Source: an uncultured virus (IMG/VR IMGVR_UViG_3300027820_000030)
Taxonomy: Duplodnaviria > Heunggongvirae > Uroviricota > Caudoviricetes
DNA length: 64,000 bases
IMG/VR virus record: IMGVR_UViG_3300027820_000030
Direction: 5' to 3' (one strand)
Shown: positions 1 to 64,000 of the stretch, piece after piece
How the letters are laid out: each line of letters starts with the position of its first letter
Position numbering within the stretch: position 1 is the stretch's first letter
Position numbers and translations under genes: made by a program
Notes under the pieces: model-generated
Told to the model about the DNA's origin: nothing
Databases searched by the model: none
The model's input: only the letters and a program-made list of their open reading frames with translations

Positions 1-191
1 GATACAGTGAAACATATTACGAGATACACGCGTATCTAATTGATGTCTGCTCGTATTCTAACGAGGCTGCACATGATTACATTTTAGAGGCTTGCCCGCA
101 TGTGCTGGCGCATGATTTTGTGCCAGCGCCCGTTACAAGTTTGGAGTATGAAGAATGACCAAAAACACAGGCAAAGCATCGTCGCCAGGAT
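1..191 (+). repeat. Direct repeat, copy 1 (matches 39909-40099; may extend left of the window)
   Basis: 191 bp match with 2 mismatches (positions 128 and 153). Confidence 0.95.
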
Positions 192-340
192 ACCGAAAAG
201 TCGCGACAATATACTGCCCAATCTACGGCTACGAGATAGAGCGCACTATTTGCGAGCACGACGATGTTTGGCTTGTTGACGTTTGGGGCGTTCCGTATCG
301 GTGGGAGTGGGTGAAATCAGTGAAGGTGTATTGGCGATGA
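155..340 (+). CDS. Hypothetical protein; first 12 codons shared with 40063-40197
   Basis: ORF with ATGA overlaps at both ends. Confidence 0.6.
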   Translation: MTKNTGKASSPGYRKVATIYCPIYGYEIERTICEHDDVWLVDVWGVPYRWEWVKSVKVYWR

Positions 341-606
341 ATATGGAGCCGTTTAATTTTTGCATACAATGGATGGTGTACGATTATTTGCCAACCCTGA
401 AAACCGGAGACTTCCTACCTGGTCAACTTTGCATGCCCGATAGGATAGGCGTTGAGCGAAAGACGTATCGAGAAGTGTTACGCGTTCTGGATTTCCATGG
501 AGTTATAAGTGTCAAGCATGGCAAACCCACAAAGTTCATAAGCCTTAACAAGCCTGGACTGCTGTACGTCATGGAGCGTAAAGGCTTAACTGGTCAAACC
601 ACATAA
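337..606 (+). CDS. Stand-alone GntR/FadR-type winged-HTH protein
   Basis: IGVERKTYREVL...GVISVKHGKPTKF aligns with E. coli FadR IGVTRTTLREVL...GWLTIQHGKPTKV; no C-terminal effector domain. Confidence 0.8.
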   Translation: MNMEPFNFCIQWMVYDYLPTLKTGDFLPGQLCMPDRIGVERKTYREVLRVLDFHGVISVKHGKPTKFISLNKPGLLYVMERKGLTGQTT

Positions 607-626
607 TCGAAAAATGGTGGTATATT
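591..626 (+). promoter_or_regulatory. TGGTCAAACCA box + 19 bp + TATATT (-10) promoter
   Basis: Same motif and spacing at 6 loci. Confidence 0.75.
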
Positions 627-674
627 AACCACACTAACAACACCGCAGCAGTATCGCGGATAACGGAGATACTC

Positions 675-851
675 ATGCGTAGAAGAAATATAGAGGCACC
701 TTTTGTACAAATTAGCAAGAATGCTAAGATTTTTGAGTGCGGCATTTTGGTCGCTATTGTTCTTACTGTTTTTGCCTTTGCTGTTTGCTCTGTCGGGCCA
801 ATGATTATTGGTGATTCACTACCGGAAGCAACCAAGGCAATCACAGAATAG
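675..851 (+). CDS. 58-aa single-TM membrane peptide (not in ORF track)
   Basis: GGAG RBS; copy at 41135-41311 differs mostly at synonymous positions in this frame. Confidence 0.7.
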   Translation: MRRRNIEAPFVQISKNAKIFECGILVAIVLTVFAFAVCSVGPMIIGDSLPEATKAITE

Positions 852-858
852 TTTCAAC

Positions 859-931
859 GCCACCGGCAGTCACGCATAATTTAACTGTTAGCGCAGTCGC
901 GATGTGTGGCTACCTCAAACCGGTGGCTCCA
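859..931 (+). ncRNA. 73-nt structured RNA with acceptor-like stem and 3' NCCA
   Basis: GCCACCGG/CCGGTGGC-T-CCA closing stem, inner stem AGTCACGCAT/ATGTGTGGCT; conserved at 41319-41391. Confidence 0.5.
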
Positions 932-945
932 TTTTTGGAGGGAAT

Positions 946-1569
946 ATGATTCACAGCGTAGAAGACAAAACACAAAAAGAACTTGTCGAGATTGTCAAGA
1001 TTCAGATGGAGGAATACGAGAAGTTATTAAAGACTGAAAAGCAAACCGGAGCAATGCTGAACGAAGCGCTGGAGGCTCTCAAAGCAGCAGAGCGTGAGCG
1101 GGATGATTTGGAGAAACGACTATCAATTTACGAAAGTAAGGATAATCAATATGCGAATAAATTAAAAAGAATGCTGAAACTGCAAGCGCAGCTACACAAA
1201 AAGCAAGGGGCCGAGTCTCTTGGAGTGTTATTTGATAGCGCATTGTCAGAGATTGAAGCGTTAGAAAAGCGCGAAAAAGCAGTAGATATAGAACGGTATG
1301 TATTATCTTACTGCCTAAATTTCATTAAAGATTTCGCAACCCATGATTCTGAGAGCAAAGACGCTGCTTTTTTACGACTGAAAAACACTATTAATGACAG
1401 CCATGTCAGAGCTAATGAGCTCTTAAACAAATTCGCCATTGAGCAGCAGATTAAAGGAGCAAAAGCAGCAGGAAGCAAGTTAATTCAAAGTCATGAAGGA
1501 CAAAAGAAGCAATGGTTTGATGAAGTCTTTATTGGTCAACTACGCCAACAACTAAACGGGGGTGAGTGA
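946..1569 (+). CDS. Coiled-coil hypothetical protein
   Basis: GGAGG RBS before ATG 946; heptad-rich, charged. Confidence 0.7.
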   Translation: MIHSVEDKTQKELVEIVKIQMEEYEKLLKTEKQTGAMLNEALEALKAAERERDDLEKRLSIYESKDNQYANKLKRMLKLQAQLHKKQGAESLGVLFDSALSEIEALEKREKAVDIERYVLSYCLNFIKDFATHDSESKDAAFLRLKNTINDSHVRANELLNKFAIEQQIKGAKAAGSKLIQSHEGQKKQWFDEVFIGQLRQQLNGGE

Positions 1570-1691
1570 TGATTCTAACACGCTGGCTAAACGGCTGGAC
1601 AATCGAAAACATAGCAGCAAAGCACGGCATACGCGTTGAAACTGTTGTGGCTTATTTGCGGGTTCGTAGTGGGGAGTGGGTGAGCCGGTAA
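1569..1691 (+). CDS. 40-aa HTH-like micro-protein
   Basis: GWTIENIAAKHGIRVETVVAYL HTH pattern; homolog at 41406-41525. Confidence 0.55.
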   Translation: MILTRWLNGWTIENIAAKHGIRVETVVAYLRVRSGEWVSR

Positions 1692-1692
1692 T

Positions 1693-2133
1693 TTAACCGG
1701 CTTTACCACCAAACTTACCCATAGCCTTTTCAACGATAGCGCCCATGTACGGGGCTGAGAAGTAAAACGCCAATATCAGCATCATGGCCCCGTTCATCTG
1801 TTCAGCATAACCACCAATGACAGTTGCGCTTGCTCGCCATTGCTCAGGCTGTGAAGCCCATACAGCAACCAAATTCATTACCATGCTAAATACATACATA
1901 AACAGCCACACAAACGTAATCATGACCGCAAGAAGCCGCCTTGCTAGGTTTTGTCCGCTAGTGTTAGCCATCCAGTCTATTATCATCTTTCTGGCTTCTG
2001 CGCGCTCTGTGGCTGCGTCTGCCGCCTTCTCTTCGTCAGTATAGAATAGCGCGTCGCCTGCATCTCGAATCATCGAGACGCCTTCTTTTACGACATCAGA
2101 TGAACCAAACAATCTACCCCAGAAACTAGCCAT
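1693..2133 (-). CDS. Putative holin (3TM-type)
   Basis: Hydrophobic segments, adjacent to lysin. Confidence 0.6.
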   Translation of the reverse strand: MASFWGRLFGSSDVVKEGVSMIRDAGDALFYTDEEKAADAATERAEARKMIIDWMANTSGQNLARRLLAVMITFVWLFMYVFSMVMNLVAVWASQPEQWRASATVIGGYAEQMNGAMMLILAFYFSAPYMGAIVEKAMGKFGGKAG

Positions 2134-2525
2134 TAGCTTGCAATCTCCAAAACAAAACTATCTTCACCATACCACTGTAAAAGTAATTCGCAAGCTTTCA
2201 GTGAATCCACCGCGACAGGTTCGCTGGTCATTGGTCCGCCTTTAATGTCTAGGCATGGGGCGACGCAGCCCAGCAGGTGCTTGAGTAGTGACGCGGGGTG
2301 AATCTCAATATTGGTACGAGGGTCAGTTTCTTCGTTGCGGAATTTGTACCAGTGATGCTTGCCGGTGTGGTCACGGTCAACGATGTACTGACCTTCTGGG
2401 ATGCAGGATTTGCCGATTTGGTTATTACGCCAGGGTAGCTCCAATGTGTAGATTAGCTGGCCGTCTGGTAGATACCATTCGCCAGCCGTATAGTGTTTGT
2501 GGTAGTTACGTTTAATTGCTGCCAT
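2133..2525 (-). CDS. Putative endolysin, DUF5675 / L,D-transpeptidase-like
   Basis: TLELPW..N...SCIPEGxY and IEIH...GC motifs; lysis-cassette position. Confidence 0.7.
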   Translation of the reverse strand: MAAIKRNYHKHYTAGEWYLPDGQLIYTLELPWRNNQIGKSCIPEGQYIVDRDHTGKHHWYKFRNEETDPRTNIEIHPASLLKHLLGCVAPCLDIKGGPMTSEPVAVDSLKACELLLQWYGEDSFVLEIAS

Positions 2526-2853
2526 AGTTCAACAAGGCGACTATAACAGCCGCCACCCCAGTACCACCAAGCAATGCAGCGGTTACAACCTTCCATATCA
2601 GCCCGCGCACACCGTCAACAACAGGCTTCATTGCTGCGATAGTTTCACTATGCACATCTAGCTTGTTTTTAACAGATGATAACTCAGCGCTAACCGTGTC
2701 GTGTTTCGACGCGTATACAGCAAATTGCGTTGCCTGATTATTCATAGCATCAGTGAGCCTATCTAAAGAAGTGAGCACTTTCGTAGTGCCTTCCTCTAGT
2801 GAAGATATGCGGTATTGGTGGTCGTTAACGGTCTTTTGTAATTCTTCGCTCAT
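2512..2853 (-). CDS. Coiled-coil protein with C-terminal TM helix (lysis accessory or holin-like)
   Basis: Composition and position. Confidence 0.55.
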   Translation of the reverse strand: MSEELQKTVNDHQYRISSLEEGTTKVLTSLDRLTDAMNNQATQFAVYASKHDTVSAELSSVKNKLDVHSETIAAMKPVVDGVRGLIWKVVTAALLGGTGVAAVIVALLNYGSN

Positions 2854-2876
2854 GGGATTTCAACTGTTTAAGCAAT

Positions 2877-3251
2877 TTAATTAATAAAAGGCCGGAAACT
2901 GCTACCAGTGCGCAACCGATGCACAATATTACTGACAGCACTTAGACCTCCGTTGACTATTATAGTTAATTCAAAGGATAACAGAATTAAACTAAAGTTT
3001 AACGGCCAGTCATATAACACGGGGAAAACATCATAACCGGCTAGTAAAAATAGATAAAATGCGCCCAAAATAAACTGCATTGACGCATATATGGTCGTGA
3101 TTTTACTAGGTATTTCGGAGCAAATAAAGATAGTCAGCGTTGTTGTTAGTAACAACGCTGTATAGTAAGCGGAAAATGAAGCATCATAAAAAATAAATTG
3201 TACTGCATAAACCAAAATATAAGATGCAAGTATTACCTTGCAATCGTTCAT
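2877..3251 (-). CDS. Multi-TM membrane protein
   Basis: About 4 hydrophobic segments; positional counterpart at 43456-43920. Confidence 0.6.
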   Translation of the reverse strand: MNDCKVILASYILVYAVQFIFYDASFSAYYTALLLTTTLTIFICSEIPSKITTIYASMQFILGAFYLFLLAGYDVFPVLYDWPLNFSLILLSFELTIIVNGGLSAVSNIVHRLRTGSSFRPFIN

Positions 3252-3343
3252 TTCTTAGGTGGCTTCCGGTTTGTCTTGCTTGTGTCGCGAGGTTTCTTCC
3301 TGCCTACTGGCATCGCGCTGCGACCTTCTGTTTTGGTGCTCAT
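3248..3343 (-). CDS. 31-aa highly basic micropeptide
   Basis: MSTKTEGRSAMPVGRKKPRDTSKTNRKPPKK; stop overlaps next start (ATGA); positional counterpart in unit B. Confidence 0.45.
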   Translation of the reverse strand: MSTKTEGRSAMPVGRKKPRDTSKTNRKPPKK

Positions 3344-3353
3344 AACTCAATCC

Positions 3354-5186
3354 TCAACTTTGGCTAAAATACCAACCGCTCAACGCGATTCGAATATTGC
3401 TAGTAGATGCTGGTATGTTCGACGTACCAACCTCTAATCCGTTTGTGCTAGGGTCATTTTGTCTAAACTCTATATAGCTGGAGCCAGGAATAACCGAAGC
3501 GCTCAAAAACATAGTATCATCAAACGTTACATTTTGTACAACACCAAGACTACAGGCGAAATCATAAAATGATATTCCTGCTGCACCGGCTGTTTTCGAC
3601 GTAAACGGAAGTGATGCTATTCTGAAATTGCCTGACGCTGTGGTAAACGCATTGGTGTCAAATCTTACTGTCATAGCAAAATACACCATGTCGCCTATTT
3701 TTCTATACGTACCTTCCTGAATGAGATAGGTGGGCGAGAAGTCGCCAGGTGTCGCAAATGTTACAGTTGGTGTAAACGTCCCGCTGGTTGGCGTGAAATT
3801 TCCGGCACGGATAGTTTGCTCAACGCCCTTTGATGAAACAGACAGCCCCATGTTTTTCGCAATTGTCTGAGCCATGTTTTTATGACCGGCAGGTGTGGGG
3901 TGTGCGCCATCAGATAAAAACCCGTACGTATCGCGAAGCTCAGATATGCTTAACAATGAGCCGTCACTGCTTAATAGGTCCGGCAATGGGATATAAACAG
4001 CGCCAGCGACCTCGCTTGCCATCTGCCTTAATTCCTGTCTAATCCATGTTGACGAGTCGTAACCCCAGTTTGTATCAATAACATAAAGCTTTGTTTTGTT
4101 GCTCTTGACCTGTGTGACAAGGTAGTCAAGCTTGCTTGCTACTGTCACTTTCTCACCGGCGCTAGAATCCCTGTCGTTGTACCCTAATGCAAAAATAAGC
4201 GTCTCAGATGTACAGGCATCGTCAAAAACACTGTTATCCGTATGAAGAATTTTGCGGCCAGGGTCAGAAAAATTGTTAACGACGAAATCATCAAACGCAT
4301 TCAGATATTGGATACCTGTGATTTCAACGGTTCCCGACACCACCTCAATTCGAATGTCAGAAGTACCGTCACCACTGTCCACCATTGCGACCAGTGGAGA
4401 TATGGCCGAACCATCCTCTGTGGCATTACTGTCTACTGTTTGTTGTACAGTGCCGCCACCATTGTTCGAGATAGTAAACGTACCGCCGCCGCTAAATGCG
4501 CGATAAAAAACCCTGAATTGAGTTGTTTCAAATGGAACATTGAAATCAAGATAATCTCCAGGTGTAGAGCTATACCGAGAAAACCCATTGATAACAGTCG
4601 TAGCGTCACCAAGGTTTTTAAAATTCCATGAACCGCTAGTTGTCACTGAGTGGTAGTCGTTGTATGTACCCTCGGCATTGGTGGCAACACCCCTGGAACT
4701 GATAAATCCTATGCTTTCTGAGCCGTTTTCCAGCAAAAGCAACTTGCGCAGCACTGCCGCATAACTGTCCGAATATACGTCTGGACAGTTCGAACCCCAA
4801 CTTATGGAGTCACCCAAAATACTAACAGATCGTCCAGACCATTTATCAGTAATAGTGGATTTAACGCCGCTCAACATGTCGCCCTGCGGCTCACGCGTGT
4901 CCACGTACTTGAATTTTTCAGTAATTGATATATAGCTATCAATGCTATTCACACTAAGCCGGTACTCTCCAGGCTCAACGTAAACGACCACCTGACCATT
5001 CGAGTTGGTCGTTTTTGATGTAGCGCCGTTGGTGTAGAATTCATCGTCATACATTATGGCAACTACACCCGATTCTCTGTGGTACATCGAGCAAACCGCA
5101 CCGGTTACAACCTGTTTTCCGCTAGACTGAGCCGATGCTGTGTCTCGCTCTAGCGCTGTTATCGTATGGGGTACAAGTGCCATCAT
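3354..5186 (-). CDS. Tail fibre / receptor-binding protein with SGNH hydrolase domain
   Basis: ILGDSIS, ALGYND, DGAHP SGNH blocks; C-terminal fibre-tip-like beta domain (GTYRKIGDMVY). Confidence 0.75.
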   Translation of the reverse strand: MMALVPHTITALERDTASAQSSGKQVVTGAVCSMYHRESGVVAIMYDDEFYTNGATSKTTNSNGQVVVYVEPGEYRLSVNSIDSYISITEKFKYVDTREPQGDMLSGVKSTITDKWSGRSVSILGDSISWGSNCPDVYSDSYAAVLRKLLLLENGSESIGFISSRGVATNAEGTYNDYHSVTTSGSWNFKNLGDATTVINGFSRYSSTPGDYLDFNVPFETTQFRVFYRAFSGGGTFTISNNGGGTVQQTVDSNATEDGSAISPLVAMVDSGDGTSDIRIEVVSGTVEITGIQYLNAFDDFVVNNFSDPGRKILHTDNSVFDDACTSETLIFALGYNDRDSSAGEKVTVASKLDYLVTQVKSNKTKLYVIDTNWGYDSSTWIRQELRQMASEVAGAVYIPLPDLLSSDGSLLSISELRDTYGFLSDGAHPTPAGHKNMAQTIAKNMGLSVSSKGVEQTIRAGNFTPTSGTFTPTVTFATPGDFSPTYLIQEGTYRKIGDMVYFAMTVRFDTNAFTTASGNFRIASLPFTSKTAGAAGISFYDFACSLGVVQNVTFDDTMFLSASVIPGSSYIEFRQNDPSTNGLEVGTSNIPASTSNIRIALSGWYFSQS

Positions 5187-5191
5187 TTCAC

Positions 5192-7402
5192 CTATGGGTT
5201 GTCAGCACCAAGTACAGTGCCTGTGTTGATCCAAGTAATAGTATATCCGTTTCTCTCGATGGCCGCACCTGCCGCACCACCTGAGCCGCCACCAGTCTGA
5301 CCAAGGTCGCCGCCTGCAAACCCTGTAGCGGTAAATATGCCGCCAGCGCCATCATCGGCAGTCGCTATACCTCCAGCGCCGCCAGTCGTGTTGTCGCCAT
5401 TCTGTGCAGGGGTAATGTCGATGGCATTAACAGGCGGCGATACAAAGCTGCCTGTAGCGCCTAGGCCGTTAGTATATCCCGCACCGCCGCCACCAGCGCC
5501 AAATGCCGATACACCGCCACTCGATGCGCTTTGACCATTAGCGCCCCCGCCGCCCCCGCCAATAGTGCCTGAGTTGTCAATCTGCACATTGGTTTCAAGG
5601 TATAAGGCTATACCGCCAGCTTCCGGCGTGCCGCCAAGGTTCGCGCCATTACCGCCTTTACCAACAATAAGCCCCCTGACATCAAGTATTGGGTCATTAT
5701 TGAAGTAGCTAAAATCACCCGTTGACACGGCGGGCTGTGTGTTATCACTGCTACCAGCGACGCAGAAGCCATCAAAAATAATCCTAACCTGTGTGTCTGC
5801 ATCATAGCTTGACGGCGGGTATTGGTCGTCAAATACATCGCGAAGCGTCCGCGCAGTACCACCCGCATCTTTCAACTGGTCAATCTCACTGGATAGTTGA
5901 ACTACAAGCACGCCCTCGTCAACGCCTTCGTCCTGTGATAGCTCTTGGCCGTATGAGTGCTCAAGACAAGTGTAACTGAAATTATCCGACTCCTGCGCCG
6001 ACATAACCTCAACAGGTAAGTCAATACGGGCGTTTGTGTTATCCACAATCGTCCTAGTGTTAACGTAAGCATTACCAGCGGTCCATACGTCGGTGTCTTT
6101 CGAATCCAACTGGAACGATATTTCGATGGGTGCTTTCGAGTATCTGCGGCCCCATCGCGCGGCCAGCAGGATAGCAGCCGCTTTGTTATCATTGTTAATC
6201 CAGCGACAGTTAATCGTTTTGATTTTCTGTGAGCCATAATTCGATACGCTATCAGGGTCGATGCGTACATATCCCTGTTGATAGTTGGTTATCTCGTCAA
6301 GGTCTTTGGCGTAGTCATATATGCCAAAATTCACAATGACAGTACTAACCCGCATATCAAGCTTATCCTGCCACGACACGGTATCAGCAAGCAGCTCACC
6401 CTCGTCTGTCCATGTAGGCACGGATGATGAGAAATCTTTAATCGCGACAAATGATATTTCTGCCAGCCGCTCATCCCAATACAGGCGATGCGGCGCTTCC
6501 ATGCCTAATTCTTTCAGTAGGGTTTTAATACCTACCGGCTCAGTTAGCAGCGTGTAGTAGTTGCCAGGAAGGTACGCGCTACGCTCTGCCGCCCACTTCG
6601 ACGTTGGAATGTAGGAAGAATCAAGACCCGCACCGGTAACAAGTAGCAGGTATAAGATATTGTCAACAGTATCTTGAATCTCGACGCATTCCTGCACGGT
6701 GTCATCTGCGCTATGCGCGTCGGCCACGGTGTTATATTGCGCTCTAACTACCGTCAGTGTGTCACTGCCACTGGTGCGCGTGTAGGTCATTATCTCGTCA
6801 TTAATGCGGATGATGCCACTAGTGCCGTGATTAGCATCGCCTGCGCCCGTAGGTGACAAGGTAATGCTGGTTGCAGCATCAGTAATATCAGCGCTTAGAT
6901 AGCCGGTTGATTTTGGTGGATACTGCGCACGGTCATTGTCAGCGAATTTAAGCGGGTCGCGGCCTGTGATAGACACGCCTGAAGCGGTTTTCTTGAACGA
7001 GTCCAGCAGGTAATGGCGAGCCTGAAATGCGTTAGTGTCAAAAGTGAATTTATCGTCTAGGTATCCAGAGTATACCCGCATAGGAAAACCCTGATAATAC
7101 GGATATGTAGCCCTCCATAGAGGCCAAAAATCTACAGGGTTTCCAGGTGTTGAAAGCTCGGTCTCGTCATTGTGGTCGCGAATGTTTACCGTTACTCGGC
7201 CACGGATGCCGATGCCGCCTTCTGGGTCAATCGATGTTGCACCGAACGACGGAGTACCCGCAACAAATGGCGCAGCATCAAGACCAGGAGGAACAGGCGA
7301 GCGGTCAAGGCAAAAGCGAAATGTCGTGCCGTCACAGTCAATCTCCACATAGTAAAATGGGCGCTTTACTGCTTCTTTTTTCGCGTTGTTATACAGAGCC
7401 AT
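5192..7402 (-). CDS. Tail tip / hub protein with C-terminal glycine-rich adhesin-like domain
   Basis: Position downstream of tape measure and distal tail gene; GGGGGG motifs and ...GGAAGAAI...WINTGTVLG ending. Confidence 0.7.
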   Translation of the reverse strand: MALYNNAKKEAVKRPFYYVEIDCDGTTFRFCLDRSPVPPGLDAAPFVAGTPSFGATSIDPEGGIGIRGRVTVNIRDHNDETELSTPGNPVDFWPLWRATYPYYQGFPMRVYSGYLDDKFTFDTNAFQARHYLLDSFKKTASGVSITGRDPLKFADNDRAQYPPKSTGYLSADITDAATSITLSPTGAGDANHGTSGIIRINDEIMTYTRTSGSDTLTVVRAQYNTVADAHSADDTVQECVEIQDTVDNILYLLLVTGAGLDSSYIPTSKWAAERSAYLPGNYYTLLTEPVGIKTLLKELGMEAPHRLYWDERLAEISFVAIKDFSSSVPTWTDEGELLADTVSWQDKLDMRVSTVIVNFGIYDYAKDLDEITNYQQGYVRIDPDSVSNYGSQKIKTINCRWINNDNKAAAILLAARWGRRYSKAPIEISFQLDSKDTDVWTAGNAYVNTRTIVDNTNARIDLPVEVMSAQESDNFSYTCLEHSYGQELSQDEGVDEGVLVVQLSSEIDQLKDAGGTARTLRDVFDDQYPPSSYDADTQVRIIFDGFCVAGSSDNTQPAVSTGDFSYFNNDPILDVRGLIVGKGGNGANLGGTPEAGGIALYLETNVQIDNSGTIGGGGGGANGQSASSGGVSAFGAGGGGAGYTNGLGATGSFVSPPVNAIDITPAQNGDNTTGGAGGIATADDGAGGIFTATGFAGGDLGQTGGGSGGAAGAAIERNGYTITWINTGTVLGADNP

Positions 7403-8738
7403 GACCGGTCTGACTCCAGTTAATTGACATTAAGTTGCGGGTTCCGCTGAACTGTAACGATATGTCACCGCCAGTCATGCACAATCCGACCTCGTTAGGG
7501 TATTCCAGCAAGTTCCACGCAATGAAATAAAGATATTCTTTCGAAACCTCTTTAAAGTCTAAGAAATAATTCTGTATCCAAGTTCTATCTACGTTATCCA
7601 GTGACACGCTATTGCTAAACCCCTTACGGATAATGCTGCGAGACGTGAACTCGCCGCCGTCAGTCATGTTGTTACGGTATACCGTATTGTCAGCCATGGT
7701 AATAGGCGTATGCCCGCTAAAGAATGGGCGCTGCAATTGCAGAGCGATGCCTGCTGAGATATAACCTATACCTACCGAACCTGTGCCGCTGCACACGATT
7801 TTTATCCTGCGAGCCGACACCGTGCCGCCAGTGTAGTGAAACATGAGCGGTGTGTTGTCAGTCGGGTTTTTACCTGTGGTTAATGGCGTGAATGAACCTG
7901 TCGTTCCAGCTGACCACTCAGCGCCAACAGAAAACAGTGACGTTCCCAGTGTATGAGCGCCTACGCATATTGTGTCAATATCAACGTTAGCGGGTAATGT
8001 AATGGTAATCTCTGCGCCGCCTGTGAATGTCCATTTTTTGTATGTGTTTGGCACTAACGCATAAGCACCATTGGTGCCGGTTGTCACTGACACGCTATCG
8101 TAATTTAGCAGCAGGTTGTCATACAATATCCGCGCATGGTTAAGCGGGAAAGGTGGCGTTGTGGCTGTGCCGCTCGTAGCTGTTATCGCTGTCGGAGAAG
8201 TTATTGCCGCTGCTGACTGTGGCGTTTTTGCTGTCGGGGCAGAAATGGATGCGCCTGAAACAGATGACAAAGCAGAAGGCGACGAAATGCCCGCTAGTGC
8301 CTCGGCGCTCCACGCCACAGGGGATGATATAGAGGCGGCAGAAGCTGCGCTATAAGATGTTGGCGATGTAATACCAGCAGCCGATACAGACGAATAGTAA
8401 GCAGGACCGCTAATGGACGCAGTAGAGACTGGAGAATGAGCGCTTGGTAGTCCAATCGACGCATCAGCAATTCCGCTAAATAGCAATGGTGCAGATATAG
8501 ACGCAATTGACACAGCAGTGCTTGCCGACGGCGCAGTTACGGATGATTCGCTGACAGCCGAATATGACACAGGCGTAGATATGCTACCGGCAGACACAGC
8601 GGATAGCGCATCAGGGTCGGTTATGCTCGCCCCGCTAACAGCAGTTACAGCAAAGGGTGAGTCAATAGGCCAAGCCGGTGACGGCGTTAGCGCTCCCTTG
8701 TTTGATGTAACGCTAAAGTCTGTAGGTAGCGCAGTCAT
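7389..8738 (-). CDS. Distal-tail-like protein with N-terminal 14-aa Ser/Ala/Pro repeats
   Basis: About 12 xPxxxSxVSxASIS-type repeats, then a globular domain; follows tape measure. Confidence 0.65.
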   Translation of the reverse strand: MTALPTDFSVTSNKGALTPSPAWPIDSPFAVTAVSGASITDPDALSAVSAGSISTPVSYSAVSESSVTAPSASTAVSIASISAPLLFSGIADASIGLPSAHSPVSTASISGPAYYSSVSAAGITSPTSYSAASAASISSPVAWSAEALAGISSPSALSSVSGASISAPTAKTPQSAAAITSPTAITATSGTATTPPFPLNHARILYDNLLLNYDSVSVTTGTNGAYALVPNTYKKWTFTGGAEITITLPANVDIDTICVGAHTLGTSLFSVGAEWSAGTTGSFTPLTTGKNPTDNTPLMFHYTGGTVSARRIKIVCSGTGSVGIGYISAGIALQLQRPFFSGHTPITMADNTVYRNNMTDGGEFTSRSIIRKGFSNSVSLDNVDRTWIQNYFLDFKEVSKEYLYFIAWNLLEYPNEVGLCMTGGDISLQFSGTRNLMSINWSQTGHGSV

Positions 8739-8747
8739 TACGGCTCC

Positions 8748-8870
8748 TTATGGCGCGTCGATTGGTGCTGGCGTTACTGGTGTTGCGGCGCTAGGCGGTG
8801 ATACTGTGCCTTCACTAACCGGAGTGTTTGCGCTAGGCGCTGGAATTGTTGCCTCGTTTTCAGGTGTCAT
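8748..8870 (-). CDS. 40-aa mini-ORF made of the same 14-aa repeat
   Basis: MTPENEATIPAPSANTPVSEGTVSPPSAATPVTPAPIDAP; in frame with the downstream gene. Confidence 0.5.
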   Translation of the reverse strand: MTPENEATIPAPSANTPVSEGTVSPPSAATPVTPAPIDAP

Positions 8871-8871
8871 G

Positions 8872-10995
8872 TTAACCCCCTATAAAGTTAAAGTCATACC
8901 CATCACCCGCAAGGGCTTTGAGCAGGTCATACACTTGCTGCCCTGATACCATATCAGAAGGGTTTAAGCCGCGAATATCAAATGTGCGGTTTGGTGCTTG
9001 AGCGCCAGCAGATGTCGTAGTCGTATTTGTTGCAACCTGTCCGCCTGAGTATGATTGCCCAGTGCCTGCGCTTCCGTAACTGGTGGACATAATACCCTTA
9101 ACCTGAGCGAAACTTGCAACAGACTGTGCAGCAGCAAGCGGTATATTCCATGGGTATGGTGTTGCGGCCATGGTTTTAGACACGGCGGCATAGCCATCAA
9201 CAACGGCTTGAGATACAGCAGCAGCCTTGCCAATCTCAAACATCTTACGGCTTTCGGTGTTCATCAGGCTTGATAGGTTGCCGAACATGCTAGAAAGCAT
9301 AGATAGTTTTGCTTGCTTTTCCTGTTCAGCCAGTAGTAACCTTGCCCTTTTACCTTTCTCCTCGAGGCTTGTTTTCTGTCCCTCGAAATTATTTATCGCG
9401 TTAAGCTCTGCAAGTCTAAGGTTATCAAGAAGTGCCGCTTTTTCCTCGCCACTCAATACTTCAGACTCTTTTATCCTTGCTGCCTCATCTTGAATTTGCA
9501 AAACTCTCGCATCCGCTTGAGTTTTTAGTGAGGCGATCCTTTTTGCCTCAGAGTTTCGTTGAGCTTCTTCAAGCTCAGTCATTGCGCCAGTTTCAACGGC
9601 TACCCTGTTGCGCGTGGCGGCGTTAAGTAGCTCTGACTCTACAGCTACGCTTGATGTTAATATCTGAACTCTGCGTCTTGCGGACTCTCTAGCAGCATCT
9701 ATTCTATCTTGCTGTTCGTCTGTAACTCCGCCCGTCTTTCCTTGAGCCGTATCAAGCTCAGCGCGAAGCTGCACAAGCTCCCTGCGCAATTCGGCTACAG
9801 ATGCTTGGTACTCTTTGTTTTTGACTGCGCGACGGCCTGTTTGATTTGAGCCTACCGATGTCGCTCTTGCAAGCGCCTCTTCGGTGGCTATTTGCGCCTC
9901 CTTCTCTGCAATTAGCTCTTTTATCTTAGCTATGCTTTTATCTTTCTCCCTTCCTTCTTCTGCCTCTACTTGCGCCAAAAATTCAAGTTGATTGGATGTA
10001 AGCTTTGCGTTTTCTTGAAGCTCTTTAAGCTTGTCAACTAAGTCTTTTGTTGAGTCAGACGAGTCCATCATGCTAGGCACAAAAGCCATAGCTAAAGACG
10101 CACCGATACCCACAATCGCACCCACCAATGGGGCGCCCAACACGATACCCAAGTCAGCGGCTTGTTGTGAGAATGCGAGAAGCGGTGAAGTGCCTGCCTG
10201 AACTTGTCCGACGAATTGCTGTATTTGAATGCCGGCTTGGCCTGAGTTTTTGCTTAACTTAACAAATCTGCCAGACATAACATCGGCGCTATCAGACATC
10301 CTTGCCATTGCTGTATTTACAGCGGTAACATTCGCTCTCGCCGAATTGGCTTGTTCAGCGTAGCGCTTTAATGCCGCTGTCGCCTCCACAAGCTCATTGC
10401 CATTCTTATCAATGACGCGGTTGTTGTCATCAACAGTATTTCCTAGGCTTATTTGTCTTGATATAGCATTAGCTAGAGTGCTATTTGCTTGCGATAGCTT
10501 GTCGTTTAACTGGTCAGCGCCCTCTCCTAAAAGTGAGTAGCCGCCAGCCGCCTCGCTTAGTGAGTCGGCTAGATTTGTTGCGACCGTGGTTTGCGTAGCA
10601 ATGACAGTAGATGCCTTCTGAGACCTTCCGGTCAAAGAGTCCATCATTGCAGCCATTTTTTCAGATCTATCTGAGGCGTTATTAAAAGCAAGCTTTAATG
10701 ATGCCAGCTCATTGGTAAGGCCTTTTGCCTTAACTCCGTAAGCGGTTAAAACGTTCCCGTTTTCATCAATTGACCTGCCAGCCAAAACCTGTTCGGCAGC
10801 AAACTCAGCCAAAGCATAACTTGCAGCATTGTATGACTCGCGTATTTTGTAAAAAGCAAGCGAGCTTTGTTTTGCAGATTTGTCTATCTGTTCAAACGAA
10901 CGGCTGGCTGATTCATTTGCCTGCTTGACTCTTTGAGCGGCTGATACGGCACCGGTATCGTCAACCTTTACATCAAAAGCGATATCGTTAGCCAT
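8872..10995 (-). CDS. Tail tape measure protein
   Basis: 707 aa, Ala-rich and helical, QIQQFVGQ..G..PLLAFSQQ motif, follows chaperones. Confidence 0.9.
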   Translation of the reverse strand: MANDIAFDVKVDDTGAVSAAQRVKQANESASRSFEQIDKSAKQSSLAFYKIRESYNAASYALAEFAAEQVLAGRSIDENGNVLTAYGVKAKGLTNELASLKLAFNNASDRSEKMAAMMDSLTGRSQKASTVIATQTTVATNLADSLSEAAGGYSLLGEGADQLNDKLSQANSTLANAISRQISLGNTVDDNNRVIDKNGNELVEATAALKRYAEQANSARANVTAVNTAMARMSDSADVMSGRFVKLSKNSGQAGIQIQQFVGQVQAGTSPLLAFSQQAADLGIVLGAPLVGAIVGIGASLAMAFVPSMMDSSDSTKDLVDKLKELQENAKLTSNQLEFLAQVEAEEGREKDKSIAKIKELIAEKEAQIATEEALARATSVGSNQTGRRAVKNKEYQASVAELRRELVQLRAELDTAQGKTGGVTDEQQDRIDAARESARRRVQILTSSVAVESELLNAATRNRVAVETGAMTELEEAQRNSEAKRIASLKTQADARVLQIQDEAARIKESEVLSGEEKAALLDNLRLAELNAINNFEGQKTSLEEKGKRARLLLAEQEKQAKLSMLSSMFGNLSSLMNTESRKMFEIGKAAAVSQAVVDGYAAVSKTMAATPYPWNIPLAAAQSVASFAQVKGIMSTSYGSAGTGQSYSGGQVATNTTTTSAGAQAPNRTFDIRGLNPSDMVSGQQVYDLLKALAGDGYDFNFIGG

Positions 10996-11218
10996 TATCT
11001 AAACCCTTTTCAAACTCTTCTAACTTTTTAGCCATTCTGCCAAGCTGTTTTTTCTCGAACATGCCAGCCATTTCTGGCGGCCTGTTCATGGCAATGTAAG
11101 TAAAAATATCTTTAGGCGAACACTGCCAGTACTCGTTAGGCTTCATACCATAGGCGACGCACTCACGCAGCAGATTAGGCCATAAGTCACTGAGGTCTAC
11201 TGCGCTTGTGTCTTTCCC
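10995..11218 (-). CDS. gpT-like -1 frameshift extension of tail chaperone
   Basis: GGGAAAG at 11218-11212; -1 frame is open to TAA 10997-10995 and contains GMKPNEYWQCSPKDI. Confidence 0.85.
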
Positions 11219-11538
11219 TCGTCTGACTGCTCACCTTCCCACGTTGGACAAAGGGCTGTCAGAATGTCGCTAAATGCACTTGTCACCTTGGCTGTATTAT
11301 CCAAGCTGTTGAGCGTATCCCAAATATCCATGGGGTCGACATCAACGCCGCCTTTAGCCAAGATAAGACTAACCAGCTTAGAGCCTTTGGCGTAGTCAGG
11401 AATCTCACCTTTAAAGATATCGCGAGCCAATAAAAAAGGGCTACCCATTTCGTCGGTGATGTCCTGCGCTAAATCAATAGTCACAGGAACCTCGACTTTA
11501 TTCTCACCCCAAGTCAGCTTGATTTTGCGATAGCTCAT
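11197..11538 (-). CDS. Tail assembly chaperone (gpG-like)
   Basis: Between tube and tape measure; ends with G GGA AAG slippery site. Confidence 0.85.
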   Translation of the reverse strand: MSYRKIKLTWGENKVEVPVTIDLAQDITDEMGSPFLLARDIFKGEIPDYAKGSKLVSLILAKGGVDVDPMDIWDTLNSLDNTAKVTSAFSDILTALCPTWEGEQSDEGKTQAQ

Positions 11539-11539
11539 A

Positions 11540-11956
11540 TTAAGCCACCGGGTCGGTAAATGTAGCCGCGCCAGTAGATGACATTGAAAGACTGAACTGC
11601 ATCAATTCACCAACTGAGCCTGAATCTTCAAAGCTGTCTAAGAAGAAATCGCCGCTAATCACTGAGCCGCTTGTTCCTGCGTCGTCAGCAGTACAGGTGA
11701 GCACTACAGCGTAAGCCTGTGAGCCTGTTTGCATGGCTGACTTTAGCAGTGAGTTGTTTCGTGTTACACCGCTGCCGGTGAAAGAGATAGATTTCTGAGT
11801 CGGCGTTGCATGAGCGTCTGCCCATTCGCCTGAAGTGTCGCCTGAAGTGTCGCCGCGTGAATTTGAGATTGACAGCGATTGTTCCACTAAAACAACGGCA
11901 GTACCGCCAATCGTTCCGGTCCACTCGCGTTTGTGAATACCTGCACCTACTGACAT
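11540..11956 (-). CDS. Major tail tube protein
   Basis: 138 aa, Ser/Thr/Gly-rich beta protein, ISGDFFLDSFE...FSLSMSSTG; position. Confidence 0.8.
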   Translation of the reverse strand: MSVGAGIHKREWTGTIGGTAVVLVEQSLSISNSRGDTSGDTSGEWADAHATPTQKSISFTGSGVTRNNSLLKSAMQTGSQAYAVVLTCTADDAGTSGSVISGDFFLDSFEDSGSVGELMQFSLSMSSTGAATFTDPVA

Positions 11957-11985
11957 GGTTTAATCCTCATGGTTGATTTATAGTC

Positions 11986-12029
11986 ATTCTAACTGGTCAA
12001 ACCACTAGACGCAATATTTATGGTATTGT
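11986..12029. promoter_or_regulatory. Divergent promoters sharing a TGGTCAAACCA box (11994-12004)
   Basis: Minus: TTGCGT-17-TAGAAT with the box in the spacer; plus: box-19-TATTGT. Confidence 0.7.
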
Positions 12030-12049
12030 GGGGTTTTTGGGAGGGAAAC

Positions 12050-12331
12050 ATGAGCGGAACATTTACATTGGTGTCGGAGCAATTACCGCCTGAGCATGTG
12101 CCATTAATTGGCATCTCATTGGGGCCAAAACTTCACACAGTAATATTTGATGGGTGCAGGTTTATCGACAGAGCTAGCGGTAATGAGTTTGCCCTAGGCT
12201 GCATTATTGCTTGGTATGATATGAGCAAGCACGAAAAAAGCGACTGGCCTATTGTCGCTGGAAGTTTGCACGTTTGCGTAAACGCGCTTTTCTCAGCATT
12301 GGCTAACACTCAACATTCACAGAAAACCTAA
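12050..12331 (+). CDS. Hypothetical protein, antisense island in tail operon
   Basis: GGAGG RBS, own promoter. Confidence 0.65.
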   Translation: MSGTFTLVSEQLPPEHVPLIGISLGPKLHTVIFDGCRFIDRASGNEFALGCIIAWYDMSKHEKSDWPIVAGSLHVCVNALFSALANTQHSQKT

Positions 12332-12701
12332 CCATCCAACGGCCTGAGCCTGTTCGCATGGGTCGGCCAACTGATTCGGCGGTGTTGACTACTTTCATGG
12401 TGCCGCTATCATACGACAGGTTGTTAAATAGGTACGTTTGGCAACTTGTCGCATCATTTACCAGAGTCAGCCAATCATCGGGTAATTCTGACACGTCACT
12501 AAACAGCGTCACTTGAATCAGGTAACGGGCGGTATCTGTGTTTGACTCTCTGCCGGTAGCGTTAACCAAACAGATTGATACGCTATCATTAGTAAACGGC
12601 AAAGCTGAATCATCCCAAAAAATAGCGTGATGATAGCCAGTAAGCACATTGTCTATTAGTGCAGTGCGGACAACTTCCGCTGGTAACGTGCTTGCGCTCA
12701 T
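12303..12701 (-). CDS. Tail terminator-like protein
   Basis: Size and position upstream of tail tube. Confidence 0.6.
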   Translation of the reverse strand: MSASTLPAEVVRTALIDNVLTGYHHAIFWDDSALPFTNDSVSICLVNATGRESNTDTARYLIQVTLFSDVSELPDDWLTLVNDATSCQTYLFNNLSYDSGTMKVVNTAESVGRPMRTGSGRWMVRFSVNVEC

Positions 12702-13108
12702 TTGCTCATTTCCTCTCTAAATACTTCGTTTAGGTTGATGCTTTGCAATCCGTGTTCAATCCAGCGTGATTTTGCGTTAGGGTTTGTTAGTGCGCCACGC
12801 TTACCGGATGCGTCAGGGCCACGCGGAGACCAGTTATCATTGTAGTACAGCCAACCGGCATACGCTGTCGTGTGGTCGCCGCCATAGCTTAATGTGACAG
12901 ACCATACACCACCCTCTCGAACAGGTGTGGTCACTTCCTTAGACTGCATCAAGTCGCCCGTATCCATCGGCACAAAGTAGTCAGAAGCTGTGCCAAGTTT
13001 CCACGCAGTCATGTAGCAGGCATCTTTAGCCTTAACCTGTAGCTCTTTGGTCCACGCATCCAGCTTGTTGTTAGCGTCCGTGTATGACTTACCTGGTTTG
13101 AATGGCAT
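12698..13108 (-). CDS. Neck / tail-completion protein (HK97 gp10 or minor-capsid-like)
   Basis: VPMDTGDLMQS motif, YA..LYY. Confidence 0.65.
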   Translation of the reverse strand: MPFKPGKSYTDANNKLDAWTKELQVKAKDACYMTAWKLGTASDYFVPMDTGDLMQSKEVTTPVREGGVWSVTLSYGGDHTTAYAGWLYYNDNWSPRGPDASGKRGALTNPNAKSRWIEHGLQSINLNEVFREEMSK

Positions 13109-13449
13109 TAGCCGGTCAACAACACATAATCTTTGCCGCCAACTAAAGGTGTAGCGGTTTCCACCTTAACAATCTTCTCAGCGCCTGACACCGGCGTTAA
13201 GTCTGCATGTTCGCCCACTGCAATCATATCGCCCTTCTGTGCACTGGCGTATTTGGTCACATAGGTTGTATTGGGCTGAAACTCTTCCTGTTCGTCATCA
13301 CGGCGAATAGCGCCACCATCCTTAAACCTAGCGTCAAACGTAACAGGCGCATCCCAGCCGCCACCGTATGGGCTTGACGACGTGTCAACAGTGGACTTGC
13401 GCCAAATGGTGACAGTCTCTTGTGGGAATTGGCCGATAATTGTGCTCAT
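13108..13449 (-). CDS. Head-closure protein
   Basis: TVTIWRK...YGG.WDAPVT pattern; position. Confidence 0.65.
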   Translation of the reverse strand: MSTIIGQFPQETVTIWRKSTVDTSSSPYGGGWDAPVTFDARFKDGGAIRRDDEQEEFQPNTTYVTKYASAQKGDMIAVGEHADLTPVSGAEKIVKVETATPLVGGKDYVLLTG

Positions 13450-13805
13450 CCGCGTTGCACCTGTAAAGGATACGCACCACCCTGACCAATAGCCGTTAAC
13501 ACACAGACTCCCGCGTCCATACCTTGAAGCAAATCAAGATATTGATTACCGGAGCCTTTGCTTGTGTCGAATGATACCGAGTCACCGGTAAAGCTAGACT
13601 GGCTGGAAAGTTGCCCGCCTGACTGCTGCACAATCATCGCCGCAGCGCCATACATCTTAGCTAATTTAGCTTGTGCGTCACTGTAGCCGCCTGTCGTGAT
13701 ACATGCGTCCGCTTCGTCCACCACATCAATAATCATTTGAATTGACGCATCTGACAGGCTGTTAGGCACAAAATCCCGAACCTCTGAAACTGTTATCGTA
13801 GCCAT
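13446..13805 (-). CDS. Head-tail adaptor
   Basis: Size, position, SQSSFTGDSVSF motif. Confidence 0.6.
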   Translation of the reverse strand: MATITVSEVRDFVPNSLSDASIQMIIDVVDEADACITTGGYSDAQAKLAKMYGAAAMIVQQSGGQLSSQSSFTGDSVSFDTSKGSGNQYLDLLQGMDAGVCVLTAIGQGGAYPLQVQRG

Positions 13806-13891
13806 TGTATTTTCACTCTACCGTTACGCACGTAGCGTACTGTTGTTATGCCCTGGTTACGCAGATATTCGCGCAACGCTTCCCCTTTAGG

Positions 13892-15487
13892 TTAATTCAA
13901 CTTTCTGCATATCGGACTATCAAAATAGACTGTAACATCCGTAGCACCCGTATGAGTGCGCAAAACAAACTGTGGTTGAATAGTGGTTTCGCCCCCTGAT
14001 AGTGTGGAGACTACCATAGATGTTAGTATTCCTGTTATTTCCTGCCCCGCTGGTATTTCATCGGTGTAGTGATCCTCGTTAACTGTCTCGAAAATGTCGT
14101 TACCAATTTTCACAGTTACATTTGACAGCCCACTGTGACCAGCCACAACTTTAAATCTGCAAAATGCCACATAAACATCGCCAGACACACCAGTAATTGA
14201 TATGTCCTGCCTCATGTTTGTAACCTGCGTTTGCGAGCCAACATTACCGGATATAGTCACCGCCTGAGACTCTGTGCCATCACCGAAAGCATTAGAAACC
14301 TTTGACACTGTTACAGTAGCCCCTGAAACGTTACTGCCAACCGTCCAACTGTCCGCAACATTACCGCTAGTAGAGCCGCCGTCTGTTCCGGATGTTCCGG
14401 TTAATTGCGGATTAACAAAAAGATTATCGGATATTAGACCTTGCTGGTCGTTGGCGTTCTTGGCCGCTTTCAGGATTGCAGCACCTTGAGCAGAGCCTAA
14501 AACAACCGCACCCCACAAACTTAAATGAGTCCCGTCTGTGGTTGTGTCGTCATCCGCTGTAAAGTTTTCACCTGACTCAACATCAATGATTACCCCGTCA
14601 ATATCCAGTCCGCGCAAAGCTGCATTGTATGAACCCCTTAACGCCTTTTGCTCATCGGTCCATGGAAATGTTGCTGAGTCTGACTTCTCAGGCACGCCGT
14701 GGATAACCACAACGACTGCGCCGTAGTAAAATAAATTTCTTACAATCTCTTTAATATTTGAAATGTATTGCTCAACAGTTTCATTGGCGCTTACATCGTT
14801 TGTCCCAGCCTGCAAAGACACAACATCAGCAATGTTTGCGCCTATGGTAGTTATTCTCGCCAATATGTCAGAGGTTGTATCGCCGCCAACGCCCTGATTA
14901 TACCCATCTAGAAACCTTAACTTAGCGCCTACAGCGAGCTGAACGCCGTAGATTCTACTGAATGCCGCCGTGCTTGTTTCGCCCTCAGTGATAGAGTCCC
15001 CGACAAACATAATTGAACTGCCTGCATCCACCGCATTTACTGAGCCTCTGGTTACAGCGTTGCTAAAACTGGTAAAGGATAGGCCGCCCGTGCTAACAAC
15101 ACTCGCCACACCCCCAACCAACTGCACCTCGTATGGGCCGTCGGAGGCTTGGACTTTGATAGACTCGTCAGCGTCGAATGAATAATTCTTACCAGCGAAA
15201 TAGCCCGATGCAGTAACATCTGCGATAGTGTCAGCGGTAAAATACTGATAGGTTCTGTCTGCCAGCTTAACCAAGCAATCACCATCTGAGCTAACGATAG
15301 CCACAAAGCTATTATTAGGACATAGGCAGTTAATTGTCGCGTTACCAGGATTATTAAGCGTTACCGATGACAGGTCAAAATAACCAGCCTGTGACACGGT
15401 GTAGCGGTCATCGTCGGTTACGTATTTGAAATTATTGCCGGTTGTGGAGCGCGGCATTTGCTCTAGGTTTTTCAGATTAAAGGCCAT
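13892..15487 (-). CDS. Structural protein: tandem YxTxD..V..GYF anchor domains + SGNH hydrolase + beta-sandwich
   Basis: FVGDSITEG, GVGGDTT, QAGTND, DGTH; paralog of 21919-23379. Confidence 0.75.
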   Translation of the reverse strand: MAFNLKNLEQMPRSTTGNNFKYVTDDDRYTVSQAGYFDLSSVTLNNPGNATINCLCPNNSFVAIVSSDGDCLVKLADRTYQYFTADTIADVTASGYFAGKNYSFDADESIKVQASDGPYEVQLVGGVASVVSTGGLSFTSFSNAVTRGSVNAVDAGSSIMFVGDSITEGETSTAAFSRIYGVQLAVGAKLRFLDGYNQGVGGDTTSDILARITTIGANIADVVSLQAGTNDVSANETVEQYISNIKEIVRNLFYYGAVVVVIHGVPEKSDSATFPWTDEQKALRGSYNAALRGLDIDGVIIDVESGENFTADDDTTTDGTHLSLWGAVVLGSAQGAAILKAAKNANDQQGLISDNLFVNPQLTGTSGTDGGSTSGNVADSWTVGSNVSGATVTVSKVSNAFGDGTESQAVTISGNVGSQTQVTNMRQDISITGVSGDVYVAFCRFKVVAGHSGLSNVTVKIGNDIFETVNEDHYTDEIPAGQEITGILTSMVVSTLSGGETTIQPQFVLRTHTGATDVTVYFDSPICRKLN

Positions 15488-16110
15488 TACTGCCGCTCCT
15501 CCCATTCGAGTTGATAAAGAAATTCACTATCTGTCGTGCCGTTGATATTCGTAAACACCAGCAAGAAAGTATTCCCAGCCGCCACGCCTGACGCATTACC
15601 GCTTGCTGTGTAGCTTGAAGCCGCCCGACTACCGCCGCCCGATGTTGGCACAAGGTAGGACGTGCCTGTGCGCTTGGGTGCAGTTGTGCTGAATGCGGTT
15701 GCAATGCGTTTCTCAATCGTCACACCGCTTGTAGGGTGCGAATCCAAACCGCTAACAGATAGGTCGTTGTTAATCGGTGAAAGTTTGGTGCTTGTTACAT
15801 CTGCCCACGAGCCGCCACTGATAGCCTCACTGCCGGTGAACGGGTAAACAATGTATTTGCGCCCACCAGCCCAGCCATTAATCAGGCGCAACTGTAGTTT
15901 TAGCGGGTAAACAGTTGTAAACCGATAGATGAGAATATCAGTATCAGCAATCGCATCTGCGCCGCTACAGTCGTCAAAGAACTTGAACTGTAAGTTAGCC
16001 TCAAAGCTTGATTGCTGATTATCTACAGCAAAGCGCGCAGTGTTTTTGTTTTGCGTGGTCAGCAGAAAGTCTGCCCACGCATTGGGAATCAATCTATTCA
16101 GAATCGCCAT
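15487..16110 (-). CDS. Hypothetical virion protein
   Basis: ORF in head operon with translational coupling. Confidence 0.6.
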   Translation of the reverse strand: MAILNRLIPNAWADFLLTTQNKNTARFAVDNQQSSFEANLQFKFFDDCSGADAIADTDILIYRFTTVYPLKLQLRLINGWAGGRKYIVYPFTGSEAISGGSWADVTSTKLSPINNDLSVSGLDSHPTSGVTIEKRIATAFSTTAPKRTGTSYLVPTSGGGSRAASSYTASGNASGVAAGNTFLLVFTNINGTTDSEFLYQLEWEERQ

Positions 16111-16264
16111 TGTTCGCCACCTTCTTACGTCTCGTGCGCTTAGGCTTTGGTGCTTCTTCTGCCTCTTTAGGATTGAATTTAGCGTCGATGATTTTGTAAC
16201 CCTGAGCACGTAACTCTTTCTTGCGTTCAGGCGTTACAGGGTGAGGCTCGTAAATGACTTTCAT
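16094..16264 (-). CDS. Small conserved post-capsid protein (MKVIYEPHPVTPERK...)
   Basis: Motif I recognise as typically following this capsid family. Confidence 0.6.
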   Translation of the reverse strand: MKVIYEPHPVTPERKKELRAQGYKIIDAKFNPKEAEEAPKPKRTRRKKVANNGDSE

Positions 16265-16275
16265 AGCTGTCTCAC

Positions 16276-16311
16276 TGGTTAGACCACTTGTTACGTACAG
16301 TTTACTATAAT
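16276..16311 (+). promoter_or_regulatory. TGGTTAGACCA box + 19 bp + TATAAT
   Basis: Perfect -10, conserved spacing. Confidence 0.75.
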
Positions 16312-16343
16312 GGCTAGAGTTTAGGCAAATTTGGAGATTAACA

Positions 16344-17493
16344 ATGATTGGAAAGGACGTGACTGTGACGATTGGCGACAAGGAGCTTGATTTTAATTTA
16401 AGCTCAGAGGTTATAGAGCCTATTGAATTTGAGTCGCAAGTAGCACAAGTAGGAAAGGGCTTCTCTTTTAACGCTGAAAGCACCGTCGAATTTTCTGGTA
16501 GCGCTGAGTTTTCTGGAGTTGTAACCTATGATGACGGCATGGTAATGAAATTAAAAGGAATGAAAAGCACCGGCCCAAATCATTATTTTTCTTACAACTT
16601 CAAATGCGGGAGCATTTCAGTTAAGCGATACATGAAAACCAAATCAAAGCAGCCGCGAACGATTGCTGTTTGGCGTGAAATTTAATTAGGCAAATTTGGA
16701 GAAGGGAATGGAAAAGAAGAGAAAAATGTTCAAAAAGAAAAAAATAAACATAAAGGTCGCCGAAGCTCAATCGCGCTACTTTTTTGCATTTGCTGTCGCT
16801 GACGCGATGTTCAAAAGCGAAGTATGTGCAGAGGCCGTTGCTCAAGGGGCGTTTTTTAGAACACTAGGCTACAAAGTGAGGGTTAAGTGATGTTTACATA
16901 CATAGCAGTAAACGGCGCGGTAGTCGAAAATAATTACGGTGGCGGTTATGGCGGTGAGTGGATAAGCCCAATCGGCGGGAGGGGCGGCTCGTCCAACTTC
17001 GATGATGGGCAAAATCTTAACGGGGGATCGTGGAAGGCAATAGATGTTCCGTACTGGGAAAGGCGCGTCAAGCAGATTGGTAAGGGCAAGCGGCACTATT
17101 TTGCCCTTAATGGCTGGTGGCATTACATTGAGATTGATGACGCTCTACCGCCGCTAGTTAGTTGGTACATTGGGAGGGTAAGTGATGATTAAATTAAACG
17201 CTATAGCAGCCATTGAACAATTCGAGAAATTCTGCGCTAGAGGTAGAGGTCACCTTGTAACAATAAAGAGGCCTGATGGAGAAAGTATCTGCCATCGCAC
17301 TAATATTTTTATTATGACATTGAGTTGCAATTACAAAGGGAAGTATTCCGATGGCTCAATTTTTGGAAGGGTTGAATTTAATGCAGACTCAGAAAAGGGT
17401 GAAATAAATAAAATATTGCACGAAACATTCTCTGACATGAATAAAAGGATGAATGAATTTGACACGCCTGAAAAGAAGGATGTGTTCACATAA
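16344..17493 (+). other. Antisense island of four small hypothetical ORFs (16344-16685, ~16708-16890, 16887-17192, 17182-17493)
   Basis: Coupled ORFs with RBSs, own promoter and terminator. Confidence 0.65.
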
Positions 17494-17495
17494 CA

Positions 17496-17525
17496 AAAAG
17501 CCCCGCATAAGCAGGGCTTCTTTAT
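17496..17525. terminator. Probable bidirectional intrinsic terminator
   Basis: AAAAAGCCCCGCATAAGCAGGGCTTCTTT between convergent genes. Confidence 0.7.
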
Positions 17526-17536
17526 CTTAACTAACC

Positions 17537-18496
17537 TTATGACTGGTCGCCAACAGTAAGCACCCCAGCAGTATGCTTGATGTCTGTTGCGACTTTATCC
17601 CAGTTAGTGCCGGTTGCAATTTCCGCATCGGTCGGAGATTTGCCGCCGTTGGTTTCATCCCACGCATAGCCCTTCAAGCCAAGACCAAACGTGTAATCAA
17701 CCTGCATTGTAGTTTCAATGCGCTGGTTGCCGTTAGTGGTCTCGATGTTGCTGATTACGTCGCCTGCATCATGAACTACTGCCGCACCTTCAACCAGTGA
17801 AAGCACTTTGTAGTCAGTGGTCGATACAGTCAGTGCTGGCGCATCGGTAACAACAACCATCTTGCCTAAGATATCCACAACGCGCACGTTTTGCGCTTGG
17901 AACAGCTGAGGCGTGTTAGTCAGGTTCTGACCAACCAAGTTGTGGTAAGTCGCACCATTCATAATCTGACAAACCAGATTGCCTGAGTGGTCACCAAACA
18001 GCGCATGAGCAGCGTTCATTGCTGAGTAGGTGACAGGGGCGGTCGCTGAAACGTCATTGGTAGCCGATGCCTGATTCTCGATAGCTGCAACCAGTGCCGC
18101 AATAGCGGTGTTTAACTGGTCTTGCATCATAGCTTCAGCAAAGTTACGGCTGGCAACTTCGATACCGCGTGCGGTAGGTTGGCGCAACCAAGTAAGCTGT
18201 GAAGGCTCATAACGAATCGGGCCAAAGCCGCCAGCGATTTTAACGCTTGAGTGCTTCAACTGAGTCAGGTCAGTCGCAGACGCAGAAGAGTTAGACGCGT
18301 AACGGTCAACACGACGCTGCGCAGAGTGAATAGCCGCAAAGAATGATTCTTGCAGGAAGTCACCGTCGAAACCTTCTGTAGTCAAACGGATTGCACCGGC
18401 AGACGCTTGGTTAAACTTATCAACCATCTGTGCCAGAGTTTCAATTGTGGCAGGCATGATATATTCGTTAAATACCTGCATATCTGATAAAGCCAT
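17537..18496 (-). CDS. Major capsid protein
   Basis: MALSDMQVFNEYIMPATIETLAQ... family; GLKGYAWD..NGGKSPTDA..ATGTNWDKVATDIKHTAGV. Confidence 0.9.
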   Translation of the reverse strand: MALSDMQVFNEYIMPATIETLAQMVDKFNQASAGAIRLTTEGFDGDFLQESFFAAIHSAQRRVDRYASNSSASATDLTQLKHSSVKIAGGFGPIRYEPSQLTWLRQPTARGIEVASRNFAEAMMQDQLNTAIAALVAAIENQASATNDVSATAPVTYSAMNAAHALFGDHSGNLVCQIMNGATYHNLVGQNLTNTPQLFQAQNVRVVDILGKMVVVTDAPALTVSTTDYKVLSLVEGAAVVHDAGDVISNIETTNGNQRIETTMQVDYTFGLGLKGYAWDETNGGKSPTDAEIATGTNWDKVATDIKHTAGVLTVGDQS

Positions 18497-18504
18497 AAAT
18501 CACC

Positions 18505-19215
18505 TCAATTTGGTAAGTTAAATTTACTTGCAAAATAGGCAGCGCGACTATTCTTGTCGCCGCCAATGTCGGCCTTTGAGGTGGCACGGCCCCCGTTACC
18601 TGGCCCATTTAAAAGCCCGCCGCCGGTTGTAACGACAGTGGTTTTTAGTAATGGTGCAAAGCTGGCATCCTGTTTGATTTCCGCTTTGAACTCTTCCAAA
18701 CTCAATGATGTGGCACGGCCTTCATCATCAAGAAAAACTACTTTTCCGGTTTCCGCGTTAACGTCAATCCGGTCGGAGATAAGGCGCTTAAACGCTCTAC
18801 CGCCTGTGTCTGTTGCCAATTCTGCCGCGAGGTCAGAAACTAACTCATTTCGTTTACCGGCTTTAATCTGGCCGGTCAATTCGTCGAGCTTTCCTGTTAA
18901 CTCATTAATCCGCGATTCGCTGCGGGATTTAAGGTCGTCAATCTGCTCTTGATACTGCTTTTCGATTTCGGCAGCATCACCTTTTGTTCTTGCCTTCTCC
19001 ATAGCTTCCGCTTTAGCCTTTTCGATAGCTTCCAGCTTCTGCGCTTCAAACTCACTTAATTGAGTCTGCGCTTGCTTCCACTTGCTGTCTAAATCGTTCG
19101 CGGTCTGCTTAACTTTCAGCATACCCTTATGGCTAAAACCTTCACCGTCCTCCACATATTGCTCTTTTGCGAAATCCGGTAATTCCTCGTATTGCTCTTT
19201 GGTTAGTTCTGACAT
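18505..19215 (-). CDS. Capsid scaffolding protein
   Basis: Coiled-coil with Gly-rich C-terminus, upstream of MCP. Confidence 0.8.
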   Translation of the reverse strand: MSELTKEQYEELPDFAKEQYVEDGEGFSHKGMLKVKQTANDLDSKWKQAQTQLSEFEAQKLEAIEKAKAEAMEKARTKGDAAEIEKQYQEQIDDLKSRSESRINELTGKLDELTGQIKAGKRNELVSDLAAELATDTGGRAFKRLISDRIDVNAETGKVVFLDDEGRATSLSLEEFKAEIKQDASFAPLLKTTVVTTGGGLLNGPGNGGRATSKADIGGDKNSRAAYFASKFNLPN

Positions 19216-19224
19216 TGGCACGGC

Positions 19225-20769
19225 CTATGTTTCTTGAGGCTCCACGGGAGTCTCTTCTTCTGGGATATTTTGTACCGATTGGTTTACGTTGTCAACTGGT
19301 CGGGCCACCGGTGCGTCTGCGGCTTCCATTTCCAATTCTTCAACGATTACGTCTATCTCTTCGCTAGTCCACCCACCTTTCTCAAGTTGGCGCATGAATT
19401 CTTTCTGGCTGATTTCGCGGTCAATGCGCAATTCACGCAACACGCGAACCTCATCGACAGTCAGTCGTGGCGTCGCAAAGTCGCGAGGCAAGTCAATGGA
19501 TACTTCGCCACTACTGCCTTCAAACACCATGCAATATTCGATGACGCGAATAAATGCACTTTCGATACTGGTCGCCAATGATTCAAGCATAGCATTCTGG
19601 TCGCTGGCATTAATGTCTGCCTCAGTCGCTGTCATGGTGTCAACGTCAGACTTAACTGCCCCACCCATCTCTGATATTTCTTTTTTGTTGTGCTCGAAAT
19701 ACCACTGGAAATCCGACATTTCAGCCGAAGCACTTTTAACGTCTACTGTCACGCCATCGGGGAGATTGTTTACTGAACCTGGACCTGTGGCGACGTATGC
19801 ACGGCCATTGTTTGACTGCTTAAATAACTCAGCATCGCCCTCTTTCCACCCTTCAGTGTAGGTGGTAGGCGCTAAGTTACGCTGAGTCTCTTTGTAAGCA
19901 GCAGACACGCGATAGCGGTGCAAGGTCTTTAAGCAGACAGGGTAAATGTAGCCCATGCCGCACGGCAGCTTATGGTCCTTGATTTTCTCAAGTGACACGA
20001 ATTCAGCAGGGATATACTTTAATGGTGCGCCACCAACCATCACATAGGAGCGTTCACCCTTCTGCTGTTTCTTGTTGCTGTTGTAAATGATTTTCTGCTG
20101 GTAGTAATTGCCTTCGTCATCGAGCGCCAGGATCAAGTAAGATTCAATGTCGTCATGACTCATTGTCTCTTCGTCGAATTCCGTGCCGCGCTCAAGCAAT
20201 GCGAGAAACGCCAACTGCGTCACGCCGTTACGCTTGCCGAATGCCCAGTTAACCACGTTCTTTCGCGAGTAGACTTTAATCTTTGCGCGAGGGTTCGCTG
20301 CGTCTGATTGCTCTTTGCTAACGTCGGTTAGGTCAACATCACCCAATCCGTTATAGTCAGCAGCCACGACACACCAGTTATCAACCAGTGAATCCGATGC
20401 GGCGACCTCCATCAACTCGTAAATCGAACAGCCGTTGCCGTCAGCATCTTCTTCAAGGTAATCAAGCGGAATGTCTGTTGCCGTATCATCTATGCGCATC
20501 TTGCCAAGCAGTGAGCGTAGTGTCTTGGCTGGGTAATCATCAAATTCAGCGCCAGCGATAAATTCACGATAGCGGATAATCGCGTCATCTGTATCAGTGT
20601 CAACCTGTGACGGGTGCGGTAGGTAGGTGTAAGTCATGGACTTAACCCTGTCCTCACCTTGCAAACAATCCTCAGCAACTGACATTTGGAGCGCTGCGAA
20701 TGGATAGTCTGGGTGAGATTCAATGCTCACCACTACCTTTGTTCTAATGCCATTGCTGATAATGTACAT
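19225..20769 (-). CDS. Portal protein (DUF4055-like)
   Basis: 514 aa, YLPHPSQ..YREFIAGAEF; position. Confidence 0.8.
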   Translation of the reverse strand: MYIISNGIRTKVVVSIESHPDYPFAALQMSVAEDCLQGEDRVKSMTYTYLPHPSQVDTDTDDAIIRYREFIAGAEFDDYPAKTLRSLLGKMRIDDTATDIPLDYLEEDADGNGCSIYELMEVAASDSLVDNWCVVAADYNGLGDVDLTDVSKEQSDAANPRAKIKVYSRKNVVNWAFGKRNGVTQLAFLALLERGTEFDEETMSHDDIESYLILALDDEGNYYQQKIIYNSNKKQQKGERSYVMVGGAPLKYIPAEFVSLEKIKDHKLPCGMGYIYPVCLKTLHRYRVSAAYKETQRNLAPTTYTEGWKEGDAELFKQSNNGRAYVATGPGSVNNLPDGVTVDVKSASAEMSDFQWYFEHNKKEISEMGGAVKSDVDTMTATEADINASDQNAMLESLATSIESAFIRVIEYCMVFEGSSGEVSIDLPRDFATPRLTVDEVRVLRELRIDREISQKEFMRQLEKGGWTSEEIDVIVEELEMEAADAPVARPVDNVNQSVQNIPEEETPVEPQET

Positions 20770-20795
20770 AATTAACCTTTACCTGTTTTGCTCCA

Positions 20796-20824
20796 ATTTT
20801 AGCCACTGGTCTAACCACTTACAA
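20796..20824 (-). promoter_or_regulatory. Sigma70-like portal promoter TTGTAA-17-TAAAAT with box (20807-20817) in the spacer
   Basis: Read directly from the minus strand. Confidence 0.7.
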
Positions 20825-21919
20825 GCCCAATCGCTTAAATACTGTCGATTCCTCTTGCTCAAGCTCGTTTAATGTGATTGTGCGGCCTGTCATATCGGTG
20901 AATTTGGATAGCGATAATTTGCCATCGAGAAACAGTTTGGCCCTTGTGGTACCAAGCGATGATTCAACAAACCATCTAGGCTGTCTGCGTAACCATGCCT
21001 CGTGACTGGTGTCACTTCTAACCGTTGTCGGGTCGAATGCGTCTTTGTCACGCTTGCCTCTGTACTTTGGCTTACCATCCGTGCTGGCTTCTTTCTTCTC
21101 GAATGCTTCTTTTGCTGCCGGTCCTGATTTGCCGCCTATGGCAACCTGTTGGCCGGTTAACTCGAATCCTTCTGGACCGTAGATTAGTGTTGAGCGGCAG
21201 TTTGGGTGCAACGGAGGAATCGGTAACTTCGGGTCGTCAGCCTTAAATCGTTTCTTTGAGTTAGTCCGACAAATTAAACTAGTCCTGTTATCCCACACGG
21301 CGACAAATATCGCCTCCTGATAGTATTTAGGATGCGCAGATACGTTAGCCCGCCTTGCCTGCTGTACGTAATGCGTGAAAGCTGTTCTGGCCAATGACTC
21401 AGCGCGGGTTTTCAGTGTACCGTCAAACTCAGCACGTATATTCTTTAGCACCTGGTTGACTGTCTCGGCGCGTGAATAGCCCTGTCGAACCATTGACATA
21501 ATGCGTTGATTTCTTCCAGCGTTATTGCCAGTAATGAATTCATCCCAGAAACCAGCCTGCTTTGACTGCTCCATGACAATCATTTGCTCACCGATGAACG
21601 ATAGAATCTCATTCTTTGCCGGTGGCGTTAGCTCAGTGTTGCGCAGCATGTAACGCACCTCATACAATGCCGCCTCTTGCATATCCTTGGTGTAATCTGC
21701 CCAGCCTGAATTCAACTCGATAATGCGTTGTATGCGCTTCTCGATAGTCTCAAGCTGCTTTGGTGTGCGTGGCAAGCCGCCGTCGATGATGAGCAGCCTG
21801 ATTAGCCGGTACGTTTCCTCTAACCCTGGATAAACAGACGCGTTGATATACCCTGAATTTAACCTATCAAGGTATACCTCGTGCATTAATTGTGCGTCTA
21901 GGTTTATTGTGATTGTCAT
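20819..21919 (-). CDS. Head morphogenesis protein (SPP1 gp7 / MuF family)
   Basis: DNRTSLICR and PPLHPNCRS motifs. Confidence 0.9.
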   Translation of the reverse strand: MTITINLDAQLMHEVYLDRLNSGYINASVYPGLEETYRLIRLLIIDGGLPRTPKQLETIEKRIQRIIELNSGWADYTKDMQEAALYEVRYMLRNTELTPPAKNEILSFIGEQMIVMEQSKQAGFWDEFITGNNAGRNQRIMSMVRQGYSRAETVNQVLKNIRAEFDGTLKTRAESLARTAFTHYVQQARRANVSAHPKYYQEAIFVAVWDNRTSLICRTNSKKRFKADDPKLPIPPLHPNCRSTLIYGPEGFELTGQQVAIGGKSGPAAKEAFEKKEASTDGKPKYRGKRDKDAFDPTTVRSDTSHEAWLRRQPRWFVESSLGTTRAKLFLDGKLSLSKFTDMTGRTITLNELEQEESTVFKRLGL

Positions 21920-23379
21920 TAAAGCCCGTAATGAGTCAGGTTGAACATCTGCGCCTGAGCGATATTAATATCTACATCAAATGTGCCAGCGTCAGCGCTG
22001 ATTGCAAATCGCAAGCTTGAGACACCTTCAGGAACTTCAAGCTCAACACTAAGTGTTGTTGCGTCTACGCTTACCGCTGCCTGTCTCATCATGTATACGC
22101 GGTCAACTGAATTGACGGTAACATCGTATTGCACAAAAACACTAAGCTCACACGAGCCGCTGTTTATGGTATTACTAAACCGCATCACACACAGGTATGT
22201 GTCGCCCTCGGTAACGTTCCAACGGCTAGAGTTAATAAATAACTGGCTATTAACCCAGTTAACTTGCCATGTGTTACCTATTCCAAGCGACGTTTCTGCC
22301 AGTGACTGAGTATTTTGATTTCCGTTAGTGGCCCAATTATTCGGCAGCCCTGCGCCGTATGTTCCAGTTGTAAAGCACCCATTCGGATTCAATATAACAC
22401 TGTCAATTGTGTAATCGTCTATCCTTGGTAGTGGCGTATAGTACCTATTATTTAGGTAGTCATCTGCCAATTTGTAACCGGCTGTTTGTTCTGCTGCTGG
22501 GTCTGGATGGGTTCCATCCGATGATGCGCCACTAACCCATGCGCCGGTCGATGGGTCGGTTAACTCGTCCCATATGCCGAAGCACTTAATTCCTTTCTTC
22601 CTAGCTGTTACATAGTCGTATAAGTTAGCCTCAAAAACATACTCGCTACGTGCAGCTGTATCATGCGGAGGAGCCATAATCATAAGAGGCTCTGAACCTA
22701 TACCGGAAACATAATCCAAACATGTAGCAATGTTATCCCTATGCTCTATAAGCGTAACGCCTGCCGCATAATCATTGGTCGCCTCCATAACAGTTACGAG
22801 CGTGCCGTCTATATCGGACAGCCTTGCAATCATCTGGTTTGTGTTATTACCTCCAACGCCAGCATTAGTTTTAAAAACCACTGCGCCGCCACTGTTTCTA
22901 GCGAACCATGTGCCAAAATTATTGATAGCCTCACTGATTGAGTTGCCAAACACGCATAGCTGTTCCTGCCCACTGTTCAGTTTTGTTCTGACCAAACTAG
23001 CAACCCCGCCACTCGACTTAACTTCGTATTCGCCGTCTGCGGCCTGAACCTTGATAGAATCAATTGACGTAAATGAAACGCCTTTGCCCGAGAAATAACC
23101 AGAAGCCGTTACAGTTGCGATTGAATCAGGCGTTGAGTAATTCCAGATTCTAGGCGTTGCGTTATCGCACTTAGCCATTGCGGTAAGGATATCGCCGTCA
23201 GTGGTGATATATGCCAAGACGCTGCCGTTAGAGCAAACGCAATTGACAGTCGATAATTCTGAACTGAAAGTGTAGCCGGTGAAATAGGTGTGTTGTGATA
23301 CTTCTTCGACAGTGTCGTCTGTTACGTATCTAAATTTAACCGCCGAGATTCTGTCAACGTTCAATGCCTGGAATGCCAT
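21919..23379 (-). CDS. Structural protein: tandem anchor domains + SGNH hydrolase
   Basis: FGNSIS, GVGGNNT, EATND, DGTHP. Confidence 0.75.
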   Translation of the reverse strand: MAFQALNVDRISAVKFRYVTDDTVEEVSQHTYFTGYTFSSELSTVNCVCSNGSVLAYITTDGDILTAMAKCDNATPRIWNYSTPDSIATVTASGYFSGKGVSFTSIDSIKVQAADGEYEVKSSGGVASLVRTKLNSGQEQLCVFGNSISEAINNFGTWFARNSGGAVVFKTNAGVGGNNTNQMIARLSDIDGTLVTVMEATNDYAAGVTLIEHRDNIATCLDYVSGIGSEPLMIMAPPHDTAARSEYVFEANLYDYVTARKKGIKCFGIWDELTDPSTGAWVSGASSDGTHPDPAAEQTAGYKLADDYLNNRYYTPLPRIDDYTIDSVILNPNGCFTTGTYGAGLPNNWATNGNQNTQSLAETSLGIGNTWQVNWVNSQLFINSSRWNVTEGDTYLCVMRFSNTINSGSCELSVFVQYDVTVNSVDRVYMMRQAAVSVDATTLSVELEVPEGVSSLRFAISADAGTFDVDINIAQAQMFNLTHYGL

Positions 23380-23436
23380 GGTAAAATTCCTCTTATGCTA
23401 TTGGTTAAGTTTAAAGCAATTGTCATGGCAAGTAAA

Positions 23437-24675
23437 TTAACCAAACCTCGGTGCGGCTGCTGGTTTTCTGTGCGTCATCAAATGCTCGCAAGCGTAACGC
23501 AGTGAATCAATAAAATGGTTAAACTCATCTACCGGCTTGTTAATCACTTTGCCGTCCTTATCGACCTGCCAGCAGTAGTTATTAAACTCTACCATAAATT
23601 CAACCAAATGCGCATTGACGATTATTTCAAACTCACTGAGGAAGTCTATGCCAGCGTTAATGGAGTCTTTTCCTTTCATTGCGCCACGAATGCGGATGCC
23701 TTTAGCATCAAGGTAATCGATTGACTTAGGCTCTGAGCTATCAGCCGTCGTCATGTGGCGGTGACAGTTCATTTCCTTCATCTTGCTGGCAATGGCCGAA
23801 TTCTGCATACCTTTCTCGTAGAAACCGTCGTACACGTAAATTTTCTTACCCTTGACATCAATGTAAGTCTGGTTAAATGCTGACGGGTCGTTAGTGTAAC
23901 CAAAGTCAAGGCCTTGGACACAGTCAAGCCCTTTAACCTCAGATTCTTTAATCAGGCGAGCCGTGGCGTTATTAAACACAAGCCCTTCTGCTGTACCCCA
24001 ATTGCCAAGCGCATATATGTTGTAATAGCGCGGATTGGTCTTTTTCTTGTTCTCCATAACCATCTTGTATTCATCGTCAATGAATGCGTTATCAAGATAT
24101 GTCGTGTGAAGTGTGAAAACGCCATCTATTGGGTCATCGAAGAATACGCGCTTAATCCAGTGCTGCTCGCTGATAGGATTAAACGTCAGAATAATTTGCT
24201 TGATGTATTTAGTTTCGCCACGCAAACGCAAGTCAAGCTGCTCGAAGTCCTCTTGCGTTAGCTCCGTGGCCTCTTCGCACCATATGCCGGTAACGCCTTC
24301 GATTGACTTTAGTTTTTCAACGTCGTCTAGGCCGCTGAACATTATCTGCGAGCCGTTCTTTTTGTAGGTAATGGTTTTATCAGTCAGGTTTACGTCAAAC
24401 TCTTCTGACAAACCCCATCGGCTTATGATGTTGCGTATGAGCGTAAACACAGACCGTTTTATGGTTCGGTCAACTTTACGTATTACGAGAAAGTTATGCT
24501 TGCAGTCTGATTCTTTGAGAAGGCGATAAACGATTTTGCGTGCGACGATATGTGATTTGCCTGACCCTGCGCCACCCCATAGGATTTGGTAGCGCGACTG
24601 GTCAGTGAATGCCGGTACAAACTTAGGTGACTTCTCCTTTACGTGCTTCCTGAATTTGGCTAGGTCTATTACCAC
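23437..24675 (-). CDS. terL: Terminase large subunit, PBSX / SPP1 type
   Basis: GGAGSGKS Walker A, WCEEATE, GLDFGYTNDPS, NHFIDSLRYA. Confidence 0.95.
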   Translation of the reverse strand: MVIDLAKFRKHVKEKSPKFVPAFTDQSRYQILWGGAGSGKSHIVARKIVYRLLKESDCKHNFLVIRKVDRTIKRSVFTLIRNIISRWGLSEEFDVNLTDKTITYKKNGSQIMFSGLDDVEKLKSIEGVTGIWCEEATELTQEDFEQLDLRLRGETKYIKQIILTFNPISEQHWIKRVFFDDPIDGVFTLHTTYLDNAFIDDEYKMVMENKKKTNPRYYNIYALGNWGTAEGLVFNNATARLIKESEVKGLDCVQGLDFGYTNDPSAFNQTYIDVKGKKIYVYDGFYEKGMQNSAIASKMKEMNCHRHMTTADSSEPKSIDYLDAKGIRIRGAMKGKDSINAGIDFLSEFEIIVNAHLVEFMVEFNNYCWQVDKDGKVINKPVDEFNHFIDSLRYACEHLMTHRKPAAAPRFG

Positions 24676-25106
24676 TCATTTTCACCACTATCTATCACGC
24701 GTTCGGTTACTTCTTTCTTGTCCGCTAACCCTAAATCACGTGCAATAATATTCGGATTAAGCAGGTCTGCCGATGCGCCCTCAAACTTCTGAGCGCGGAT
24801 AATTGACTCTACACGCGTTACGACGTCAGAAAAATCTTCGTCCTTACGCCATGAAAACCACGTCTGTTCGGTTATATCAAGAAATATACAAAGCCCCCCA
24901 ATGGTCATTGCTCGCATCTTTGCCATTGGCTCATGTGAAGCTACACCTTGGAAGAATGAAACCTTATCCTCGTATAACGGGTTTTCTTCTACCCACTGGA
25001 AATATTCTTGGCAAGCTTCCCATAAAGCTTCATGACTAGCGAACAGCTTGTCTCTACCGTGCTTTGTACGTGCTTTCCAGAATTGGTTTCCTTTCGGGGC
25101 TGGCAT
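24669..25106 (-). CDS. terS: Terminase small subunit, P22 gp3-like
   Basis: APKGNQFW..RTKHGR..LWEACQEYFQW..LLNPNIIARDLGL. Confidence 0.9.
   Translation of the reverse strand: MPAPKGNQFWKARTKHGRDKLFASHEALWEACQEYFQWVEENPLYEDKVSFFQGVASHEPMAKMRAMTIGGLCIFLDITEQTWFSWRKDEDFSDVVTRVESIIRAQKFEGASADLLNPNIIARDLGLADKKEVTERVIDSGENEW
24821..24839 (-). other. Candidate pac site
   Basis: GAAGATTTTTCTGACGTCG resembles the P22 pac core inside gene 3 (recalled as GAAGATTTATCTGAAGTCG). Confidence 0.45.
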
Positions 25107-25154
25107 ATCAATCACCGTTAATTAATCAGTCTTAAATATACCACATGATAGGAT

Positions 25155-25181
25155 AAAAAAAAGCCCTGCGGATAACAGGGC
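25155..25181 (-). terminator. Intrinsic terminator upstream of terS
   Basis: GCCCCTGTTATCCGCAGGGC followed by a long T run on the minus strand. Confidence 0.65.
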
Positions 25182-25420
25182 AACTGGAGGGGAAGAAACA
25201 AAATGATTTAATCACTCACACCATAGCGGGTTAGTTGTGTGGTGTCAATCATTAACCACTAGCGGCTGATAACTAACACCTACCGGTAACTGCATAAAAT
25301 CCAGCTCGTATTCGCTATACATCCATTGTTGAAATGCGTATTCGGCTTCCTGGAGGTTTCGTGCGTCGAATATGTCTACCGAATACTCCTTACCGCTGAT
25401 TGTTGTGGATGCGCGGTAGT

Positions 25421-26269
25421 TCATAACAGGCCGCTCTTGAATATGTGAGAAACTACATTAACCGTCCACCCGTTTCCAGAGAGAATTTCAGCTTGACGCT
25501 GGCTTACGCAGTCAAAATAATCGCCTGGAGCGCCAACTATGAGAGCCAATGACCTTTTACCCGGCTTAAAATACCTCCCATTTGCATGGATAAAATTCCC
25601 ATTCCAGCTAGCGTACTGCCTTGCTGTCATAGTTATCCCTTTTGAGCCTCCCTTTGCGATTTTTGAATATTTCTTGGCCTCCTGGAATTCGCTATTCTTA
25701 TTCCACCACTCCACCCACCCTTCAGACATTTCAACATAATCAACAATATAGCTTAGAAATGATGATTTATCTTTGTAGAACTTCCCGCCGTAATCCCAAT
25801 TGAACCAGTAATACCTAGGTCTTTCACATGGGCTGTAGTCTGACGAATTAATAAAAACAGGCTCAACACCTAATTTATCACTTATAACCGCAAGGTATTC
25901 TTTTTTCATCTTCACGTTTTCAAGCATGAATTTAATGTCAGGATTAACGCTTTTGATGTGATTCAGAATATCAACGTAAACGAAAAACAACTTACTGCGT
26001 GGGTCGTCAAAGGCCAGCTGCTTGCCTGCAAAGCTAAACCCCTGGCACGGTGAGCCACCAATTAACAAATCAATCGAGGCCCAATCAATATCCCATTCGC
26101 GCCACTTGGTAACATCGCCCAGCTGAACCGTGTCAGGATAATTCGCCTGAGTTACTTTAATCGCGTATTTATCCACCTCTGCCGCATAATAAACATCTGG
26201 CTTAATTCCAATTCTATTCAGCGCAATCTGGCCGCATGATAAGCCGTCAAACAAACTTAATACCTTCAC
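25421..26269 (-). CDS. DNA cytosine-C5 methyltransferase
   Basis: VLSLFDG, GGSPCQGFS, ENV, RPRYYW, GNGW motifs. Confidence 0.92.
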   Translation of the reverse strand: MKVLSLFDGLSCGQIALNRIGIKPDVYYAAEVDKYAIKVTQANYPDTVQLGDVTKWREWDIDWASIDLLIGGSPCQGFSFAGKQLAFDDPRSKLFFVYVDILNHIKSVNPDIKFMLENVKMKKEYLAVISDKLGVEPVFINSSDYSPCERPRYYWFNWDYGGKFYKDKSSFLSYIVDYVEMSEGWVEWWNKNSEFQEAKKYSKIAKGGSKGITMTARQYASWNGNFIHANGRYFKPGKRSLALIVGAPGDYFDCVSQRQAEILSGNGWTVNVVSHIFKSGLL

Positions 26270-26432
26270 GACAACAACCCCCATCCAAGCATAAATAGCC
26301 ACACAGCCCACCCGAATCCCATCGCAACAACATTACCTTTCGTCTGCTCGATATATTCACCCCATGCAAGTTCAAGCGATGCCCATGCTATACCGGCGAA
26401 TGTGACTACCATGTATGTGTAATAGAATTCGT

Positions 26433-26798
26433 TCATTCTGCCTCCTGCATCATTAGGTAGCAAATCATGGCGGCGCGTAACTTATTGCCACCATGAATAT
26501 GCGTCATCCCTTCCCATCTTGAGCATTCAGATGCACCAAGCCCGACGTTAAAATCGTAAAGACAAACCTGCATTAGTGTTGGCCAAATTTCCTCAATAAT
26601 AGACCAAGCGTCCTCTGGATGATTGCAATAATCAACACCGTGAGAAATAAGATTTCCATATTTGAACGTCTTATACTCAATGCTTACAGCACTATCACTA
26701 ACCGCCGGGCAGCTGCCATCGCCAACAATCCACGTATACGGGCGCAACTCAGCAACCCGCTTATTAATCTCAAAATCTGACATTTGTTCGTAGTTCAT
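26433..26798 (-). CDS. NinX / DUF2591-like protein
   Basis: MSDFEINKRVA...DYCN.PEDAW.II...LRAAMICYL. Confidence 0.7.
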   Translation of the reverse strand: MNYEQMSDFEINKRVAELRPYTWIVGDGSCPAVSDSAVSIEYKTFKYGNLISHGVDYCNHPEDAWSIIEEIWPTLMQVCLYDFNVGLGASECSRWEGMTHIHGGNKLRAAMICYLMMQEAE

Positions 26799-27076
26799 AC
26801 CTCACCCCGCGCTTTTGCTAGCAGTTGCTCAACCTCGTCATGGCTAAAATCCTCCATGCCGTAAGGTTGCGTTAACTTTTCAAGCATCGCATACATATCC
26901 GGTGCCGCTGCTATTAGGTGGGCGTTACAGTGAGACTCTTCGCTTATGTTGCATCCTGTATGGTCTGGGTCAAATCCCCACACTGTCCCAACAGTACCCG
27001 ACATTGAATTAATTTCAATTAAGCCTCCTTCGTCATTTACCGTCCACTCGCCTTTCGTAAATTTAGCCTCACTCAT
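26795..27076 (-). CDS. Conserved small phage protein
   Basis: KFTKGEW...NAHLIAAAPDMY motif. Confidence 0.7.
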   Translation of the reverse strand: MSEAKFTKGEWTVNDEGGLIEINSMSGTVGTVWGFDPDHTGCNISEESHCNAHLIAAAPDMYAMLEKLTQPYGMEDFSHDEVEQLLAKARGEV

Positions 27077-27261
27077 TTCCTCGCACTCCAACTCTTCTTA
27101 GCCTTATGTATCGCCGTAAATGCTTCGATATTATCGTTAACCACGCGATACGCGTATTGCGGGTGACAACCTACCGCATTGGATAGTGACAGCACCGTGC
27201 GATGTTTACCCGTTTTAGCCTCTGCGATGATTGCAGGTGCTATTGTGCCGTATCGTTTCAT
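27073..27261 (-). CDS. Small HTH-like protein
   Basis: LSNAVGCHPQYAYRV; ATGA coupling. Confidence 0.5.
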   Translation of the reverse strand: MKRYGTIAPAIIAEAKTGKHRTVLSLSNAVGCHPQYAYRVVNDNIEAFTAIHKAKKSWSARK

Positions 27262-27573
27262 TACTCTTCCTCACAGTCCAGTATCTCGGCGCCGTACCAA
27301 TAACTGTCAACGTACTGTGCTTTCGCATGTGCCATTGCTTTGGCGTCATCCGCATTATCAGCCTCAACCCACAATTCATCTTCCATCATCATTTGTGTTT
27401 TTACTAAATATTTCATACCCTACCCCCATTCTCTGCGTATTTGCGCATAAGTTCTGGATGATTGAAAATCTCAAATGCTACCTTGTGCGTTTTCAACCCA
27501 GTTACCTGCGCGATTTTAATGTAACTCCGTGCGCCGTCTTGTAGTGCGGCGCTCACTTTACGGTAGTGTTTGT

Positions 27574-27978
27574 TCATATGAAGTCAGACCAATCATAACC
27601 AACCGGCATTTCTTCCGACATGACGATATGGCTATAAATTTCATCCATGGCGACTTGGTTAAACTTACGCTCCACCATCCCTGATGTTGACTCATCCGCG
27701 AACGACTTTTCTACCAACTGACGCGCAAATGTATCATCTTCAATCATCGAGCCGATGACAGTGTAATCAGACACAATATGCGTATTCCCGCAGTAACGCC
27801 AGGTCAGCGTTTTCTGGTCTGCAACGCGCTCTGCCAGCTTCTCGGCGATATACCATAGATTTTCATTGCTGATGCTGTCATAAGTCATTGGCGTTGATTC
27901 TGGCTTGTCTGGTAGCTGTCTGTCGTATGCGGTTTGGTGTTGCTCGAAATTCATCTTCATTTCCTCCATTAGTTTCAC
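27574..27978 (-). CDS. Acidic hypothetical protein
   Basis: First gene behind a box promoter; GGAGG RBS suggests a start near 27960. Confidence 0.65.
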   Translation of the reverse strand: MKLMEEMKMNFEQHQTAYDRQLPDKPESTPMTYDSISNENLWYIAEKLAERVADQKTLTWRYCGNTHIVSDYTVIGSMIEDDTFARQLVEKSFADESTSGMVERKFNQVAMDEIYSHIVMSEEMPVGYDWSDFI

Positions 27979-27980
27979 CC

Positions 27981-28016
27981 ATTATAACGGGTTAATTTTG
28001 TTTTGTGGTTTGACCA
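27981..28016 (-). promoter_or_regulatory. TGGTCAAACCA box + 19 bp + TATAAT
   Basis: Perfect -10, conserved spacing. Confidence 0.8.
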
Positions 28017-28017
28017 G

Positions 28018-29417
28018 TTAGTCTAAGTCTGGAATAACTACAAATCGAACAATATAGCCGTCGCTGCGACTAAACCATTCACCTTCTACAACTTCAAAAT
28101 TTCCATTTGTGACGGTACTTCCTGTCAGTATAAAGTTATCACCGTGGGCATGATGAAAAATATCACCATGCTTTACATCGTCGTCAGGACCTAAAACTCT
28201 AGCTTTAACTTCCGGCATCACTTCACCTCAAACTGTTCTAGATATTCATCTGGGTCAACAACAAACCGACCTTTCATCCATGCGTGATAAGCCTTAATTG
28301 CATCGACCTCAGCCTTGCTGATGGTTGGTTTGCGTTTTCTTAAATCCTCTTTCTTGACAACAAAAATATCGTTATCCTCATTGGCAACACACACAATACC
28401 ACCCCGACCTTCGTAAACAACTTTGACTAAATCTGAACTTCCGACAAGACCAAACACTTCTTCACCCTTCCTACGCTCCACCTCTGCTTCGAATTCTTCG
28501 CGGGTGCAGACTTGGTAAAAGTTGAAGCATGATTCCCAATCGGCAAGCCAACTCACCCACCCTCTGCCATAATCAAAACAGATTACGTCGCCACCCTCAT
28601 CAGGCCAAACCCCATCAAAATAATCAACCGCATCACTAACCGTTTTGCGTGGCGACTCCAAACTAACCGCATACTCAGCCAGTACGCGAATTGGTCTGTT
28701 GATTTAAAGCCCTTTGCTTTCTCGATTAACTCAGTTGGTCGTTTCATTTCTCAAGCTCCTTTAAAAGTGCGTCTGCTTTTACAACCGCTGCGCTTTCAAC
28801 CCCTTCATAGTCGCCGTTAGCTAGTAAACCCTGCATAGCCAATCCTGCAAAATACTCGCGCTTGGTTAGACCGTAATGCTGGCCATATCCACCATCGTCC
28901 ATTACTGGAATCGCCGGTTCATCTGCTTTCATTTCCCTTCCTCCATTTTCTCTAGCCGAACAGATAGAACCTGCTCGCCGTTTTTGTTTACGTATGGCCC
29001 GTCTAGCTCAAACGACTTTATGCGTCGCTTGGCTAGGTTGGGGTGTTTTTTGATTAGTTGTGAGAGGGTCATTTAACACCCCATCGCTTTCATTGCTTTG
29101 TAAGTAATGACCGCCCTATCTCCATTGCTCCAATTCTTACCAACCTCATTGATGAAACAACTTTCAAGAAAATCCCAATCCTCCAGCAATGCATCCCATT
29201 GCTTTGACTTTCCTTTTAGCTTGCCCATACCTGCTTTCAACTCTGGGATCTCATCAAGCAAAAGTAAGCACCGGTTAAAATCGGCAGGGTCGTGCGGGTG
29301 CGCGTAGCAGCATTCAATATTAATTATTGCGCAGGCCATAAATTTGCTACTCATCCCTACGCGACCATTCACAAGCCAATGTAAAACTTTTTCTCTAATT
29401 TTATTTGTTACTCTCAT
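28018..29417 (-). other. Small early hypothetical ORFs (28018-28221, 28218-28661, 28744-28932, 29073-29417)
   Basis: Common phage motifs GLTKREYFAGLAMQG and HPHDPADFNRC. Confidence 0.65.
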
Positions 29418-29455
29418 TTCATCTCTTCCTCCTCAGTTAATAATTAAATTATACG

Positions 29456-29671
29456 TCACCGTTTTGTGGTGTCGATGTCGTCTACCGCACCAGCATGCAG
29501 TTCATCGACAGGTAACCGCCCTTTTGACTTAATCCATACTTGACCGTCTTTGTCGATACAGTCGCCGCGCTTAATCCAGTTGTGCAACTGCGTTTCCGTT
29601 CGACCTGTCGCCTTAGCTGCTGCGTATACGCTGCCGTAAGCTTGTTTGATGTGTTGTGATAGTGGTTTCAT
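29456..29671 (-). CDS. Small HTH DNA-binding protein
   Basis: YGSVYAAAKATGRTETQLHNWIKRG. Confidence 0.6.
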   Translation of the reverse strand: MKPLSQHIKQAYGSVYAAAKATGRTETQLHNWIKRGDCIDKDGQVWIKSKGRLPVDELHAGAVDDIDTTKR

Positions 29672-30669
29672 AATTCATACCCATTGCAACTTTCAGAGCA
29701 GCCATCATAAGCAGGCTCCGCCCCTATCATCTTTCTTAAAGACCAAGCATCAAACATTTTTGAATCCCCGATTAACATATCAACTGTTCTATTTCCTCTG
29801 AAAAATCTTCTCTCACCTCCTGGGGCTTTCGTTGTTTTATACTCCTCTTCAAACCACTTGAAAGCCTCAAATCTATCTTCATTCTCTTTTGCTAATAGGA
29901 ATAATTTTTTATCCGATTTCTTCCAGCATGTAGCGCAATTCCCTTCGTGCTCCTCAAGCTCCAAAGTAAAAGGCTGAGACTCCCAGAAAAAATTAACATC
30001 CTCTTTCGTCATGGGAAACCAGTCGCACATAGGGAAAACAAGGTTGTATTTATTTAATTTTTCGCTGTACTTATTCAACTTTTTTAGTTGATTCTCTGTA
30101 AGTATTTCAATCTTTGGATTGTCGAACAGATGCCTCATTCTTTCTACACCTGAGTTTCTAAAATGCATATCATCAACACCAACCAAAGAAAGAATTGACG
30201 CAACCTCATTGCTACATGCTCTTTTCTTCTCATCAACCCTGAAGCCAAGCGCTTGTTTTGCATTCGTTAAACCTGAACTCTTCCTATAGCTCTCTATGAC
30301 ATGTTCTTTTAGTCTGTCTGAGCATTGAGGGTAAGATCTGTTTGGGATTCCATTTTTTCTAACATGGGCATGAAATGGATGATTTGGGTCTTTGTACTGA
30401 TTAATCCTGTAAGCATTTTCAAAGTTCGTAACTCTATGCGTATTCCCCTTTCCTTTTGGGTTAACTACAGCCTCAAGCCACACTACATTCAATCCAAAAT
30501 GCTTATCGCACCTATCAATAAAACTAAGTGTCTCTTCGTTCTCCATTTCTGTGTTAGCAAAAACGCAAATTTGCTCATCATATTCCGACCATTTTGGATC
30601 TGTTTTAATTATTATCGCTTGGGCCATGGATGATTTTCCGCCGCTGGTGTTCGTTATTATTACTGACAT
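29668..30669 (-). CDS. PAPS-reductase-like (PP-loop) protein
   Basis: SGGKSS, FANT..E..ETL.F, GNCATCWKKS and terminal CSESC. Confidence 0.8.
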   Translation of the reverse strand: MSVIITNTSGGKSSMAQAIIIKTDPKWSEYDEQICVFANTEMENEETLSFIDRCDKHFGLNVVWLEAVVNPKGKGNTHRVTNFENAYRINQYKDPNHPFHAHVRKNGIPNRSYPQCSDRLKEHVIESYRKSSGLTNAKQALGFRVDEKKRACSNEVASILSLVGVDDMHFRNSGVERMRHLFDNPKIEILTENQLKKLNKYSEKLNKYNLVFPMCDWFPMTKEDVNFFWESQPFTLELEEHEGNCATCWKKSDKKLFLLAKENEDRFEAFKWFEEEYKTTKAPGGERRFFRGNRTVDMLIGDSKMFDAWSLRKMIGAEPAYDGCSESCNGYEL

Positions 30670-30695
30670 ATCTTTTCCTACTCAGCGCTAGCGAC

Positions 30696-30866
30696 CTAAG
30701 CCGCACCACCAAAAATATCAACCATATTCTTCATTGCCTCTTTCATTGCGAACTTACTGCATGGCCATGGGGCCGTTGAGCCGTTGCATGTTACAACCCA
30801 GTAAGCACCAGAATCTTTATATGCAGTAACCTTTACGCCGTTGATTTGTTTTGTGTAAGTTTTCAT
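30696..30866 (-). CDS. Small hypothetical protein
   Basis: GAGGAG RBS, upstream promoter. Confidence 0.6.
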   Translation of the reverse strand: MKTYTKQINGVKVTAYKDSGAYWVVTCNGSTAPWPCSKFAMKEAMKNMVDIFGGAA

Positions 30867-30895
30867 TTTGCTTATCTCCTCTAGTTGATGATTCA

Positions 30896-30960
30896 AGTAT
30901 GCCCTAATGAATTTCGTTTGCAAGTACTTTTCGTTATTATTTTATCTGGTCGTACCACTT
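30896..30960 (-). promoter_or_regulatory. Promoter TTGCAA-16-CATACT with AT-rich upstream element and FadR-like operator AAGTGGTACGACCAGAT
   Basis: Operator at 30944-30960. Confidence 0.6.
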
Positions 30961-31089
30961 CACACTCACACCCTGGAAACCGTTCCCGCAAACTCTGCTC
31001 GATGTCGTCGGCATCGGATAGCATGGCGAATTGGTATTTTTTGCCTTTGTAGGTCAGTTTTATTTGGTAGGGTTTCATTTTTAGCCTCG

Positions 31090-31480
31090 TGTAACAGTTT
31101 TATTTGTTTAATATCAATAGTTTACGTCATAAAAACGCCGATTGTAACAGTGTGTAACACCTTCTGTTACAGCTACAAGCCGCGCCACATAAGGGATATG
31201 GCGTAATCCGTAACAATGTAACAATATATAGATAAAGAGTAACTTTTATTATATATGGCATAATATATAGAAATGGGCTATTTATTATATATAGTGTCTA
31301 TATTTTTGAAAAACTGTTACATCGTTACAAAATGACATAAATAATTGATTTATAAAGTAACAGCAAGCGTAACAAAGCGTAACAAAAAACAAAAAGTGTT
31401 ACGGTATATAAGAAAGCCCGCATATAAGCGGGCCCTTTAAGTGTTACATCGTAACGGTTACTCAGTAAAAGCGTAACAAG
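31090..31480. repeat. Probable replication origin with about 17 GTAAC/GTTAC iterons and AT-rich core
   Basis: Counted by eye; directly downstream of the primase-helicase gene. Confidence 0.65.
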
Positions 31481-34109
31481 GTAGAACGGTAAATCTCGTC
31501 GGGCTTCCTGCAAATCTAACGACACCTTGGCCTTTTTTTGCGCCATCGATACGCTGCAGAATTCGAGACCAGTTACCTTGCCATGGCGTGTTATAAAGGC
31601 TGTGCTCAATCTCGTTGTGACTGTTACTTATAAGCACGGTGTCTCGCTCAACCTTAACGCCAAACCTTGGCAGTACATCCTTGGCCATACCGCTAGTAAT
31701 CGATGTCGTGTCACTACCAAGCGCAGTGTTAATTAACTCACCAATCGACCTTGTAATAGGACCATTAATTCCATCAATGCGAACTTGGCGCTGCATGATA
31801 CGACTTAGGCAATTCTCCTCGTCACTTACCTGCTCAGCCTCTTGCGCCTCATCAAGGTTTAATTGGTCCACTATTGCTCGAGCCTCATCGATTGAGAATA
31901 TCTCATCATCTATCAGGGCCCAATAACCAGCCAGAAGCGTTCCAACCTGGTCACCGATACGCTGCGAGCCCATTTTCATAGCTACTGCAGTGCTGAACGT
32001 TTTAGCGTTCTCGCGTATAACTGGAATCATGTGATAGGCTCGGGCCCTGATAGACTTGCAGAAGTCATCGCTTAGCGTGTCCATTACCTTTGCTTCAAAT
32101 GCTCTAAACTTCTCTATAGATTCACTTGTCTTTTCTGGTTTATTCAATGATACAACCGTGAACCGAGACTCGTCGGCGGCTTGTTTTAAACCCACGTTAA
32201 TCGAGCCCATCAGAAACATTGACCGCATTCTAAAAGACATGCCGGCTCCATTAGCTGTGCCTTTCATTATCTCAGCGCCACCATCGAAGCTTGATTGTCT
32301 GGCCAGCTCAATAACAGACTGAATGCGCCCCATGGCTTGCTGGTTTTCGCTCTCCGCCTCATCAAACATTACTGGTCTTGCGTCGAATTGAACCTTTTGC
32401 CTTATACCTGCCTCAGTGGTGCCGCCCTGGCAGTAAATCATCATCCGGCCTACTAACTTGTCTATAATGTTTTCTTGCGCCCATGACTTACCCGCCCCAC
32501 GCTGCGCAGTAATCCACAGGTGCGGACGCCACGACAGCGCACCACAGATAGGTGCTAATGCTACCCAGCCCATGGTGAACATGGCGTGCTCAGGTCTAAC
32601 CCAGTTAAGCCCTTCGAATATGCCTGCTAACTCTTTCCCGTCGTCACTACTAGCCGGCACCGCGTCGAAACCGTTTTCAAAAGCAGATTGCCGTGCGTAG
32701 ATGTAACGCCCTCTGTACTCAGTTAGACCGGTGCGCTGGTTGTCTATCATGAGTCTGTCACCCAAATGCAACACGCTCCTTCCGTCGTCGTACCAAGCCC
32801 CGCGCCCTCTCTGGTTGCTAGGGTCGTACACGCCGGCTTGCTCGCACCACCGGTTTACGGCGTCATAGCATGCGTCCCAGTCTATGCCGTTCTTGGTGGG
32901 GAACATTGACTCCCACCACGTAAGCGGGCTCAACTGTAGCAGATGCTGTTTGCGTAGCGAGCCCAGCGACAGCCTGGTTACCTGTTCGGTACGCTTTGGC
33001 AGGAAGTAGCCATTACCGTCGTTAAACCCTAGCGTGATGAAGTCGAACGTCGCCTCTTCTGGCTCGGGCGCTGCGGTGGCCGGAGCTTTTTCACGCTCTT
33101 GCTTCGGCTTGGTCTCTGCTGGTGGGGTCTCTTGTCGTTGCTGCTTGAGCTCTATCCCCAACTCAGCGGCAGCGGCCTTGAACGCAGCTGATCGATCGTT
33201 TCCATGTTCGTAGTAGCAGAACAGGTCGTAGCTGTTGACGGGGTGCCCGCTTTCGCCGCTGTCTAATGGGTCGCTTGCGTGGTGAATCCAGCAGGTGTCG
33301 TTGTCTAGGATGTGGACGCCAGGTAGTCCTGTCCCGCTATGCGGGCTAAGGTAGCGCCTGCCCTTCTTAGTGTAACCGTATCGCTCTAGTTGCTGCAGTA
33401 ACGGGTTAGCACGCTTGTACGCCTCGACCACCTCGTTAGCCTTGTCTCCTCCATTGGAAGCCTTAGTTTTAGCAGGTTTTGGCCTCTGCTCAGGTTGAGC
33501 CCAAGGGCACGCGTCACGTAGCTGAGGCTTGAACGAGTCCCATGCAGTCCAGATAGATATTAGCCACGCCGGCGGTGTTGGCCAATCTCCCTGTTTTGGT
33601 GGCTGCACTATCCATTTGTACGGCTCTTGGGTCTCAGGGTGAATGCTTGGCGGTAGTACGTCGAAACGCTGCTTGCCTTCGCTGCTGGCTCTTAGCTCGA
33701 ACACGGTGTAGTGCTTTTTGGGGTTGTCCTCTAGTGGCCAATTCACTTTACAGTAATTAAGCGCCTGGTCGTCTGGCACACGAAACAACAGACGCAAACC
33801 TTTGCTTGCGCCTTGTATGGTCGGGTATTTATTCAGTTCTTCAAGCGGTATCCCAAACTCGTCCAATATGACCTTGAACGACTCCATGCAATCTATATCT
33901 AGACTGCACATACGAGACTGTCCTAGTTCCAAACCTATGTTATGGTTTGGGTGGCTGGCAAAGTAGTCTGGCGCGTTTCCGTTCAGTGTGTTGTTGCCCC
34001 AGTCCTTTTCGATTGGGAGCTTGCTTCGCTCTTGTAGTGGTATTAGAGCGAATTTGTACTTGTTTGCGTAACGTTCAGCGTACCAACTTATCGGTTTAGA
34101 TGCTGCCAT
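31458..34109 (-). CDS. Bifunctional primase/polymerase fused to P-loop helicase
   Basis: SKLP..W, NIGL, LDID, DVLPPSIHPET..PYKW; QRGAGKS and MFDEAE. Confidence 0.88.
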   Translation of the reverse strand: MAASKPISWYAERYANKYKFALIPLQERSKLPIEKDWGNNTLNGNAPDYFASHPNHNIGLELGQSRMCSLDIDCMESFKVILDEFGIPLEELNKYPTIQGASKGLRLLFRVPDDQALNYCKVNWPLEDNPKKHYTVFELRASSEGKQRFDVLPPSIHPETQEPYKWIVQPPKQGDWPTPPAWLISIWTAWDSFKPQLRDACPWAQPEQRPKPAKTKASNGGDKANEVVEAYKRANPLLQQLERYGYTKKGRRYLSPHSGTGLPGVHILDNDTCWIHHASDPLDSGESGHPVNSYDLFCYYEHGNDRSAAFKAAAAELGIELKQQRQETPPAETKPKQEREKAPATAAPEPEEATFDFITLGFNDGNGYFLPKRTEQVTRLSLGSLRKQHLLQLSPLTWWESMFPTKNGIDWDACYDAVNRWCEQAGVYDPSNQRGRGAWYDDGRSVLHLGDRLMIDNQRTGLTEYRGRYIYARQSAFENGFDAVPASSDDGKELAGIFEGLNWVRPEHAMFTMGWVALAPICGALSWRPHLWITAQRGAGKSWAQENIIDKLVGRMMIYCQGGTTEAGIRQKVQFDARPVMFDEAESENQQAMGRIQSVIELARQSSFDGGAEIMKGTANGAGMSFRMRSMFLMGSINVGLKQAADESRFTVVSLNKPEKTSESIEKFRAFEAKVMDTLSDDFCKSIRARAYHMIPVIRENAKTFSTAVAMKMGSQRIGDQVGTLLAGYWALIDDEIFSIDEARAIVDQLNLDEAQEAEQVSDEENCLSRIMQRQVRIDGINGPITRSIGELINTALGSDTTSITSGMAKDVLPRFGVKVERDTVLISNSHNEIEHSLYNTPWQGNWSRILQRIDGAKKGQGVVRFAGSPTRFTVLPCYAFTE

Positions 34110-34326
34110 CGAACAGACCTCCCTGCCATGAATCATCAGTCGTGTCTTGAAATTCGTGGATCTGGTATCCGGTTGGTATTTCGCTATGCTTGATGAATGG
34201 TCGATAGCCGTGCCGCTTGTGTTTTACTACATCGCCACACAACTTGCACTGAATGCAGTAATGCTGCGTGCCGTTTTCGAATGTTCGGCGGGCATATCTC
34301 ATGCCGCCAATGTGGTTGCATTTCAT
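34096..34326 (-). CDS. Small zinc-ribbon protein
   Basis: CNH...QCKLCG. Confidence 0.6.
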   Translation of the reverse strand: MKCNHIGGMRYARRTFENGTQHYCIQCKLCGDVVKHKRHGYRPFIKHSEIPTGYQIHEFQDTTDDSWQGGLFDGSI

Positions 34327-34369
34327 GGTTTACCTCGTAAGGTTGTGGGACGCATCCCGTTGTTAGCGC

Positions 34370-34723
34370 TTATGCGCGGGTTAATAAATCTACAGCATCT
34401 TGAGGGCTTCGCGCAATACCTGCTATCCCTCCATGTTTGTTTACGTGCTCTATAAATTGAATCTGTTCCTTGCTGGCCCTGCCTTTAGGGGCCTTTACTT
34501 CTATAGCAAAAAACTTCCCTTTATTGGTTATTCCAATCAAATCAGCGGAACCATTGCATAGCCCGCAAGGTATCATTTGTGCGTTTGCTAGCGTCACTGT
34601 TCGGTTGTCCTTGTGTATTACTTGGCCGGTCCAGAATGAGCCTGTTTCATTGCGCCATACGGTGTGACCCAGTTGGCTAATTGCGATCATGATGTTGCGC
34701 TGTATCTTGGTCTCTAAGTTCAT
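34370..34723 (-). CDS. VRR-NUC nuclease
   Basis: GSADLIG..FFAIEVKAPKGRASKEQ. Confidence 0.9.
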   Translation of the reverse strand: MNLETKIQRNIMIAISQLGHTVWRNETGSFWTGQVIHKDNRTVTLANAQMIPCGLCNGSADLIGITNKGKFFAIEVKAPKGRASKEQIQFIEHVNKHGGIAGIARSPQDAVDLLTRA

Positions 34724-36192
34724 AAACTAGCCTCTATTCTCTTAGCTTCTGCGTAGTCTTTTGGTCCAGGCTTCTTGCCTCCTCTGGCCATATAAACGTT
34801 GACTGCCCACCCACTGGCATTCTTCATGCCGCGCCGCTTGCCAAGCGCTATCAAGTCACGCAATCCGTTTGCCTGCCCCTGCTCCTGTCGGGCTCGTTTT
34901 CGCTCTGCCTGTACCGCTGCCATATCTACTTGCTCTAGCTCGCCCTCAACCTCGTTTAACTTGCGCTCTTTCTTCTCTACCGGAGCTCCGCACATTGGGC
35001 ATGCGTCAACACCAGACTTGAACACCGCGTAACACTGCCCGCACTGAGACACATTTACGTCTGGCTCGTCGTCTTTCTTTTTGCGTCTTTTTGGTTCATC
35101 TCCTGATAAAGACCATTCACGTTTTTCACACGGCAAACCATGTTTAACTATACATCCTGCATGGTCAAGTATGACAGCCGGGTTAGGCTTCTTACGCATA
35201 GCCCTGAACACCATCTGCAGGTATCGCGCAACAGACTGTGTAGGCCTAAGCAGTATGCAGCATTCAAGTGTACAGTCTCTGCCCACCTGCGCGGACAAAT
35301 CGAAACCCTCTATAACTAGTTCGCAATTACATAAGACCTTGTAGCGACCGTCAGCCAGCCCCATACAGGCATCTTTTATTTCGCCCTCCGTGCTTGTTCC
35401 GTCCACGTGTATAGCCGGCACGCCTGAATCATTGAAAGCTTGTGCAGTTTGCTTGCTGTGCTTAACGTTTACGCAATAACAGACTGTGCGCAGACCGTTA
35501 GCCAATTTTTTCCAGTGACTAACCGCGTCGCCTACAATTGATGGTTTAGACATAGCGCCGGCTAACTGGTCTTTGTTGTAGTCACCGCCGGCGTTTTTAA
35601 CGTCTGACAGGTCAGGGCTAACTGGGGTTGTGTAGGCGACGTAATTGGAAAGCCTACGTTGCTTTATAAGCCATGCAGTTGACTTAGCCTCTATCATTTC
35701 GTCAAATAAGTCACCTAGCGCTTTACCGTCAAGACGCTTAGGCGTTCCGGTTAGCCCTATAACCAAAGCGCCATTGTCGCGAGCCCAATTAATGACGGTC
35801 TCGAACATGTTGCCTTTAGCCAGATGCGCCTCGTCTATAAACATGATTCGAGGCGGTGCCAGTCTCTCAAGCCTGCTGTAAACAGTACCGATGGTGCCAA
35901 TCTGGACGGGTAGCTTTGATTGACGACGTCCACTAGTGATTAGGCCGTGTTCAATCTTGGCAGACCAGAAAGACTTATCGGTCTGACGTAGCAGGTTCTT
36001 TCTGTGAACCAAAAACCAAACGCTTGTATGCGGGTTTTTAGCTTGTGCCTCTTGCGTGATGTAGCCTGCAACCACGGTTTTCCCGAATGCTGGGCTGGCC
36101 ACGCCCAAAACAGATTTACACCCTTTGGCCACTGCCGCGCGTAAGTTGTGCACGAATTCAGCCTGGTCCTCATATAGCTGGAATTGGCTCAT
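34720..36192 (-). CDS. Superfamily II DNA helicase with zinc finger
   Basis: AFGKT, IDEAH, GLTGTP, RPTQS..YLQMVFR, CGQC..CPMC. Confidence 0.92.
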   Translation of the reverse strand: MSQFQLYEDQAEFVHNLRAAVAKGCKSVLGVASPAFGKTVVAGYITQEAQAKNPHTSVWFLVHRKNLLRQTDKSFWSAKIEHGLITSGRRQSKLPVQIGTIGTVYSRLERLAPPRIMFIDEAHLAKGNMFETVINWARDNGALVIGLTGTPKRLDGKALGDLFDEMIEAKSTAWLIKQRRLSNYVAYTTPVSPDLSDVKNAGGDYNKDQLAGAMSKPSIVGDAVSHWKKLANGLRTVCYCVNVKHSKQTAQAFNDSGVPAIHVDGTSTEGEIKDACMGLADGRYKVLCNCELVIEGFDLSAQVGRDCTLECCILLRPTQSVARYLQMVFRAMRKKPNPAVILDHAGCIVKHGLPCEKREWSLSGDEPKRRKKKDDEPDVNVSQCGQCYAVFKSGVDACPMCGAPVEKKERKLNEVEGELEQVDMAAVQAERKRARQEQGQANGLRDLIALGKRRGMKNASGWAVNVYMARGGKKPGPKDYAEAKRIEASL

Positions 36193-36362
36193 TGGTTGGC
36201 CTCCAGGTAGTCAGACAGCTTTTTTACTGTGACGTAACTAGGGTTAGGCGCCTTGCCTGTTTTCACTGCAGATATAAACTGCCGCGTCATTCCTACAGAC
36301 TTGGCAACAGCGCTTATATTGCGGTCACTTAGTCTCTGTTTTATTTCATCTAGTGTAAGCAT
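36189..36362 (-). CDS. Cro-like HTH protein, 57 aa (not in ORF track)
   Basis: MLTLDEIKQRLSDRNISAVAKSVGMTRQFISAVKTGKAPNPSYVTVKKLSDYL; coupled to helicase. Confidence 0.8.
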   Translation of the reverse strand: MLTLDEIKQRLSDRNISAVAKSVGMTRQFISAVKTGKAPNPSYVTVKKLSDYLEANQ

Positions 36363-36387
36363 TGTTTAACCTTTTTGTTATTAGGTG

Positions 36388-36421
36388 TTGACACAATAAA
36401 CCATAAAGCATAGGATTACAA
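36388..36421. promoter_or_regulatory. Overlapping divergent sigma70 promoters
   Basis: Plus TTGACA-17-TAGGAT; minus TTGTAA-17-TATTGT. Confidence 0.75.
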
Positions 36422-36465
36422 CCACTGGCTGACTTAGCCAGCAACAACCAAACGGGCTACAGAAC

Positions 36466-37323
36466 ATGATAGACGTTATTGATTACACCCAGCATGAGGG
36501 TGAACTGCCAGCAACATGCGCAGTTATTAACATGCCAAACAGTGCTTATCACACTCACCCGTCAATAAGCAAAAGCGGGTTAGATTTGATAAACCGCAGT
36601 ATCGCCCACTATGAGTACCGCACGCCGTTTGAACTTACGCGGCACATGGAGATAGGCACCGCAATACACGCCGCGCTTTTCGAGCACGAGCGATACAAGT
36701 CTGAGTATATTCTTTTGCCTAACGTGAAAGACCGACGAGCTAGCGAGTACAAGCAGGCTGTGAAAGCCGCAGGCACTAGCGAGTTGGTTTTAGTTGGTCA
36801 TGAGTCAGACAAGGTAAACGGCATGTACCAAAGCGTTAGCCTAAACAAAGAAGCTATGAAGCTTCTAAGCGAAGGATACCCTGAGCTGTCAGTGTTTGCC
36901 GTATGTCAAGCAACCGGATTGCATCTTCGCTGCCGTTTCGACTTCCTAACGCGCGGCGGAGTCGCTGTTGACCTAAAGAAAACGCAAGACGTTCGCTATG
37001 ACAAGTTCCAGCGCTCTATAGGGTCTTACCGTTATCACGTACAGGATGCGTTTTACATGTATGTAGCGGCACTTGCCGGAATCAACGTGAAAGAGTTCAA
37101 GTTTTTGGCAGTAGAAGAGCAACCGCCGCACTCCAACAAACTATACACGCTTGATGATGAAGCTAAAGCAGTGGGTCGCCGTGAATTTAACAGGGACTTA
37201 ACCGCATACGCTGAATTCAAGAAAGCCGGCGGAATTCCTGCAGGTCTTGTTCAGGAATCAGAGTTAATGAGCCTGCCAGTATGGGCGTTAGACGACGAAG
37301 CAGACGCGGAGTATCAACTATGA
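36466..37323 (+). CDS. RecE-like PD-(D/E)XK exonuclease
   Basis: ISKSGLD, GTAIHA, LRCRFD, VDLKKT, YHVQDAFY. Confidence 0.88.
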   Translation: MIDVIDYTQHEGELPATCAVINMPNSAYHTHPSISKSGLDLINRSIAHYEYRTPFELTRHMEIGTAIHAALFEHERYKSEYILLPNVKDRRASEYKQAVKAAGTSELVLVGHESDKVNGMYQSVSLNKEAMKLLSEGYPELSVFAVCQATGLHLRCRFDFLTRGGVAVDLKKTQDVRYDKFQRSIGSYRYHVQDAFYMYVAALAGINVKEFKFLAVEEQPPHSNKLYTLDDEAKAVGRREFNRDLTAYAEFKKAGGIPAGLVQESELMSLPVWALDDEADAEYQL

Positions 37324-37898
37324 ATGATTTAAGTTTCACTATTAAACCAAAGTCTGACCAGTTAAACGCAGATGACCTTATAGCTGGACCTATCACGGTT
37401 ACCGTTCAGGATGTTGTTGTTTATGAGTCCCCAGACCAGCCTGTTAGTGTTGTTATAGGTAACGGCTATCATCCTTACAAGCCTTGTAAATCTATGCGGC
37501 GATTGATGATAGCAGTGTGGGGTAAGCACGACAGCGACTGGATTGGTCAGAGTATGACGCTGTTTAACGATCCGTCTGTTACCTGGGCGGGCGCTGCAGT
37601 GGGCGGAATTCGCATCAGCCACATGACTGGCTTAACCAAGCCTTTCAGCGTTGCGCTGACTGCTACGCGAGGCAAACGCAAGCCTTACACTGTGGAGCCG
37701 TTACAGTTGCCGGCGTACCCTGCTGAGTCGTTCAACAAGAACAAATCGCAATGGGCGCAATTGATTGGTGAAGGCAAGTACACACCACAGCAAATCATTC
37801 AAGGTTGCCAGCAGAAGGGTTTGTTAACCGAAGAAATGAAAACAGAAATTTTAAACATGGCTCAACCGGAGCCGCAAACAGATGATGAGGATATGTAA
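37320..37898 (+). CDS. Putative recombination / strand-annealing protein
   Basis: KSDQLNADDL..GP family motif; between exonuclease and SSB. Confidence 0.55.
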   Translation: MNDLSFTIKPKSDQLNADDLIAGPITVTVQDVVVYESPDQPVSVVIGNGYHPYKPCKSMRRLMIAVWGKHDSDWIGQSMTLFNDPSVTWAGAAVGGIRISHMTGLTKPFSVALTATRGKRKPYTVEPLQLPAYPAESFNKNKSQWAQLIGEGKYTPQQIIQGCQQKGLLTEEMKTEILNMAQPEPQTDDEDM

Positions 37899-37900
37899 TC

Positions 37901-38209
37901 ATGGCTAAACGATTAGTAGTTAAAACAGGCGAGTACACAAACCAGCAAGGTGAGACAAAGGGCGAATACACTAAAATTGGTGTAATTTTAAATAACCAAA
38001 ACGGCGACTTTATTTTGATGGACCCGACCATCAATTTAGCTGGCGTGCTACTTAAACAGAATGCTCTAGCCGCCAAGCAAGGTAAGCAGCAAAGCGACTC
38101 TGTTATGGTCAGCGTATTCGAGGACCAACCTCAACAAAACGCACCGCAGCAACAGCCGCAAGGTGGATACCAGCAACAACCCAGCCCTAGCGGTGGCGCT
38201 CCGTTCTAA
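37901..38209 (+). CDS. Putative single-stranded DNA-binding protein
   Basis: Small beta domain, Q/P-rich tail ending PF. Confidence 0.6.
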   Translation: MAKRLVVKTGEYTNQQGETKGEYTKIGVILNNQNGDFILMDPTINLAGVLLKQNALAAKQGKQQSDSVMVSVFEDQPQQNAPQQQPQGGYQQQPSPSGGAPF

Positions 38210-38242
38210 TAAGGCAAGCCGGCTCAACAGGGCCGGCTCCAC

Positions 38243-38278
38243 TGGTCAAACCACCTTGGCGCGTAGAGATGGTATATT
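38243..38278 (+). promoter_or_regulatory. TGGTCAAACCA box + 19 bp + TATATT
   Basis: Follows a hairpin, precedes the pentapeptide gene. Confidence 0.75.
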
Positions 38279-38300
38279 GTAGGAAATGGAGGGGGATAAA

Positions 38301-38993
38301 ATGATTGAAATAAAAAACAGATTTACAGGGGGAATTATCCACAGTGGTGATTTCCAAAGCGTTAAAGAATGTTTGCTTGATGCTATTAAAAATGACGCAA
38401 ACCTACGGGGCGCAAACCTACGGGGCGCAGACCTACGGTACGCAAACCTAGAGGACGCAAACCTACGGGGCGCAGACCTACGGTACGCAAACCTAGAGGA
38501 CGCAAACCTACTGGGCGCAAACCTACTGGACGCAGACCTAGGGGGCGCAAACCTAGGGGGCGCAAACCTACGGTACGCAAACCTACGGTACGCAAACCTA
38601 GAGGACGCAAACCTACTGGGCGCAAACCTACTGGACGCAGACCTAGGGGGCGCAAACCTAGGGGGCGCAAACCTACGGTACGCAAACCTACGGGGCGCAG
38701 ACCTACGGTACGCAAACCTAGGGGACGCAGACCTACGTTGGTGTGCTGGCAATAAATGCGAAATCAAATCACTATGGTTTAGTGATGTATACCCAATAAC
38801 CTATACATCGGAATATATGCAAATTGGCTGTGAGCGTCACAAAATTGCCGATTGGTGGGAATTTGACGACAAGCGCATTTTAAAAATGGATGGTAAAACT
38901 GCATTGAAGTTTTGGCGGGAAAATAAAGATTTGATTAAGCAGATTGTTGACGCCAATCCAGCCAAGCCTACAGGCAAGGAGTCTGACAAATGA
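38301..38993 (+). CDS. Pentapeptide-repeat protein
   Basis: 23 A(N/D)Lxx repeats; C-terminal MQIGCERH..W domain. Confidence 0.92.
   Translation: MIEIKNRFTGGIIHSGDFQSVKECLLDAIKNDANLRGANLRGADLRYANLEDANLRGADLRYANLEDANLLGANLLDADLGGANLGGANLRYANLRYANLEDANLLGANLLDADLGGANLGGANLRYANLRGADLRYANLGDADLRWCAGNKCEIKSLWFSDVYPITYTSEYMQIGCERHKIADWWEFDDKRILKMDGKTALKFWRENKDLIKQIVDANPAKPTGKESDK
38397..38741 (+). repeat. 15-bp tandem repeat GCA(A/G)ACCTA-N6, 23 copies
   Basis: Invariant codons in every unit. Confidence 0.92.
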
Positions 38994-39597
38994 CAAAACA
39001 ACAACTACTAGCGCTGTTGCGTGAGGCGCTATCTGACTGTATTTGCAAGGGTATAAGCATTAACGAGTATATCAAAGAGGTAGAGCGCACAAACCACGTA
39101 GGTGATTTGGAGTTGCCGGCGCTTTCATCTGACACCCAATGCGAACATGAATATGTCGTTAGATATGACCACGGCACATGCAAAAAGTGCGGGTGGATAT
39201 TTACTGACGGCGGCTGGGGAACTGCTAAACGCATGTGGTTTAAAAGCCTTGATGATGCAAAGTTCTATAAGCAGCATGGTCGACTACCACAACCACCGGA
39301 GGGAGTATGAGTGAGTTAAAGCAAATGTTAAGTCTTCAATTAAGACTGGCGAGAAAGTCGGGGGCGAATGCTATGGCTGATTTACTTGGCAACTCGAAAA
39401 GAGAAATCGAGCGGCTAGAATCACAGGTTAGGCAAATGTCAGAGTTATGCTTGACGGTTGAGGAAGTAAATTCAATCAAAGCCGATGCTGTGCGTGAGGC
39501 TGCTAAAGAAATTAACTGGACTGCACTTACAAAGCCGCAGCAGGCAAAGGACGCGCTTGTTTATCTGGCGAACAAATTGGAGAAGGGCGAGTTATGA
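38990..39597 (+). other. Two small hypothetical ORFs (38990-39310, 39307-39597)
   Basis: ATGA-coupled ORFs. Confidence 0.65.
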
Positions 39598-39890
39598 AAA
39601 CCTGCGAATACCTGCGAAAGCGGATGCTGAATGAGTTGGTAACAATTCATGGCCCTAATTGCTGCGAGTACGCTGACATTGATGATGTAATCGAATTCAT
39701 CCTCAGCCGCGACAAAGACCTTGCTGTATCTGTTTCTGAGTTCGTAAGCGCAACAGGAAGTAAAATCAAGGCCGCCGAGAAGTTAGGATGCAGCCGAAAC
39801 ACGATTTTGCGCTATGAAGATGACACAGATTGCAAATACCACCACGTTTACAATGGCCGATTGTTTACGGCTAAGGGTAGCGCGCAGTGA
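39594..39890 (+). CDS. NinH-like HTH protein
   Basis: AAEKLGCSRNTILRY..D....HHVYNGRL. Confidence 0.65.
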   Translation: MKTCEYLRKRMLNELVTIHGPNCCEYADIDDVIEFILSRDKDLAVSVSEFVSATGSKIKAAEKLGCSRNTILRYEDDTDCKYHHVYNGRLFTAKGSAQ

Positions 39891-40066
39891 GTCAGGGTGT
39901 CTTATTCGGATACAGTGAAACATATTACGAGATACACGCGTATCTAATTGATGTCTGCTCGTATTCTAACGAGGCTGCACATGATTACATTTTAGAGGCT
40001 TGCCCGCATGTGCTGGCGCATGATTTTGTGCCAGCACCCGTTACAAGTTTGGAGTATGAAAAATGA
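39887..40066 (+). CDS. 59-aa hypothetical protein spanning the repeat start
   Basis: GTGA/ATGA coupled; its 3' part is duplicated at 1-158. Confidence 0.55.
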   Translation: MSQGVLFGYSETYYEIHAYLIDVCSYSNEAAHDYILEACPHVLAHDFVPAPVTSLEYEK

Positions 40067-40099
40067 CCAAAAACACAGGCAAAGCATCGTCGCCAGGAT
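39909..40099 (+). repeat. Direct repeat, copy 2
   Basis: Matches 1-191. Confidence 0.95.
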
Positions 40100-40219
40100 T
40101 AATCGCCTTGCTTGAGCGTAACGGCGTAAAACCAACTGGCGACAGCGATAAAGATTTAAAATTGGCCAAAAGGTTTATGCCTAAGCCATATAGGTAAGCA
40201 AAAAGTAAGGAGCGGATTC

Positions 40220-40615
40220 GTGATAGAAATAGTAAGAGGGACAACCGATTTAATATTTTACTTTGGCGAAGATGCAGCGGCAGCTGCTTACGCGTCAATA
40301 TGCCTGATAACCATTATGGCGCTAAAGGAAAATAAACTTCTAACAAAGGGAGCATTGCTGGCAGTATTGATTTTCCCGATTTACATTTATTTGACTCCGC
40401 TTTTGATAGGATTAATTTTGCTTATGTGCATCATTGCTTTTGGTTTTATGTTGGTTGACAAGCTTTGCGACAAGCCGGAGCTGGAAGAATTGCAGGATAT
40501 TAACTATTACTCTGAATTCAAAACAACAGTTGATCACGGCATGAAAGAGAAATTAAGGCAAAAGCGAAGAGAATCAAAACTGGTCAAACCACATAATCGA
40601 AAAATGGTGGTATAG
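40220..40615 (+). CDS. Membrane protein
   Basis: Hydrophobic segments, AAGGAG RBS. Confidence 0.6.
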   Translation: MIEIVRGTTDLIFYFGEDAAAAAYASICLITIMALKENKLLTKGALLAVLIFPIYIYLTPLLIGLILLMCIIAFGFMLVDKLCDKPELEELQDINYYSEFKTTVDHGMKEKLRQKRRESKLVKPHNRKMVV

Positions 40616-40616
40616 T
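40581..40616 (+). promoter_or_regulatory. TGGTCAAACCA box + 19 bp + TATAGT
   Basis: Homologous to 591-626. Confidence 0.75.
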
Positions 40617-40643
40617 TAAATTATCAACTAACGGAGAAATGAA

Positions 40644-40814
40644 ATGCCAATTAGAGATGCTTGGAAATTTAAGTGGTTTGAGAATGGCGACTACAGCATA
40701 CCATTTGACGAATACGATATTGAAGATGATGTAGCCAGCCTTAGCATAAAGGGCCGAATATCAGCCAGACTTACAGGTGAAGCGCGAAAGGCGTTTTTGG
40801 AAGAGATTAAATAA
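40644..40814 (+). CDS. 56-aa hypothetical protein
   Basis: GGAG RBS, first ORF after the promoter. Confidence 0.5.
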   Translation: MPIRDAWKFKWFENGDYSIPFDEYDIEDDVASLSIKGRISARLTGEARKAFLEEIK

Positions 40815-40892
40815 ATATCAAGCGCAGCCGGAGGTCGCAAACACCGGCAGGTTTATTGGCTTAAACTCTATACATCATTATCACCACTTTAA

Positions 40893-41004
40893 ATGATTGC
40901 TGAGACGCATACTTGCCAGATAAACCCGATTCACTCCCGTAAGGAGTGTGTTTTGAGGATTGCTAGTGTAAAGCGCTGTAACAGGTTCGAGTCCTGACCA
41001 TCAT
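40893..41004 (+). ncRNA. Structured RNA with T-arm-like hairpin
   Basis: CAGG-TTCGAGT-CCTG, ATGATTG/CCATCAT closing stem, internal hairpins. Confidence 0.4.
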
Positions 41005-41134
41005 CATTAACCTGTGATGAAAGTGTAAGCCTAGCGCTATATAAGATTTACGGCACAGGTACTCAGTACCAGCAATCCATCAAAGCAACCAACAACACCG
41101 CAGCAGTAACGCGGATAACCAAGGATTTACTGCT

Positions 41135-41311
41135 ATGCGTAGAAGAAATATAGAGGCACCTTTTGTACAAATTGGCAAGAATGCTAAGATATTTGAGTGC
41201 GGCATTTTGGTCGCTATTGTTCTTACTGTTTTTACCTTTGCTGTTTGCTCTGTCGGGCCAATGATTATTGGCGACTCATTACCGGAAGCAACTAAGGTTA
41301 TCACAGAGTAG
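41135..41311 (+). CDS. 58-aa membrane peptide, copy B
   Basis: Homolog of 675-851. Confidence 0.7.
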   Translation: MRRRNIEAPFVQIGKNAKIFECGILVAIVLTVFTFAVCSVGPMIIGDSLPEATKVITE

Positions 41312-41318
41312 TTTCAAC

Positions 41319-41391
41319 GCCACCGGCAGTTACGCATAATTTAACTGTTAGCGCAGTCGCGATGTGTGGCTACCTCAAACCGGTGGCACCA
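41319..41391 (+). ncRNA. 73-nt CCA-ended structured RNA, copy B
   Basis: Ends CCGGTGGC-A-CCA. Confidence 0.5.
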
Positions 41392-41405
41392 TTTTTGGAG
41401 GAAAT

Positions 41406-41525
41406 ATGATTCTAACACGCCGGCTAAACGGCTGGACAATCGAAAACATAGCGCTAAAGCACGGTGTGCGCGTTGAAACTGTCGTGGCTTATTTGCGGGA
41501 TCGTAGTGGGGAGTGGGTTAAGTGA
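41406..41525 (+). CDS. HTH-like micro-protein, copy B
   Basis: GGAGG RBS; homolog of 1569-1691. Confidence 0.55.
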   Translation: MILTRRLNGWTIENIALKHGVRVETVVAYLRDRSGEWVK

Positions 41526-42265
41526 AATACATGGGAAGCAAAGCGAGGCACGCAAAAGAGCTGCTACCTATAATTCTGCGTAACCGAAAAGAGGGGCAGT
41601 GGTATGTCGAACCATTCGTTGGCGGCGCAAATATGATTGATAAGGTCGATGGTAATCGTATAGGGGCTGATGTTAACCCTTATTTAATAGCGCTGCTTTG
41701 GCACTGCGAAGAGCAGAGAAGTCACGACCTGCCATCTAGGATATACGAAGAAGAATATACCCACATAAGGGATAATAAAAACCTTTATTCGGATTTCATT
41801 GTCGGGCATATTGGTTTTAATGCAAGCTTCGGCAGTAAATGGTTTGGCGGCTATGCTAGACCTAGAAAATCAAGCGGGTATGACAGGGATTTAATTTGCG
41901 GTAAAAACGCGCTCATAAAAAAGATGCCACTAGTGAAAGGGGTTACTTTTATCTGCAGTTCTTACGATGAATTCAAAATCCCACCAAAAAGCATAATTTA
42001 CTGTGACCCGCCATACGAAAACACAACAGGCTACAAAGATAAATTTAATCACGCCGACTTTTGGCAGTGGTGTCGCGATAAATGCAAAGAAGGTCACGAG
42101 GTGTTTATCAGTGAATATAATGCTCCAAGCGACTTTGTTTGCGTGTGGGAGAAATCAACAGGCGTATCGGTTGCGAAAGATGGAAAGCATAAAAAGGCAA
42201 CAGAAAAGCTATTTGCGCATGAGTCACAAGTCGATACTTGTAACGATATTGGAATTATTGATTAG
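41522..42265 (+). CDS. DNA adenine methyltransferase (D12 / Dam class)
   Basis: KYMGSK, YVEPFVGGA, IYCDPPY, ISEY. Confidence 0.9.
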   Translation: MKYMGSKARHAKELLPIILRNRKEGQWYVEPFVGGANMIDKVDGNRIGADVNPYLIALLWHCEEQRSHDLPSRIYEEEYTHIRDNKNLYSDFIVGHIGFNASFGSKWFGGYARPRKSSGYDRDLICGKNALIKKMPLVKGVTFICSSYDEFKIPPKSIIYCDPPYENTTGYKDKFNHADFWQWCRDKCKEGHEVFISEYNAPSDFVCVWEKSTGVSVAKDGKHKKATEKLFAHESQVDTCNDIGIID

Positions 42266-42284
42266 CCGCCTTCGGGCGGTTTAT
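42264..42284. terminator. Hairpin terminator with UUCG loop
   Basis: AGCCGCC-TTCG-GGCGGTT between convergent genes. Confidence 0.7.
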
Positions 42285-42757
42285 TATTTCTTGCTATCAA
42301 TACCATTCTTTTTGTCATAGCTACGCATACTCGCAACGCCAAGCAAAGCCATGACCAATCCGATAATGTCAGACACGCCTAAATCAGGAAATGCGGGCAC
42401 AATAAGGTTAGATGCACCATCCCAAGCGTTAAGCATAGTAATCGCCTGCACGGTCCATATGTATGTCATAACAAGCGCTTTAGGTACATACATTAGGAAT
42501 AGTGACACAGCACCAACCCATCCTATTGCAGGTCGCCACCACGCTTGAAACTTGCTTTTACTATTAGCGTCAATCTTGTTTATGTCAATCTGACCAACCA
42601 AAAGCTTAACTTGCGCCTGCAACCTTTCCATATCGCCACTGTGAGCGATTGTGGCAAGCTCTAGTTTGCGCTTGTCGGCTTCATCAGCATCAGGCCAAAT
42701 CTTGTCTATTATTGTGCTGCCTGCGTCTAACAGGGCTGTAATTGGGTCGGCTGCCAT
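42284..42757 (-). CDS. Holin, 3TM (GTA-holin-like)
   Basis: IIDKIWPD, WRPAIGWVG, LLG...MRSYDK. Confidence 0.8.
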   Translation of the reverse strand: MAADPITALLDAGSTIIDKIWPDADEADKRKLELATIAHSGDMERLQAQVKLLVGQIDINKIDANSKSKFQAWWRPAIGWVGAVSLFLMYVPKALVMTYIWTVQAITMLNAWDGASNLIVPAFPDLGVSDIIGLVMALLGVASMRSYDKKNGIDSKK

Positions 42758-43164
42758 TAGCTCGCAATCTCCAAAACAAATGAATCTTCACCATACCACT
42801 GTAAGAGTAATTCGCAAGCTTTCAGTGAATCCACCGCGACGGGTTCGCTCGTCATTGGCCCGCCTTTTATGTCGAGACAGGGCGCAACGCAGCCAAGCAG
42901 ATGCCTTAGGAGCGAAACAGGATGAATCTCAATATTCGTGCGCGGGTCAGTTTCTTCGTTGCGGAATTTGTACCAGCGATGCTTGCCGGTATGGTCGCGG
43001 TCTACGATGTATTGGCCTTCTGGGATGCAGGACGCTTTTCGCCAGTCTGAATTGATTTCGTTATTTCGCCAGGGTAGCTCTAATGTGTAGATTAGCTGGC
43101 CGTCTGGTAGATACCACTCACCGGCCGTGTAGTGTTTGTGGTAGTTACGGGTTATTTTCGCCAT
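42757..43164 (-). CDS. Putative endolysin (DUF5675-like), near-identical to 2133-2525
   Basis: Direct protein comparison. Confidence 0.7.
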   Translation of the reverse strand: MAKITRNYHKHYTAGEWYLPDGQLIYTLELPWRNNEINSDWRKASCIPEGQYIVDRDHTGKHRWYKFRNEETDPRTNIEIHPVSLLRHLLGCVAPCLDIKGGPMTSEPVAVDSLKACELLLQWYGEDSFVLEIAS

Positions 43165-43459
43165 TACGCTTAGATTCCTGAGCTTTTAGCTTGTACTCTA
43201 AACGTCTATAGTACACATCGCAAGCATTCTTAACAGCAAGCGAAATAACACCGATTAGCGGTGCCCATGCTAACCAGTCTGGTGCGTATTCAGCGCACTG
43301 CTGCGCGACTTCACCACCGACAACCTTAACCGCCGTATTAGCTGTGCCTATGCCTATACCGCCAACGCCTGCATAGGTGATAGCTTTGCTTACAGTCGCA
43401 TTACCATAGTCACTAATCGCCCTCGTTATCGTCCCTATAATCTCGCTTAAGTTGCTCAT
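43145..43459 (-). CDS. Small membrane protein (holin-like)
   Basis: Two hydrophobic segments, charged C-terminus. Confidence 0.55.
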   Translation of the reverse strand: MSNLSEIIGTITRAISDYGNATVSKAITYAGVGGIGIGTANTAVKVVGGEVAQQCAEYAPDWLAWAPLIGVISLAVKNACDVYYRRLEYKLKAQESKRNGENNP

Positions 43460-43920
43460 GGTTTTGCGCTCTCTTTCGTATGTGACTGATTGTGCCATAA
43501 ATTGACCACCCCAATAGGATTAAAGACAGCATTTCGATAAGATCCCTTACTGTCATTATAACCCCTATCAAGGCTTGCAAGTATTAGCAAAAAGTTTAAC
43601 GCATTATTCAGCAAAAAGTAAGACTCTGATATTAGCGTTTGATTCTCATAAATAAAGTAATCAATGCCAACAAAAAGATGAAATGCAGCGTAAACACATA
43701 GTGCCGTAGCAAGCGGTTTTCTCGCATAGAATGCAGGAAAAATAAACGCCATACCCTGAGTGAAGTGGTTTATGACTGCCGTGTGTGAGTCGAATAGCGG
43801 TGAGCCGTATGAGTAGTAAAATGTGAACGCGAACGGAATTGAAAGACAAAAAGAATTAGCGGTACGCAGAAAAACTGCAATACCGCATACAATCAACAAC
43901 TGAATTAAATCAGTTATCAT
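43456..43920 (-). CDS. Multi-TM membrane protein
   Basis: Hydrophobic; syntenic with 2877-3251. Confidence 0.6.
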   Translation of the reverse strand: MITDLIQLLIVCGIAVFLRTANSFCLSIPFAFTFYYSYGSPLFDSHTAVINHFTQGMAFIFPAFYARKPLATALCVYAAFHLFVGIDYFIYENQTLISESYFLLNNALNFLLILASLDRGYNDSKGSYRNAVFNPIGVVNLWHNQSHTKESAKP

Positions 43921-43973
43921 TTCTTTTTGGTGCCGCCGGTGCGGGTCTTGCCTTTGGTTTTGTTGCCTGCCAT
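43917..43973 (-). CDS. 18-aa basic micropeptide MAGNKTKGKTRTGGTKKK
   Basis: Coupled to the next gene; syntenic with 3248-3343. Confidence 0.4.
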   Translation of the reverse strand: MAGNKTKGKTRTGGTKKK

Positions 43974-44024
43974 ATCCTAGCCCTCATAGTTACGCGGAGA
44001 TTTCTTAGTTGTCATAATTTACCC

Positions 44025-46244
44025 TTAAAAATAAGTTAATGCGTTAAATTCAAAAACGCCGCTGTATGCGCCGTCGCCTGCTGTTCCTGATTTTTCCATA
44101 TACAGTACATCACCTGCGCTGAAATATCTATCAGATAGGGAAGAAAGCGATGAAGTTAGGTTTTTAGCGCTAAACGCAGCGTCGCCAGACGTACCCACGC
44201 CAAATGTAACCATTGTTGTTACCGTGCCTCCAGTATCACGCTTTTTGAGTTGCCAGAAGTCGTTAACGGTAGCCGTGTTCGCATCCTCAAACACGAAGTG
44301 AACCTTTAGAATAACGCCTGCTGTCGTCATCCTTTTGCACAAGTAAGTCGGGCCTGCCGCGATACCTGCTGTAACCTGCGCCGACTGGAACTCAGTGTCT
44401 GAGATAACGTTATTCAAGCTGGAGCTTGAGCTAAATACATCGGTAGCACCAGAAAGGATTGAGCCAGATTTTATGAAAATGTGGTCATTCGATTCTGTTG
44501 TTACAATGTCAAATACACTGCCGGTTACGTTGTGTGCAATGATATTCTCAATGATAATCGGGCCATCGCTGAATCCATTAATTCCGCCGTGGTCTGCATT
44601 GATTCTAAATACATCTCCAGTCGCCTCTCTAAAAATCATGTTAGAGAAAATCAGGCTATTGGTTAATTCAGCAGGAAGCCACACGGCAGCCCATCCACCG
44701 GCATCTGTGTTCCAATTTGTTATGGTCATATCAGAGAAGACGTGAGCCTCACCGCCCAAATTGGTATGGGTTGCACCCTCTATGGTGATAGCCTCCTCCC
44801 TCACCCCGTCAATAGAGTAGCCAGTGTGGACCGTGCCAGTGAAAACGCCCTCCGTGTCAATGGCTGGTGTGGGCGGCGTGGTTGTTGGGAATATTGAGGC
44901 TCCAATGCGGATACCTTGACCGCAATCAACAATCGAGACGCCAGAGCCAGCAAACGACCTTGCATGGTCTTCGAAGTGGATAGCCTCATTGCGACAATCT
45001 TTAATCAAGGCGCCTGAAAGGGCAATACCTCTAAAACGTTCAGGCTCGTCTGACTCGTTAGCCAAGGCAATGCCGAAACCCTCGCCGATTAGGTTTGCGT
45101 CAGATATACCTGAAATCAGTATGCCGGACATCGCGCCGCCGACCATTTCGCCGTCTAAACTAACGCCGATCTTCCCTGCGTCGTTCGTAGACGAGCCTTT
45201 AAAGAAGCCATTAACCAGAAGAAAATCGCTACCTTCATGATAGTTAGGGTCTGCAGGGTCCGTGACAAACGCGTCTGAAAACTGAGGCTTCCATAGCAGC
45301 CCATAATCTTCAAACTCCAGGTTAATATCTGACGCGTGATGATAGTGTGACTCATTAACGTAGAATATAGGGTAAGTTCCACGGCCTGTGAACGCACCAG
45401 TAATGCCCTTTACTATTGTGTTGTCAGCCTCTTGTATGGTTACTCCGCGTAAAGACTGTGATGCACCAACAACATTAAAATTAATCCCGCTAACAAACAA
45501 GCCGTCTGCACCATTGCATCGAAAAATAGCATCACCGACGCCGTACCCGCTTGAGTCGGTAGCTGTAATGGATGACTTGTTTGATTCGCCAACTATGGTT
45601 TTGTTTGTAGTTAGTACTGGAACTTGCGACTCAACGTTGAACGTTCCGTCGGGCACAACAACCTTATCACCGTTGGCTAATGAGTCGATTAACACCTGCC
45701 TAGAATCAGCAGAGCCGGAATCGTCACCGCCAAACGCATCAAGGTCAGATCCTTTTTGAATCTTGCCAACCCGTCCATTAGCAAACGTAACATCACCAGC
45801 CAAAGCCACATAGCCAAGCGTTTGCAAGATGTACTTAGCATTGCCTCGCTCTTGGCAGATAAAGGCTAGTCCGTCAGTTTCAGGCTCCAGTGCTTCTAGT
45901 CCGGCAAATGTCTCTACCTCAATGGTGCCAGCCTGCCAACTCGCTGAACTTCCGTCAGTGGTCAGGAATTTCCCCTGTTGGCCTGTTTGCGTAGGGAGCG
46001 CACCTGCAATAATACTGTCGATATCACTCTGAACGTTGCCGCCTACCGTCTTGATATACTTAGCGTCAGCGATTTCCGATGCCTTGCCTACTCTGCCATT
46101 AGCAAACGTTACATCGTCACCGGTGGCTACATAGCCGCTCGCCTGAACGATGTAGTAATAAAGGTTTTCACGACAATAAATCATCAGGCCAGTTTTGCTT
46201 TGCGTGCTGGCTGTTAATTCCGCTAAGGTTGAATATTCTTTCAT
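44025..46244 (-). CDS. Tailspike 2 (duplicated N-terminal domain + beta-helix)
   Basis: DVTFANGRVGK occurs twice; FGGDDSGSADS..VVVPDGTF pectate-lyase-like start. Confidence 0.8.
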   Translation of the reverse strand: MKEYSTLAELTASTQSKTGLMIYCRENLYYYIVQASGYVATGDDVTFANGRVGKASEIADAKYIKTVGGNVQSDIDSIIAGALPTQTGQQGKFLTTDGSSASWQAGTIEVETFAGLEALEPETDGLAFICQERGNAKYILQTLGYVALAGDVTFANGRVGKIQKGSDLDAFGGDDSGSADSRQVLIDSLANGDKVVVPDGTFNVESQVPVLTTNKTIVGESNKSSITATDSSGYGVGDAIFRCNGADGLFVSGINFNVVGASQSLRGVTIQEADNTIVKGITGAFTGRGTYPIFYVNESHYHHASDINLEFEDYGLLWKPQFSDAFVTDPADPNYHEGSDFLLVNGFFKGSSTNDAGKIGVSLDGEMVGGAMSGILISGISDANLIGEGFGIALANESDEPERFRGIALSGALIKDCRNEAIHFEDHARSFAGSGVSIVDCGQGIRIGASIFPTTTPPTPAIDTEGVFTGTVHTGYSIDGVREEAITIEGATHTNLGGEAHVFSDMTITNWNTDAGGWAAVWLPAELTNSLIFSNMIFREATGDVFRINADHGGINGFSDGPIIIENIIAHNVTGSVFDIVTTESNDHIFIKSGSILSGATDVFSSSSSLNNVISDTEFQSAQVTAGIAAGPTYLCKRMTTAGVILKVHFVFEDANTATVNDFWQLKKRDTGGTVTTMVTFGVGTSGDAAFSAKNLTSSLSSLSDRYFSAGDVLYMEKSGTAGDGAYSGVFEFNALTYF

Positions 46245-46254
46245 CGCTAAAATC

Positions 46255-48045
46255 CTAGATTGAGGCGTTAACTGTTACTGACGCGCCGCCCGATACATTG
46301 TTAATTGTGGCTGCTGTGGTGTCGTAGAATCCAGATACAACAACATTACTTACCGGTGTCGCAGCGTCCACGCGAACAATATTTCCTGTTCCTACGTAGT
46401 GAATGCCGCTCATATAGATATCACCTACCGCACCGGTTGTTTCGATGTTCATTAGCGGCTTAGATGTGCTGTCAGACATAATATTCATGAAATGGAAGTT
46501 GTCATTGGTGCCCGCACTCTGATTATCTTCTATCTTAATGATAGAGTCCTGAATGTTGTCAGCCACAAAACCATTGACCCTGACATCCGTGCAAGAGTCA
46601 AGGATGATGCCGTAATAACCACCGTTACCACCTCTCGCGCCATTGCCGTTTGAGCAATTGAGCATTTTAACGTTAGTGCATAACTCCACCCTGAATCCAT
46701 CCTCATTGGGACCAGCAGCAGATGCGTTATGCTGGTCTGTCATGTGACAATTGGACACAACGACATCATTCCAGCCGCGAAGCTTTAAGCCGCACTGACC
46801 AGAAGATAAAACATTAATGTTACTCACTCGAAGAGTGTCAACGTTACCCAAAACATTACTTGCTGATAAATAAATAGCGTGTTCGCCTGAGTCCTCAACA
46901 ACAACGTTTCTAACGACCATGTTAGGGCCGCCGCTTGTGATTGCGTTTCTGCCAGGGTCGGGTGTTGCGTTTGAGTTGATGGCGCGAACCGTCATGCCGT
47001 CAATGGTTAGATTAGAGATTGCGCCATGCACTGACACGCCGGAGCCGTAACCGTCGATGATAATATTTCTAATATCCACATTCTCGACGCTGTTGTCGGG
47101 GTTTCCGTCCATGCACCAGAAGATATTCTTGAATGAGATACCGTCGTACTCATGGTTGTTGCCGTTAATTTTAAACGTGGTGTCACGAGTTTCACCGCTA
47201 CCGGCGGCGCTAGGCTGTTCGCTTTGTGCCTCAATAATAGTGCCGACCATCTTGATATTGTCGCCGCTCGTAGCGATAGCGCGATCAAAGTAGTTGGAGC
47301 CACGCCAGTACACGTAAAACCCGTTCATTTCAGTATCATCTTGAATCTGAATGCGCGTAGAATTTGAGGTGTCCGTCTCGCTAAACTCAAGACGCGAGCC
47401 GTTCCATTTTACGTATGTTGCAGCCTCGAAGATAATTTGCAGGTTACTACTAACCAATGACGAGCATAGATAGCGCTTGCCCTTCAGTAGGTTGCACGCC
47501 TTATCGCCGATGCGCGATGCCCAGTTAACAATGGCTTGGGTGTCATCGGTTGAGCCGTCGCCGACTGCACCAAACCATTCAGGCTTACAGAGATTGTCAA
47601 TAAACCTGATTTTGGCAACGTTGCGGTTATTGATGCGCACATCACCGGCAAGGATGGTCGTCGTGTCTGGCGTGATTAAGAAATAAGCATCGCCATAGTT
47701 GAGCACCTTAACAACGGTGTTGACCGGATAGGATGCCGACGAAAGCTCAGCGAACGTCTCTACCGTCACATTGTTATTAGTTATTAGCACATTGCTGATT
47801 GTGTGCTCAGTAATCAACCCCTCATTAATGACAATGTTGTACTCGCCTGAATCGATGTAAAACGCGTAATTACCCAGAGAATCAGAGTTTACAGGATTGT
47901 CAATGGCCGTTACTCCGTCATCAGAAAACAAAGCAGCCTTTTCGCCGGTGTAGGTTTTCCTGACTGTCACGGTTGCATTTACAAAGGCGATACCTGTAGC
48001 CAATGATTCACGCTGATTGAAAACAGAGCCTTCATACTTAATCAT
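46255..48045 (-). CDS. Tailspike 1 (beta-helix)
   Basis: PEWFGAVGDGSTDDTQAI motif, parallel beta-helix repeats. Confidence 0.85.
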   Translation of the reverse strand: MIKYEGSVFNQRESLATGIAFVNATVTVRKTYTGEKAALFSDDGVTAIDNPVNSDSLGNYAFYIDSGEYNIVINEGLITEHTISNVLITNNNVTVETFAELSSASYPVNTVVKVLNYGDAYFLITPDTTTILAGDVRINNRNVAKIRFIDNLCKPEWFGAVGDGSTDDTQAIVNWASRIGDKACNLLKGKRYLCSSLVSSNLQIIFEAATYVKWNGSRLEFSETDTSNSTRIQIQDDTEMNGFYVYWRGSNYFDRAIATSGDNIKMVGTIIEAQSEQPSAAGSGETRDTTFKINGNNHEYDGISFKNIFWCMDGNPDNSVENVDIRNIIIDGYGSGVSVHGAISNLTIDGMTVRAINSNATPDPGRNAITSGGPNMVVRNVVVEDSGEHAIYLSASNVLGNVDTLRVSNINVLSSGQCGLKLRGWNDVVVSNCHMTDQHNASAAGPNEDGFRVELCTNVKMLNCSNGNGARGGNGGYYGIILDSCTDVRVNGFVADNIQDSIIKIEDNQSAGTNDNFHFMNIMSDSTSKPLMNIETTGAVGDIYMSGIHYVGTGNIVRVDAATPVSNVVVSGFYDTTAATINNVSGGASVTVNASI

Positions 48046-48404
48046 AATGCGGGTCCACCATTACTGAACAATATTGATATTTCACAAGTTGCGGATACTG
48101 TATCGCCATTATCATCTGTTACGGTGCAAGTAACAACCCCGTCAACGTAATCATTGAAGCCCGACGCAGACACCTTGGTTATATTTGAGTTTGGCGATAA
48201 CACAGAAAGCCTAATTGTACTTGATGTCCATTCATAGGTGTAAGGCTCAAGCCCGCCACTGGCGTTCGCTGTGATATTGGGTGTTGTGTAACCGCCGTTG
48301 CTGGTTTCAGCGTTAAAAGTAGATGGTGTCACGTAAAGCGCCAAGCTAGGTGACACCGGAGGCGTGCTGTCTGTCGCCAAAGCAACTCTTGCTGCACCAA
48401 TCAT
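48042..48404 (-). CDS. Small Ig-like tail protein
   Basis: ASGGLEPYTYEW...CTVTDDNG. Confidence 0.6.
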   Translation of the reverse strand: MIGAARVALATDSTPPVSPSLALYVTPSTFNAETSNGGYTTPNITANASGGLEPYTYEWTSSTIRLSVLSPNSNITKVSASGFNDYVDGVVTCTVTDDNGDTVSATCEISILFSNGGPAL

Positions 48405-49594
48405 GGAATAGGACTCATATCGTTGCCAGCGTTGAACACATACCACGCTGAGCCGCCGAAGTTGGTAAAAACGATGATGTCTTGCTCGCTAGCTCCTGTT
48501 GATATTGTTGGTGCTGTGCCACCTGCGCCGTACAAGCCGCTAAAGTCGATTCCCCTACCGCCTGTGCCGTCCTGAGTGAATCGGACTGTAAACGTAAAGG
48601 ACTCGCCGCTTGTTACGTTAGCAAAGGCGATAGATGTCACTGACTCTGTTAACGTCTTAGACTGCACTGTGCCGCTTTGAGCGTCTAAAGTAAGTACGCC
48701 GGAATTAAGATTTGGTATGCCTGCCCGCTCATTGATTTTTTTTGTGCGGATAGATGTTTGTAGCGCCTGCAATTGGTTGCCGTTATCCATGTTGATAAAC
48801 AAGTCATCATCAGCAACACCTGTGCCACCTGCCACGACGCGGTACATTGTGTACGAAAGCCCGTCAGTAAACGCAGCATCCCCGCAACACAAAGCCTTGT
48901 CGCCAATTACTAAATCAGCCTTTTCCGCTTCTGTGATAGTGTCGTACACGTAAGGGTAAGCAGACGAACCGCCGTCAACCTGCGAGCTAAATGCATTCTG
49001 CCTTGCTCGAATTACCGTGCCTGCCGGATAGCTGCTGGTTAAGAAGATAGTACCACTTGCGCCGTCTGATACGCTGTAATCGATATCTTTAAACAATCCC
49101 TTGCTGTCAGTTAATGGCCCGTTAACGTCCAGCGTTGACATCGAAATGTCCACATCATCAAACGTTACCGTGGTCTGTCCGCTTGTTAATTCAATCAATT
49201 CTTCAATGATTGTGGTCGAGCCGATATCCTGCAAATTCGGATGACTGGTTTTAGGGCTGTAGTAAACCTGCTCTAGGCTCTTGTCAAGCACCTTCCAACT
49301 GAACTCACCGTCAACCGCTAACTGGGCAGGGCTTCCGTTATAAGATGCCACGCCGCCGAGACTAAGCTCAACAGGCTGCTCGATAGATACCGTTGTACCA
49401 TCTTCCTGAATTAGCTTTACACGTTTTTGATACGCTGGCACCTCTGGGTCTTGACCAGGAATGCCGAAATACATAAAGCCGTTAGAAACAGGTTTAGGCT
49501 TATCAAAGTAATGAACAGTGATGTACGGATTATCTACCCGCAATCCTGTTTCAGCTTCTGATAGCTCGTTATTGATTATCTGTGCGTTTGTCAT
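48401..49594 (-). CDS. Tail protein with P22-type head-binding domain (adapter)
   Basis: KPVSNG.MYFG.P.QDP....Q..V....EDG.TV.I.QP..L..GG...YNG. Confidence 0.8.
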   Translation of the reverse strand: MTNAQIINNELSEAETGLRVDNPYITVHYFDKPKPVSNGFMYFGIPGQDPEVPAYQKRVKLIQEDGTTVSIEQPVELSLGGVASYNGSPAQLAVDGEFSWKVLDKSLEQVYYSPKTSHPNLQDIGSTTIIEELIELTSGQTTVTFDDVDISMSTLDVNGPLTDSKGLFKDIDYSVSDGASGTIFLTSSYPAGTVIRARQNAFSSQVDGGSSAYPYVYDTITEAEKADLVIGDKALCCGDAAFTDGLSYTMYRVVAGGTGVADDDLFINMDNGNQLQALQTSIRTKKINERAGIPNLNSGVLTLDAQSGTVQSKTLTESVTSIAFANVTSGESFTFTVRFTQDGTGGRGIDFSGLYGAGGTAPTISTGASEQDIIVFTNFGGSAWYVFNAGNDMSPIP

Positions 49595-51122
49595 CTTCTG
49601 CCTCTATAGCTGGTGTTGCCATAACTCCTGCCGATGCAGAGTTGACGGCCTGATTGCGTACCTTTTGAGCGTAGTATATCGCATCTTTTACAAACTTGTC
49701 GCCAAACGGCGCATTGACTAATGACTCAGGCGTTACATTTGGATCGAGCAATAGCGCCGTCAAATCTCCAGAGTTGCGCTGTGACTTCGGTGTGTTTTTC
49801 AGGTAAGCCTTGATAATCTCTCTGCCATTACCGCCAGCCCTAACCAGTGCGTCAGCGTACTTGGCGTTTCCTTGCGTAATATTGCTTGCTGTGCGCTTTG
49901 CAATCTGCCCTATTAATGGCAGTGTTAAAGCGCCAATGCCAGCACCTGTCATACCGCCGAAAGCGGAGCCTATAGCAGCGCCACCACCAGCCCCGATAGA
50001 TGCTCCCATCATACTTGTTGCTTGATTCTCAGAAATTCCAAACTTACCTAAGAATTTAGCGATGTTGCCAGCCGTGGTGCCTTGGGCGACCTGCTTTAAT
50101 GCCGCAAGTTCATCTGCGGTAAACCCTCGACTTTTCTTTTTACTGCCGAGTATCTTTCTTGCCTCCACCCTAAGTCCGTTTTCAAATCCACTGGCTGCGT
50201 TACTGGCTCGCTCAATCATGTCTGATATTTGACCTGACTTCTTGGCTCTTGACCAAAGTTGTCTGGCTCCCTTGTATTGGCCGCCTATTGTCTCTGATAG
50301 CGAGTCAAGGCCATTATCAAGCTCGTTTATAATGATTGTGCCCATGCGACTTTCGGCAGGATCAATGCTGTCTGCCGCTGCTTTGGCGACACGTCGAAGC
50401 GTCTCAAGGTCGGTCAGTCTTTTCTCTGAACCCATTTCCTCGCGGAGCCTACGCATCACTGCTGTTGACTTAGGGTGCAGGTCAGCGTCAATACCTTGCT
50501 TCGCTACCTTTTCAGATATTCTATTGACAAATGAGTCGTATACAGAGGGTTTGACTCTAACCCCTAAGTTGTCAAGCTCTGTGTATATATCTGTGGCTCT
50601 TTTTTCTATTTGCTGGATAGTTGGAGCAATGGCAGTAATGCCACCTTTCGGAGCGTCAGGCATATCCACTTTTAAGCCTTTGGTTTTTACGCCAAGGTAT
50701 TCCAATGCGGCAGCGGGTATAGCAGATGCTCCAGCGGCTAATGCTGGGCTTCCCGTCACATTAAACACGGCATCGCCAAGCGCTTTTTCTGCGCCCTCTA
50801 TAAACTCACCTACCGGCTGCAACACCTCGCCTACTGCCTGTGTGTATTCTTGTCCTGTACGTGTTTTTGGTTGGTAAGTTAGAGCCTCTCTTGTGCCTTC
50901 AACCCATTCTGTGCCCTGTCCTTCTTCACCTGGAAGTACTGCTCCAGCGATACCGGCCAAGCCAGCGACAGGCTCTGCGACGGCAGATGATGCGGCAGTT
51001 AGCGCAGTTTCAGCTACACCTAAAGCTTTATCGGTCACGGTTGCCCTTGGTGGCACAATCTCAAACCCAGCGGGTAGTGATTGCTTTTTAACCACCTCGA
51101 AACCTTCTGGCAACTTAGCCAT
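49569..51122 (-). CDS. DNA ejection protein (gp16 position)
   Basis: Ala/Gly-rich and helical, LPEGFE repeat, P22 order. Confidence 0.7.
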   Translation of the reverse strand: MAKLPEGFEVVKKQSLPAGFEIVPPRATVTDKALGVAETALTAASSAVAEPVAGLAGIAGAVLPGEEGQGTEWVEGTREALTYQPKTRTGQEYTQAVGEVLQPVGEFIEGAEKALGDAVFNVTGSPALAAGASAIPAAALEYLGVKTKGLKVDMPDAPKGGITAIAPTIQQIEKRATDIYTELDNLGVRVKPSVYDSFVNRISEKVAKQGIDADLHPKSTAVMRRLREEMGSEKRLTDLETLRRVAKAAADSIDPAESRMGTIIINELDNGLDSLSETIGGQYKGARQLWSRAKKSGQISDMIERASNAASGFENGLRVEARKILGSKKKSRGFTADELAALKQVAQGTTAGNIAKFLGKFGISENQATSMMGASIGAGGGAAIGSAFGGMTGAGIGALTLPLIGQIAKRTASNITQGNAKYADALVRAGGNGREIIKAYLKNTPKSQRNSGDLTALLLDPNVTPESLVNAPFGDKFVKDAIYYAQKVRNQAVNSASAGVMATPAIEAEDDKRTDNQ

Positions 51123-52374
51123 TATTAGCCTCCCATTTCCCGTTGCGCATAATCATTTCCTCGCCGGTGGAAGGATTGCGAATAACTGTGCCTTCAGGGT
51201 AAGTGTTGCTTTCTTGTTGCGCCTCTGGCGTTACTTCTGAGTCAAAATCAAACTCAAACTCCATTGCATTTTTAAGCTCTGACGCTGTGGTATAGTCTTC
51301 GCGCTCAACTGCCCGCTTGATAGCTTTCTTCGCTGAGCGTTCAGCAATTTGCAAAGCCTGATTAAGTAGCCGCCTGTTCGATTCTGGACTTCTTCCGAAA
51401 TTAGCTCTGATTTTCTCAAGCCTTGCGCCTTCGCGCTCAGTAAATGCAGCACCAAACGTTGCTCGAAGGTCGCCAAGTATTGCCTGGCCCAAGTTAGCGG
51501 AAAGCTCGCCCTCGTCAGCGCCCTCAACGCCAAACAACTGCCTTGCGGCAAGTGCGGCTCTGTCAATACCGCCCGTCTCTACTACTTTCAGCAGTTCAAT
51601 TGACCGTTTAAGTGTCGGAATTCCTTTGGCTGCGTCAAGACCTTCATCGATAACGACTTGCGCGGTCTCTGCTCTGCCTTTACCTTCCGTTTCAGCCTGC
51701 TTTAATTCAGACTTAACTGACGCCACATCCTCAACATTGCCCCTTTCTGCAATAGTGGACTCAGCAGAGGCTACCGCTCTCGGGTCAAGGCCGAGGGCAA
51801 TTCTCGCTGACTTCGCCACAACCGGGTCGTCCGACTGGGTATCTTGTAGCAATCTTTGTCTTTCGATTACGCTATTTGGGTCTTTTGCACTGCCGCCACC
51901 AAACATCTGCTTATAAGCATCAAGTCCGTAAGTTTCGATGATGCCGAAATCAACAGCCATATCGTTACCGCTTTCGATGGCTTGGTAATCCTCGCTATCA
52001 AAGTCAATTAGCGGGTTTTGTTCGGCTGCTAACGTCAATTGCTTGCGCGTCTCAGGATCGGCCTGCTTGTATTGAACAAGAAATTGGCCTGTCGCTTGTT
52101 TGATGGCGTTAGACCTCTCTGCGCCATGTGTGGCTGCAATTTGGTCATAGCGCTGCGTGATGCCTTGGGCGATACCTGGGGCGTACCCGTACAACTCAGC
52201 AATAGCGTCAGTGTTACCTTGAGCGGCTAGCGGCGCAAGCTCTTGTATTTTACGCTGCGACTCCATCTGCATTTTATTCTGCTCGATGGCTTGTGCGTTT
52301 GATTGGGTTTGCTGTGCAATGGCGGTTGGATTCAATCCACCTAAGCCTAATGCTTGTGCATAGTTTACCGCCAT
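51115..52374 (-). CDS. DNA ejection protein (gp20 position)
   Basis: Helical, GAAFTEREG motif, P22 order. Confidence 0.7.
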   Translation of the reverse strand: MAVNYAQALGLGGLNPTAIAQQTQSNAQAIEQNKMQMESQRKIQELAPLAAQGNTDAIAELYGYAPGIAQGITQRYDQIAATHGAERSNAIKQATGQFLVQYKQADPETRKQLTLAAEQNPLIDFDSEDYQAIESGNDMAVDFGIIETYGLDAYKQMFGGGSAKDPNSVIERQRLLQDTQSDDPVVAKSARIALGLDPRAVASAESTIAERGNVEDVASVKSELKQAETEGKGRAETAQVVIDEGLDAAKGIPTLKRSIELLKVVETGGIDRAALAARQLFGVEGADEGELSANLGQAILGDLRATFGAAFTEREGARLEKIRANFGRSPESNRRLLNQALQIAERSAKKAIKRAVEREDYTTASELKNAMEFEFDFDSEVTPEAQQESNTYPEGTVIRNPSTGEEMIMRNGKWEANNG

Positions 52375-52375
52375 G

Positions 52376-52981
52376 TTACCCCCACTGATTATTGATTAGG
52401 CCTGTTAGCTGGCCCATGGTGCTACCAAAAATATTTGCTTGCGTCAGTGCGTTCTGCGCTGAAATATCGCCGATATTTGATTGCTGCTGTGCGATACCTG
52501 AACCCAGCGCCTGGGCTTGCGATGCGCCCTGAGCGGCTGCGCCCACGCCCCAGTTGCCAAGCCCTGTTAAAATATTCTGTTGACTGTTTAGGTAGTTGGC
52601 GCCTAATTGCGGGGCGATGGTGGCTAGTGCTGCCTGAGTTGAGCCAGAGCGTAAATTGCCGGTGGCTGCCGCATTACGTAACGCCGCCTCTTCCGCTTGC
52701 GCCTGATAGCCTTGAAACTCTTGGCTATTGTAGTAATCGGTCAGCATATTTGCACGATTGTCAGCGCCAAGCATACCCTGAAGACCGGTGATAGCGTCAT
52801 AACCAGCCTCACGATATGGCTGTTGAAGTTGTAGCGCCTGATTAAACATGCGCTCTTGAGATTCGATACCAGCCAATTGCGCCTGAGTCTGAGCCTTGGC
52901 CGCTTTGCCTGCTTGATTGCTTGAGTAAAGGCCGCTAACTAAAGAGCCGCCCAAACTTGCGATTGTGCTTAAAATACCCAT
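52376..52981 (-). CDS. DNA ejection protein (gp7-like)
   Basis: QQPY..AG..A, LRNAAATGNLRSG.T..AL..IAPQL. Confidence 0.8.
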   Translation of the reverse strand: MGILSTIASLGGSLVSGLYSSNQAGKAAKAQTQAQLAGIESQERMFNQALQLQQPYREAGYDAITGLQGMLGADNRANMLTDYYNSQEFQGYQAQAEEAALRNAAATGNLRSGSTQAALATIAPQLGANYLNSQQNILTGLGNWGVGAAAQGASQAQALGSGIAQQQSNIGDISAQNALTQANIFGSTMGQLTGLINNQWG

Positions 52982-53253
52982 TATAGAGCCACCCATCCGG
53001 TTGTTGCGCCAACTGTACTGTTATAATACTCTGTTGGCCCTGTTGTATCAATGTACTTAAGACTGTAGTTAGCAGCGACTGCGCCCTCTGGCGAACCCGC
53101 GCCGATAAGTGGTGAGAATTGACCGCTATTTGCAGCATCTATGAGATCGCGAACATCGTTTTTCATATACAGGTAATCTCGTGCGCGGTCTTCATTTGTT
53201 GCTGTAGCAATAGCCTCAAGCGTTAGTAGAAATTGCAATGATTCAGGAAGCAT
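52981..53253 (-). CDS. Small tail protein (gp26 position)
   Basis: GAGSPEGAVAA....YID...TGW motif. Confidence 0.6.
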   Translation of the reverse strand: MLPESLQFLLTLEAIATATNEDRARDYLYMKNDVRDLIDAANSGQFSPLIGAGSPEGAVAANYSLKYIDTTGPTEYYNSTVGATTGWVAL

Positions 53254-54628
53254 CAACAATCATCCCAGAGAAAGACATTCTATCTTTAGTGATAAAGCGA
53301 AAACGGAAGGCGACATTGTGCCGGACGTAGCCGAGCCTGTAAGCCTTGTATCGCTTGTCGTAATCACCAAAGACGCCTATTTTGTTCCAATGCTCTTGCC
53401 CCCACGTCACAGCGTCAAAACTTTGACTGAATGCGCATTGAAAGTCGTCACTGCCGAATCCAGGCACTGTGGAAAGCTCGATTGAGTTGATGCTTAACGA
53501 CTCTGCCGGTACAAATGGTGTGTAGAACAGCGCCTCTTGCTCTTCGTCGTACTGGCTGAACACATCGTCGTCAAGCAGCGCAATCTTGCTGTCCTGAATA
53601 TCTCCGTACACCCATTTATTGATACGCGGGTCCAATATACCAAACTTACCACGCCACACTTCATTTTCACCGCTCTTGACGTAGGACCATGCATTCTCAG
53701 CGCCGTACTTCTTCGCTATGGTGTGATTGAATAAAAGAGTGTGCCTTGGCAGGTGGACGTACATAAAGCTAATGCCGTTAGCTGTGCGGGCCTCCATGTA
53801 CGCCGATGCAATCTCTGACTCCGAATAGGTGTCGAGTATTTTATTCACCTCTTTTGAGGCGATGCTGCCGCCGCCGAGTTGGTGAATGCTTATGCTTTCT
53901 TCGCGGCGATTGCCGATAATAAAGATGTCGTTGCCGATGCGTGTTTTGCAGTGCGTTCCAACAATGCCAATCTGTATCGACTGCCCTTGGATAGGTGCTA
54001 ATACGCTCGTGCCGGTCGCTGCATTCGCGTTGAAATAGAAAAACTCTGTAGAGTAACGATTGAACGCAATAATCTGGTTTGAGTCAGTGCGAAGAAGTCC
54101 TTTGATTGGGTCGGCTGCAAACTCGCTCGATGAGTACTTGAGCGGGTCAATCGTGTATTCATTATTTATGTTGGTGTGAAACAGTGACTCACCATCCGTC
54201 ATCACATAGATGCCTTTAAACCACGTGATGTCGATTGGAAGACCTAAATCGGGGTCGGATATAGGTGTCAACGTATTGTCGTCATAAAGAAACAGATTGC
54301 CGTCTGAAAGTACAGCTTGCGTATTAAAGCTGTTGGCAAACGAACAAATGGCAGAACCACCGATAAAACCAATTCGGCTAACCGTGCCATCTGTCAGTAC
54401 GCGCTGTAGATAGTCACCGGATACGCGGAAATGCTTATTAAACCGTTCATTAAAGTAAGCACCGCGTGCTGGGCCTAGCGTCTCGCCCCACTCAACCAGT
54501 CCAGGGTGAGTAGTAATGTAGCCGTCGTCACTCTCTGTGCTATCGTCAACCAAAAACATATTCACCGGCAGATTGGACCGGTAATCACCATTCGATTTTC
54601 TTGTGCCTTTCGCTAACGGTAGTCGCAT
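53243..54628 (-). CDS. P22 gp10-like packaged-DNA stabilization (tail hub) protein
   Basis: LP..KG...DY..NLPVN, STEFF, YVHLPRHTL, RLG.VR.NV.FRFR. Confidence 0.88.
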   Translation of the reverse strand: MRLPLAKGTRKSNGDYRSNLPVNMFLVDDSTESDDGYITTHPGLVEWGETLGPARGAYFNERFNKHFRVSGDYLQRVLTDGTVSRIGFIGGSAICSFANSFNTQAVLSDGNLFLYDDNTLTPISDPDLGLPIDITWFKGIYVMTDGESLFHTNINNEYTIDPLKYSSSEFAADPIKGLLRTDSNQIIAFNRYSTEFFYFNANAATGTSVLAPIQGQSIQIGIVGTHCKTRIGNDIFIIGNRREESISIHQLGGGSIASKEVNKILDTYSESEIASAYMEARTANGISFMYVHLPRHTLLFNHTIAKKYGAENAWSYVKSGENEVWRGKFGILDPRINKWVYGDIQDSKIALLDDDVFSQYDEEQEALFYTPFVPAESLSINSIELSTVPGFGSDDFQCAFSQSFDAVTWGQEHWNKIGVFGDYDKRYKAYRLGYVRHNVAFRFRFITKDRMSFSGMIVDAS

Positions 54629-56085
54629 TAGACCTCCGTGACTATCATAAACGACTCAGCACCCATCGTGACATTGCGTGCCGCCGTGAGATTTTCAACC
54701 TCTAGGCGAATTCGGTCATTCTTTTTAAGCGACGACGAGAAGTTGATAGAGTACGTGGCAAAATCATTAGGGCCAGCTAAGTTGGCAATCTCTAGCCCAA
54801 TATGGTTTATCACCTCTGGGAAAGTTGAGCCGCCATCAGTCGAGCGGGTAACTTGAATATCAACTGAGTCGCCAGCGTTACCTTTAATCTGGATGGTGCC
54901 TGAAATATCGTAAAGGCCGTTACCAGTTAAAAGTCTGATTTGCCCATTGACCGGCGCATCAAACTGCACTGAGTCAGATACAGTCATCGTACCAGCTAAC
55001 GGGTAGTACGTAGATGCCGATGCGATATTCGTTACAACCTCCGCTGTACACACAGTTTTGATGTACTTTTGTGTATTGGGTAGGCCGGTGTTATTTCCCC
55101 AATTTGACTTTACTGAAGTATGGTCAATGTTTGGGTATAACGTGGTGTCGGACGCATCCAGAACGCCTTGTCGCTGCACGTATGCGCCATCAAGAATTAA
55201 TGATTCATCATTAGTTACATTGCTAGGAGAAAAGTCTATCAGTGCGCCTGTAGCGGGCATGTTGCAGTTTATATCTGTGATAAATCTACCGCCATACACA
55301 AAGCCGGTTCCAGCCTTAAACAGGGATGTGAAGCTGCTCATGTTGAAAGCAATGCTGGTAGAGATGCGATAGCCGCCACCCCATGAGCCAGAAAGCGTTA
55401 ATTCAGGTGTGCCGCCCAGCCTGCCGGTGCCCACTTCCAAGCCTTGACGATAACCGTTAATCTCGCCTAATGATGTACAGTCAATATAGTTGACCGCGTT
55501 AAACTCAAACGCGTTGAACCCGTTAGCGTCAGTTAAATCGTAAACCTGCGAATTTGCACCGCTTGTGGTGATGTAGTATTGAGTGCCAAAAATAGTGCCC
55601 GAGCCACCCACTGGTGAAGTGAACATGGTGTAGTTGTCATCACTGCAAACAATACCAGAAACACCAAGACCCAAGCCGCGCATATTCATGCCGCCATCGG
55701 GAATTTCAATGCTGATTCCTGTGCCGGTTAAGTCAATAATTCCATCAATCACATACATTTTCGTCGGGTCGATTGTGGTGTTCAGGTCAGACGGAGACTG
55801 GATAATAACCTCGTTAGCATAGAGCGAGTTTTTGCTTGATGATGAGTTTTGGCTTTCCATCAATACAGAAGATTTACCGGTTATCTCATCAACAGATAAA
55901 ACAAGCGTCCCGTCGCCGCAAATGCATTCTACAATGGGCGCGGTGCTATTTTTAAGATTAAACTTATCGACATGAAAGTATCCATCCGCTTTTACTGCTG
56001 ACTTGCTATCTAGCGTTTTGTAGCGGAACACCTCATAAATTGACTGAACTGACAGGCGATCAAGGTTTAGCGATTGAAATGCCAC
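54628..56085 (-). CDS. Structural protein with the shared MAF..LN..YxTxD..V..GYF anchor domain
   Basis: N-terminus resembles 21919-23379 and 13892-15487. Confidence 0.65.
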   Translation of the reverse strand: MAFQSLNLDRLSVQSIYEVFRYKTLDSKSAVKADGYFHVDKFNLKNSTAPIVECICGDGTLVLSVDEITGKSSVLMESQNSSSSKNSLYANEVIIQSPSDLNTTIDPTKMYVIDGIIDLTGTGISIEIPDGGMNMRGLGLGVSGIVCSDDNYTMFTSPVGGSGTIFGTQYYITTSGANSQVYDLTDANGFNAFEFNAVNYIDCTSLGEINGYRQGLEVGTGRLGGTPELTLSGSWGGGYRISTSIAFNMSSFTSLFKAGTGFVYGGRFITDINCNMPATGALIDFSPSNVTNDESLILDGAYVQRQGVLDASDTTLYPNIDHTSVKSNWGNNTGLPNTQKYIKTVCTAEVVTNIASASTYYPLAGTMTVSDSVQFDAPVNGQIRLLTGNGLYDISGTIQIKGNAGDSVDIQVTRSTDGGSTFPEVINHIGLEIANLAGPNDFATYSINFSSSLKKNDRIRLEVENLTAARNVTMGAESFMIVTEV

Positions 56086-56086
56086 G

Positions 56087-56770
56087 TTAACACCTCTCTA
56101 CATAGTAGTAGTAAACATTGGTTTTTGTGTATCCTGCCGAGTCAGTGGCTTTTATGCAAAGCTTGTGCTGGCCCAACTTGTTAAACGTAGCAACTACCGA
56201 CGACGTGCTATCTGTCATAGTTTCGCCTGACAGGGTGAATTCAGCATCATAGGTAACACTTGCCAGTGTTCGACCTTCAAGCCAATTCGACCAATCAACA
56301 CTGATAGGCATAACCTGCTCAAACGTAACGCGCTGCGCATCACCGCGAACGGGCGTGTTGTAGAAATGATTATCCAATACGGGCCATTCTGTACCGCTAC
56401 CCATAGGCAGGGTTTCAGGATATTGAGACGGTGCGACTTCTACAGTCATGCGCTCTAACGACCTTTCTCCCTCTGCCGCTAATTGCAGTAGTGACGGGTC
56501 GCCTTGCTTACCGTAAAGCACAGCCAAAGACTTAGCGACAATCTTTTTCACCGGCCCTGCAAAATTAGCCGTTAACCCTGAGTCGTCAGACGCTAGGCTT
56601 TGTCCGTATGATTCAGGCTGGTAATAACCAACATCTAAATCAAGCTCGCCCATGCAATCATCAAGGATTTGCAAGCTGATAGAAATCTCATCACCTGTCG
56701 GGGTGACTGTTATGCCGCTAATGCGTATCCATGCCAAAGCACCGTTGACAATATCACCCTTGGTTATCAT
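56087..56770 (-). CDS. P22 gp4-like head-completion protein with C-terminal extension
   Basis: TKGDIV..AL, DDSGL, YP..LPMGSG. Confidence 0.85.
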   Translation of the reverse strand: MITKGDIVNGALAWIRISGITVTPTGDEISISLQILDDCMGELDLDVGYYQPESYGQSLASDDSGLTANFAGPVKKIVAKSLAVLYGKQGDPSLLQLAAEGERSLERMTVEVAPSQYPETLPMGSGTEWPVLDNHFYNTPVRGDAQRVTFEQVMPISVDWSNWLEGRTLASVTYDAEFTLSGETMTDSTSSVVATFNKLGQHKLCIKATDSAGYTKTNVYYYYVERC

Positions 56771-56930
56771 CTGTTTTCGCCTTACGTGGTGCGCGTTTTG
56801 GCTTTGAGTCTTTCGCGCTTTCTGCGGTAGTGGTGAAGCCTAGCGCGATGAATGATTCCAACTGAGCAGGCTTGATGACAGCCTGTAGAAGTTCGTCATC
56901 GTGCTTAATAAATACGGTTTGATGTGACAT
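56754..56930 (-). CDS. Small post-coat protein
   Basis: GGAG RBS, basic tail. Confidence 0.55.
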   Translation of the reverse strand: MSHQTVFIKHDDELLQAVIKPAQLESFIALGFTTTAESAKDSKPKRAPRKAKTDDNQG

Positions 56931-56942
56931 TTTACGCTCCAA

Positions 56943-56970
56943 TAAAAAAAGGGGCCGTAGTAGCCCCTTT
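56943..56970 (-). terminator. Intrinsic terminator after coat gene
   Basis: AAAGGGGCTACTACGGCCCCTTTTTTT. Confidence 0.8.
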
Positions 56971-56986
56971 AGTATACCGATAACGG

Positions 56987-58264
56987 TTATGCTTGTCCAA
57001 ACAACTGCTGGCCCCAGAATGGGTTGAAGCAGGCGAAGGTCGGCAACACGTCGAAACGGTAGCGGTTTTTGTTAGCAACACCGTCGCTGAACTTGTGAAC
57101 ACGGATTGAAACGCCTTTGTGATTCACAATCATTGAGTCAGTTGCGTGCAGCTTAGGCAGCACAACTGAACCCATGCCAACGAAGCCTTCATGGTACGCA
57201 AGCGCCGGACGATAGGTAGTTGATACAGTACCATCAATCACAATCGCGTCACCAGAAGTCAGCGCAGACGCTACGGTATTGAACGCACCATTTACACCAG
57301 TCTCATAGATAGCCGCACCAGATACGCTGATAGTAGCATTACCTGAGCCGTCAGCAGTCGCATCCTCAAGCACAGTCAGTGAAATTGGAACCGGAGCGCC
57401 ACCTTTCATGATTGTCTTGCGGTTACGCATGTTAACGATGTTGCGACCAGTGATTTTGATGTTCGTACCAGCAGTGATGGTGCCGGTAGTCGCAGTCAAA
57501 CCAGTGATAGACAGCGTCATGCGATACGTGTCTTTGTAGCCGGTGTAAGTTGCGCTAGGCGTAGCAGCCAAAGTGATACCAGTCAGGTCATTACCTAAAG
57601 TGATTTCAGGCAAGTTGTTGCTGGTCAATACTTGGTTAAAGCCTGCAAAGCGCTCACGTACAACCGCGCCAGCCCATGCTTCATTCACATTAGGGTTAAC
57701 GCCCAATGAAGTCTGAACGTCAGCCAATGCTACTTGGTCATAGTTAGACAGTGCGGCATACATCTTACCAGCAGGTACGCCGATTTCCTTGAACAATGCG
57801 CCAGCTTCTGCAACATGCGCCCACTGGTCAATAGCTTGGTCAGGGTCGCCGGTTTTAAGTGCAGCATTCTTAACCATGAATGAAGCAAGCTCTGATTCAA
57901 GCTCAATAACCAAATCCTCAGCGGCTGGTTTGATAAGCTCGTCAAGCTGGTCAGCTTCAAGCGCTTCTTCAACCTGGGTGTTTTCCAAGTACACAGTAGC
58001 GTAGTTAGACACTTCTGCCTGCACTTTACCAACGCGGATAGGGTTAGCAGACGCAGAAGACATATCACCGTCAGTGGTGCGCTGTGGCACGTACTGAGCG
58101 GGACGCTTCATTGCCACCTGACCGTAATCGCCATCAGTTGACGGGTCAAAGTCATTAACCAGCTGCTTTGATACGGTATTCATTAAGACAGTAGAAGACT
58201 CCATGCCTTTAACGAATGATTTCAACAATTTCTTGTTGACGTTACTTTGATAATCATTAGCCAT
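56987..58264 (-). CDS. Major coat protein (P22 / Sf6 family)
   Basis: MAN...SNV..K.LK.F, KRP.QY, RFDVLPTFACFNP. Confidence 0.92.
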   Translation of the reverse strand: MANDYQSNVNKKLLKSFVKGMESSTVLMNTVSKQLVNDFDPSTDGDYGQVAMKRPAQYVPQRTTDGDMSSASANPIRVGKVQAEVSNYATVYLENTQVEEALEADQLDELIKPAAEDLVIELESELASFMVKNAALKTGDPDQAIDQWAHVAEAGALFKEIGVPAGKMYAALSNYDQVALADVQTSLGVNPNVNEAWAGAVVRERFAGFNQVLTSNNLPEITLGNDLTGITLAATPSATYTGYKDTYRMTLSITGLTATTGTITAGTNIKITGRNIVNMRNRKTIMKGGAPVPISLTVLEDATADGSGNATISVSGAAIYETGVNGAFNTVASALTSGDAIVIDGTVSTTYRPALAYHEGFVGMGSVVLPKLHATDSMIVNHKGVSIRVHKFSDGVANKNRYRFDVLPTFACFNPFWGQQLFGQA

Positions 58265-58275
58265 GATAATTCACC

Positions 58276-59073
58276 TTACAAAAATTCAAGCTTCCCGTAT
58301 GTTTTCTCGAATTCATCAACTTCGAGCGCACCGCCGCCTTTTAAGTCAGGTTGCGGATCGGGAGCCTTAGACACTTTAGGCGTTTTAGATAAAGCCTTAG
58401 CTTTAATGTCAGTCGCAATTTTTACACTGGCTTCGAGTGGCGACATAGATAGCACTTCATACATTTCAGCGGGGTTATCCGCTAAGTACGTAATAACCTG
58501 TGGGCCGTTGGCATCCTTCATTAAGTGTGCCGCTAACTCTTGGCTAATACCGTGCTGATTAATTACCTGCTCTGCGCCGCGCAACTTATCAAGGTCTACG
58601 CCTGAACGCTGTGCGTTTTCAACGTACTTGTTAAGTATTTGCGATTGCTCATCTTGCTGACTTTTCTGCTGCGCCTGCTTTTGTTGGCCTTCATAAAAAG
58701 ACTTAGCTTTAACTTCCGCGACCTGCTCAGCATACGAAGCCATATCACTATGGTACTTGCGCATTGCTTCCTCATCGTACATATCAGACGGAAACTCAGG
58801 GCGTTTGATTTCGCTAATTTCCTGTTGAACCTGCTGCGGCTGTTGATTGCCTTGCTCAAGTTCTGCCAGTCGTTTAGCTAATTCGTCACGCTCGCGCTCT
58901 GCCTGATAGCGTTTTGCAGTAATGTCGTTAAATCGCTTTTGAATGCCGTTTTGTTTCTCTTCGTGGTTTTCTCCACTATCCGGTGATGAATCGGCGGGTT
59001 CATTTAACTGTTCAGGCTCGTGGATTTCCGTTTCATCTACGTCCTGCTCAATCTCATGGTTTGCATCTGTCAT
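58276..59073 (-). CDS. Scaffolding protein
   Basis: Acidic/Gln coiled-coil, IQKRF..ITAKRY; start reassigned to MTDANH. Confidence 0.8.
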   Translation of the reverse strand: MTDANHEIEQDVDETEIHEPEQLNEPADSSPDSGENHEEKQNGIQKRFNDITAKRYQAERERDELAKRLAELEQGNQQPQQVQQEISEIKRPEFPSDMYDEEAMRKYHSDMASYAEQVAEVKAKSFYEGQQKQAQQKSQQDEQSQILNKYVENAQRSGVDLDKLRGAEQVINQHGISQELAAHLMKDANGPQVITYLADNPAEMYEVLSMSPLEASVKIATDIKAKALSKTPKVSKAPDPQPDLKGGGALEVDEFEKTYGKLEFL

Positions 59074-59191
59074 ATTGTAAGCACCTTTTGGTGAATTAAA
59101 GCCGTGTAAATGACACGTGGCATGTGTTGACATTCTAATCCTACCAGTGATAATCTGACAAAAATAACGGGTATGATAAGGTGAACTGGTA

Positions 59192-59434
59192 ATGCCATAT
59201 GTAGCAACAAAGCGAAGCAGTAGAGAAGAGTTAACAAAGCTAATCAGATTGATACGCGACAAGTTTGAATTAAAGGTCGGCGACCAATTGCCCGACCAGC
59301 GCGGCGCATCTGAACTTGTGGGCGTGTCTAGAACAAAGTATCGCGAGGCAATAGTAAGCCTTACGTTTGCTGGATACATTGAATGCTTTCAGGGTAAGCC
59401 GTCTGTTGTTATTAAAGATATGAGGGATATATGA
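59192..59434 (+). CDS. Stand-alone GntR/FadR-type winged-HTH protein (unit B)
   Basis: GDQLPDQR..SELVGVSRTKYREA...GYI...QGKPS. Confidence 0.82.
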   Translation: MPYVATKRSSREELTKLIRLIRDKFELKVGDQLPDQRGASELVGVSRTKYREAIVSLTFAGYIECFQGKPSVVIKDMRDI

Positions 59435-60617
59435 AAAAATCCAAACTAGCACAATCCATCGACATCAAGCGCGAACACGATACTACTGTGGCGAACGTTC
59501 AAGACGCAATGAAGAAAATGATTCTGGCTATCGAAAACCAGGATGAGGAATTAATGGGCGAACTCGTAAAGCAGTACGGCGAACAAACTGTTAGAGCGCT
59601 GGGTAATAAGCTTGTCGAGCGCGGGCTATTGGGAAGGGCTGAGTATGGGCATTAATCGTGGCACGGGCAGGACTACCAAGCAAATGATTAACGCCAAGAA
59701 TGGCGCTGTATTCGCGTGGCCCAACCATCACCTGCAATACCCTAGAATGCTGGCTGAACGCATAGGGAGAGCCGACCTCAAAATAGCGTCAGCCACGAGC
59801 GTTTTTGCACGAGACAATTGGCGTGGGAACATGGATATAGTCGTTGACCACGCTTGCTATTATTTATGCAACCCAGCGACCCTTGAATCAATAAACGAAT
59901 ACTTCAATTGGCGCAGACATAAGCTCAACAGCGAAGGCTTCAATAATGATTAACTGGCAACAACTAGCAACGCCGCCCGAAGTAATGGGCAACATGATAG
60001 CTGAGGCTATCGCGTGGGCGCAGATGGATTTAGCTTACGACAGAATCAGCTACTCTGAGTTCCTGTTTGCGCTAGATGAAATTTTTGAATGTTTGGAGGA
60101 ATGGTGATGAATGAATTTATGCTTGAGTTGGTGTTTGGCTTGATTTGGTATTTATTGACAGGTTTTTGGTGTAGAAAGTTGGTAATGAATTACGGCACGA
60201 AAAAAGAGATTCCTATGGATTTTATACCATCCATCTGCTTTGTTCTGCTGTGGGCTTTGGTAGTGCCGCTAATTGTGCCAATAATGGCAGGGATTGACGA
60301 TGCGTTTAAGAAGGTGAAGGAAGGGGTTTTGTGATGGATAAGGACCAAAAAGTAATCGCCTGCTTGATAGCGGTGAATGTAGGTTTTATTGTTTTTGTGC
60401 TGTTTACGGCTTTGTTGGGGTTAAAATGAAACCACACATAAAGAAAGTTAATGGGGTTTGGGAGTGTAGAGGTGAAATTTACACTGGACGCGCAGAAACC
60501 CCAAAGCTTGCGTTGTATAACCACTGCCTATGCATCCAAGTTTACCCAACGGCCATTGTCAGTGATATTGAAAAGGTTATTGACTGCTGGCATAAGCGGA
60601 ATAACAGAAGGGGCTAA
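59431..60617 (+). other. Antisense island of small ORFs between scaffold and portal
   Basis: 59431-59655, 59645-59953 (RGTGRTT), ~60104-60334 (TM), 60426-60617. Confidence 0.65.
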
Positions 60618-60624
60618 CTAGCCC

Positions 60625-62661
60625 CTACTGCAATCCTGTTAACTTACGCGCATTCTCAATGCGCTTACTAACTGTGTCAGTGTTTTTATTCACTATGTCA
60701 GCGCTGGCCTTCTGCGCATCAATCGTAACCTTCTGGCGTTTGGTTTCTGCATCAAACGCCTTAACCTGGACCTCTGCCTGTTTCGTCAGCGCGTCAGCTT
60801 GGTCAGCCTTGGCTTTCTCCATCTCAGCCATTGCCAGCAGCGTATTAGCGTCTGGTTGTTGATTCTGAGCAGCGGCTTGCATTTGCTGTTTCTCTTCGTC
60901 TGTCATTTCATCAAACGGAATCAAGCCTTGTTGCAACATCTGCGAGCGGCGACGTTTAGAAATGATATCCATATAAGGCGCATCAACAGACTTAGCCATA
61001 ATATCACCAGCCATAGCCATCCACGTTGGGTCAGTCTTAGCCAGCTCAATAAGCGCATCACGGGCAGCTTCAAGACGGTTGCTGAATGCAGGTCCAGTAT
61101 CACAGTAAACCTGATAGCGACCTTGTGACAGGTCATTTAATACCACCATTTGCTGCGTCTGCGTGTCGTAAATCTCTTCGTTTAACACAACCTCTTCTTC
61201 GGTTCCATCCATGTTGAGAATGGTAAACTGTCTGCGAGTATCGTAGATAACCGGAATGGCTTCGCTCAATATCTCACCGGTGCGCTTAATGCCTTTAGCC
61301 AATGCGTTAACCCATTTGCGGGTTGTAGACATGCCGCGGTCAATCTGCATACGTAGCGCTTCTTCACTCATGCGTCCTGCATACTGCCCATTCATCGCAT
61401 TGTTAACGCCAGCAGTCACCAGCAGGCCCATAGCCATTTCTTGCGCCGTATTGGTTAAATGCGGGTTAGGTGTCGCGCCTTGTGTTTCGTATGGCGGCGA
61501 AGCTTCACCGTCTGGATTGTAGAACTGAACAGGGTCGTTATTCGTGTTCATTGTCGCAAGCTTCTTCTCGTGACCTTTAGCTTGCTTAGGTGTCATCATT
61601 AGCTTCTTCTTAGGAGCCAACGCGCCCTCTTCAATCTCACGCGAGCGGGCATAGTTCAGGACGCGGTTATAGTCCATCATCTTCATTGTGATGCCTGAAC
61701 AAATGCGCTTAGACGTAGAGCCCACTACTTCATAGTTGCCATACACAGTAACAACAGGGTTTGACCTGAACGCGGTTTCCTTCTCTTTGCTTAACCAGCC
61801 TTTACCGTCCATCATGCGGTAACAGAATTTACTGTCTTCGATTTCTTTCGTTTTGGCTACGGTTATTCCGCGCTGCGCCAACTCATCAACGACTCTCATG
61901 AACTTGTCGTCAATCTCATAGACTGAGCCGTTAGTCATTAATGCAACCTTGGTTTTAACCGGCTTGCGATAGTACTTGGTCGCAATGACAATAACTTCAG
62001 CCTCGTAATCGCTGAACTGGTCGTAAGTATGCGCGTCATCAATACTCACGCACGAGCCTTCGGGCCACTTCTCTTTGTATTCTTCCGGTGACAAGGAGTG
62101 CAACACATAGGTGCAGTCAGCATCTGAATTATCAGGCTGTGTGGCTGTAGGGTCTGTCCAAATACGATTAACAGCGTTTGGTATGGCCTCGATGCACAAG
62201 TCTTGCTCAAACGACCATGGGTGTGTGTATTTGTTCTTAACTATCCAGGCATCAAAACCACGACGCAAAATACGGCGGCCAGCATCACGATAAATATCGG
62301 TCGCGCCACTCATATTCTCAATCATGCGAATCATGCCTTCACGCAAGTCAGCAAGGTCACGACTCGCACCGTCAGACATTGGTCTTACGTTAATGGCAAA
62401 ATCCATATCTTCGATTTCACCGGCGATAAATTCAATAGCTGGCGTGGTCTGGTCAAACGTATATCGCGGCCTGCGGTTGCTGTCCATCTGACGGGCTACA
62501 TGCTCTTCCCATTGCCCATCCTTATCAAGCACAAACGCATCCTGTTCACGCATTAATTCCCGCATGTCGCGGTCTGCGTCTTGATACGCGCCTAATTCCT
62601 GTAGCGATGCGAGAAACTCACCATCTCTATCTTCTGCGCCTTTCTTACGTTTGTATGCCAT
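60625..62661 (-). CDS. Portal protein (P22 gp1-like)
   Basis: GQWE, RPRYTFD, GRYQV..DTGPAF..R, Gln-rich barrel tail. Confidence 0.9.
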   Translation of the reverse strand: MAYKRKKGAEDRDGEFLASLQELGAYQDADRDMRELMREQDAFVLDKDGQWEEHVARQMDSNRRPRYTFDQTTPAIEFIAGEIEDMDFAINVRPMSDGASRDLADLREGMIRMIENMSGATDIYRDAGRRILRRGFDAWIVKNKYTHPWSFEQDLCIEAIPNAVNRIWTDPTATQPDNSDADCTYVLHSLSPEEYKEKWPEGSCVSIDDAHTYDQFSDYEAEVIVIATKYYRKPVKTKVALMTNGSVYEIDDKFMRVVDELAQRGITVAKTKEIEDSKFCYRMMDGKGWLSKEKETAFRSNPVVTVYGNYEVVGSTSKRICSGITMKMMDYNRVLNYARSREIEEGALAPKKKLMMTPKQAKGHEKKLATMNTNNDPVQFYNPDGEASPPYETQGATPNPHLTNTAQEMAMGLLVTAGVNNAMNGQYAGRMSEEALRMQIDRGMSTTRKWVNALAKGIKRTGEILSEAIPVIYDTRRQFTILNMDGTEEEVVLNEEIYDTQTQQMVVLNDLSQGRYQVYCDTGPAFSNRLEAARDALIELAKTDPTWMAMAGDIMAKSVDAPYMDIISKRRRSQMLQQGLIPFDEMTDEEKQQMQAAAQNQQPDANTLLAMAEMEKAKADQADALTKQAEVQVKAFDAETKRQKVTIDAQKASADIVNKNTDTVSKRIENARKLTGLQ

Positions 62662-62672
62662 GCTATTTCTCA

Positions 62673-64000
62673 CTAGTAAAATGAGTCGAATTCGATTTCA
62701 ACACTTTCTGACTTGCCTATTTTGTTAGCCTGCACCGCGTGCCTGCGCATCATGTACGCATAACGGATAGCGTCAAGCAAATCATCGTTCACCTTAACTA
62801 TCTTGCCGTTGTCGTCACGGTGGTACTGTAAAAACTCATCAAAAACATCAGATAGGTTATCGAATATCTTGAATTTACCCAATTCTATCAGATTATACAA
62901 TTCTACCAAACCTTGTTCTACACTGGTCGCGCCGCCCTTGGCAGACGTACCCCATGTGGCGTGCTCGTGCAGCATATTCCAACCAGCATCCTCGTAGTAT
63001 GATTTCTGCTGATTACCTGTGCCTTTTTCAGTTTGGAACCCGTCAGCAGGCCATGCCGTTGGTGCATCTTTTGCCCATGATTTTACCTGCTGCCATGCTT
63101 GATACGGCTGCTGCTTCGACTTCTTCCATGCCCTAGCCACATAAAACACATCATTGTCTTTATCCCACCATAATTGTATATGCGCTTGCGGGTGGTCCCA
63201 GCCAAAATCCATTCCATCGATAACCCACCAATGAGCAGGGATGTCGAACGGCTTTTCGGAACACAAACTCTTAACGTCAAGGTCGAATATCAACCCAGCG
63301 CCTAACAATGGTATACCTTTAGTACGCATATCACGCTGCCATGCTGGGAACATGGCCAGTAATGTTTGTTTGGTTTCATCCGTTAAGTGCTGAGCATCAT
63401 CCCATGTTGCACGCTGAATGTACTGTCCTGGCTCTGGGTTGTCCATGAATTGAACGACCAACTCAGTGCGCCCATTCTCAGGTGTGAATGTAAGTATGCC
63501 TCTGCCGCCATTGCCTTTGTCGCCGGTAGCGGTACGGGTTAATACCTGCGGGTATATAAACCGGTCCTTCGGCTCTTCGTCGATGTGATACCAGTCAACA
63601 GAGTCACCCATCAAAGCATGTTGCCCCTGTGAGTATGACCAAAACTGACAACGTGAAACGCCACCAGATTTATGCTTAACCTTTACCTCGCGAACGCATC
63701 GCGGAGTGCCCATCATCGGGATGGCGTCTACAATCCTTTCTTTTGGAATTATACCGCCTTCTAATTCTCCACCTGAATATGAGCCGAATATTGGTTGTTG
63801 TAAGATGTCACGTATCTTGTCGCCTGAATAACCTAGTATCCAGACTAGCGGGGGATGCTTAAATCTGTGCCCTTCCCAATCTTCTGGATAGTCGCCGGTC
63901 AAATGCACAGCGTCAACAAAACAACCCGTATAAGACTTTCCTACTCGGTTGGCCGCCATTAAACATGATGCAATATTATCGCGAGTGGCGTTTACAAACT
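62673..64000 (-). CDS. terL: Terminase large subunit (P22 gp2-like), 5' truncated
   Basis: MAANRVGKS, IDEEP, LTFTPENG, GMDFGWDHP, DDLLDAIRYA; frame open to the window edge. Confidence 0.93.
   Translation of the reverse strand, partial: FVNATRDNIASCLMAANRVGKSYTGCFVDAVHLTGDYPEDWEGHRFKHPPLVWILGYSGDKIRDILQQPIFGSYSGGELEGGIIPKERIVDAIPMMGTPRCVREVKVKHKSGGVSRCQFWSYSQGQHALMGDSVDWYHIDEEPKDRFIYPQVLTRTATGDKGNGGRGILTFTPENGRTELVVQFMDNPEPGQYIQRATWDDAQHLTDETKQTLLAMFPAWQRDMRTKGIPLLGAGLIFDLDVKSLCSEKPFDIPAHWWVIDGMDFGWDHPQAHIQLWWDKDNDVFYVARAWKKSKQQPYQAWQQVKSWAKDAPTAWPADGFQTEKGTGNQQKSYYEDAGWNMLHEHATWGTSAKGGATSVEQGLVELYNLIELGKFKIFDNLSDVFDEFLQYHRDDNGKIVKVNDDLLDAIRYAYMMRRHAVQANKIGKSESVEIEFDSFY

Follow-up and report, generated by a model that had tools for sequence, protein, structure and literature searches.

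The question raised by this locus is whether a single viral DNA molecule can carry two sets of virion genes. The window analyzed here, a stretch of 64,000 nt, covers the first part (bases 1-64000) of a contig 75,425 bp long, for which a sequence-only reading had offered three options: a recombination cointegrate, a genome with two morphotypes, or an assembly chimera. We put the probability at about 95% that the contig is a chimera in which assembly fused the genomes of two distinct phages occurring together, designated A and B, at a near-identical block present in both; the other two options gained no positive support.

Family profile matches bear out the presence of two virion gene sets, one in A and one in B (Table 1). 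Phage A has the siphovirus combination of tail tube and tape measure without a sheath (no tail sheath match among the 79 window proteins scanned), and the virion genes of B follow the P22 order of portal, coat, gp4, gp10, gp7, and head-binding tailspike, although ORFs at the places expected for the gp26 needle, gp20, and gp16 (49569-52374, 52981-53259, and 54628-56085) match no such family. The predicted virions are long-tailed for A and short-tailed for B. Two further labels, a PHROG "integrase" match on the A scaffold protein (E = 5e-4) and "major head protein" on 49569-51122, were taken to be spurious, as better assignments exist. The two sets had been described as non-homologous, which holds for the portals and capsids (no BLASTP similarity, E 1e-3) but is slightly too strong, since remote homology is evident between the large terminases (28% over 129 aa).

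Table 1. Features of the contig, in contig coordinates.
Feature	Position	Strand	Remarks
Phage A, siphovirus-type gene set	1..39908		Complete circularly permuted genome, 39,908 bp; A-end joined to A-start in L004 and in the 39,657-nt contig of run X6
Exact 127-nt copy of 39909-40035	1..127	+	Contig base 1 falls within a gene (ORF continuity)
Promoter-like linker 1	588..624	+	TGGTCAAACCA box, 19 nt, -10-like hexamer; same 37 nt shared by A, B (40578-40614), C, D
A lysis cassette (putative)	1693..2853	-	
A lysis-cassette gene	1693-2133	-	99% aa identity to podovirus D
A DUF5675, likely endolysin	2133-2525	-	
A lysis-cassette gene	2512-2853	-	
A virion and packaging module	2877..25115	-	Tail fibre to TerS
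A tape measure	8872-10995	-	PHROG match
A tail tube	11540-11956	-	PF06199
Promoter-like cassette 4	16272..16325	+	Only in siphovirus-type A and C
A capsid, Gp13-like	17537-18496	-	
A portal	19225-20769	-	
A TerL	23437-24675	-	
A TerS	24669-25115	-	
Promoter-like linker 2	27963..28020	-	Same 58 nt shared by A, B (68162-68219), C, D
A replication module	31458..36192	-	Prim-Pol/primase (892 aa), VRR-NUC, SF2 helicase
A rightward early operon	36466..39890	+	Exonuclease VIII, unassigned genes, NinH
Promoter-like linker 3	38239..38294	+	Identical over 54 nt compared in A, B extension (L013), C, D
59-codon ORF over the join	39887..40066	+	A's own copy intact only across the A circular junction
Shared block at chimeric join	39909..40099	+	B alleles at 40036, 40061
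Phage B, P22-like podovirus-type gene set	40036..64000		Onward to contig end 75425, plus 2,913 nt in L013
B lysis cassette (putative)	42284..43920	-	3TM holin, DUF5675 likely endolysin, two further genes
B P22-like virion module	44025..64000	-	Includes scaffold
B head-binding tailspike	48401-49594	-	PF09008
B gp7	52376-52996	-	PF25688
B gp10	53243-54628	-	PF11134
B gp4	56087-56770	-	PF11650, E 3e-4, just over cut-off
B coat, P22 type	56987-58264	-	PF11651
B portal, P22 type	60625-62673	-	PF16510
B TerL	62673-64112	-	
B TerS	64109-64522		Past window
B Toprim primase	70372-71046		
B SF2 helicase	71036-72562		
B NinB	74365-74808		

The patchy repeats reported between A and B were recovered by alignment with E-values from 1e-11 to 1e-135. 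Within the window they pair 1-191 with 39909-40099 (98.95% identity, mismatches at 128 and 153), 588-628 with 40578-40619 (97.6%), 633-952 with 41088-41412 (92.9%), 1569-1681 with 41406-41518 (92.0%), and 2129-2510 with 42753-43149 (85.9%), and further blocks lie past its end (e.g., 26793-28020 and 66990-68219, 85.9%). The shared blocks include exact runs of 193 and 127 nt, and 8% of A aligns to the contig-borne part of B. The first block stops after codon 12 of a gene; from there on, A departs from B/C/D, where C and D are relatives introduced below. From contig base 1 the match is exact for 127 nt, with the first mismatch at 128, and this copy is likely an assembler k-mer overlap; PMC5923482 describes 127-bp overlaps at contig ends as a SPAdes artefact. 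The terminal repeat of D is likewise 127 nt.

Other assemblies contain A as a circle of its own, and the 39,908-bp junction suggested as a check is present in them. In L004, A 29946-39908 is joined directly to A 1-10042 at 100% identity, and both diagnostic sites carry the A alleles (L004 and L011 represent one 73,523-bp contig and were counted once), and in run X6 a single 39,657-nt contig crosses the circular join, missing only a 251-nt repeat stretch. The covering contig carries the A letters at 40036/40061 in four of the four runs compared, runs X7-X20, with small word shares, having been left out. Record G001 (73,523 bp) starts at A 10890, circles A, and exits into phage C; its A-to-C join lies at another site than the A/B join but again spans exactly 127 identical bases, and the record has no match to window positions 44001-64000. 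Conversely, G004 contains B 41332-64726 assembled without A. A metagenome scan for the upstream region of B, with a pattern allowing both alleles, returned two loci, both with A alleles. Record G003 (67,220 bp, same A-to-B join) was dropped as independent support and treated as the same assembly, being 100% identical with the same coordinates over all compared stretches.

The proposed comparison of coverage also separates the two phages. Contig depth, a rough measure that gives one figure per contig (all 20 runs listed are kept as contigs, not reads), is ∼6-7 times higher for A than for B in both runs that span both sides (94.3 vs. 13.3 in X1 and 131.6 vs. 23 in X2; long contigs with 0 differing letters), while the helicase region of B (11.4/23/12.3 in X1/X2/X3) tracks its portal region (13.3/23/14). 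These data bear on the possibility that a crossover between the two phages took place in their common block within co-infected cells and that the assembler followed a true recombinant molecule. The shared blocks are indeed long and similar enough to recombine, given their exact runs of 193 and 127 nt, and crosswise gene identities show that such exchange occurs in the group, but a cointegrate would not be expected to start precisely 127 nt ahead of the point where A and B first differ, and to do so in two records whose partners differ. Depth drops at the join, and the virion and replication genes of B co-vary as a single genome. P22-type headful packaging fills heads with ∼40 kb, and a molecule of ∼79 kb would be too large for them. 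We therefore regard a real cointegrate or hybrid as very unlikely, although a minority of genuine molecules with A on the left and B on the right may be present.

A single genome encoding two virion types from one replication module is more improbable still, to the point of being negligible. Within the 64-kb window a lone replication module can be seen, and neither virion module looks damaged, but the proposal of one replication module fails past the window end, where a second helicase and primase, belonging to B and at the depth of B, are encoded (70372-72562). A second recombination module lies in L013, which lengthens B by 2,913 nt with an Erf recombinase, a RuvC-like resolvase, and a pentapeptide-type gene. 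In addition, A alone is circular elsewhere, the depths differ, and the complete relative D (39,408 bp) has a single virion set. The L013 end converges on A 38236-39322 (86-88%), and thus B heads back to its own start; ∼550 nt of B upstream of 39909 were unrecovered and its circle was left unclosed, its full length being estimated at ∼39 kb.

The assembly chimera could have arisen if the assembler used a de Bruijn graph and k = 127 (we infer both assembler and k), with the A and B circles touching at a node formed by the shared block. The path would leave this node along the A branch, make one lap of A, return to the node, and exit via the B branch, leaving the exact 127-nt overlap at the contig start. 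Summed contig depth suggests that the shared stretch may extend back to ∼39473, a length that pairs of ordinary short reads would not resolve. The terminal overlap of SPAdes contigs (PMC5923482) is similar in its exact 127 nt at the contig start and in a circular genome traversed once; the overlaps described there are at contig ends only, whereas here the overlap is internal, the path having left A for another genome.

The two-virion genome is to be discounted. The case is cautionary: G000, G001, and G003 were rated 100% complete although each is a fusion, and in two of them phage A is fused differently, so that such records may feed false claims of gene neighborhood or dual morphotypes. What is left is modest: co-occurring phages, near-identical lysis-cassette genes across tail types, and module borders readable at base resolution, so that long reads could test for recombination guided by linkers in phages apparently lacking integrases.

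Common membership of A and B in one mosaic phage group accounts for the shared blocks. We compared them with C, which with A makes up the two siphovirus-type genomes, and with the podovirus-type D; all four have a common gene order and letter-identical promoter-like linkers. Even for a chimera, it had been proposed that siphoviruses and podoviruses with a shared scaffold have recently exchanged DNA, and this is supported by the identical linkers and by crosswise 99% genes: besides the A gene matching D, the 3TM holin of B is 99% identical (aa) to that of C, and two further B cassette genes are 99% and 90% identical to C. The shared "chassis" does have common blocks but is thin, with the 8% alignment given above and differing replication and recombination genes, the recombinases being Erf (B), RecT (D), Sak4 (C), and exonuclease VIII with an unassigned partner (A). 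The early operon of A also includes a pentapeptide-like gene with a 15-nt tandem repeat.

A sigma-70-like candidate promoter, comprising the box, 19 nt, and a -10-like hexamer, occurs in all four genomes as a sequence match. A motif match in B with a spacing of 15 was dropped as poor, and a shared phage-encoded regulator of the box was considered but not adopted, weak GntR-type ORFs being detected in A and B and none in C and D. Group members would trade modules by homologous recombination at these conserved linkers, which lie at promoters and gene boundaries, each phage relying on recombinases of its own, and the group likely trades gene blocks across tail types. It is an even call whether A-D and at least two more (L033/L041 and L039) form an integrase-less marine-sediment pool in which active re-assortment between identical linkers involves long-tailed and P22-like short-tailed virion modules as well as those for terminase, replication, recombination, and lysis, a lambdoid-style exchange across tail types without lysogeny.

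The source runs are from marine sediment. Cover of B is missing in X4, X5, and X6, which fits an absence of B where A or its relatives occur but is weak for contig sets. The nearest cultured phages suggest a possible gammaproteobacterial host, which A and B presumably share; a host search of genome contigs with the DUF5675 protein confirmed none of 138 pattern matches as relatives. For the head genes these cultured phages are Vibrio phages 234P9 and 340E47.2 (B) and Vibrio phage 1.116.O and Pseudoalteromonas phage AL (A), with genomes of 33.6-37.9 kb, similar in size to A and B, and a DNA identity of 66-72% over 16-28% of the 7.7-7.9-kb queries. None of 50,697 records in the DNA search covers 80% of any query.

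By analogy, the exchange resembles two phenomena that are already known, the shuffling of T4-type PeSL and lambdoid P22/ES18 mosaicism. The former, as outlined in PMC2839356, are conserved promoter-bearing cassettes at module borders that are proposed to mediate shuffling. Conserved candidate promoter cassettes lie at module borders here too, but there are three to four per genome, with differing spacers, each kept at a syntenic place between genomes rather than repeated within one, and they differ further in the TGGTCAAACCA box and in occurring in phages of 39-40 kb with two tail types. As for the latter, PMC10307801 reports that P22-type short-tailed and long-tailed ES18-like Salmonella phages have very different virion genes, shared early genes, and hybrids (STMP17). 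Early genes are likewise common across tail types in the present group, which also has the Nin-type genes NinX, NinH, and NinB, and its shared gene order and interchangeable non-homologous modules are of lambdoid type. The temperate control region is what differs, as tyrosine and serine integrases (PF00589, PF00239) each gave hits in none of four records (a search covering B except for ∼550 nt) and CI/Cro-type Pfam families had no match among the 47 small ORFs scanned; the replication genes and the marine sediment source also differ. The DNA of P22-like Salmonella phages is similar only in part of the terminase (∼65% over 6% of the head-gene query), and B falls outside Lederbergvirus, with no integrase found and no high DNA identity in the head-gene region and 36100-44000 as queried. 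The group works like the lambdoid pool but is no member of it.

We propose that the tandem arrangement in this record, a siphovirus-type phage (A, window 1-39908) followed by a P22-like podovirus-type phage (B, 40036 to the contig end at 75425), is a path through an assembly graph (probability about 95%), and that the headline two-virion feature is most likely an artefact. Such a path would loop round A and then exit into B at the shared block. Contig bases 1-127 are an exact copy of 39909-40035, with mismatches at 128 and then 153, and similarity stops at 191. An overlap of 127 bp is described as a SPAdes artefact in PMC5923482, and we infer that the record came from a SPAdes-type assembler. 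Contig position 1 falls within a 59-codon ORF that, for A, is whole only over A's end-to-start junction. A scan of viral records for the repeat returned four loci in three records, and a metagenome scan returned two. Locus L004 and its duplicate L011, which are one contig, pass from the end of A to its start with A alleles, L012 begins within the repeat and runs into A, and L003 is D, a different, P22-like relative. Among these loci the A-to-B join was seen only in L002 (record G003), which was rejected as a separate case since every stretch compared agrees fully with the window, at the same coordinates.

Sequencing depth also separates the two phages. Twenty runs were listed, all as contigs, and six (X1-X6) were compared by contig-level depth; some may be source samples, of which the depth contrast is independent. 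For region 30001-50000, long contigs with no differing letters had depths of 94.3 for A versus 13.3 for B in X1 and 131.6 versus 23 in X2, and the covering contig carried A's letters at 40036 and 40061 in four of four runs. One 39,657-nt contig of X6 spans A's circular junction, with coordinates that fit A minus a 251-nt repeat stretch. For region 56001-75425, B portal depths of 13.3, 23, and 14 match helicase depths of 11.4, 23, and 12.3 (X1, X2, and X3, respectively), and hence the virion genes of B behave as part of one genome with its replication genes. The contig covering 39473-40091 had depths of 103.1 (X1) and 151.3 (X2), near A plus B, but 240.5 against 244.2 in X4. These depths suggest that the whole stretch is common to A and B, in which case the exact switch point could be anywhere from ~39473 to 40035. 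Rare true A/B recombinants may exist alongside the chimera.

The assembly-path reading gains from a second fusion. Record G001 (73,523 bp) begins at A 10890, circles A once and re-meets its own start at 39924, where a self-overlap of exactly 127 identical bases is followed by C, a different phage of siphovirus type (1-39923 and 39924-73523; L004-L007); nothing in G001 matches the virion region of B, and this whole A then C carries a 100% complete rating. That A is fused to two partners, each at its own site but with an overlap of equal length, is what a graph artefact would produce and a stable genome would not. B is also found apart from A, as record G004 contains B 41332-64726 without it. 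Locus L013 is 99.95% identical to the final 8,265 bases of the contig and extends 2,913 nt beyond; this extension carries genes for an Erf annealing protein and a RuvC-like resolvase as well as a pentapeptide-type gene, and it converges on A 38236-39322 at 86-88%. The estimated size of B is thus ~39 kb (35,517 + 2,913 + about 550 unseen bases), similar to the 39,408 bp of D, which has a terminal repeat of 127 nt. Near its end, at contig 75399 (L010:19399), the record is two bases shorter than the contigs of three runs, likely an end-of-contig error.

Family scans of 79 window proteins, plus 29 selected proteins, bear out the two virion gene sets of the sequence-only reading, with no sheath match in the A set. 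Their claimed non-homology holds for portals and capsids, where BLASTP found no similarity between A and B, but not for the terminases, which are remote relatives. Self-comparison recovered every repeat previously listed, together with further A/B repeats past the window end (longest 26793-28020 = 66990-68219, 85.9%). The proposal of one replication module was wrong: B has its own primase, helicase and NinB (family scan), and a single module was apparent because the window edge cuts off B's replication genes.

Coordinates of gene sets and individual features in A and B
Feature	Position	Remarks	Basis
A virion set	2877-25115	terminase, portal, scaffold, Gp13-like capsid, tail tube, tape measure, tail fibre	family scans
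B virion set	44025-64522	terminase, P22 portal, scaffold, P22 coat, gp4, gp10, gp7, head-binding tailspike	family scans
B Toprim primase	contig 70372-71046		family scan
B SF2 helicase	contig 71036-72562	27% to A's SF2 helicase	
DNA methyltransferase genes (A and B), PAPS-reductase-family gene (A)	25421-26311, 29668-30669, 41522-42265	methyltransferases of A and B not alike	tblastn
Two lipase/GDSL-type hydrolase genes, A head module	window 13892-15505, 21919-23379	60-115-aa stretch matches N-terminus of large unassigned terminase-adjoining proteins of B (contig 64769-66499) and D (L009 17521-19539), 39-50%	
Moron-like small ORFs, opposite strand, both head modules	16344-17493 (+), 59192-60334 (+)	A's come after cassette 4	
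Small GntR-type helix-turn-helix ORF, A	283-606 (+)	terminates within first promoter-like cassette	Pfam E 4e-4, under cut-off
Small GntR-type helix-turn-helix ORF, B	59192-59434 (+)	different place from A's; none detected in C and D	44% over 48 aa
37-nt block present in each of A, B, C, D	25157-25193	in A just upstream of terminase genes; hairpin adjoining A-run, putatively terminator-like on minus strand	
15-nt tandem repeat, pentapeptide-like gene	window 38394-38737	one more unit in G001; shorter versions in B's extension and D	

The four genomes have a common gene order but share little DNA, the aligned fraction of the first-named genome being 8% (A-B), 34% (A-C), 12% (A-D), 11% (B-C), 7% (B-D), and 10% (C-D), with B and C incomplete. 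Modules assort crosswise (42 genes compared). The A gene at 1693-2133 is 99% identical to its counterpart in podovirus D, and in B the holin and the gene that follows the lysin show 99% identity to genes of siphovirus C. Capsid, portal, and tube are 97-100% identical between A and C, yet their terminases are of different families. B and D, both P22-like, have portals and coats only 38-41% identical. For replication and recombination, each of the four genomes has different genes. The DUF5675 protein is likely the lysin; a preprint treats DUF5675 as a peptidase-like lysin candidate (10.64898/2026.04.11.717860).

What all four genomes do share includes 19 exact blocks of 18-58 nt. An ORF end lies no more than 50 nt from 15 of these blocks, against a null mean of 4.5 (0/10,000 shuffles reach 15), or from 14 of 17 versus 6.6 expected in small-gene regions alone (P 0.0005), based on a hand-picked ORF list that includes unverified ORFs. 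The promoter-like cassettes consist of TGGTCAAACCA, 19 nt and a -10-like hexamer; three of them have one and the same sequence at syntenic positions in all four genomes, and only A and C share a fourth. Raw counts of box matches with the hexamer were 4/32, 3/14, 1/6, 4/27, and 3/14. A one-cassette scan gave 12 loci, of which seven were compared (one A, three C, three further members); the same linker is found in L033 and L041, and in L039, and L033 has a portal 55% identical to A's and another terminase type. The most likely origin of the shared blocks is homologous exchange at conserved borders when phages co-infect a cell, presumably driven by their own annealing proteins. Linker identity could also reflect purifying selection on regulatory signals, but such selection would not account for whole genes that are 99% identical crosswise to virion type.

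Searches with PF00589 and PF00239 found no integrase or resolvase in four records, and a comparison with 50,697 phage records found no close cultured relative. Among lambdoid phages, short-tailed P22-like and long-tailed types are known to exchange DNA (PMC10307801), and the group described here works alike but does not qualify as lambdoid or as Lederbergvirus on the temperate test. In T4-type phages promoter cassettes are described as shuffling points (PMC2839356), and here too the group would work alike. What remains is a known kind of modular exchange, of which this uncultured group is a new example.

Follow-up and report, generated by a model that had tools for sequence, protein, structure and literature searches.

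FadR-type operator boxes at a fixed distance from -10 elements: a candidate promoter class in uncultured phages

Genes and boxes in the window

The window, the whole 64,000-nucleotide stretch of an uncultured marine Caudoviricetes virus that was analysed (IMG/VR record IMGVR_UViG_3300027820_000030), combines two phages: phage A (∼39.9 kb) comes first, and a portion of phage B is joined to it within the record. No tRNA genes or Rfam families were found in the window, no close DNA relatives were found among isolated phages, and cultured relatives traced via the helicase reach 39% identity at best. Both phages carry a short palindromic box with the core TGGT-N3-ACCA and the oriented 14-mer ACTGGTCAAACCAC, and a gene for a small FadR-like protein, here called mini-FadR. 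An earlier note on this DNA had listed six cores, at 591, 11994, 16276, 28006 (minus strand), 38243, and 40581, each 19 bp ahead of a -10 hexamer. All six are present at these positions with that spacing, and the hexamers read, as given there, TATATT, TATTGT, TATAAT, TATAAT, TATATT, and TATAGT.

The mini-FadR gene of phage A (337-606, plus strand) encodes a FadR-type winged-helix protein of 89 aa that stands alone. The gene begins in an ATGA overlap with the ORF before it, and within its final codons lies the box of predicted promoter P1 (588-626, plus strand; box 589-602, ACTGGTCAAACCAC; TGG-extended -10 TATATT at 621-626). Downstream of P1 (675-1569, plus strand) come a gene for a predicted membrane protein of 58 aa (675-851) and an ORF of coiled-coil-like character, listed as 904-1569. 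Promoter P2 (11991-12029, plus strand; box 11992-12005; TGG-extended -10 TATTGT at 12024-12029) heads a single counter-oriented gene (12050-12331) within the tail-gene operon, and P3 (16273-16311, plus strand; variant box ACTGGTTAGACCAC at 16274-16287; -10 TATAAT at 16306-16311) heads four small counter-oriented ORFs (16344-17493). Promoter P4 (27981-28019, minus strand; box 28018-28005; -10 TATAAT at 27986-27981) opens the minus-strand operon, which begins with a gene at 27960-27574 and takes in NinX-like, methylase, terminase, head, and tail genes. Promoter P5 (38240-38278, plus strand; box 38241-38254; TGG-extended -10 TATATT at 38273-38278) heads genes for a pentapeptide-repeat protein, a NinH-like protein, and mini-FadR, the last at the end of the circular map.

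Phage B has its own P1 (40578-40616, plus strand), which carries the 37-nt module of its phage A namesake with the -10 TATAGT at 40611-40616, sits behind an unrelated 131-aa ORF, and heads 40644-40814. The mini-FadR of phage B (P0036; 59192-59434, plus strand; 80 aa) was recognised by tblastn (44% identity over 48 aa) and by a purpose-built HMM (E = 4.5e-9). Upstream of it lies a canonical promoter, TTGACA (59127-59132)-N16-GATAAT (59149-59154), with no box. Another canonical promoter, TTGACA-17-TAGGAT (36388-36416, plus strand), serves the divergent early region and contrasts with the box class.

Three further cores were absent from the earlier list (20807, 30947, and 52417), each without a -10 at 19-20 bp. 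The first two have the oriented flanks, and these boxes are kept in relatives: ACTGGTCTAACCAC (20805-20818, plus strand) lies between head-morphogenesis and portal genes, and TCTGGTCGTACCAC (30945-30958, plus strand) is kept in the related record G006 with a changed centre (CCT). The core at 52417 looks like a chance occurrence.

Frequency and geometry

The comparison with shuffled sequence that the earlier note had proposed was run, and both counts lie far above the shuffles. The pattern TGGTNNNACCA has 9 matches in the window against a mean of 0.88 in 100 shuffles, none of which reached 9, and the composite TGGT-N3-ACCA-N19-TAnnnT has 6 matches against a mean of 0.04 and a shuffle maximum of 1. 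These controls, for the core and for the composite pattern, rule out a chance origin of the motif. The 14-mer is exact at 5 sites and has one or two mismatches at 20805 and 16274.

The remaining elements of the promoters were also as previously described. There is no good -35, the best candidate at 16-18 bp spacing matching at most three of the six positions of TTGACA in all six promoters, and a Shine-Dalgarno sequence and start codon follow each site 21-49 nt past the -10, opening ORFs of 56-230 aa. The sites at 591 and 40581 are homologous, with an identical 37-nt module in common, and the other loci are independent, their spacers being unrelated; five promoters combine unrelated spacers with identical geometry. 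Four of the six hexamers are preceded by TGG and so qualify as extended -10 elements (TGn); the remaining two are perfect TATAAT.

Further IMG/VR phages carry the same class. TAnnnT stands 19-20 bp past the core at 18 of 28 sites across three records (G000, 6 of 9; G006, 4 of 6; G007, 8 of 13), and the other ten have no -10 at that distance. Among 52 oriented views, TAnnnT peaks at spacings of 19 (8) and 20 (8), against 0.76 expected per position. Three of the G007 boxes have a second -10 at 12 bp from the opposite side. A divergent promoter using the bottom-strand TTGACC of the box was rejected, there being no -10 at 16-18 bp in the flanks, and an alternative sigma factor was rejected because the -10 elements are of the sigma-70 type, in a comparison with consensus sequences only.

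Resemblance to FadR operators

The FadR consensus is given as aaCTGGTCnGACC(T/A)Gtt in PMC9329746, and the 17-bp palindrome AACTGGTCAAACCACAT fits it at 13 of 16 defined positions, bearing out the view that the box is a FadR-type operator sequence. All seven oriented boxes end in ACCAC where this consensus has ACC(T/A)G, so they are not plain FadR consensus sites. Many of the G007 boxes read AACTGGTnnnACCAGTT.

The earlier note had also stated that FadR acts near -40 at fabA. PMC3462791 places the activating site over the -40 region, and the published probes in Table 2 of PMC4537474 show the FadR core 21 bp before TATCCT (E. coli fabA), TATTGT (E. coli fabB), and TAATCT (Shewanella oneidensis fabA), where the -10 assignment is ours and not published. 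The phage promoters share this layout, with a FadR palindrome just ahead of the -10, always the same distance away and covering the -40 region, and a poor -35, except that the spacing is 19 bp in the window and 20 bp in G007. They differ in lying nearer to the TGGT/ACCA core consensus than the fabA/fabB sites, in having no FabR site in the spacer, and in being phage-borne, at 5-8 per genome, with a ligand-free FadR domain encoded by the phage. The best reading of these sequences is that the box promoters probably form a special class of sigma-70 promoters, with a FadR-type operator where the -35 would normally be.

A FadR relative reduced to its DNA-binding domain

A FadR-family protein, which the earlier note had put forward as the reader of the boxes, is indeed encoded by phage A. 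The product of ORF 337-606 matches the Pfam GntR family at E = 4.4e-4 and 20.3 bits, under the gathering cut-off of 27. Its six best matches among PDB sequences are all FadR (E ∼1e-5, residues 21-79 aligned). The AF2 model (pLDDT 86.5) has the order H-H-H-E-E plus a helix, and its top nine Foldseek matches are FadR chains. An N-terminal GntR-type winged helix-turn-helix is present, and the C-terminal FadR-type acyl-CoA-binding/dimerisation domain is absent from the protein of 89 aa. A homodimer prediction scored 0.02, giving no verdict. The four closest relatives are 85-101 aa long. Phage FadR-like proteins as a whole (74-101 aa) share the winged-helix reading head of the FadR subfamily, including its GV-R-T-REVL and HGKPTK segments, and lack its entire acyl-CoA-binding domain. 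Judged by sequence and predicted fold, the ORF 337-606 product is a DNA-binding-domain-only relative of FadR and not a full member. In the PDB sequence alignment it has L, E, and K in place of FadR R35, T44, and T46, which we take to be DNA-contacting residues.

A scan of viral contigs with the mini-FadR alignment found only one locus, L120, and a scan of metagenomes gave 79 loci, of which all 13 inspected were ordinary full-length GntR regulators. The sole match among isolated phages, Alteromonas phage P24, was discarded as a relative of the system, having just two cores, both inside coding regions. Aeromonas phage 62AhydR11PP, which has TerL in common, was likewise discarded, as its single core lies inside a coding sequence.

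Candidate readers of the boxes

The most informative relative is G007, an IMG/VR phage with direct terminal repeats that is rated 100% complete. Of its 13 boxes, 8 stand 19-20 bp ahead of a -10, and no GntR or mini-FadR gene was found in it (PF00392 over six frames, 0 matches; purpose-built HMM, best E 3.8; tblastn, none), nor was an HTH regulator common to it and phage A found at BLASTP E ≤ 1e-4. A box-rich genome without a FadR-like gene points to host FadR as the common reader, although G007 could encode a reader that went unrecognised. Relatives G001-G005 and G008 are near-identical mosaics and so provide no independent evidence of conservation. Taken together, the sequences and the model make it fairly probable that the boxes have two readers, host FadR and an acyl-CoA-blind mini-FadR of the phage, acting on sigma-70 promoters of the FadR-activated fabA type. 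That the boxes are bound, whether binding activates or represses, where transcription begins, and which host is involved are what we infer, the last only from relatives of TerL and coat protein.

If transcription starts 7 nt past the hexamer, the core would span about -42 to -32, with its centre near -37. A strong, often TGn-extended -10 follows it after 19 bp. A FadR-family winged-helix dimer on the box would most likely aid RNA polymerase in starting. Host FadR, the only common denominator with the box-rich relative that lacks a FadR-like gene, would render the promoters sensitive to long-chain acyl-CoA. The second putative reader, mini-FadR, has no acyl-CoA domain, and its gene closes the P5 operon, immediately ahead of P1. 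The protein would hold the boxes occupied under any lipid state and could affect the host fad and fab regulon as well. Because it is a DNA-binding domain only, the circuit may be partly uncoupled from fatty-acid status in phage A. The gene also lies behind a box promoter, P5, so that a role as activator would need prior read-through or basal expression.

Phage gene expression may thus depend on the host lipid sensor, or override it. The promoter interpretation of the earlier note stands in part: the consensus, the layout, and the encoded FadR-like protein support it, and its proposed tie to fatty-acid status is altered. A bolder generalisation, which we offer tentatively and consider possible rather than probable, is that a group of uncultured marine siphoviruses has placed most of its non-early transcription under host FadR. 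Host FadR would then turn on fabA-type phage promoters, and long-chain acyl-CoA would turn them off. Some of these phages would override it through a ligand-blind FadR DNA-binding domain that also locks the host fad and fab regulon, and in relatives such as G007 one box flanked by back-to-back -10 elements (at 20 bp and at 12 bp) would serve as a two-way switch for the structural genes and counter-oriented accessory cassettes.

Alternative explanations

The boxes might instead form a self-contained circuit read by mini-FadR alone, a middle or late activator in the position of a lambdoid Q gene, with host FadR and fatty acids uninvolved. The gene does follow a NinH-like gene and directly precedes P1, and the box of P4 heads the packaging and structural operon. 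The ACCAC ending departs from the FadR consensus flank in all oriented boxes, and the three altered positions in the reading head could denote a private specificity. Such a circuit would nevertheless leave 13 boxes in G007 with no mini-FadR gene and the visible part of phage B with its box P1 behind an unrelated gene. It would also place an activator gene behind one of its own promoters, and the box equals a proven fabA site in closeness to the FadR consensus. We regard a purely private circuit as unlikely.

Equally improbable in our estimate is that these are constitutive extended -10 promoters shut off by a FadR-type protein sitting over the -35 region, whether through negative autoregulation by mini-FadR or through silencing by host FadR until acyl-CoA rises. 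GntR-family regulators are mostly repressors, and the mini-FadR gene lies within an operon headed by a box (P5). Four of the six -10 elements are TGn-extended and could work unaided by an activator, a feature that repression accommodates just as well, and the other two are perfect TATAAT. The second -10 at 12 bp on the opposite side of three G007 boxes is in a position that suggests occlusion. Repression, however, does not explain why 18 sites in three records, about 15 of them non-homologous, keep their TAnnnT at a spacing constant to within 1 bp, and for FadR the known repressor sites overlap the transcription start and it is the activator sites that match the position of the box.

Very improbable is a reader outside the FadR family (a sigma variant, or a different DNA-binding protein of phage or host), or a box that is mainly a recombination boundary between modules: homology between mosaic relatives does begin exactly at the box 5′ edge in P1, P4, and P5, and several variant contigs join at 40578 (weakly, with sides of 22-37 letters), yet a boundary leaves the fixed distance to the -10 unexplained, and against another reader stand the fit to the published FadR consensus and fabA/fabB layout, the FadR-like protein encoded adjoining a box, the sigma-70 type of the -10 elements, and the lack of a regulator common to phage A and G007 at the BLASTP threshold given above. 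Activation through a FadR-type operator in place of the -35 remains the preferred reading.

Comparison with other phage promoter systems

Activator-dependent phage promoter classes are known, as is FadR control of bacterial lipid genes. T4 MotA boxes are asymmetric and centred at about -30, and their use depends on two phage proteins, MotA and AsiA. The earlier note's comparison with them is sound only as an analogy: both classes have a box in the place of the -35, held at a constant distance from a sigma-70 -10, but box sequence and position differ, the box described here is a palindrome of a host regulator family, and neither the PHROGs scan (95 ORFs) nor the Pfam scan (65 ORFs) gave a MotA- or AsiA-like annotation. 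Promoters activated by lambda CII or P22 C1 similarly have an activator site overlapping a poor -35. The sites of CII, a protein outside the GntR/FadR type, are direct repeats (TTGC-N6-TTGC). Stoperators of mycobacteriophage L5 resemble the boxes as short, oriented sites of one regulator that recur genome-wide, including in structural operons. They differ in being asymmetric, in acting as repressor sites, and in standing at no set distance from a -10, whereas most of the boxes described here are coupled to one. We know of no phage with a whole promoter class built on the FadR operator, or with a ligand-free FadR domain, and a full-text literature search for either found none.

Should the preferred reading hold, phage gene expression would be tied to the fatty-acid state of the host, and a small phage protein would have the capacity to fill all FadR sites of the cell. 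The 14-mer combined with a -10 19-20 bp downstream offers a practical means to locate and annotate promoters of related uncultured phages. Used without the -10, the 14-mer gave at least 119 loci in viral contigs, where, among the matches listed, most were chance or coding (e.g., a G-G-T-G-Q-T-T motif) and a minority came from relatives. In genome contigs it gave 39 matches, about the chance number, and one of these (nine loci were inspected) is an exact 14-mer that precedes an acyl-CoA dehydrogenase gene by ∼70 bp in a Colwelliaceae MAG.

Organization of the record

The IMG/VR record is 67,220 bases long, and the window covers its first 64,000. PHROGs and Pfam annotation recognizes two phages within it: a siphovirus, phage A (about 192 to 40,099), and part of a P22-like podovirus, phage B (about 40,100 to the end of the window). 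Blocks 1-2,525 and 39,909-43,164 are mutual mosaics with 88-99% identity. In public runs, phage A occurs alone on a 39,657-base contig that wraps around, and summed contig depth over the stretches specific to phage B is about ten times lower, or zero. An assembly join of two related phages is therefore the most likely origin of the record.

As annotated by PHROGs and Pfam, the minus strand of phage A between about 27,978 and 1,693 encodes the terminase, portal, head, tail, tape-measure, fibre, and lysis functions. A divergent early region lies around 36,362-36,466, with genes for a Cro-like HTH protein, helicase, VRR-NUC nuclease, and primase to the left and exonuclease and nin-like genes to the right. 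PHROGs scans of 95 ORFs and Pfam scans of 65 found neither an integrase nor a long CI-type repressor in phage A. Two large structural-operon proteins (13892-15505 and 21919-23379) bear GDSL/SGNH lipase-acylhydrolase domains according to PHROGs and Pfam; they may act on lipids or may simply deacetylate surface polysaccharide.

Promoter motif and spacing

The core TGGT-N3-ACCA (TGGTNNNACCA) occurs nine times in the window against 0.88 expected, a count reached by 0 of 100 shuffles, and the core with TAnnnT exactly 19 bp downstream matches six times against 0.04 expected from shuffles. An earlier note had described six such boxes at this fixed distance from a -10 hexamer; the same six sites, with the same hexamers, make up all of the composite matches, and both frequency and spacing stand well above those of shuffled sequence. 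Read in orientation, the motif is longer, ACTGGTCAAACCAC. Exact copies stand at plus-strand positions 589, 11992, 38241, and 40579 and at minus-strand position 28018, and variant boxes are ACTGGTTAGACCAC at 16274 and ACTGGTCTAACCAC at 20805.

TGG precedes four of the six hexamers and supplies the TGn of an extended -10 element; the remaining two are perfect TATAAT. Other features that the note had listed also hold on re-analysis: there is no good -35 element (the best candidate has at most 3 of 6 matches to TTGACA), each hexamer is followed within 21-49 nt by a Shine-Dalgarno sequence and start codon, and the spacers are unrelated to one another, save those at 591 and 40581, where the 37-nt module is identical. 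Flanks are also oriented at the cores 20807 and 30947, which relatives retain, but neither has a -10 element; the core at 52417 looks like chance.

By contrast, the early rightward promoter is canonical (TTGACA-17-TAGGAT, 36388-36416). Just 3′ of its -10 element is an inverted repeat, CTGGCT-N5-AGCCAG (36425-36445), which may be an operator of the 57-aa Cro-like HTH protein (36192-36362).

Boxes in related viruses

Six related records (G001-G005 and G008) are near-identical mosaics in which every box is kept. At three of the predicted promoters, P1 (591 and 40581), P4 (28006, minus strand), and P5 (38243), homology between lineages starts exactly at the 5′ edge of the box, and position 40578 is a joining point for several variant contigs of public runs, although these joins are weak, with short sides; thus, the promoter module behaves as a conserved island.

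Further, independent promoters come from two records that are less closely related. The first, G006 (29 kb, rated 78% complete), has six cores, four of them with TAnnnT at 19-20 bp. The second, G007, is rated complete (43,104 bases with direct terminal repeats), encodes a helicase 70% identical to that of phage A, and carries 13 cores against about 0.7 expected; TAnnnT lies at 19-20 bp in 8 of the 13, mostly TGn-extended, and most of these -10-coupled cores have a Shine-Dalgarno sequence and ORF downstream. When 52 oriented views from the three records (the present one, G006, and G007) were pooled, TAnnnT was found eight times at 19 bp and eight times at 20 bp, against 0.76 expected per position.

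The pooled views have a second TAnnnT peak at 12 bp (five cases), on the opposite side of some G007 boxes. Each of the G007 boxes at 18234, 27693, and 30421 sits between two back-to-back -10 elements, with a TGn-extended -10 element 20 bp away facing a counter-oriented small gene and, on the other side, TGcTATAAT or TGcTATACT 12 bp away facing structural genes. These three boxes may act as a two-way switch.

Resemblance to FadR operators and FadR-activated promoters

The E. coli FadR site is given in a review (PMC9329746) as a 17-bp palindrome, aaCTGGTCnGACC(T/A)Gtt. The phage box with its flanks, AACTGGTCAAACCACAT, matches this E. coli consensus at 13 of 16 defined positions, with a perfect left half. 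The likeness to a FadR-type operator that had been proposed for the box is upheld at the level of sequence, and the boxes are very probably bound by a FadR-family protein.

The same review places FadR repressor sites over the transcription start and activator sites upstream of -35. At E. coli fabA, PMC3462791 locates FadR as an activator over the -40 region and FabR over the -10, in agreement with the note's statement that FadR acts there from near -40. Gel-shift probes for E. coli fabA, E. coli fabB, and S. oneidensis fabA are printed in Table 2 of PMC4537474, and all three have an 11-bp FadR core, 21 nt, and then TAnnnT (TATCCT, TATTGT, and TAATCT). We infer that these hexamers are -10 elements, a reading that fits the fabA -40 statement. 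Apart from a shift of 1-2 bp, the phage promoters are thus laid out like known FadR-activated promoters.

The favoured reading is fabA-type activation: bound to the box, a FadR-family dimer would be centred near -37 or -38, where it could assist sigma-70 RNA polymerase at these promoters lacking a -35 element. The main rival is that the boxes are operators for a repressor, since an activator can be dispensable at extended -10 promoters. The spacing, however, is fixed within 1 bp across about 15 non-homologous promoters, and the layout matches the geometry of activator rather than repressor sites, so the effect is probably activation.

Phage-encoded FadR-like proteins

Phage A encodes a stand-alone FadR-like winged helix, mini-FadR (337-606, 89 aa), whose ORF has an ATGA overlap with the upstream ORF and ends inside box P1. 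Its Pfam GntR match is weak (E=4.4e-4, 20.3 bits, below the cut-off of 27), but against PDB sequences its best six matches are FadR of Vibrio and E. coli (E 8.6e-6 to 1.2e-5, residues 21-79). In an AlphaFold model (pLDDT 86.5) the elements are ordered as in a winged helix, with an additional helix at the C terminus, and the model's best nine Foldseek matches in the PDB are FadR chains (TM 0.62-0.70, about 30% identity). In alignment, equivalents of FadR R45, T47, R49, and H65-G66-K67-P68-T69-K70 are kept and R35, T44, and T46 are replaced, these being DNA-contact residues of FadR.

An exhaustive profile search with mini-FadR returned 35 proteins at E<=0.001. The four closest homologues (45-94% identity) are all 85-101 aa long, which makes mini-FadR a small family of stand-alone domains. 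A canonical TTGACA-N16-GATAAT promoter precedes the 80-aa copy of phage B (59192-59434). In Alteromonas phage P24, a stand-alone FadR-like winged helix of 74 aa (11035-11259) with a TRTT recognition segment adjoins the integrase region. No box enrichment was found in P24, so its protein may target host FadR sites. Together, these copies suggest that proteins of this type can also act purely on host sites.

Candidate readers of the boxes

In G007, Pfam found no GntR-type gene among 76 ORFs at E<=0.01, PF00392 had zero matches over six frames, and the mini-FadR family HMM, which recovers the proteins of phage A (E=2.6e-47), phage B (4.5e-9), and P24 (1.9e-12), gave a best E of only 3.8. G007 and phage A have no HTH regulator in common at BLASTP E<=1e-4. 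A host protein is therefore the simplest candidate for a shared reader, and host FadR is the one indicated by the operator-like sequence. The phages with the closest TerL and coat proteins infect Aeromonas, Pseudoalteromonas, Vibrio, Alteromonas, and Shewanella; for Vibrio and Shewanella, PMC4537474 documents FadR.

On balance, host FadR more likely than not takes part, and mini-FadR is likely to bind the same boxes. Because mini-FadR has no acyl-CoA domain, it could keep the boxes occupied once long-chain acyl-CoA releases host FadR; alternatively, it could compete with host FadR. A link between these promoters and fatty-acid status is therefore plausible, but one that phage A may deliberately bypass through mini-FadR.

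A scan of reference genomes for the 14-mer plus hexamer gave 39 matches, about the number expected by chance. Of nine inspected matches, one precedes an acyl-CoA dehydrogenase gene of a Colwelliaceae MAG by about 70 bp (N-terminal fragment against PDB 8pns, E=9e-19). On a Shewanella oncorhynchi contig, the exact 14-mer falls in an AT-rich intergenic spacer flanked by small ORFs whose Pfam matches, to type III secretion chaperone or needle-like families, are weak and below cut-off.

A full-text literature search found no report of FadR-box phage promoters or phage-encoded FadR domains; "FadR" text matches in the phage papers inspected proved to be the author name Eloe-Fadrosh. Activator-dependent phage promoters and co-option of host regulators are known, and the proposed FadR-box class would fall among these.

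Genes behind the predicted promoters

P4 heads an operon running into packaging and structural genes, and P5 heads one of pentapeptide-repeat and nin-like genes. Small genes converging on lysis genes follow both copies of P1, and P2 (11994) and P3 (16276) precede small cassettes opposed to the surrounding tail and head genes. Inside the P4 operon, about 480 bp (27092-27573) have no convincing minus-strand ORF of at least 80 aa, and no tRNA or Rfam family matched there. The first gene of the P5 operon encodes a pentapeptide-repeat protein (38286-38993, Pfam E=2.6e-39) and consists of about 20 tandem 15-nt units. On the minus strand, the reverse side of the P2 box (11956-12004) has TATAAA 11 bp away, facing the major tail gene, and that of the P3 box (16209-16286) has TATGAA 10 bp away, facing a 240-aa gene; both may serve the late operon as weak restart promoters.

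Follow-up and report, generated by a model that had tools for sequence, protein, structure and literature searches.

Boxes of the type recognised by FadR are arranged around early, antisense and structural promoters in a marine tailed phage and several of its distant relatives, and from this arrangement virus assembly would likely be tied to host lipid state. The window, meaning the whole stretch of DNA that was analysed, comprises 64,000 nucleotides of an uncultured Caudoviricetes virus (IMGVR_UViG_3300027820_000030). It consists of two phages joined together, phage A (1-39908) and a P22-like phage B, which meet at a repeat of bases 1-191 (39909..40099, plus strand). The nearest cultured relatives have Vibrio, Alteromonas and Pseudoalteromonas as hosts. 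The identity of the boxes, their two geometries, their strand bias and their recurrence in divergent phages are observed. We also consider it probable, judging from these patterns, that the boxes are operators of host FadR; from about -37 it would switch on early and antisense promoters, and it would block the structural promoters whose spacers it covers.

The box core TGGT-N3-ACCA occurs nine times in the window, compared with 0.88 expected occurrences, and none of 100 shuffles reaches nine. Eight of these cores are at gene junctions and have FadR-like flanks, and the remaining core (52417) is a poor match in coding sequence. The boxes match the published operator consensus of FadR, given in the available part of the source as the 17-bp palindrome aaCTGGTCnGACC(T/A)Gtt (PMC9329746). 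Window boxes deviate from the consensus at approximately 3 of 16 positions. A PdhR-type identity was not adopted, since the flanking bases are those of FadR-like sites.

Five of the seven boxes in phage A have a -10 hexamer exactly 16 nucleotides away (background 1.7%, P 3e-8). Elements with this spacing include 588..626 (plus strand) in the early region, 27981..28019 (minus strand, with TATAAT) in the early/middle region, and 38240..38278 (plus strand), which precedes a pentapeptide-repeat gene. Phage B has a counterpart of the first of these (40578..40616, plus strand), and at the element 27981..28019 the flanking sequence in relatives switches immediately 5' of the box. The box at 16273..16289, with a plus-strand TATAAT (16306-16311) also 16 nucleotides off, heads an antisense island (16344-17493), and we found no structural-strand promoter with this box in its spacer. 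A further box (30944..30960) lies about 20 nucleotides 5' of a minus-strand sigma70 -35, and its role is uncertain. This box, designated 30947, was left out of the regulatory boxes because it is also coding and is broken in the relative L110 and in phage B.

The first-pass annotation described two sigma70-like minus-strand promoters with the palindrome in a 17-bp spacer, and the letters at 12014-11986 and 20824-20796 agree with it: the core is present in each spacer (11994-12004 and 20807-20817). The putative promoter at 11986..12014 (TTGCGT-17-TAGAAT, 8/12 matches) serves the genes for tail tube (11540..11956, minus strand, PF06199), tail chaperone and tape measure. Its 17-bp box (11991..12007) overlaps the -10 by a single base, the last of the box and the first of the hexamer, and the box is common to an overlapping plus-strand promoter. 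The latter is an extended -10, TG-n-TATTGT (12021..12029), which stands 16 nucleotides past the box and 20 nucleotides ahead of the ATG of a 93-aa ORF at 12050, and which is predicted to be FadR-activated and to serve an antisense cassette. The ORF (12050..12331, plus strand) is an optional accessory gene with no family match; it is missing from L003/L006 and from a contig of run X13, and in the relative G002 it lies within a longer cassette. The second putative promoter, at 20796..20824 (TTGTAA-17-TAAAAT, 9/12), serves the portal gene (19225..20769, minus strand, assigned by tblastn to annotated portals). Its -35 shares bases with the stop codon of the head-morphogenesis gene that lies upstream, and its box (20804..20820) ends three nucleotides short of the -10. 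This box has no -10 at 16 nucleotides on either strand, just a weak AATACT at 17.

The tail promoter is identical in G002 despite only 55% identity of the tail tube, and the portal promoter is retained in relatives next to different portal and upstream alleles. In four other runs, 20730-20900 has five variable positions with none in 20796-20824, which is too few to test selection, and close IMG/VR relatives (97-100%) are likewise too similar. A consensus promoter scan listed the portal promoter and missed the tail promoter, and it detected 17 promoter-like sites in 10500-26500 versus 23.9 in shuffles. The probability that two of the seven phage A boxes fall in such a spacer by chance is approximately 1e-4, a post hoc value with criteria fitted to both sites; looser criteria with an AT-rich background place three of seven in a spacer (P 0.002-0.02, also post hoc). 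Evidence from the window alone for these predicted promoters is modest, and relatives raise it to strong.

In a survey of 42 distinct boxes from 10 phage records, the box lies in a sigma70 spacer on the structural strand in 13 cases and on the other strand in none, whereas a -10 hexamer 16-17 nucleotides from the box is found on the opposite strand in 26 cases and on the structural strand in five; in these counts boxes within one genome are non-independent, the PWM was trained partly on the same boxes, and several records were recruited through one of the two geometries. The geometries occur together at nine boxes, all among the 13 in spacers. After removal of four sites, two from the window and two used as seeds, 9 of 38 boxes remain in structural-strand spacers (P 6e-9). 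A preferred register is also apparent, in that the -10 begins on the last base of the box in 8 of the 13 (11994 and seven others). The proposal that one box serves both the plus-strand island and the tail promoter thus gains a recurring dual-use geometry. The two-way module of 11994 is found again in G102, G103 and G106, where its sequence differs, and each of five antisense islands in G103 begins at such a module. Spacer boxes also occur with no opposite-strand -10 (phage A 20807, G102 15497, G103 2125/L142 and G109 1690), as do boxes with no spacer promoter (16276 and G002 20238). In L160, two boxes flank the scaffold promoter, one of them at +1. Perfect palindromic cores are present in L142, G103, G106 and G109; L142, which was reached via portal homology alone (41%), carries TTGACA-18-TATACT with the palindrome in the spacer.

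We also scanned viral contigs in ignorance of gene identity and examined 120 of about 200 loci, 11 of which have valid sigma70 geometry. All four strong-box loci among the 11 precede head-scaffold genes (two distinct promoter sequences, three distinct genes). The other seven have weak boxes (<=10.6 bits) and were dropped from this count; four of them were examined and had no match to head or tail reference proteins. Ten non-family matches of the first spacer pattern were rejected, as they have weak -35s or single boxes. An activator-pattern scan of genome contigs gave 16 scattered matches, about the number estimated by chance, and the two matches in Rheinheimera and Shewanella were uninformative. 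Short-DNA BLAST of promoter elements against cultured phages returned weak matches only (E 2-6). No strong box was found on structural promoters of G004, a complete genome with activator-type boxes, and no box enrichment in G016-G018 (complete capsid relatives of L142), Vibrio phage 1.151.O or Pseudoalteromonas phage H105/1. Across related phages, promoter-associated FadR-type sites are enriched, as in host-factor co-option.

The best-scoring structural promoter, absent from the first-pass annotation, is a sigma70-like TTGACA-17-CAAAAT (10/12) at 19267..19295 on the minus strand. It lies in the 3' end of the portal gene, before the genes at 17537..19221 (minus strand; PF20036, weak PF06810) for scaffold (19221-18505) and major capsid (18496-17537), and an intrinsic terminator (17493..17520, minus strand) follows the latter. 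This promoter stands in a block in which approximately 41 of 43 bases are identical in G002, compared with about 60% identity elsewhere in the portal gene. A degenerate FadR-type box (19294..19310) abuts its -35, with a PWM score of 13.4 bits here and 16.0 bits in the G002 counterpart.

The late-region head (25135..25248, minus strand), before the small terminase gene, is box-free and comprises TTGACA-17-TATGGT (25248-25220), a terminator (25181-25163) and an extended -10 (25145-25135). A strong promoter and then a terminator at 25248-25163 would be expected of Q-type control, but here an extended -10 comes after the terminator. Consistent with the earlier remark that no Q antiterminator or phage sigma factor is recognisable, neither family was matched by the subset of ORFs compared (69 with Pfam and 25 with PHROGs; small unassigned ORFs lie beyond it). 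It had also been proposed that box occupancy holds virion genes off. This is too strong, because box-free late promoters precede the terminase gene and the stretch from there to the portal gene yielded no strong terminator. We therefore argue that the boxes would act as a dimmer on internal structural promoters rather than shut virion genes off completely.

The first-pass annotation named FadR and a phage winged-helix protein as candidates to be assayed on these promoters. Host FadR is the likely reader on genome content, because the complete genomes G004 and G106 have boxes and no FadR-like gene; box-bearing G102, G103 and G109 also showed none. Phage A encodes a lone FadR-like winged-helix domain of 89 aa (337..606, plus strand) whose top PDB matches are FadR (E 9e-6). 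Compared with the DNA-contact residues of FadR (R35, T44, R45, T46, T47, R49 and H65; PMC4259882), an alignment reading suggests that it keeps R45, R49 and H65, three of the seven, and that R35, T44, T46 and T47 are replaced. The phage B protein, a lone GntR/FadR-like domain of 80 aa (59192..59434, plus strand; PF00392 above cut-off), keeps R35, R45, T46 and R49 by the same kind of reading; its single-sequence fold was of low confidence (pLDDT 58.8) and was not used. Its gene is antisense, between portal and scaffold. Overlapping promoters at 59127..59161, plus-strand TTGACA-16-GATAAT for this gene and minus-strand TTGTCA-18-TAGAAT for scaffold/capsid, share one degenerate box (59133-59149). 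Eight such short proteins were found in all; those of 80-89 aa have no C-terminal acyl-CoA-binding domain, and so are not full-length FadR.

FadR represses from sites overlapping the -10 or +1 and activates from upstream of the -35, according to the available part of the source (PMC9329746). In the 31 activator-geometry promoters the -35 never reaches 4/6, and TG-n is missing as well from 13 of them. The phages place the -10 at 16-17 nucleotides from the box, compared with 18 at E. coli fabA, so the fabA spacing is not reproduced. Host fabA genes have 18 nucleotides in 9 of 16 box-bearing loci (30 loci surveyed), and other E. coli values were 17 at fabH (from a weak PWM call only) and 20 at iclR. 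On the putatively repressing side, eight phage boxes occupy the spacer and reach the first base of the -10.

On entry, acyl-CoA-free FadR would bind the boxes. Where a box stands 16-17 nucleotides 5' of a -10 that has no -35, bound FadR would recruit sigma70 polymerase, as at fab genes, and at junctions like 11994 the same dimer would fill the spacer of the overlapping opposite-strand promoter and exclude polymerase. Transcription of the antisense cassette might further damp structural read-through. As genome copies accumulate through replication, FadR would be titrated by the 8-16 boxes that each of them carries, or else displaced by long-chain acyl-CoA; the antisense promoters would then lose their activity, and the internal promoters for portal, scaffold/capsid and tail would open. 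The predicted outcome is a boost of virion-gene output above that of the box-free late promoters and no absolute gate, and the phage mini-FadR would be an optional modifier. The broadest form of this proposal remains tentative: a group of marine gammaproteobacterial phages might switch from early to late expression by host FadR alone, via two-way operators flipped by titration or acyl-CoA, with captured domains that tune or jam the switch.

Several other explanations can be weighed against these data. A FadR-subfamily protein could simply shut all boxed promoters on both strands, which would open together as a lipid gate with no early/late split. The extended -10 in 18 of the 31 activator-geometry promoters, which could work unaided while FadR represses them, a box centred near -37 that overlaps the -35 position, and a spacing 1-2 nucleotides off that of fabA are all consistent with repression only. 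We consider it unlikely, however, since the 13 promoters with neither TG-n nor -35 argue against it, as does the sharp peak at 16-17 nucleotides (25 of 42 boxes), which is expected of activator contact, and overlapping divergent promoters would compete if opened together. Somewhat more doubtful is the idea that the antisense cassette's FadR-activated promoter abuts the next structural gene as a by-product, and that the structural promoter merely restores transcription and is hardly regulated. Every structural-region box of phage A does face antisense, the linker stays while cassettes come and go, no spacer promoter accompanies boxes 16276 and G002 20238, and an antisense island of H105/1 lies at the same junction of head gene and portal. 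Against a by-product speak the spacer boxes listed above that stand with no opposite-strand -10, the preferred register, and the paired boxes of L160.

Boxes read by the phages' own FadR-like proteins would make the switch phage-encoded. Such proteins are encoded by both phages of the contig, the PDB matches of the phage A copy and the number of short proteins found point the same way, and box-like sites are present in the promoters of these genes in phage B and P24. Against this, which we regard as improbable, stand the absence of the gene from complete G004 and G106 and, in the phage A copy, the loss of four of seven contact residues and of the C-terminal domain. It is hardly credible that the two minus-strand promoters are random matches in AT-rich junction DNA: matches of just 8/12 and 9/12, and promoter-like sites no commoner than in shuffles, would fit chance, but the spacer and 16-nucleotide statistics of phage A, the blind viral-contig scan and the strand bias over 42 boxes do not.

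The preferred reading, two-way operators of host FadR, has partial precedents. T4 MotA and Mu Mor and C are phage activators whose box takes the place of the -35 and keeps a constant distance to a sigma70 -10. The boxes described here are placed in the same way, although complete box-bearing genomes have no gene for a matching phage protein. Bacillus phage phi29 encodes its own late activator. At several of its promoters this virulent phage also has sites for Spo0A, a master regulator of the host that steers the lytic cycle, according to the available part of PMC9437464. Spo0A suspends that cycle, whereas in the present phages early expression would be driven by the host factor and late expression would increase on its loss. 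Host factors are also co-opted through enriched sites for CtrA in phages of alphaproteobacteria and for LexA in phages of the GIL01 type; for CtrA, activation as well as repression has been reported. In the same portion of that source the signals concern the cell cycle or DNA damage instead of fatty acids, and no two-way module at structural gene junctions is described (PMC9437464).

In E. coli and further gammaproteobacteria, the regulon of FadR, a GntR-family protein, has the same 17-bp palindrome and a position-dependent dual role, as far as the available parts of the sources describe it (PMC9329746, PMC4537474, PMC4259882), and by analogy release by long-chain acyl-CoA would apply to the phage boxes. 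The phage sites differ in their location on phage genomes, in the shorter distance to the -10, and in that a single site is shared by two overlapping divergent promoters, on which its predicted effects are opposite. The presumed repressing sites are also placed within the spacer, where they touch the -10, instead of covering +1. FadR sites in phages were the subject of no paper retrieved in a literature search, and in the phage papers examined, matches to "FadR" were mostly an author's name.

Many small lytic phages have sigma70-like promoters only and no known late regulator, and for one phage group these data offer a testable answer, in which timing comes from a host factor and its release. 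If it is true, fatty-acid status joins the host signals read by phages, the antisense accessory cassettes inside structural operons are explained, and the module is a natural compact two-way switch. If the switch depends on host FadR alone, exogenous fatty acids would alter the course of infection. The cultured Alteromonas phage PB15, together with E. coli reporters, makes the proposal directly testable: its genome has nine PWM matches, compared with one to three in shuffles, and several of these are of the fabA type.

Because bases 1-191 of the 75,425-base virus record recur at 39909-40099 and the sequences then diverge, the record, of which the window covers bases 1-64000, is a siphovirus-like phage A (1-39908) fused to a P22-like phage B with early modules in common. 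The shared 191-base segment marks the junction, and genome-level statements need splitting at about 39908. The phage A structural region, on the minus strand, encodes terminase, head morphogenesis, portal, scaffold, capsid, head-tail, tail tube and tape measure proteins. Three GDSL/SGNH-family genes within it (3354-5186, 13892-15505 and 21919-23379) vary among strains, and a Cro-like gene lies at 36362-36189. Near-identical DNA is present in marine sediment metagenome runs, and among cultured phages the closest, at 30-75% identity, are phages of Vibrio, Alteromonas, Pseudoalteromonas and Oceanospirillum.

The core of the 17-bp palindromic box, TGGT-N3-ACCA, occurs 9 times in the window versus 0.88 expected. 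The box fits the FadR site aaCTGGTCnGACC(T/A)Gtt, the consensus given in PMC9329746. Perfect palindromes are present in relatives, and the asymmetric form found at host fabA promoters occurs in Alteromonas phages PB15 and P24. A -10 hexamer lies exactly 16 nt past 5 of the 7 phage A boxes (P 3e-8) and past both exact boxes of phage B. Across phage promoters the distance is 16 nt (13 sites) or 17 nt (18 sites), which departs from known FadR biology: at fabA it is 18 nt in E. coli, as it is in 9 of the 16 loci with a box in a survey of 30 fabA loci. The cultured phage PB15 (L017) has 9 FadR-type matrix matches, including those at 6008, 6808, 9470, 13361, 16579, 17845, 27283 and 28043, where shuffles give 1-3. 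Most of them lie at gene junctions, and the distances from box to -10 are less uniform than those of the window.

The first-pass annotation had placed boxes inside two minus-strand promoters of the phage A structural region, upstream of tail tube (core at 11994) and portal (20807), and both promoters and both boxes were confirmed. They account for 2 of the 7 phage A boxes (P 1e-4 with fitted criteria, up to 0.02 with loose ones); the promoters are middling by themselves, and promoter-like sites are not in excess in the region. A third promoter, absent from that annotation, lies in the portal 3' end (TTGACA-17-CAAAAT), with a degenerate box against its -35. Three lines of evidence indicate that the overlap is real. 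In the relative G002, both spacer sites are identical base for base, though portal and tail tube are just 55% identical, and the third promoter is kept. Because the blocks conserved between the window and G002 are mosaic linkers, these sites may have hitch-hiked with them. The cassettes at 12050 and 16344 are absent from other strains, which retain the flanks, and the 20807 promoter occurs beside different alleles on both sides. A locus retrieved by portal homology, L142, has an 11/12 promoter before its scaffold gene with a perfect box in the spacer, and the scaffold promoter of L160 has two boxes around it. A pattern scan that ignored gene identity found 11 loci with valid geometry among at least 120, and all four strong-box loci among those 11 precede scaffold genes.

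As the third line, overlap with structural promoters is strand-biased. In a census of 42 distinct boxes from 10 records, in which sites within one genome are not independent, the box matrix was trained partly on window, G002, G004 and L142 boxes, and G002, G004, G106 and G109 were recruited via the activator pattern, 13 boxes lie in structural-strand spacers versus 0 on the opposite strand. A -10 at 16-17 nt accompanies 26 boxes on the opposite strand versus 5 on the structural strand. Both arrangements, spacer position and opposite-strand -10, are combined at 9 boxes. Eight of the 13 spacer boxes share the register of 11994. When the two window sites and the two seed sites are left out, spacer boxes still make up 9 of the 38 (P 6e-9). 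Strong spacer sites occur in phage A, G002 (the same sites), G102, G103, L142, G106 and G109; phage B has a degenerate one, and G004 has zero strong ones. G103 contains five antisense islands, all of which start at a two-way module preceding portal, head-tail or tail genes.

Both phages encode a short DNA-binding protein: in phage A an 89-aa winged helix (337-606) whose best PDB matches are FadR, in phage B a GntR domain of 80 aa (59192-59434). Lone FadR-like domains are also encoded in L001 (11035-11259) and in PB15 (L017 28542-28808), where the frame is unannotated and its start appears disrupted. Eight members of this small phage family, which has only the DNA-binding domain, were found, including one from P24; the phage B and P24 genes have their own promoter with a box-like site in the spacer. 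However, a six-frame profile search found no FadR-like gene in complete phages G004 and G106 despite their boxes (4 strong boxes and 16 PWM hits, respectively), nor in partial records G102, G103 and G109. Because boxed G004 and G106 have no such gene, and the phage A protein lacks 4 of the 7 contact residues listed in PMC4259882, host FadR is the likely reader, by predicted binding.

FadR is described in PMC9329746 as a repressor when overlapping -10/+1 and an activator from upstream of -35. Beyond the observed motifs, geometry, strand bias, recurrence and absence of a phage reader from complete genomes, we propose that host FadR would bind phage boxes, activate from -37 and exclude polymerase from the overlapping structural promoter. 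Release could occur through titration on replicated genomes or through acyl-CoA; oleoyl-CoA releases FadR at E. coli sites, according to PMC3460868. That FadR only represses boxed promoters is a live alternative, given an extended -10 at 18 of the 31 activator-geometry promoters, but the other 13 have neither an extended -10 nor a -35, which counts against this alternative.

The proposal that box occupancy holds virion genes off stands in part: boxes do sit in internal structural promoters, but the late region opens with a box-free promoter (25248-25220, followed by a terminator) and a box-free extended -10 (25145-25135). Between these elements and portal a scan found no strong terminator, with just one farther on, after the capsid gene. 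Because of these features, FadR would gate internal promoters, chiefly for genes past the capsid terminator and past antisense islands. As first suggested, no Q antiterminator or sigma factor family was matched among the ORFs scanned. Both phages share a promoter, short leader and strong terminator at the late-region head (window 25248-25135; record 66535-66644). This unit could give rise to a small RNA (about 55 nt) or depend on antitermination. The box system is confined to some lineages, because no box enrichment was seen in three complete capsid relatives, in Vibrio phage 1.151.O or in Pseudoalteromonas phage H105/1.

Phages co-opt host LexA, Spo0A and CtrA (PMC9437464), as proposed for FadR here. 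A literature search on FadR and phages, covering mostly non-subscription papers, turned up no paper that describes FadR sites or FadR-like genes in phages. The literature covered also included PMC4537474, PMC4273635 and PMC3896788. Compared with known co-option, the host signal and the two-way operator design, with its predicted function, appear new.

The box at 30944-30960 precedes a conserved sigma70 promoter (16-nt spacer) by 19-20 nt, or by 30 nt in G002. It is possibly an upstream activation site, though it is also coding sequence. After the primase gene, AT-rich, non-coding 31080-31450 contains many GTTAC/GTAAC repeats and is likely a replication origin. A pentapeptide-repeat gene (38286-38993), whose repeat count differs between relatives, immediately follows a box promoter. 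In the provirus record G105 (L023/L210) the one strong box lies 16 nt from a -10, and this record might point to a host taxon. Upstream of fabA in four host loci (L166, L169, L186 and L191), the fabA site is immediately preceded by another FadR-like box, and in three of them the right half of this extra box is ACCAC, as in phage boxes.
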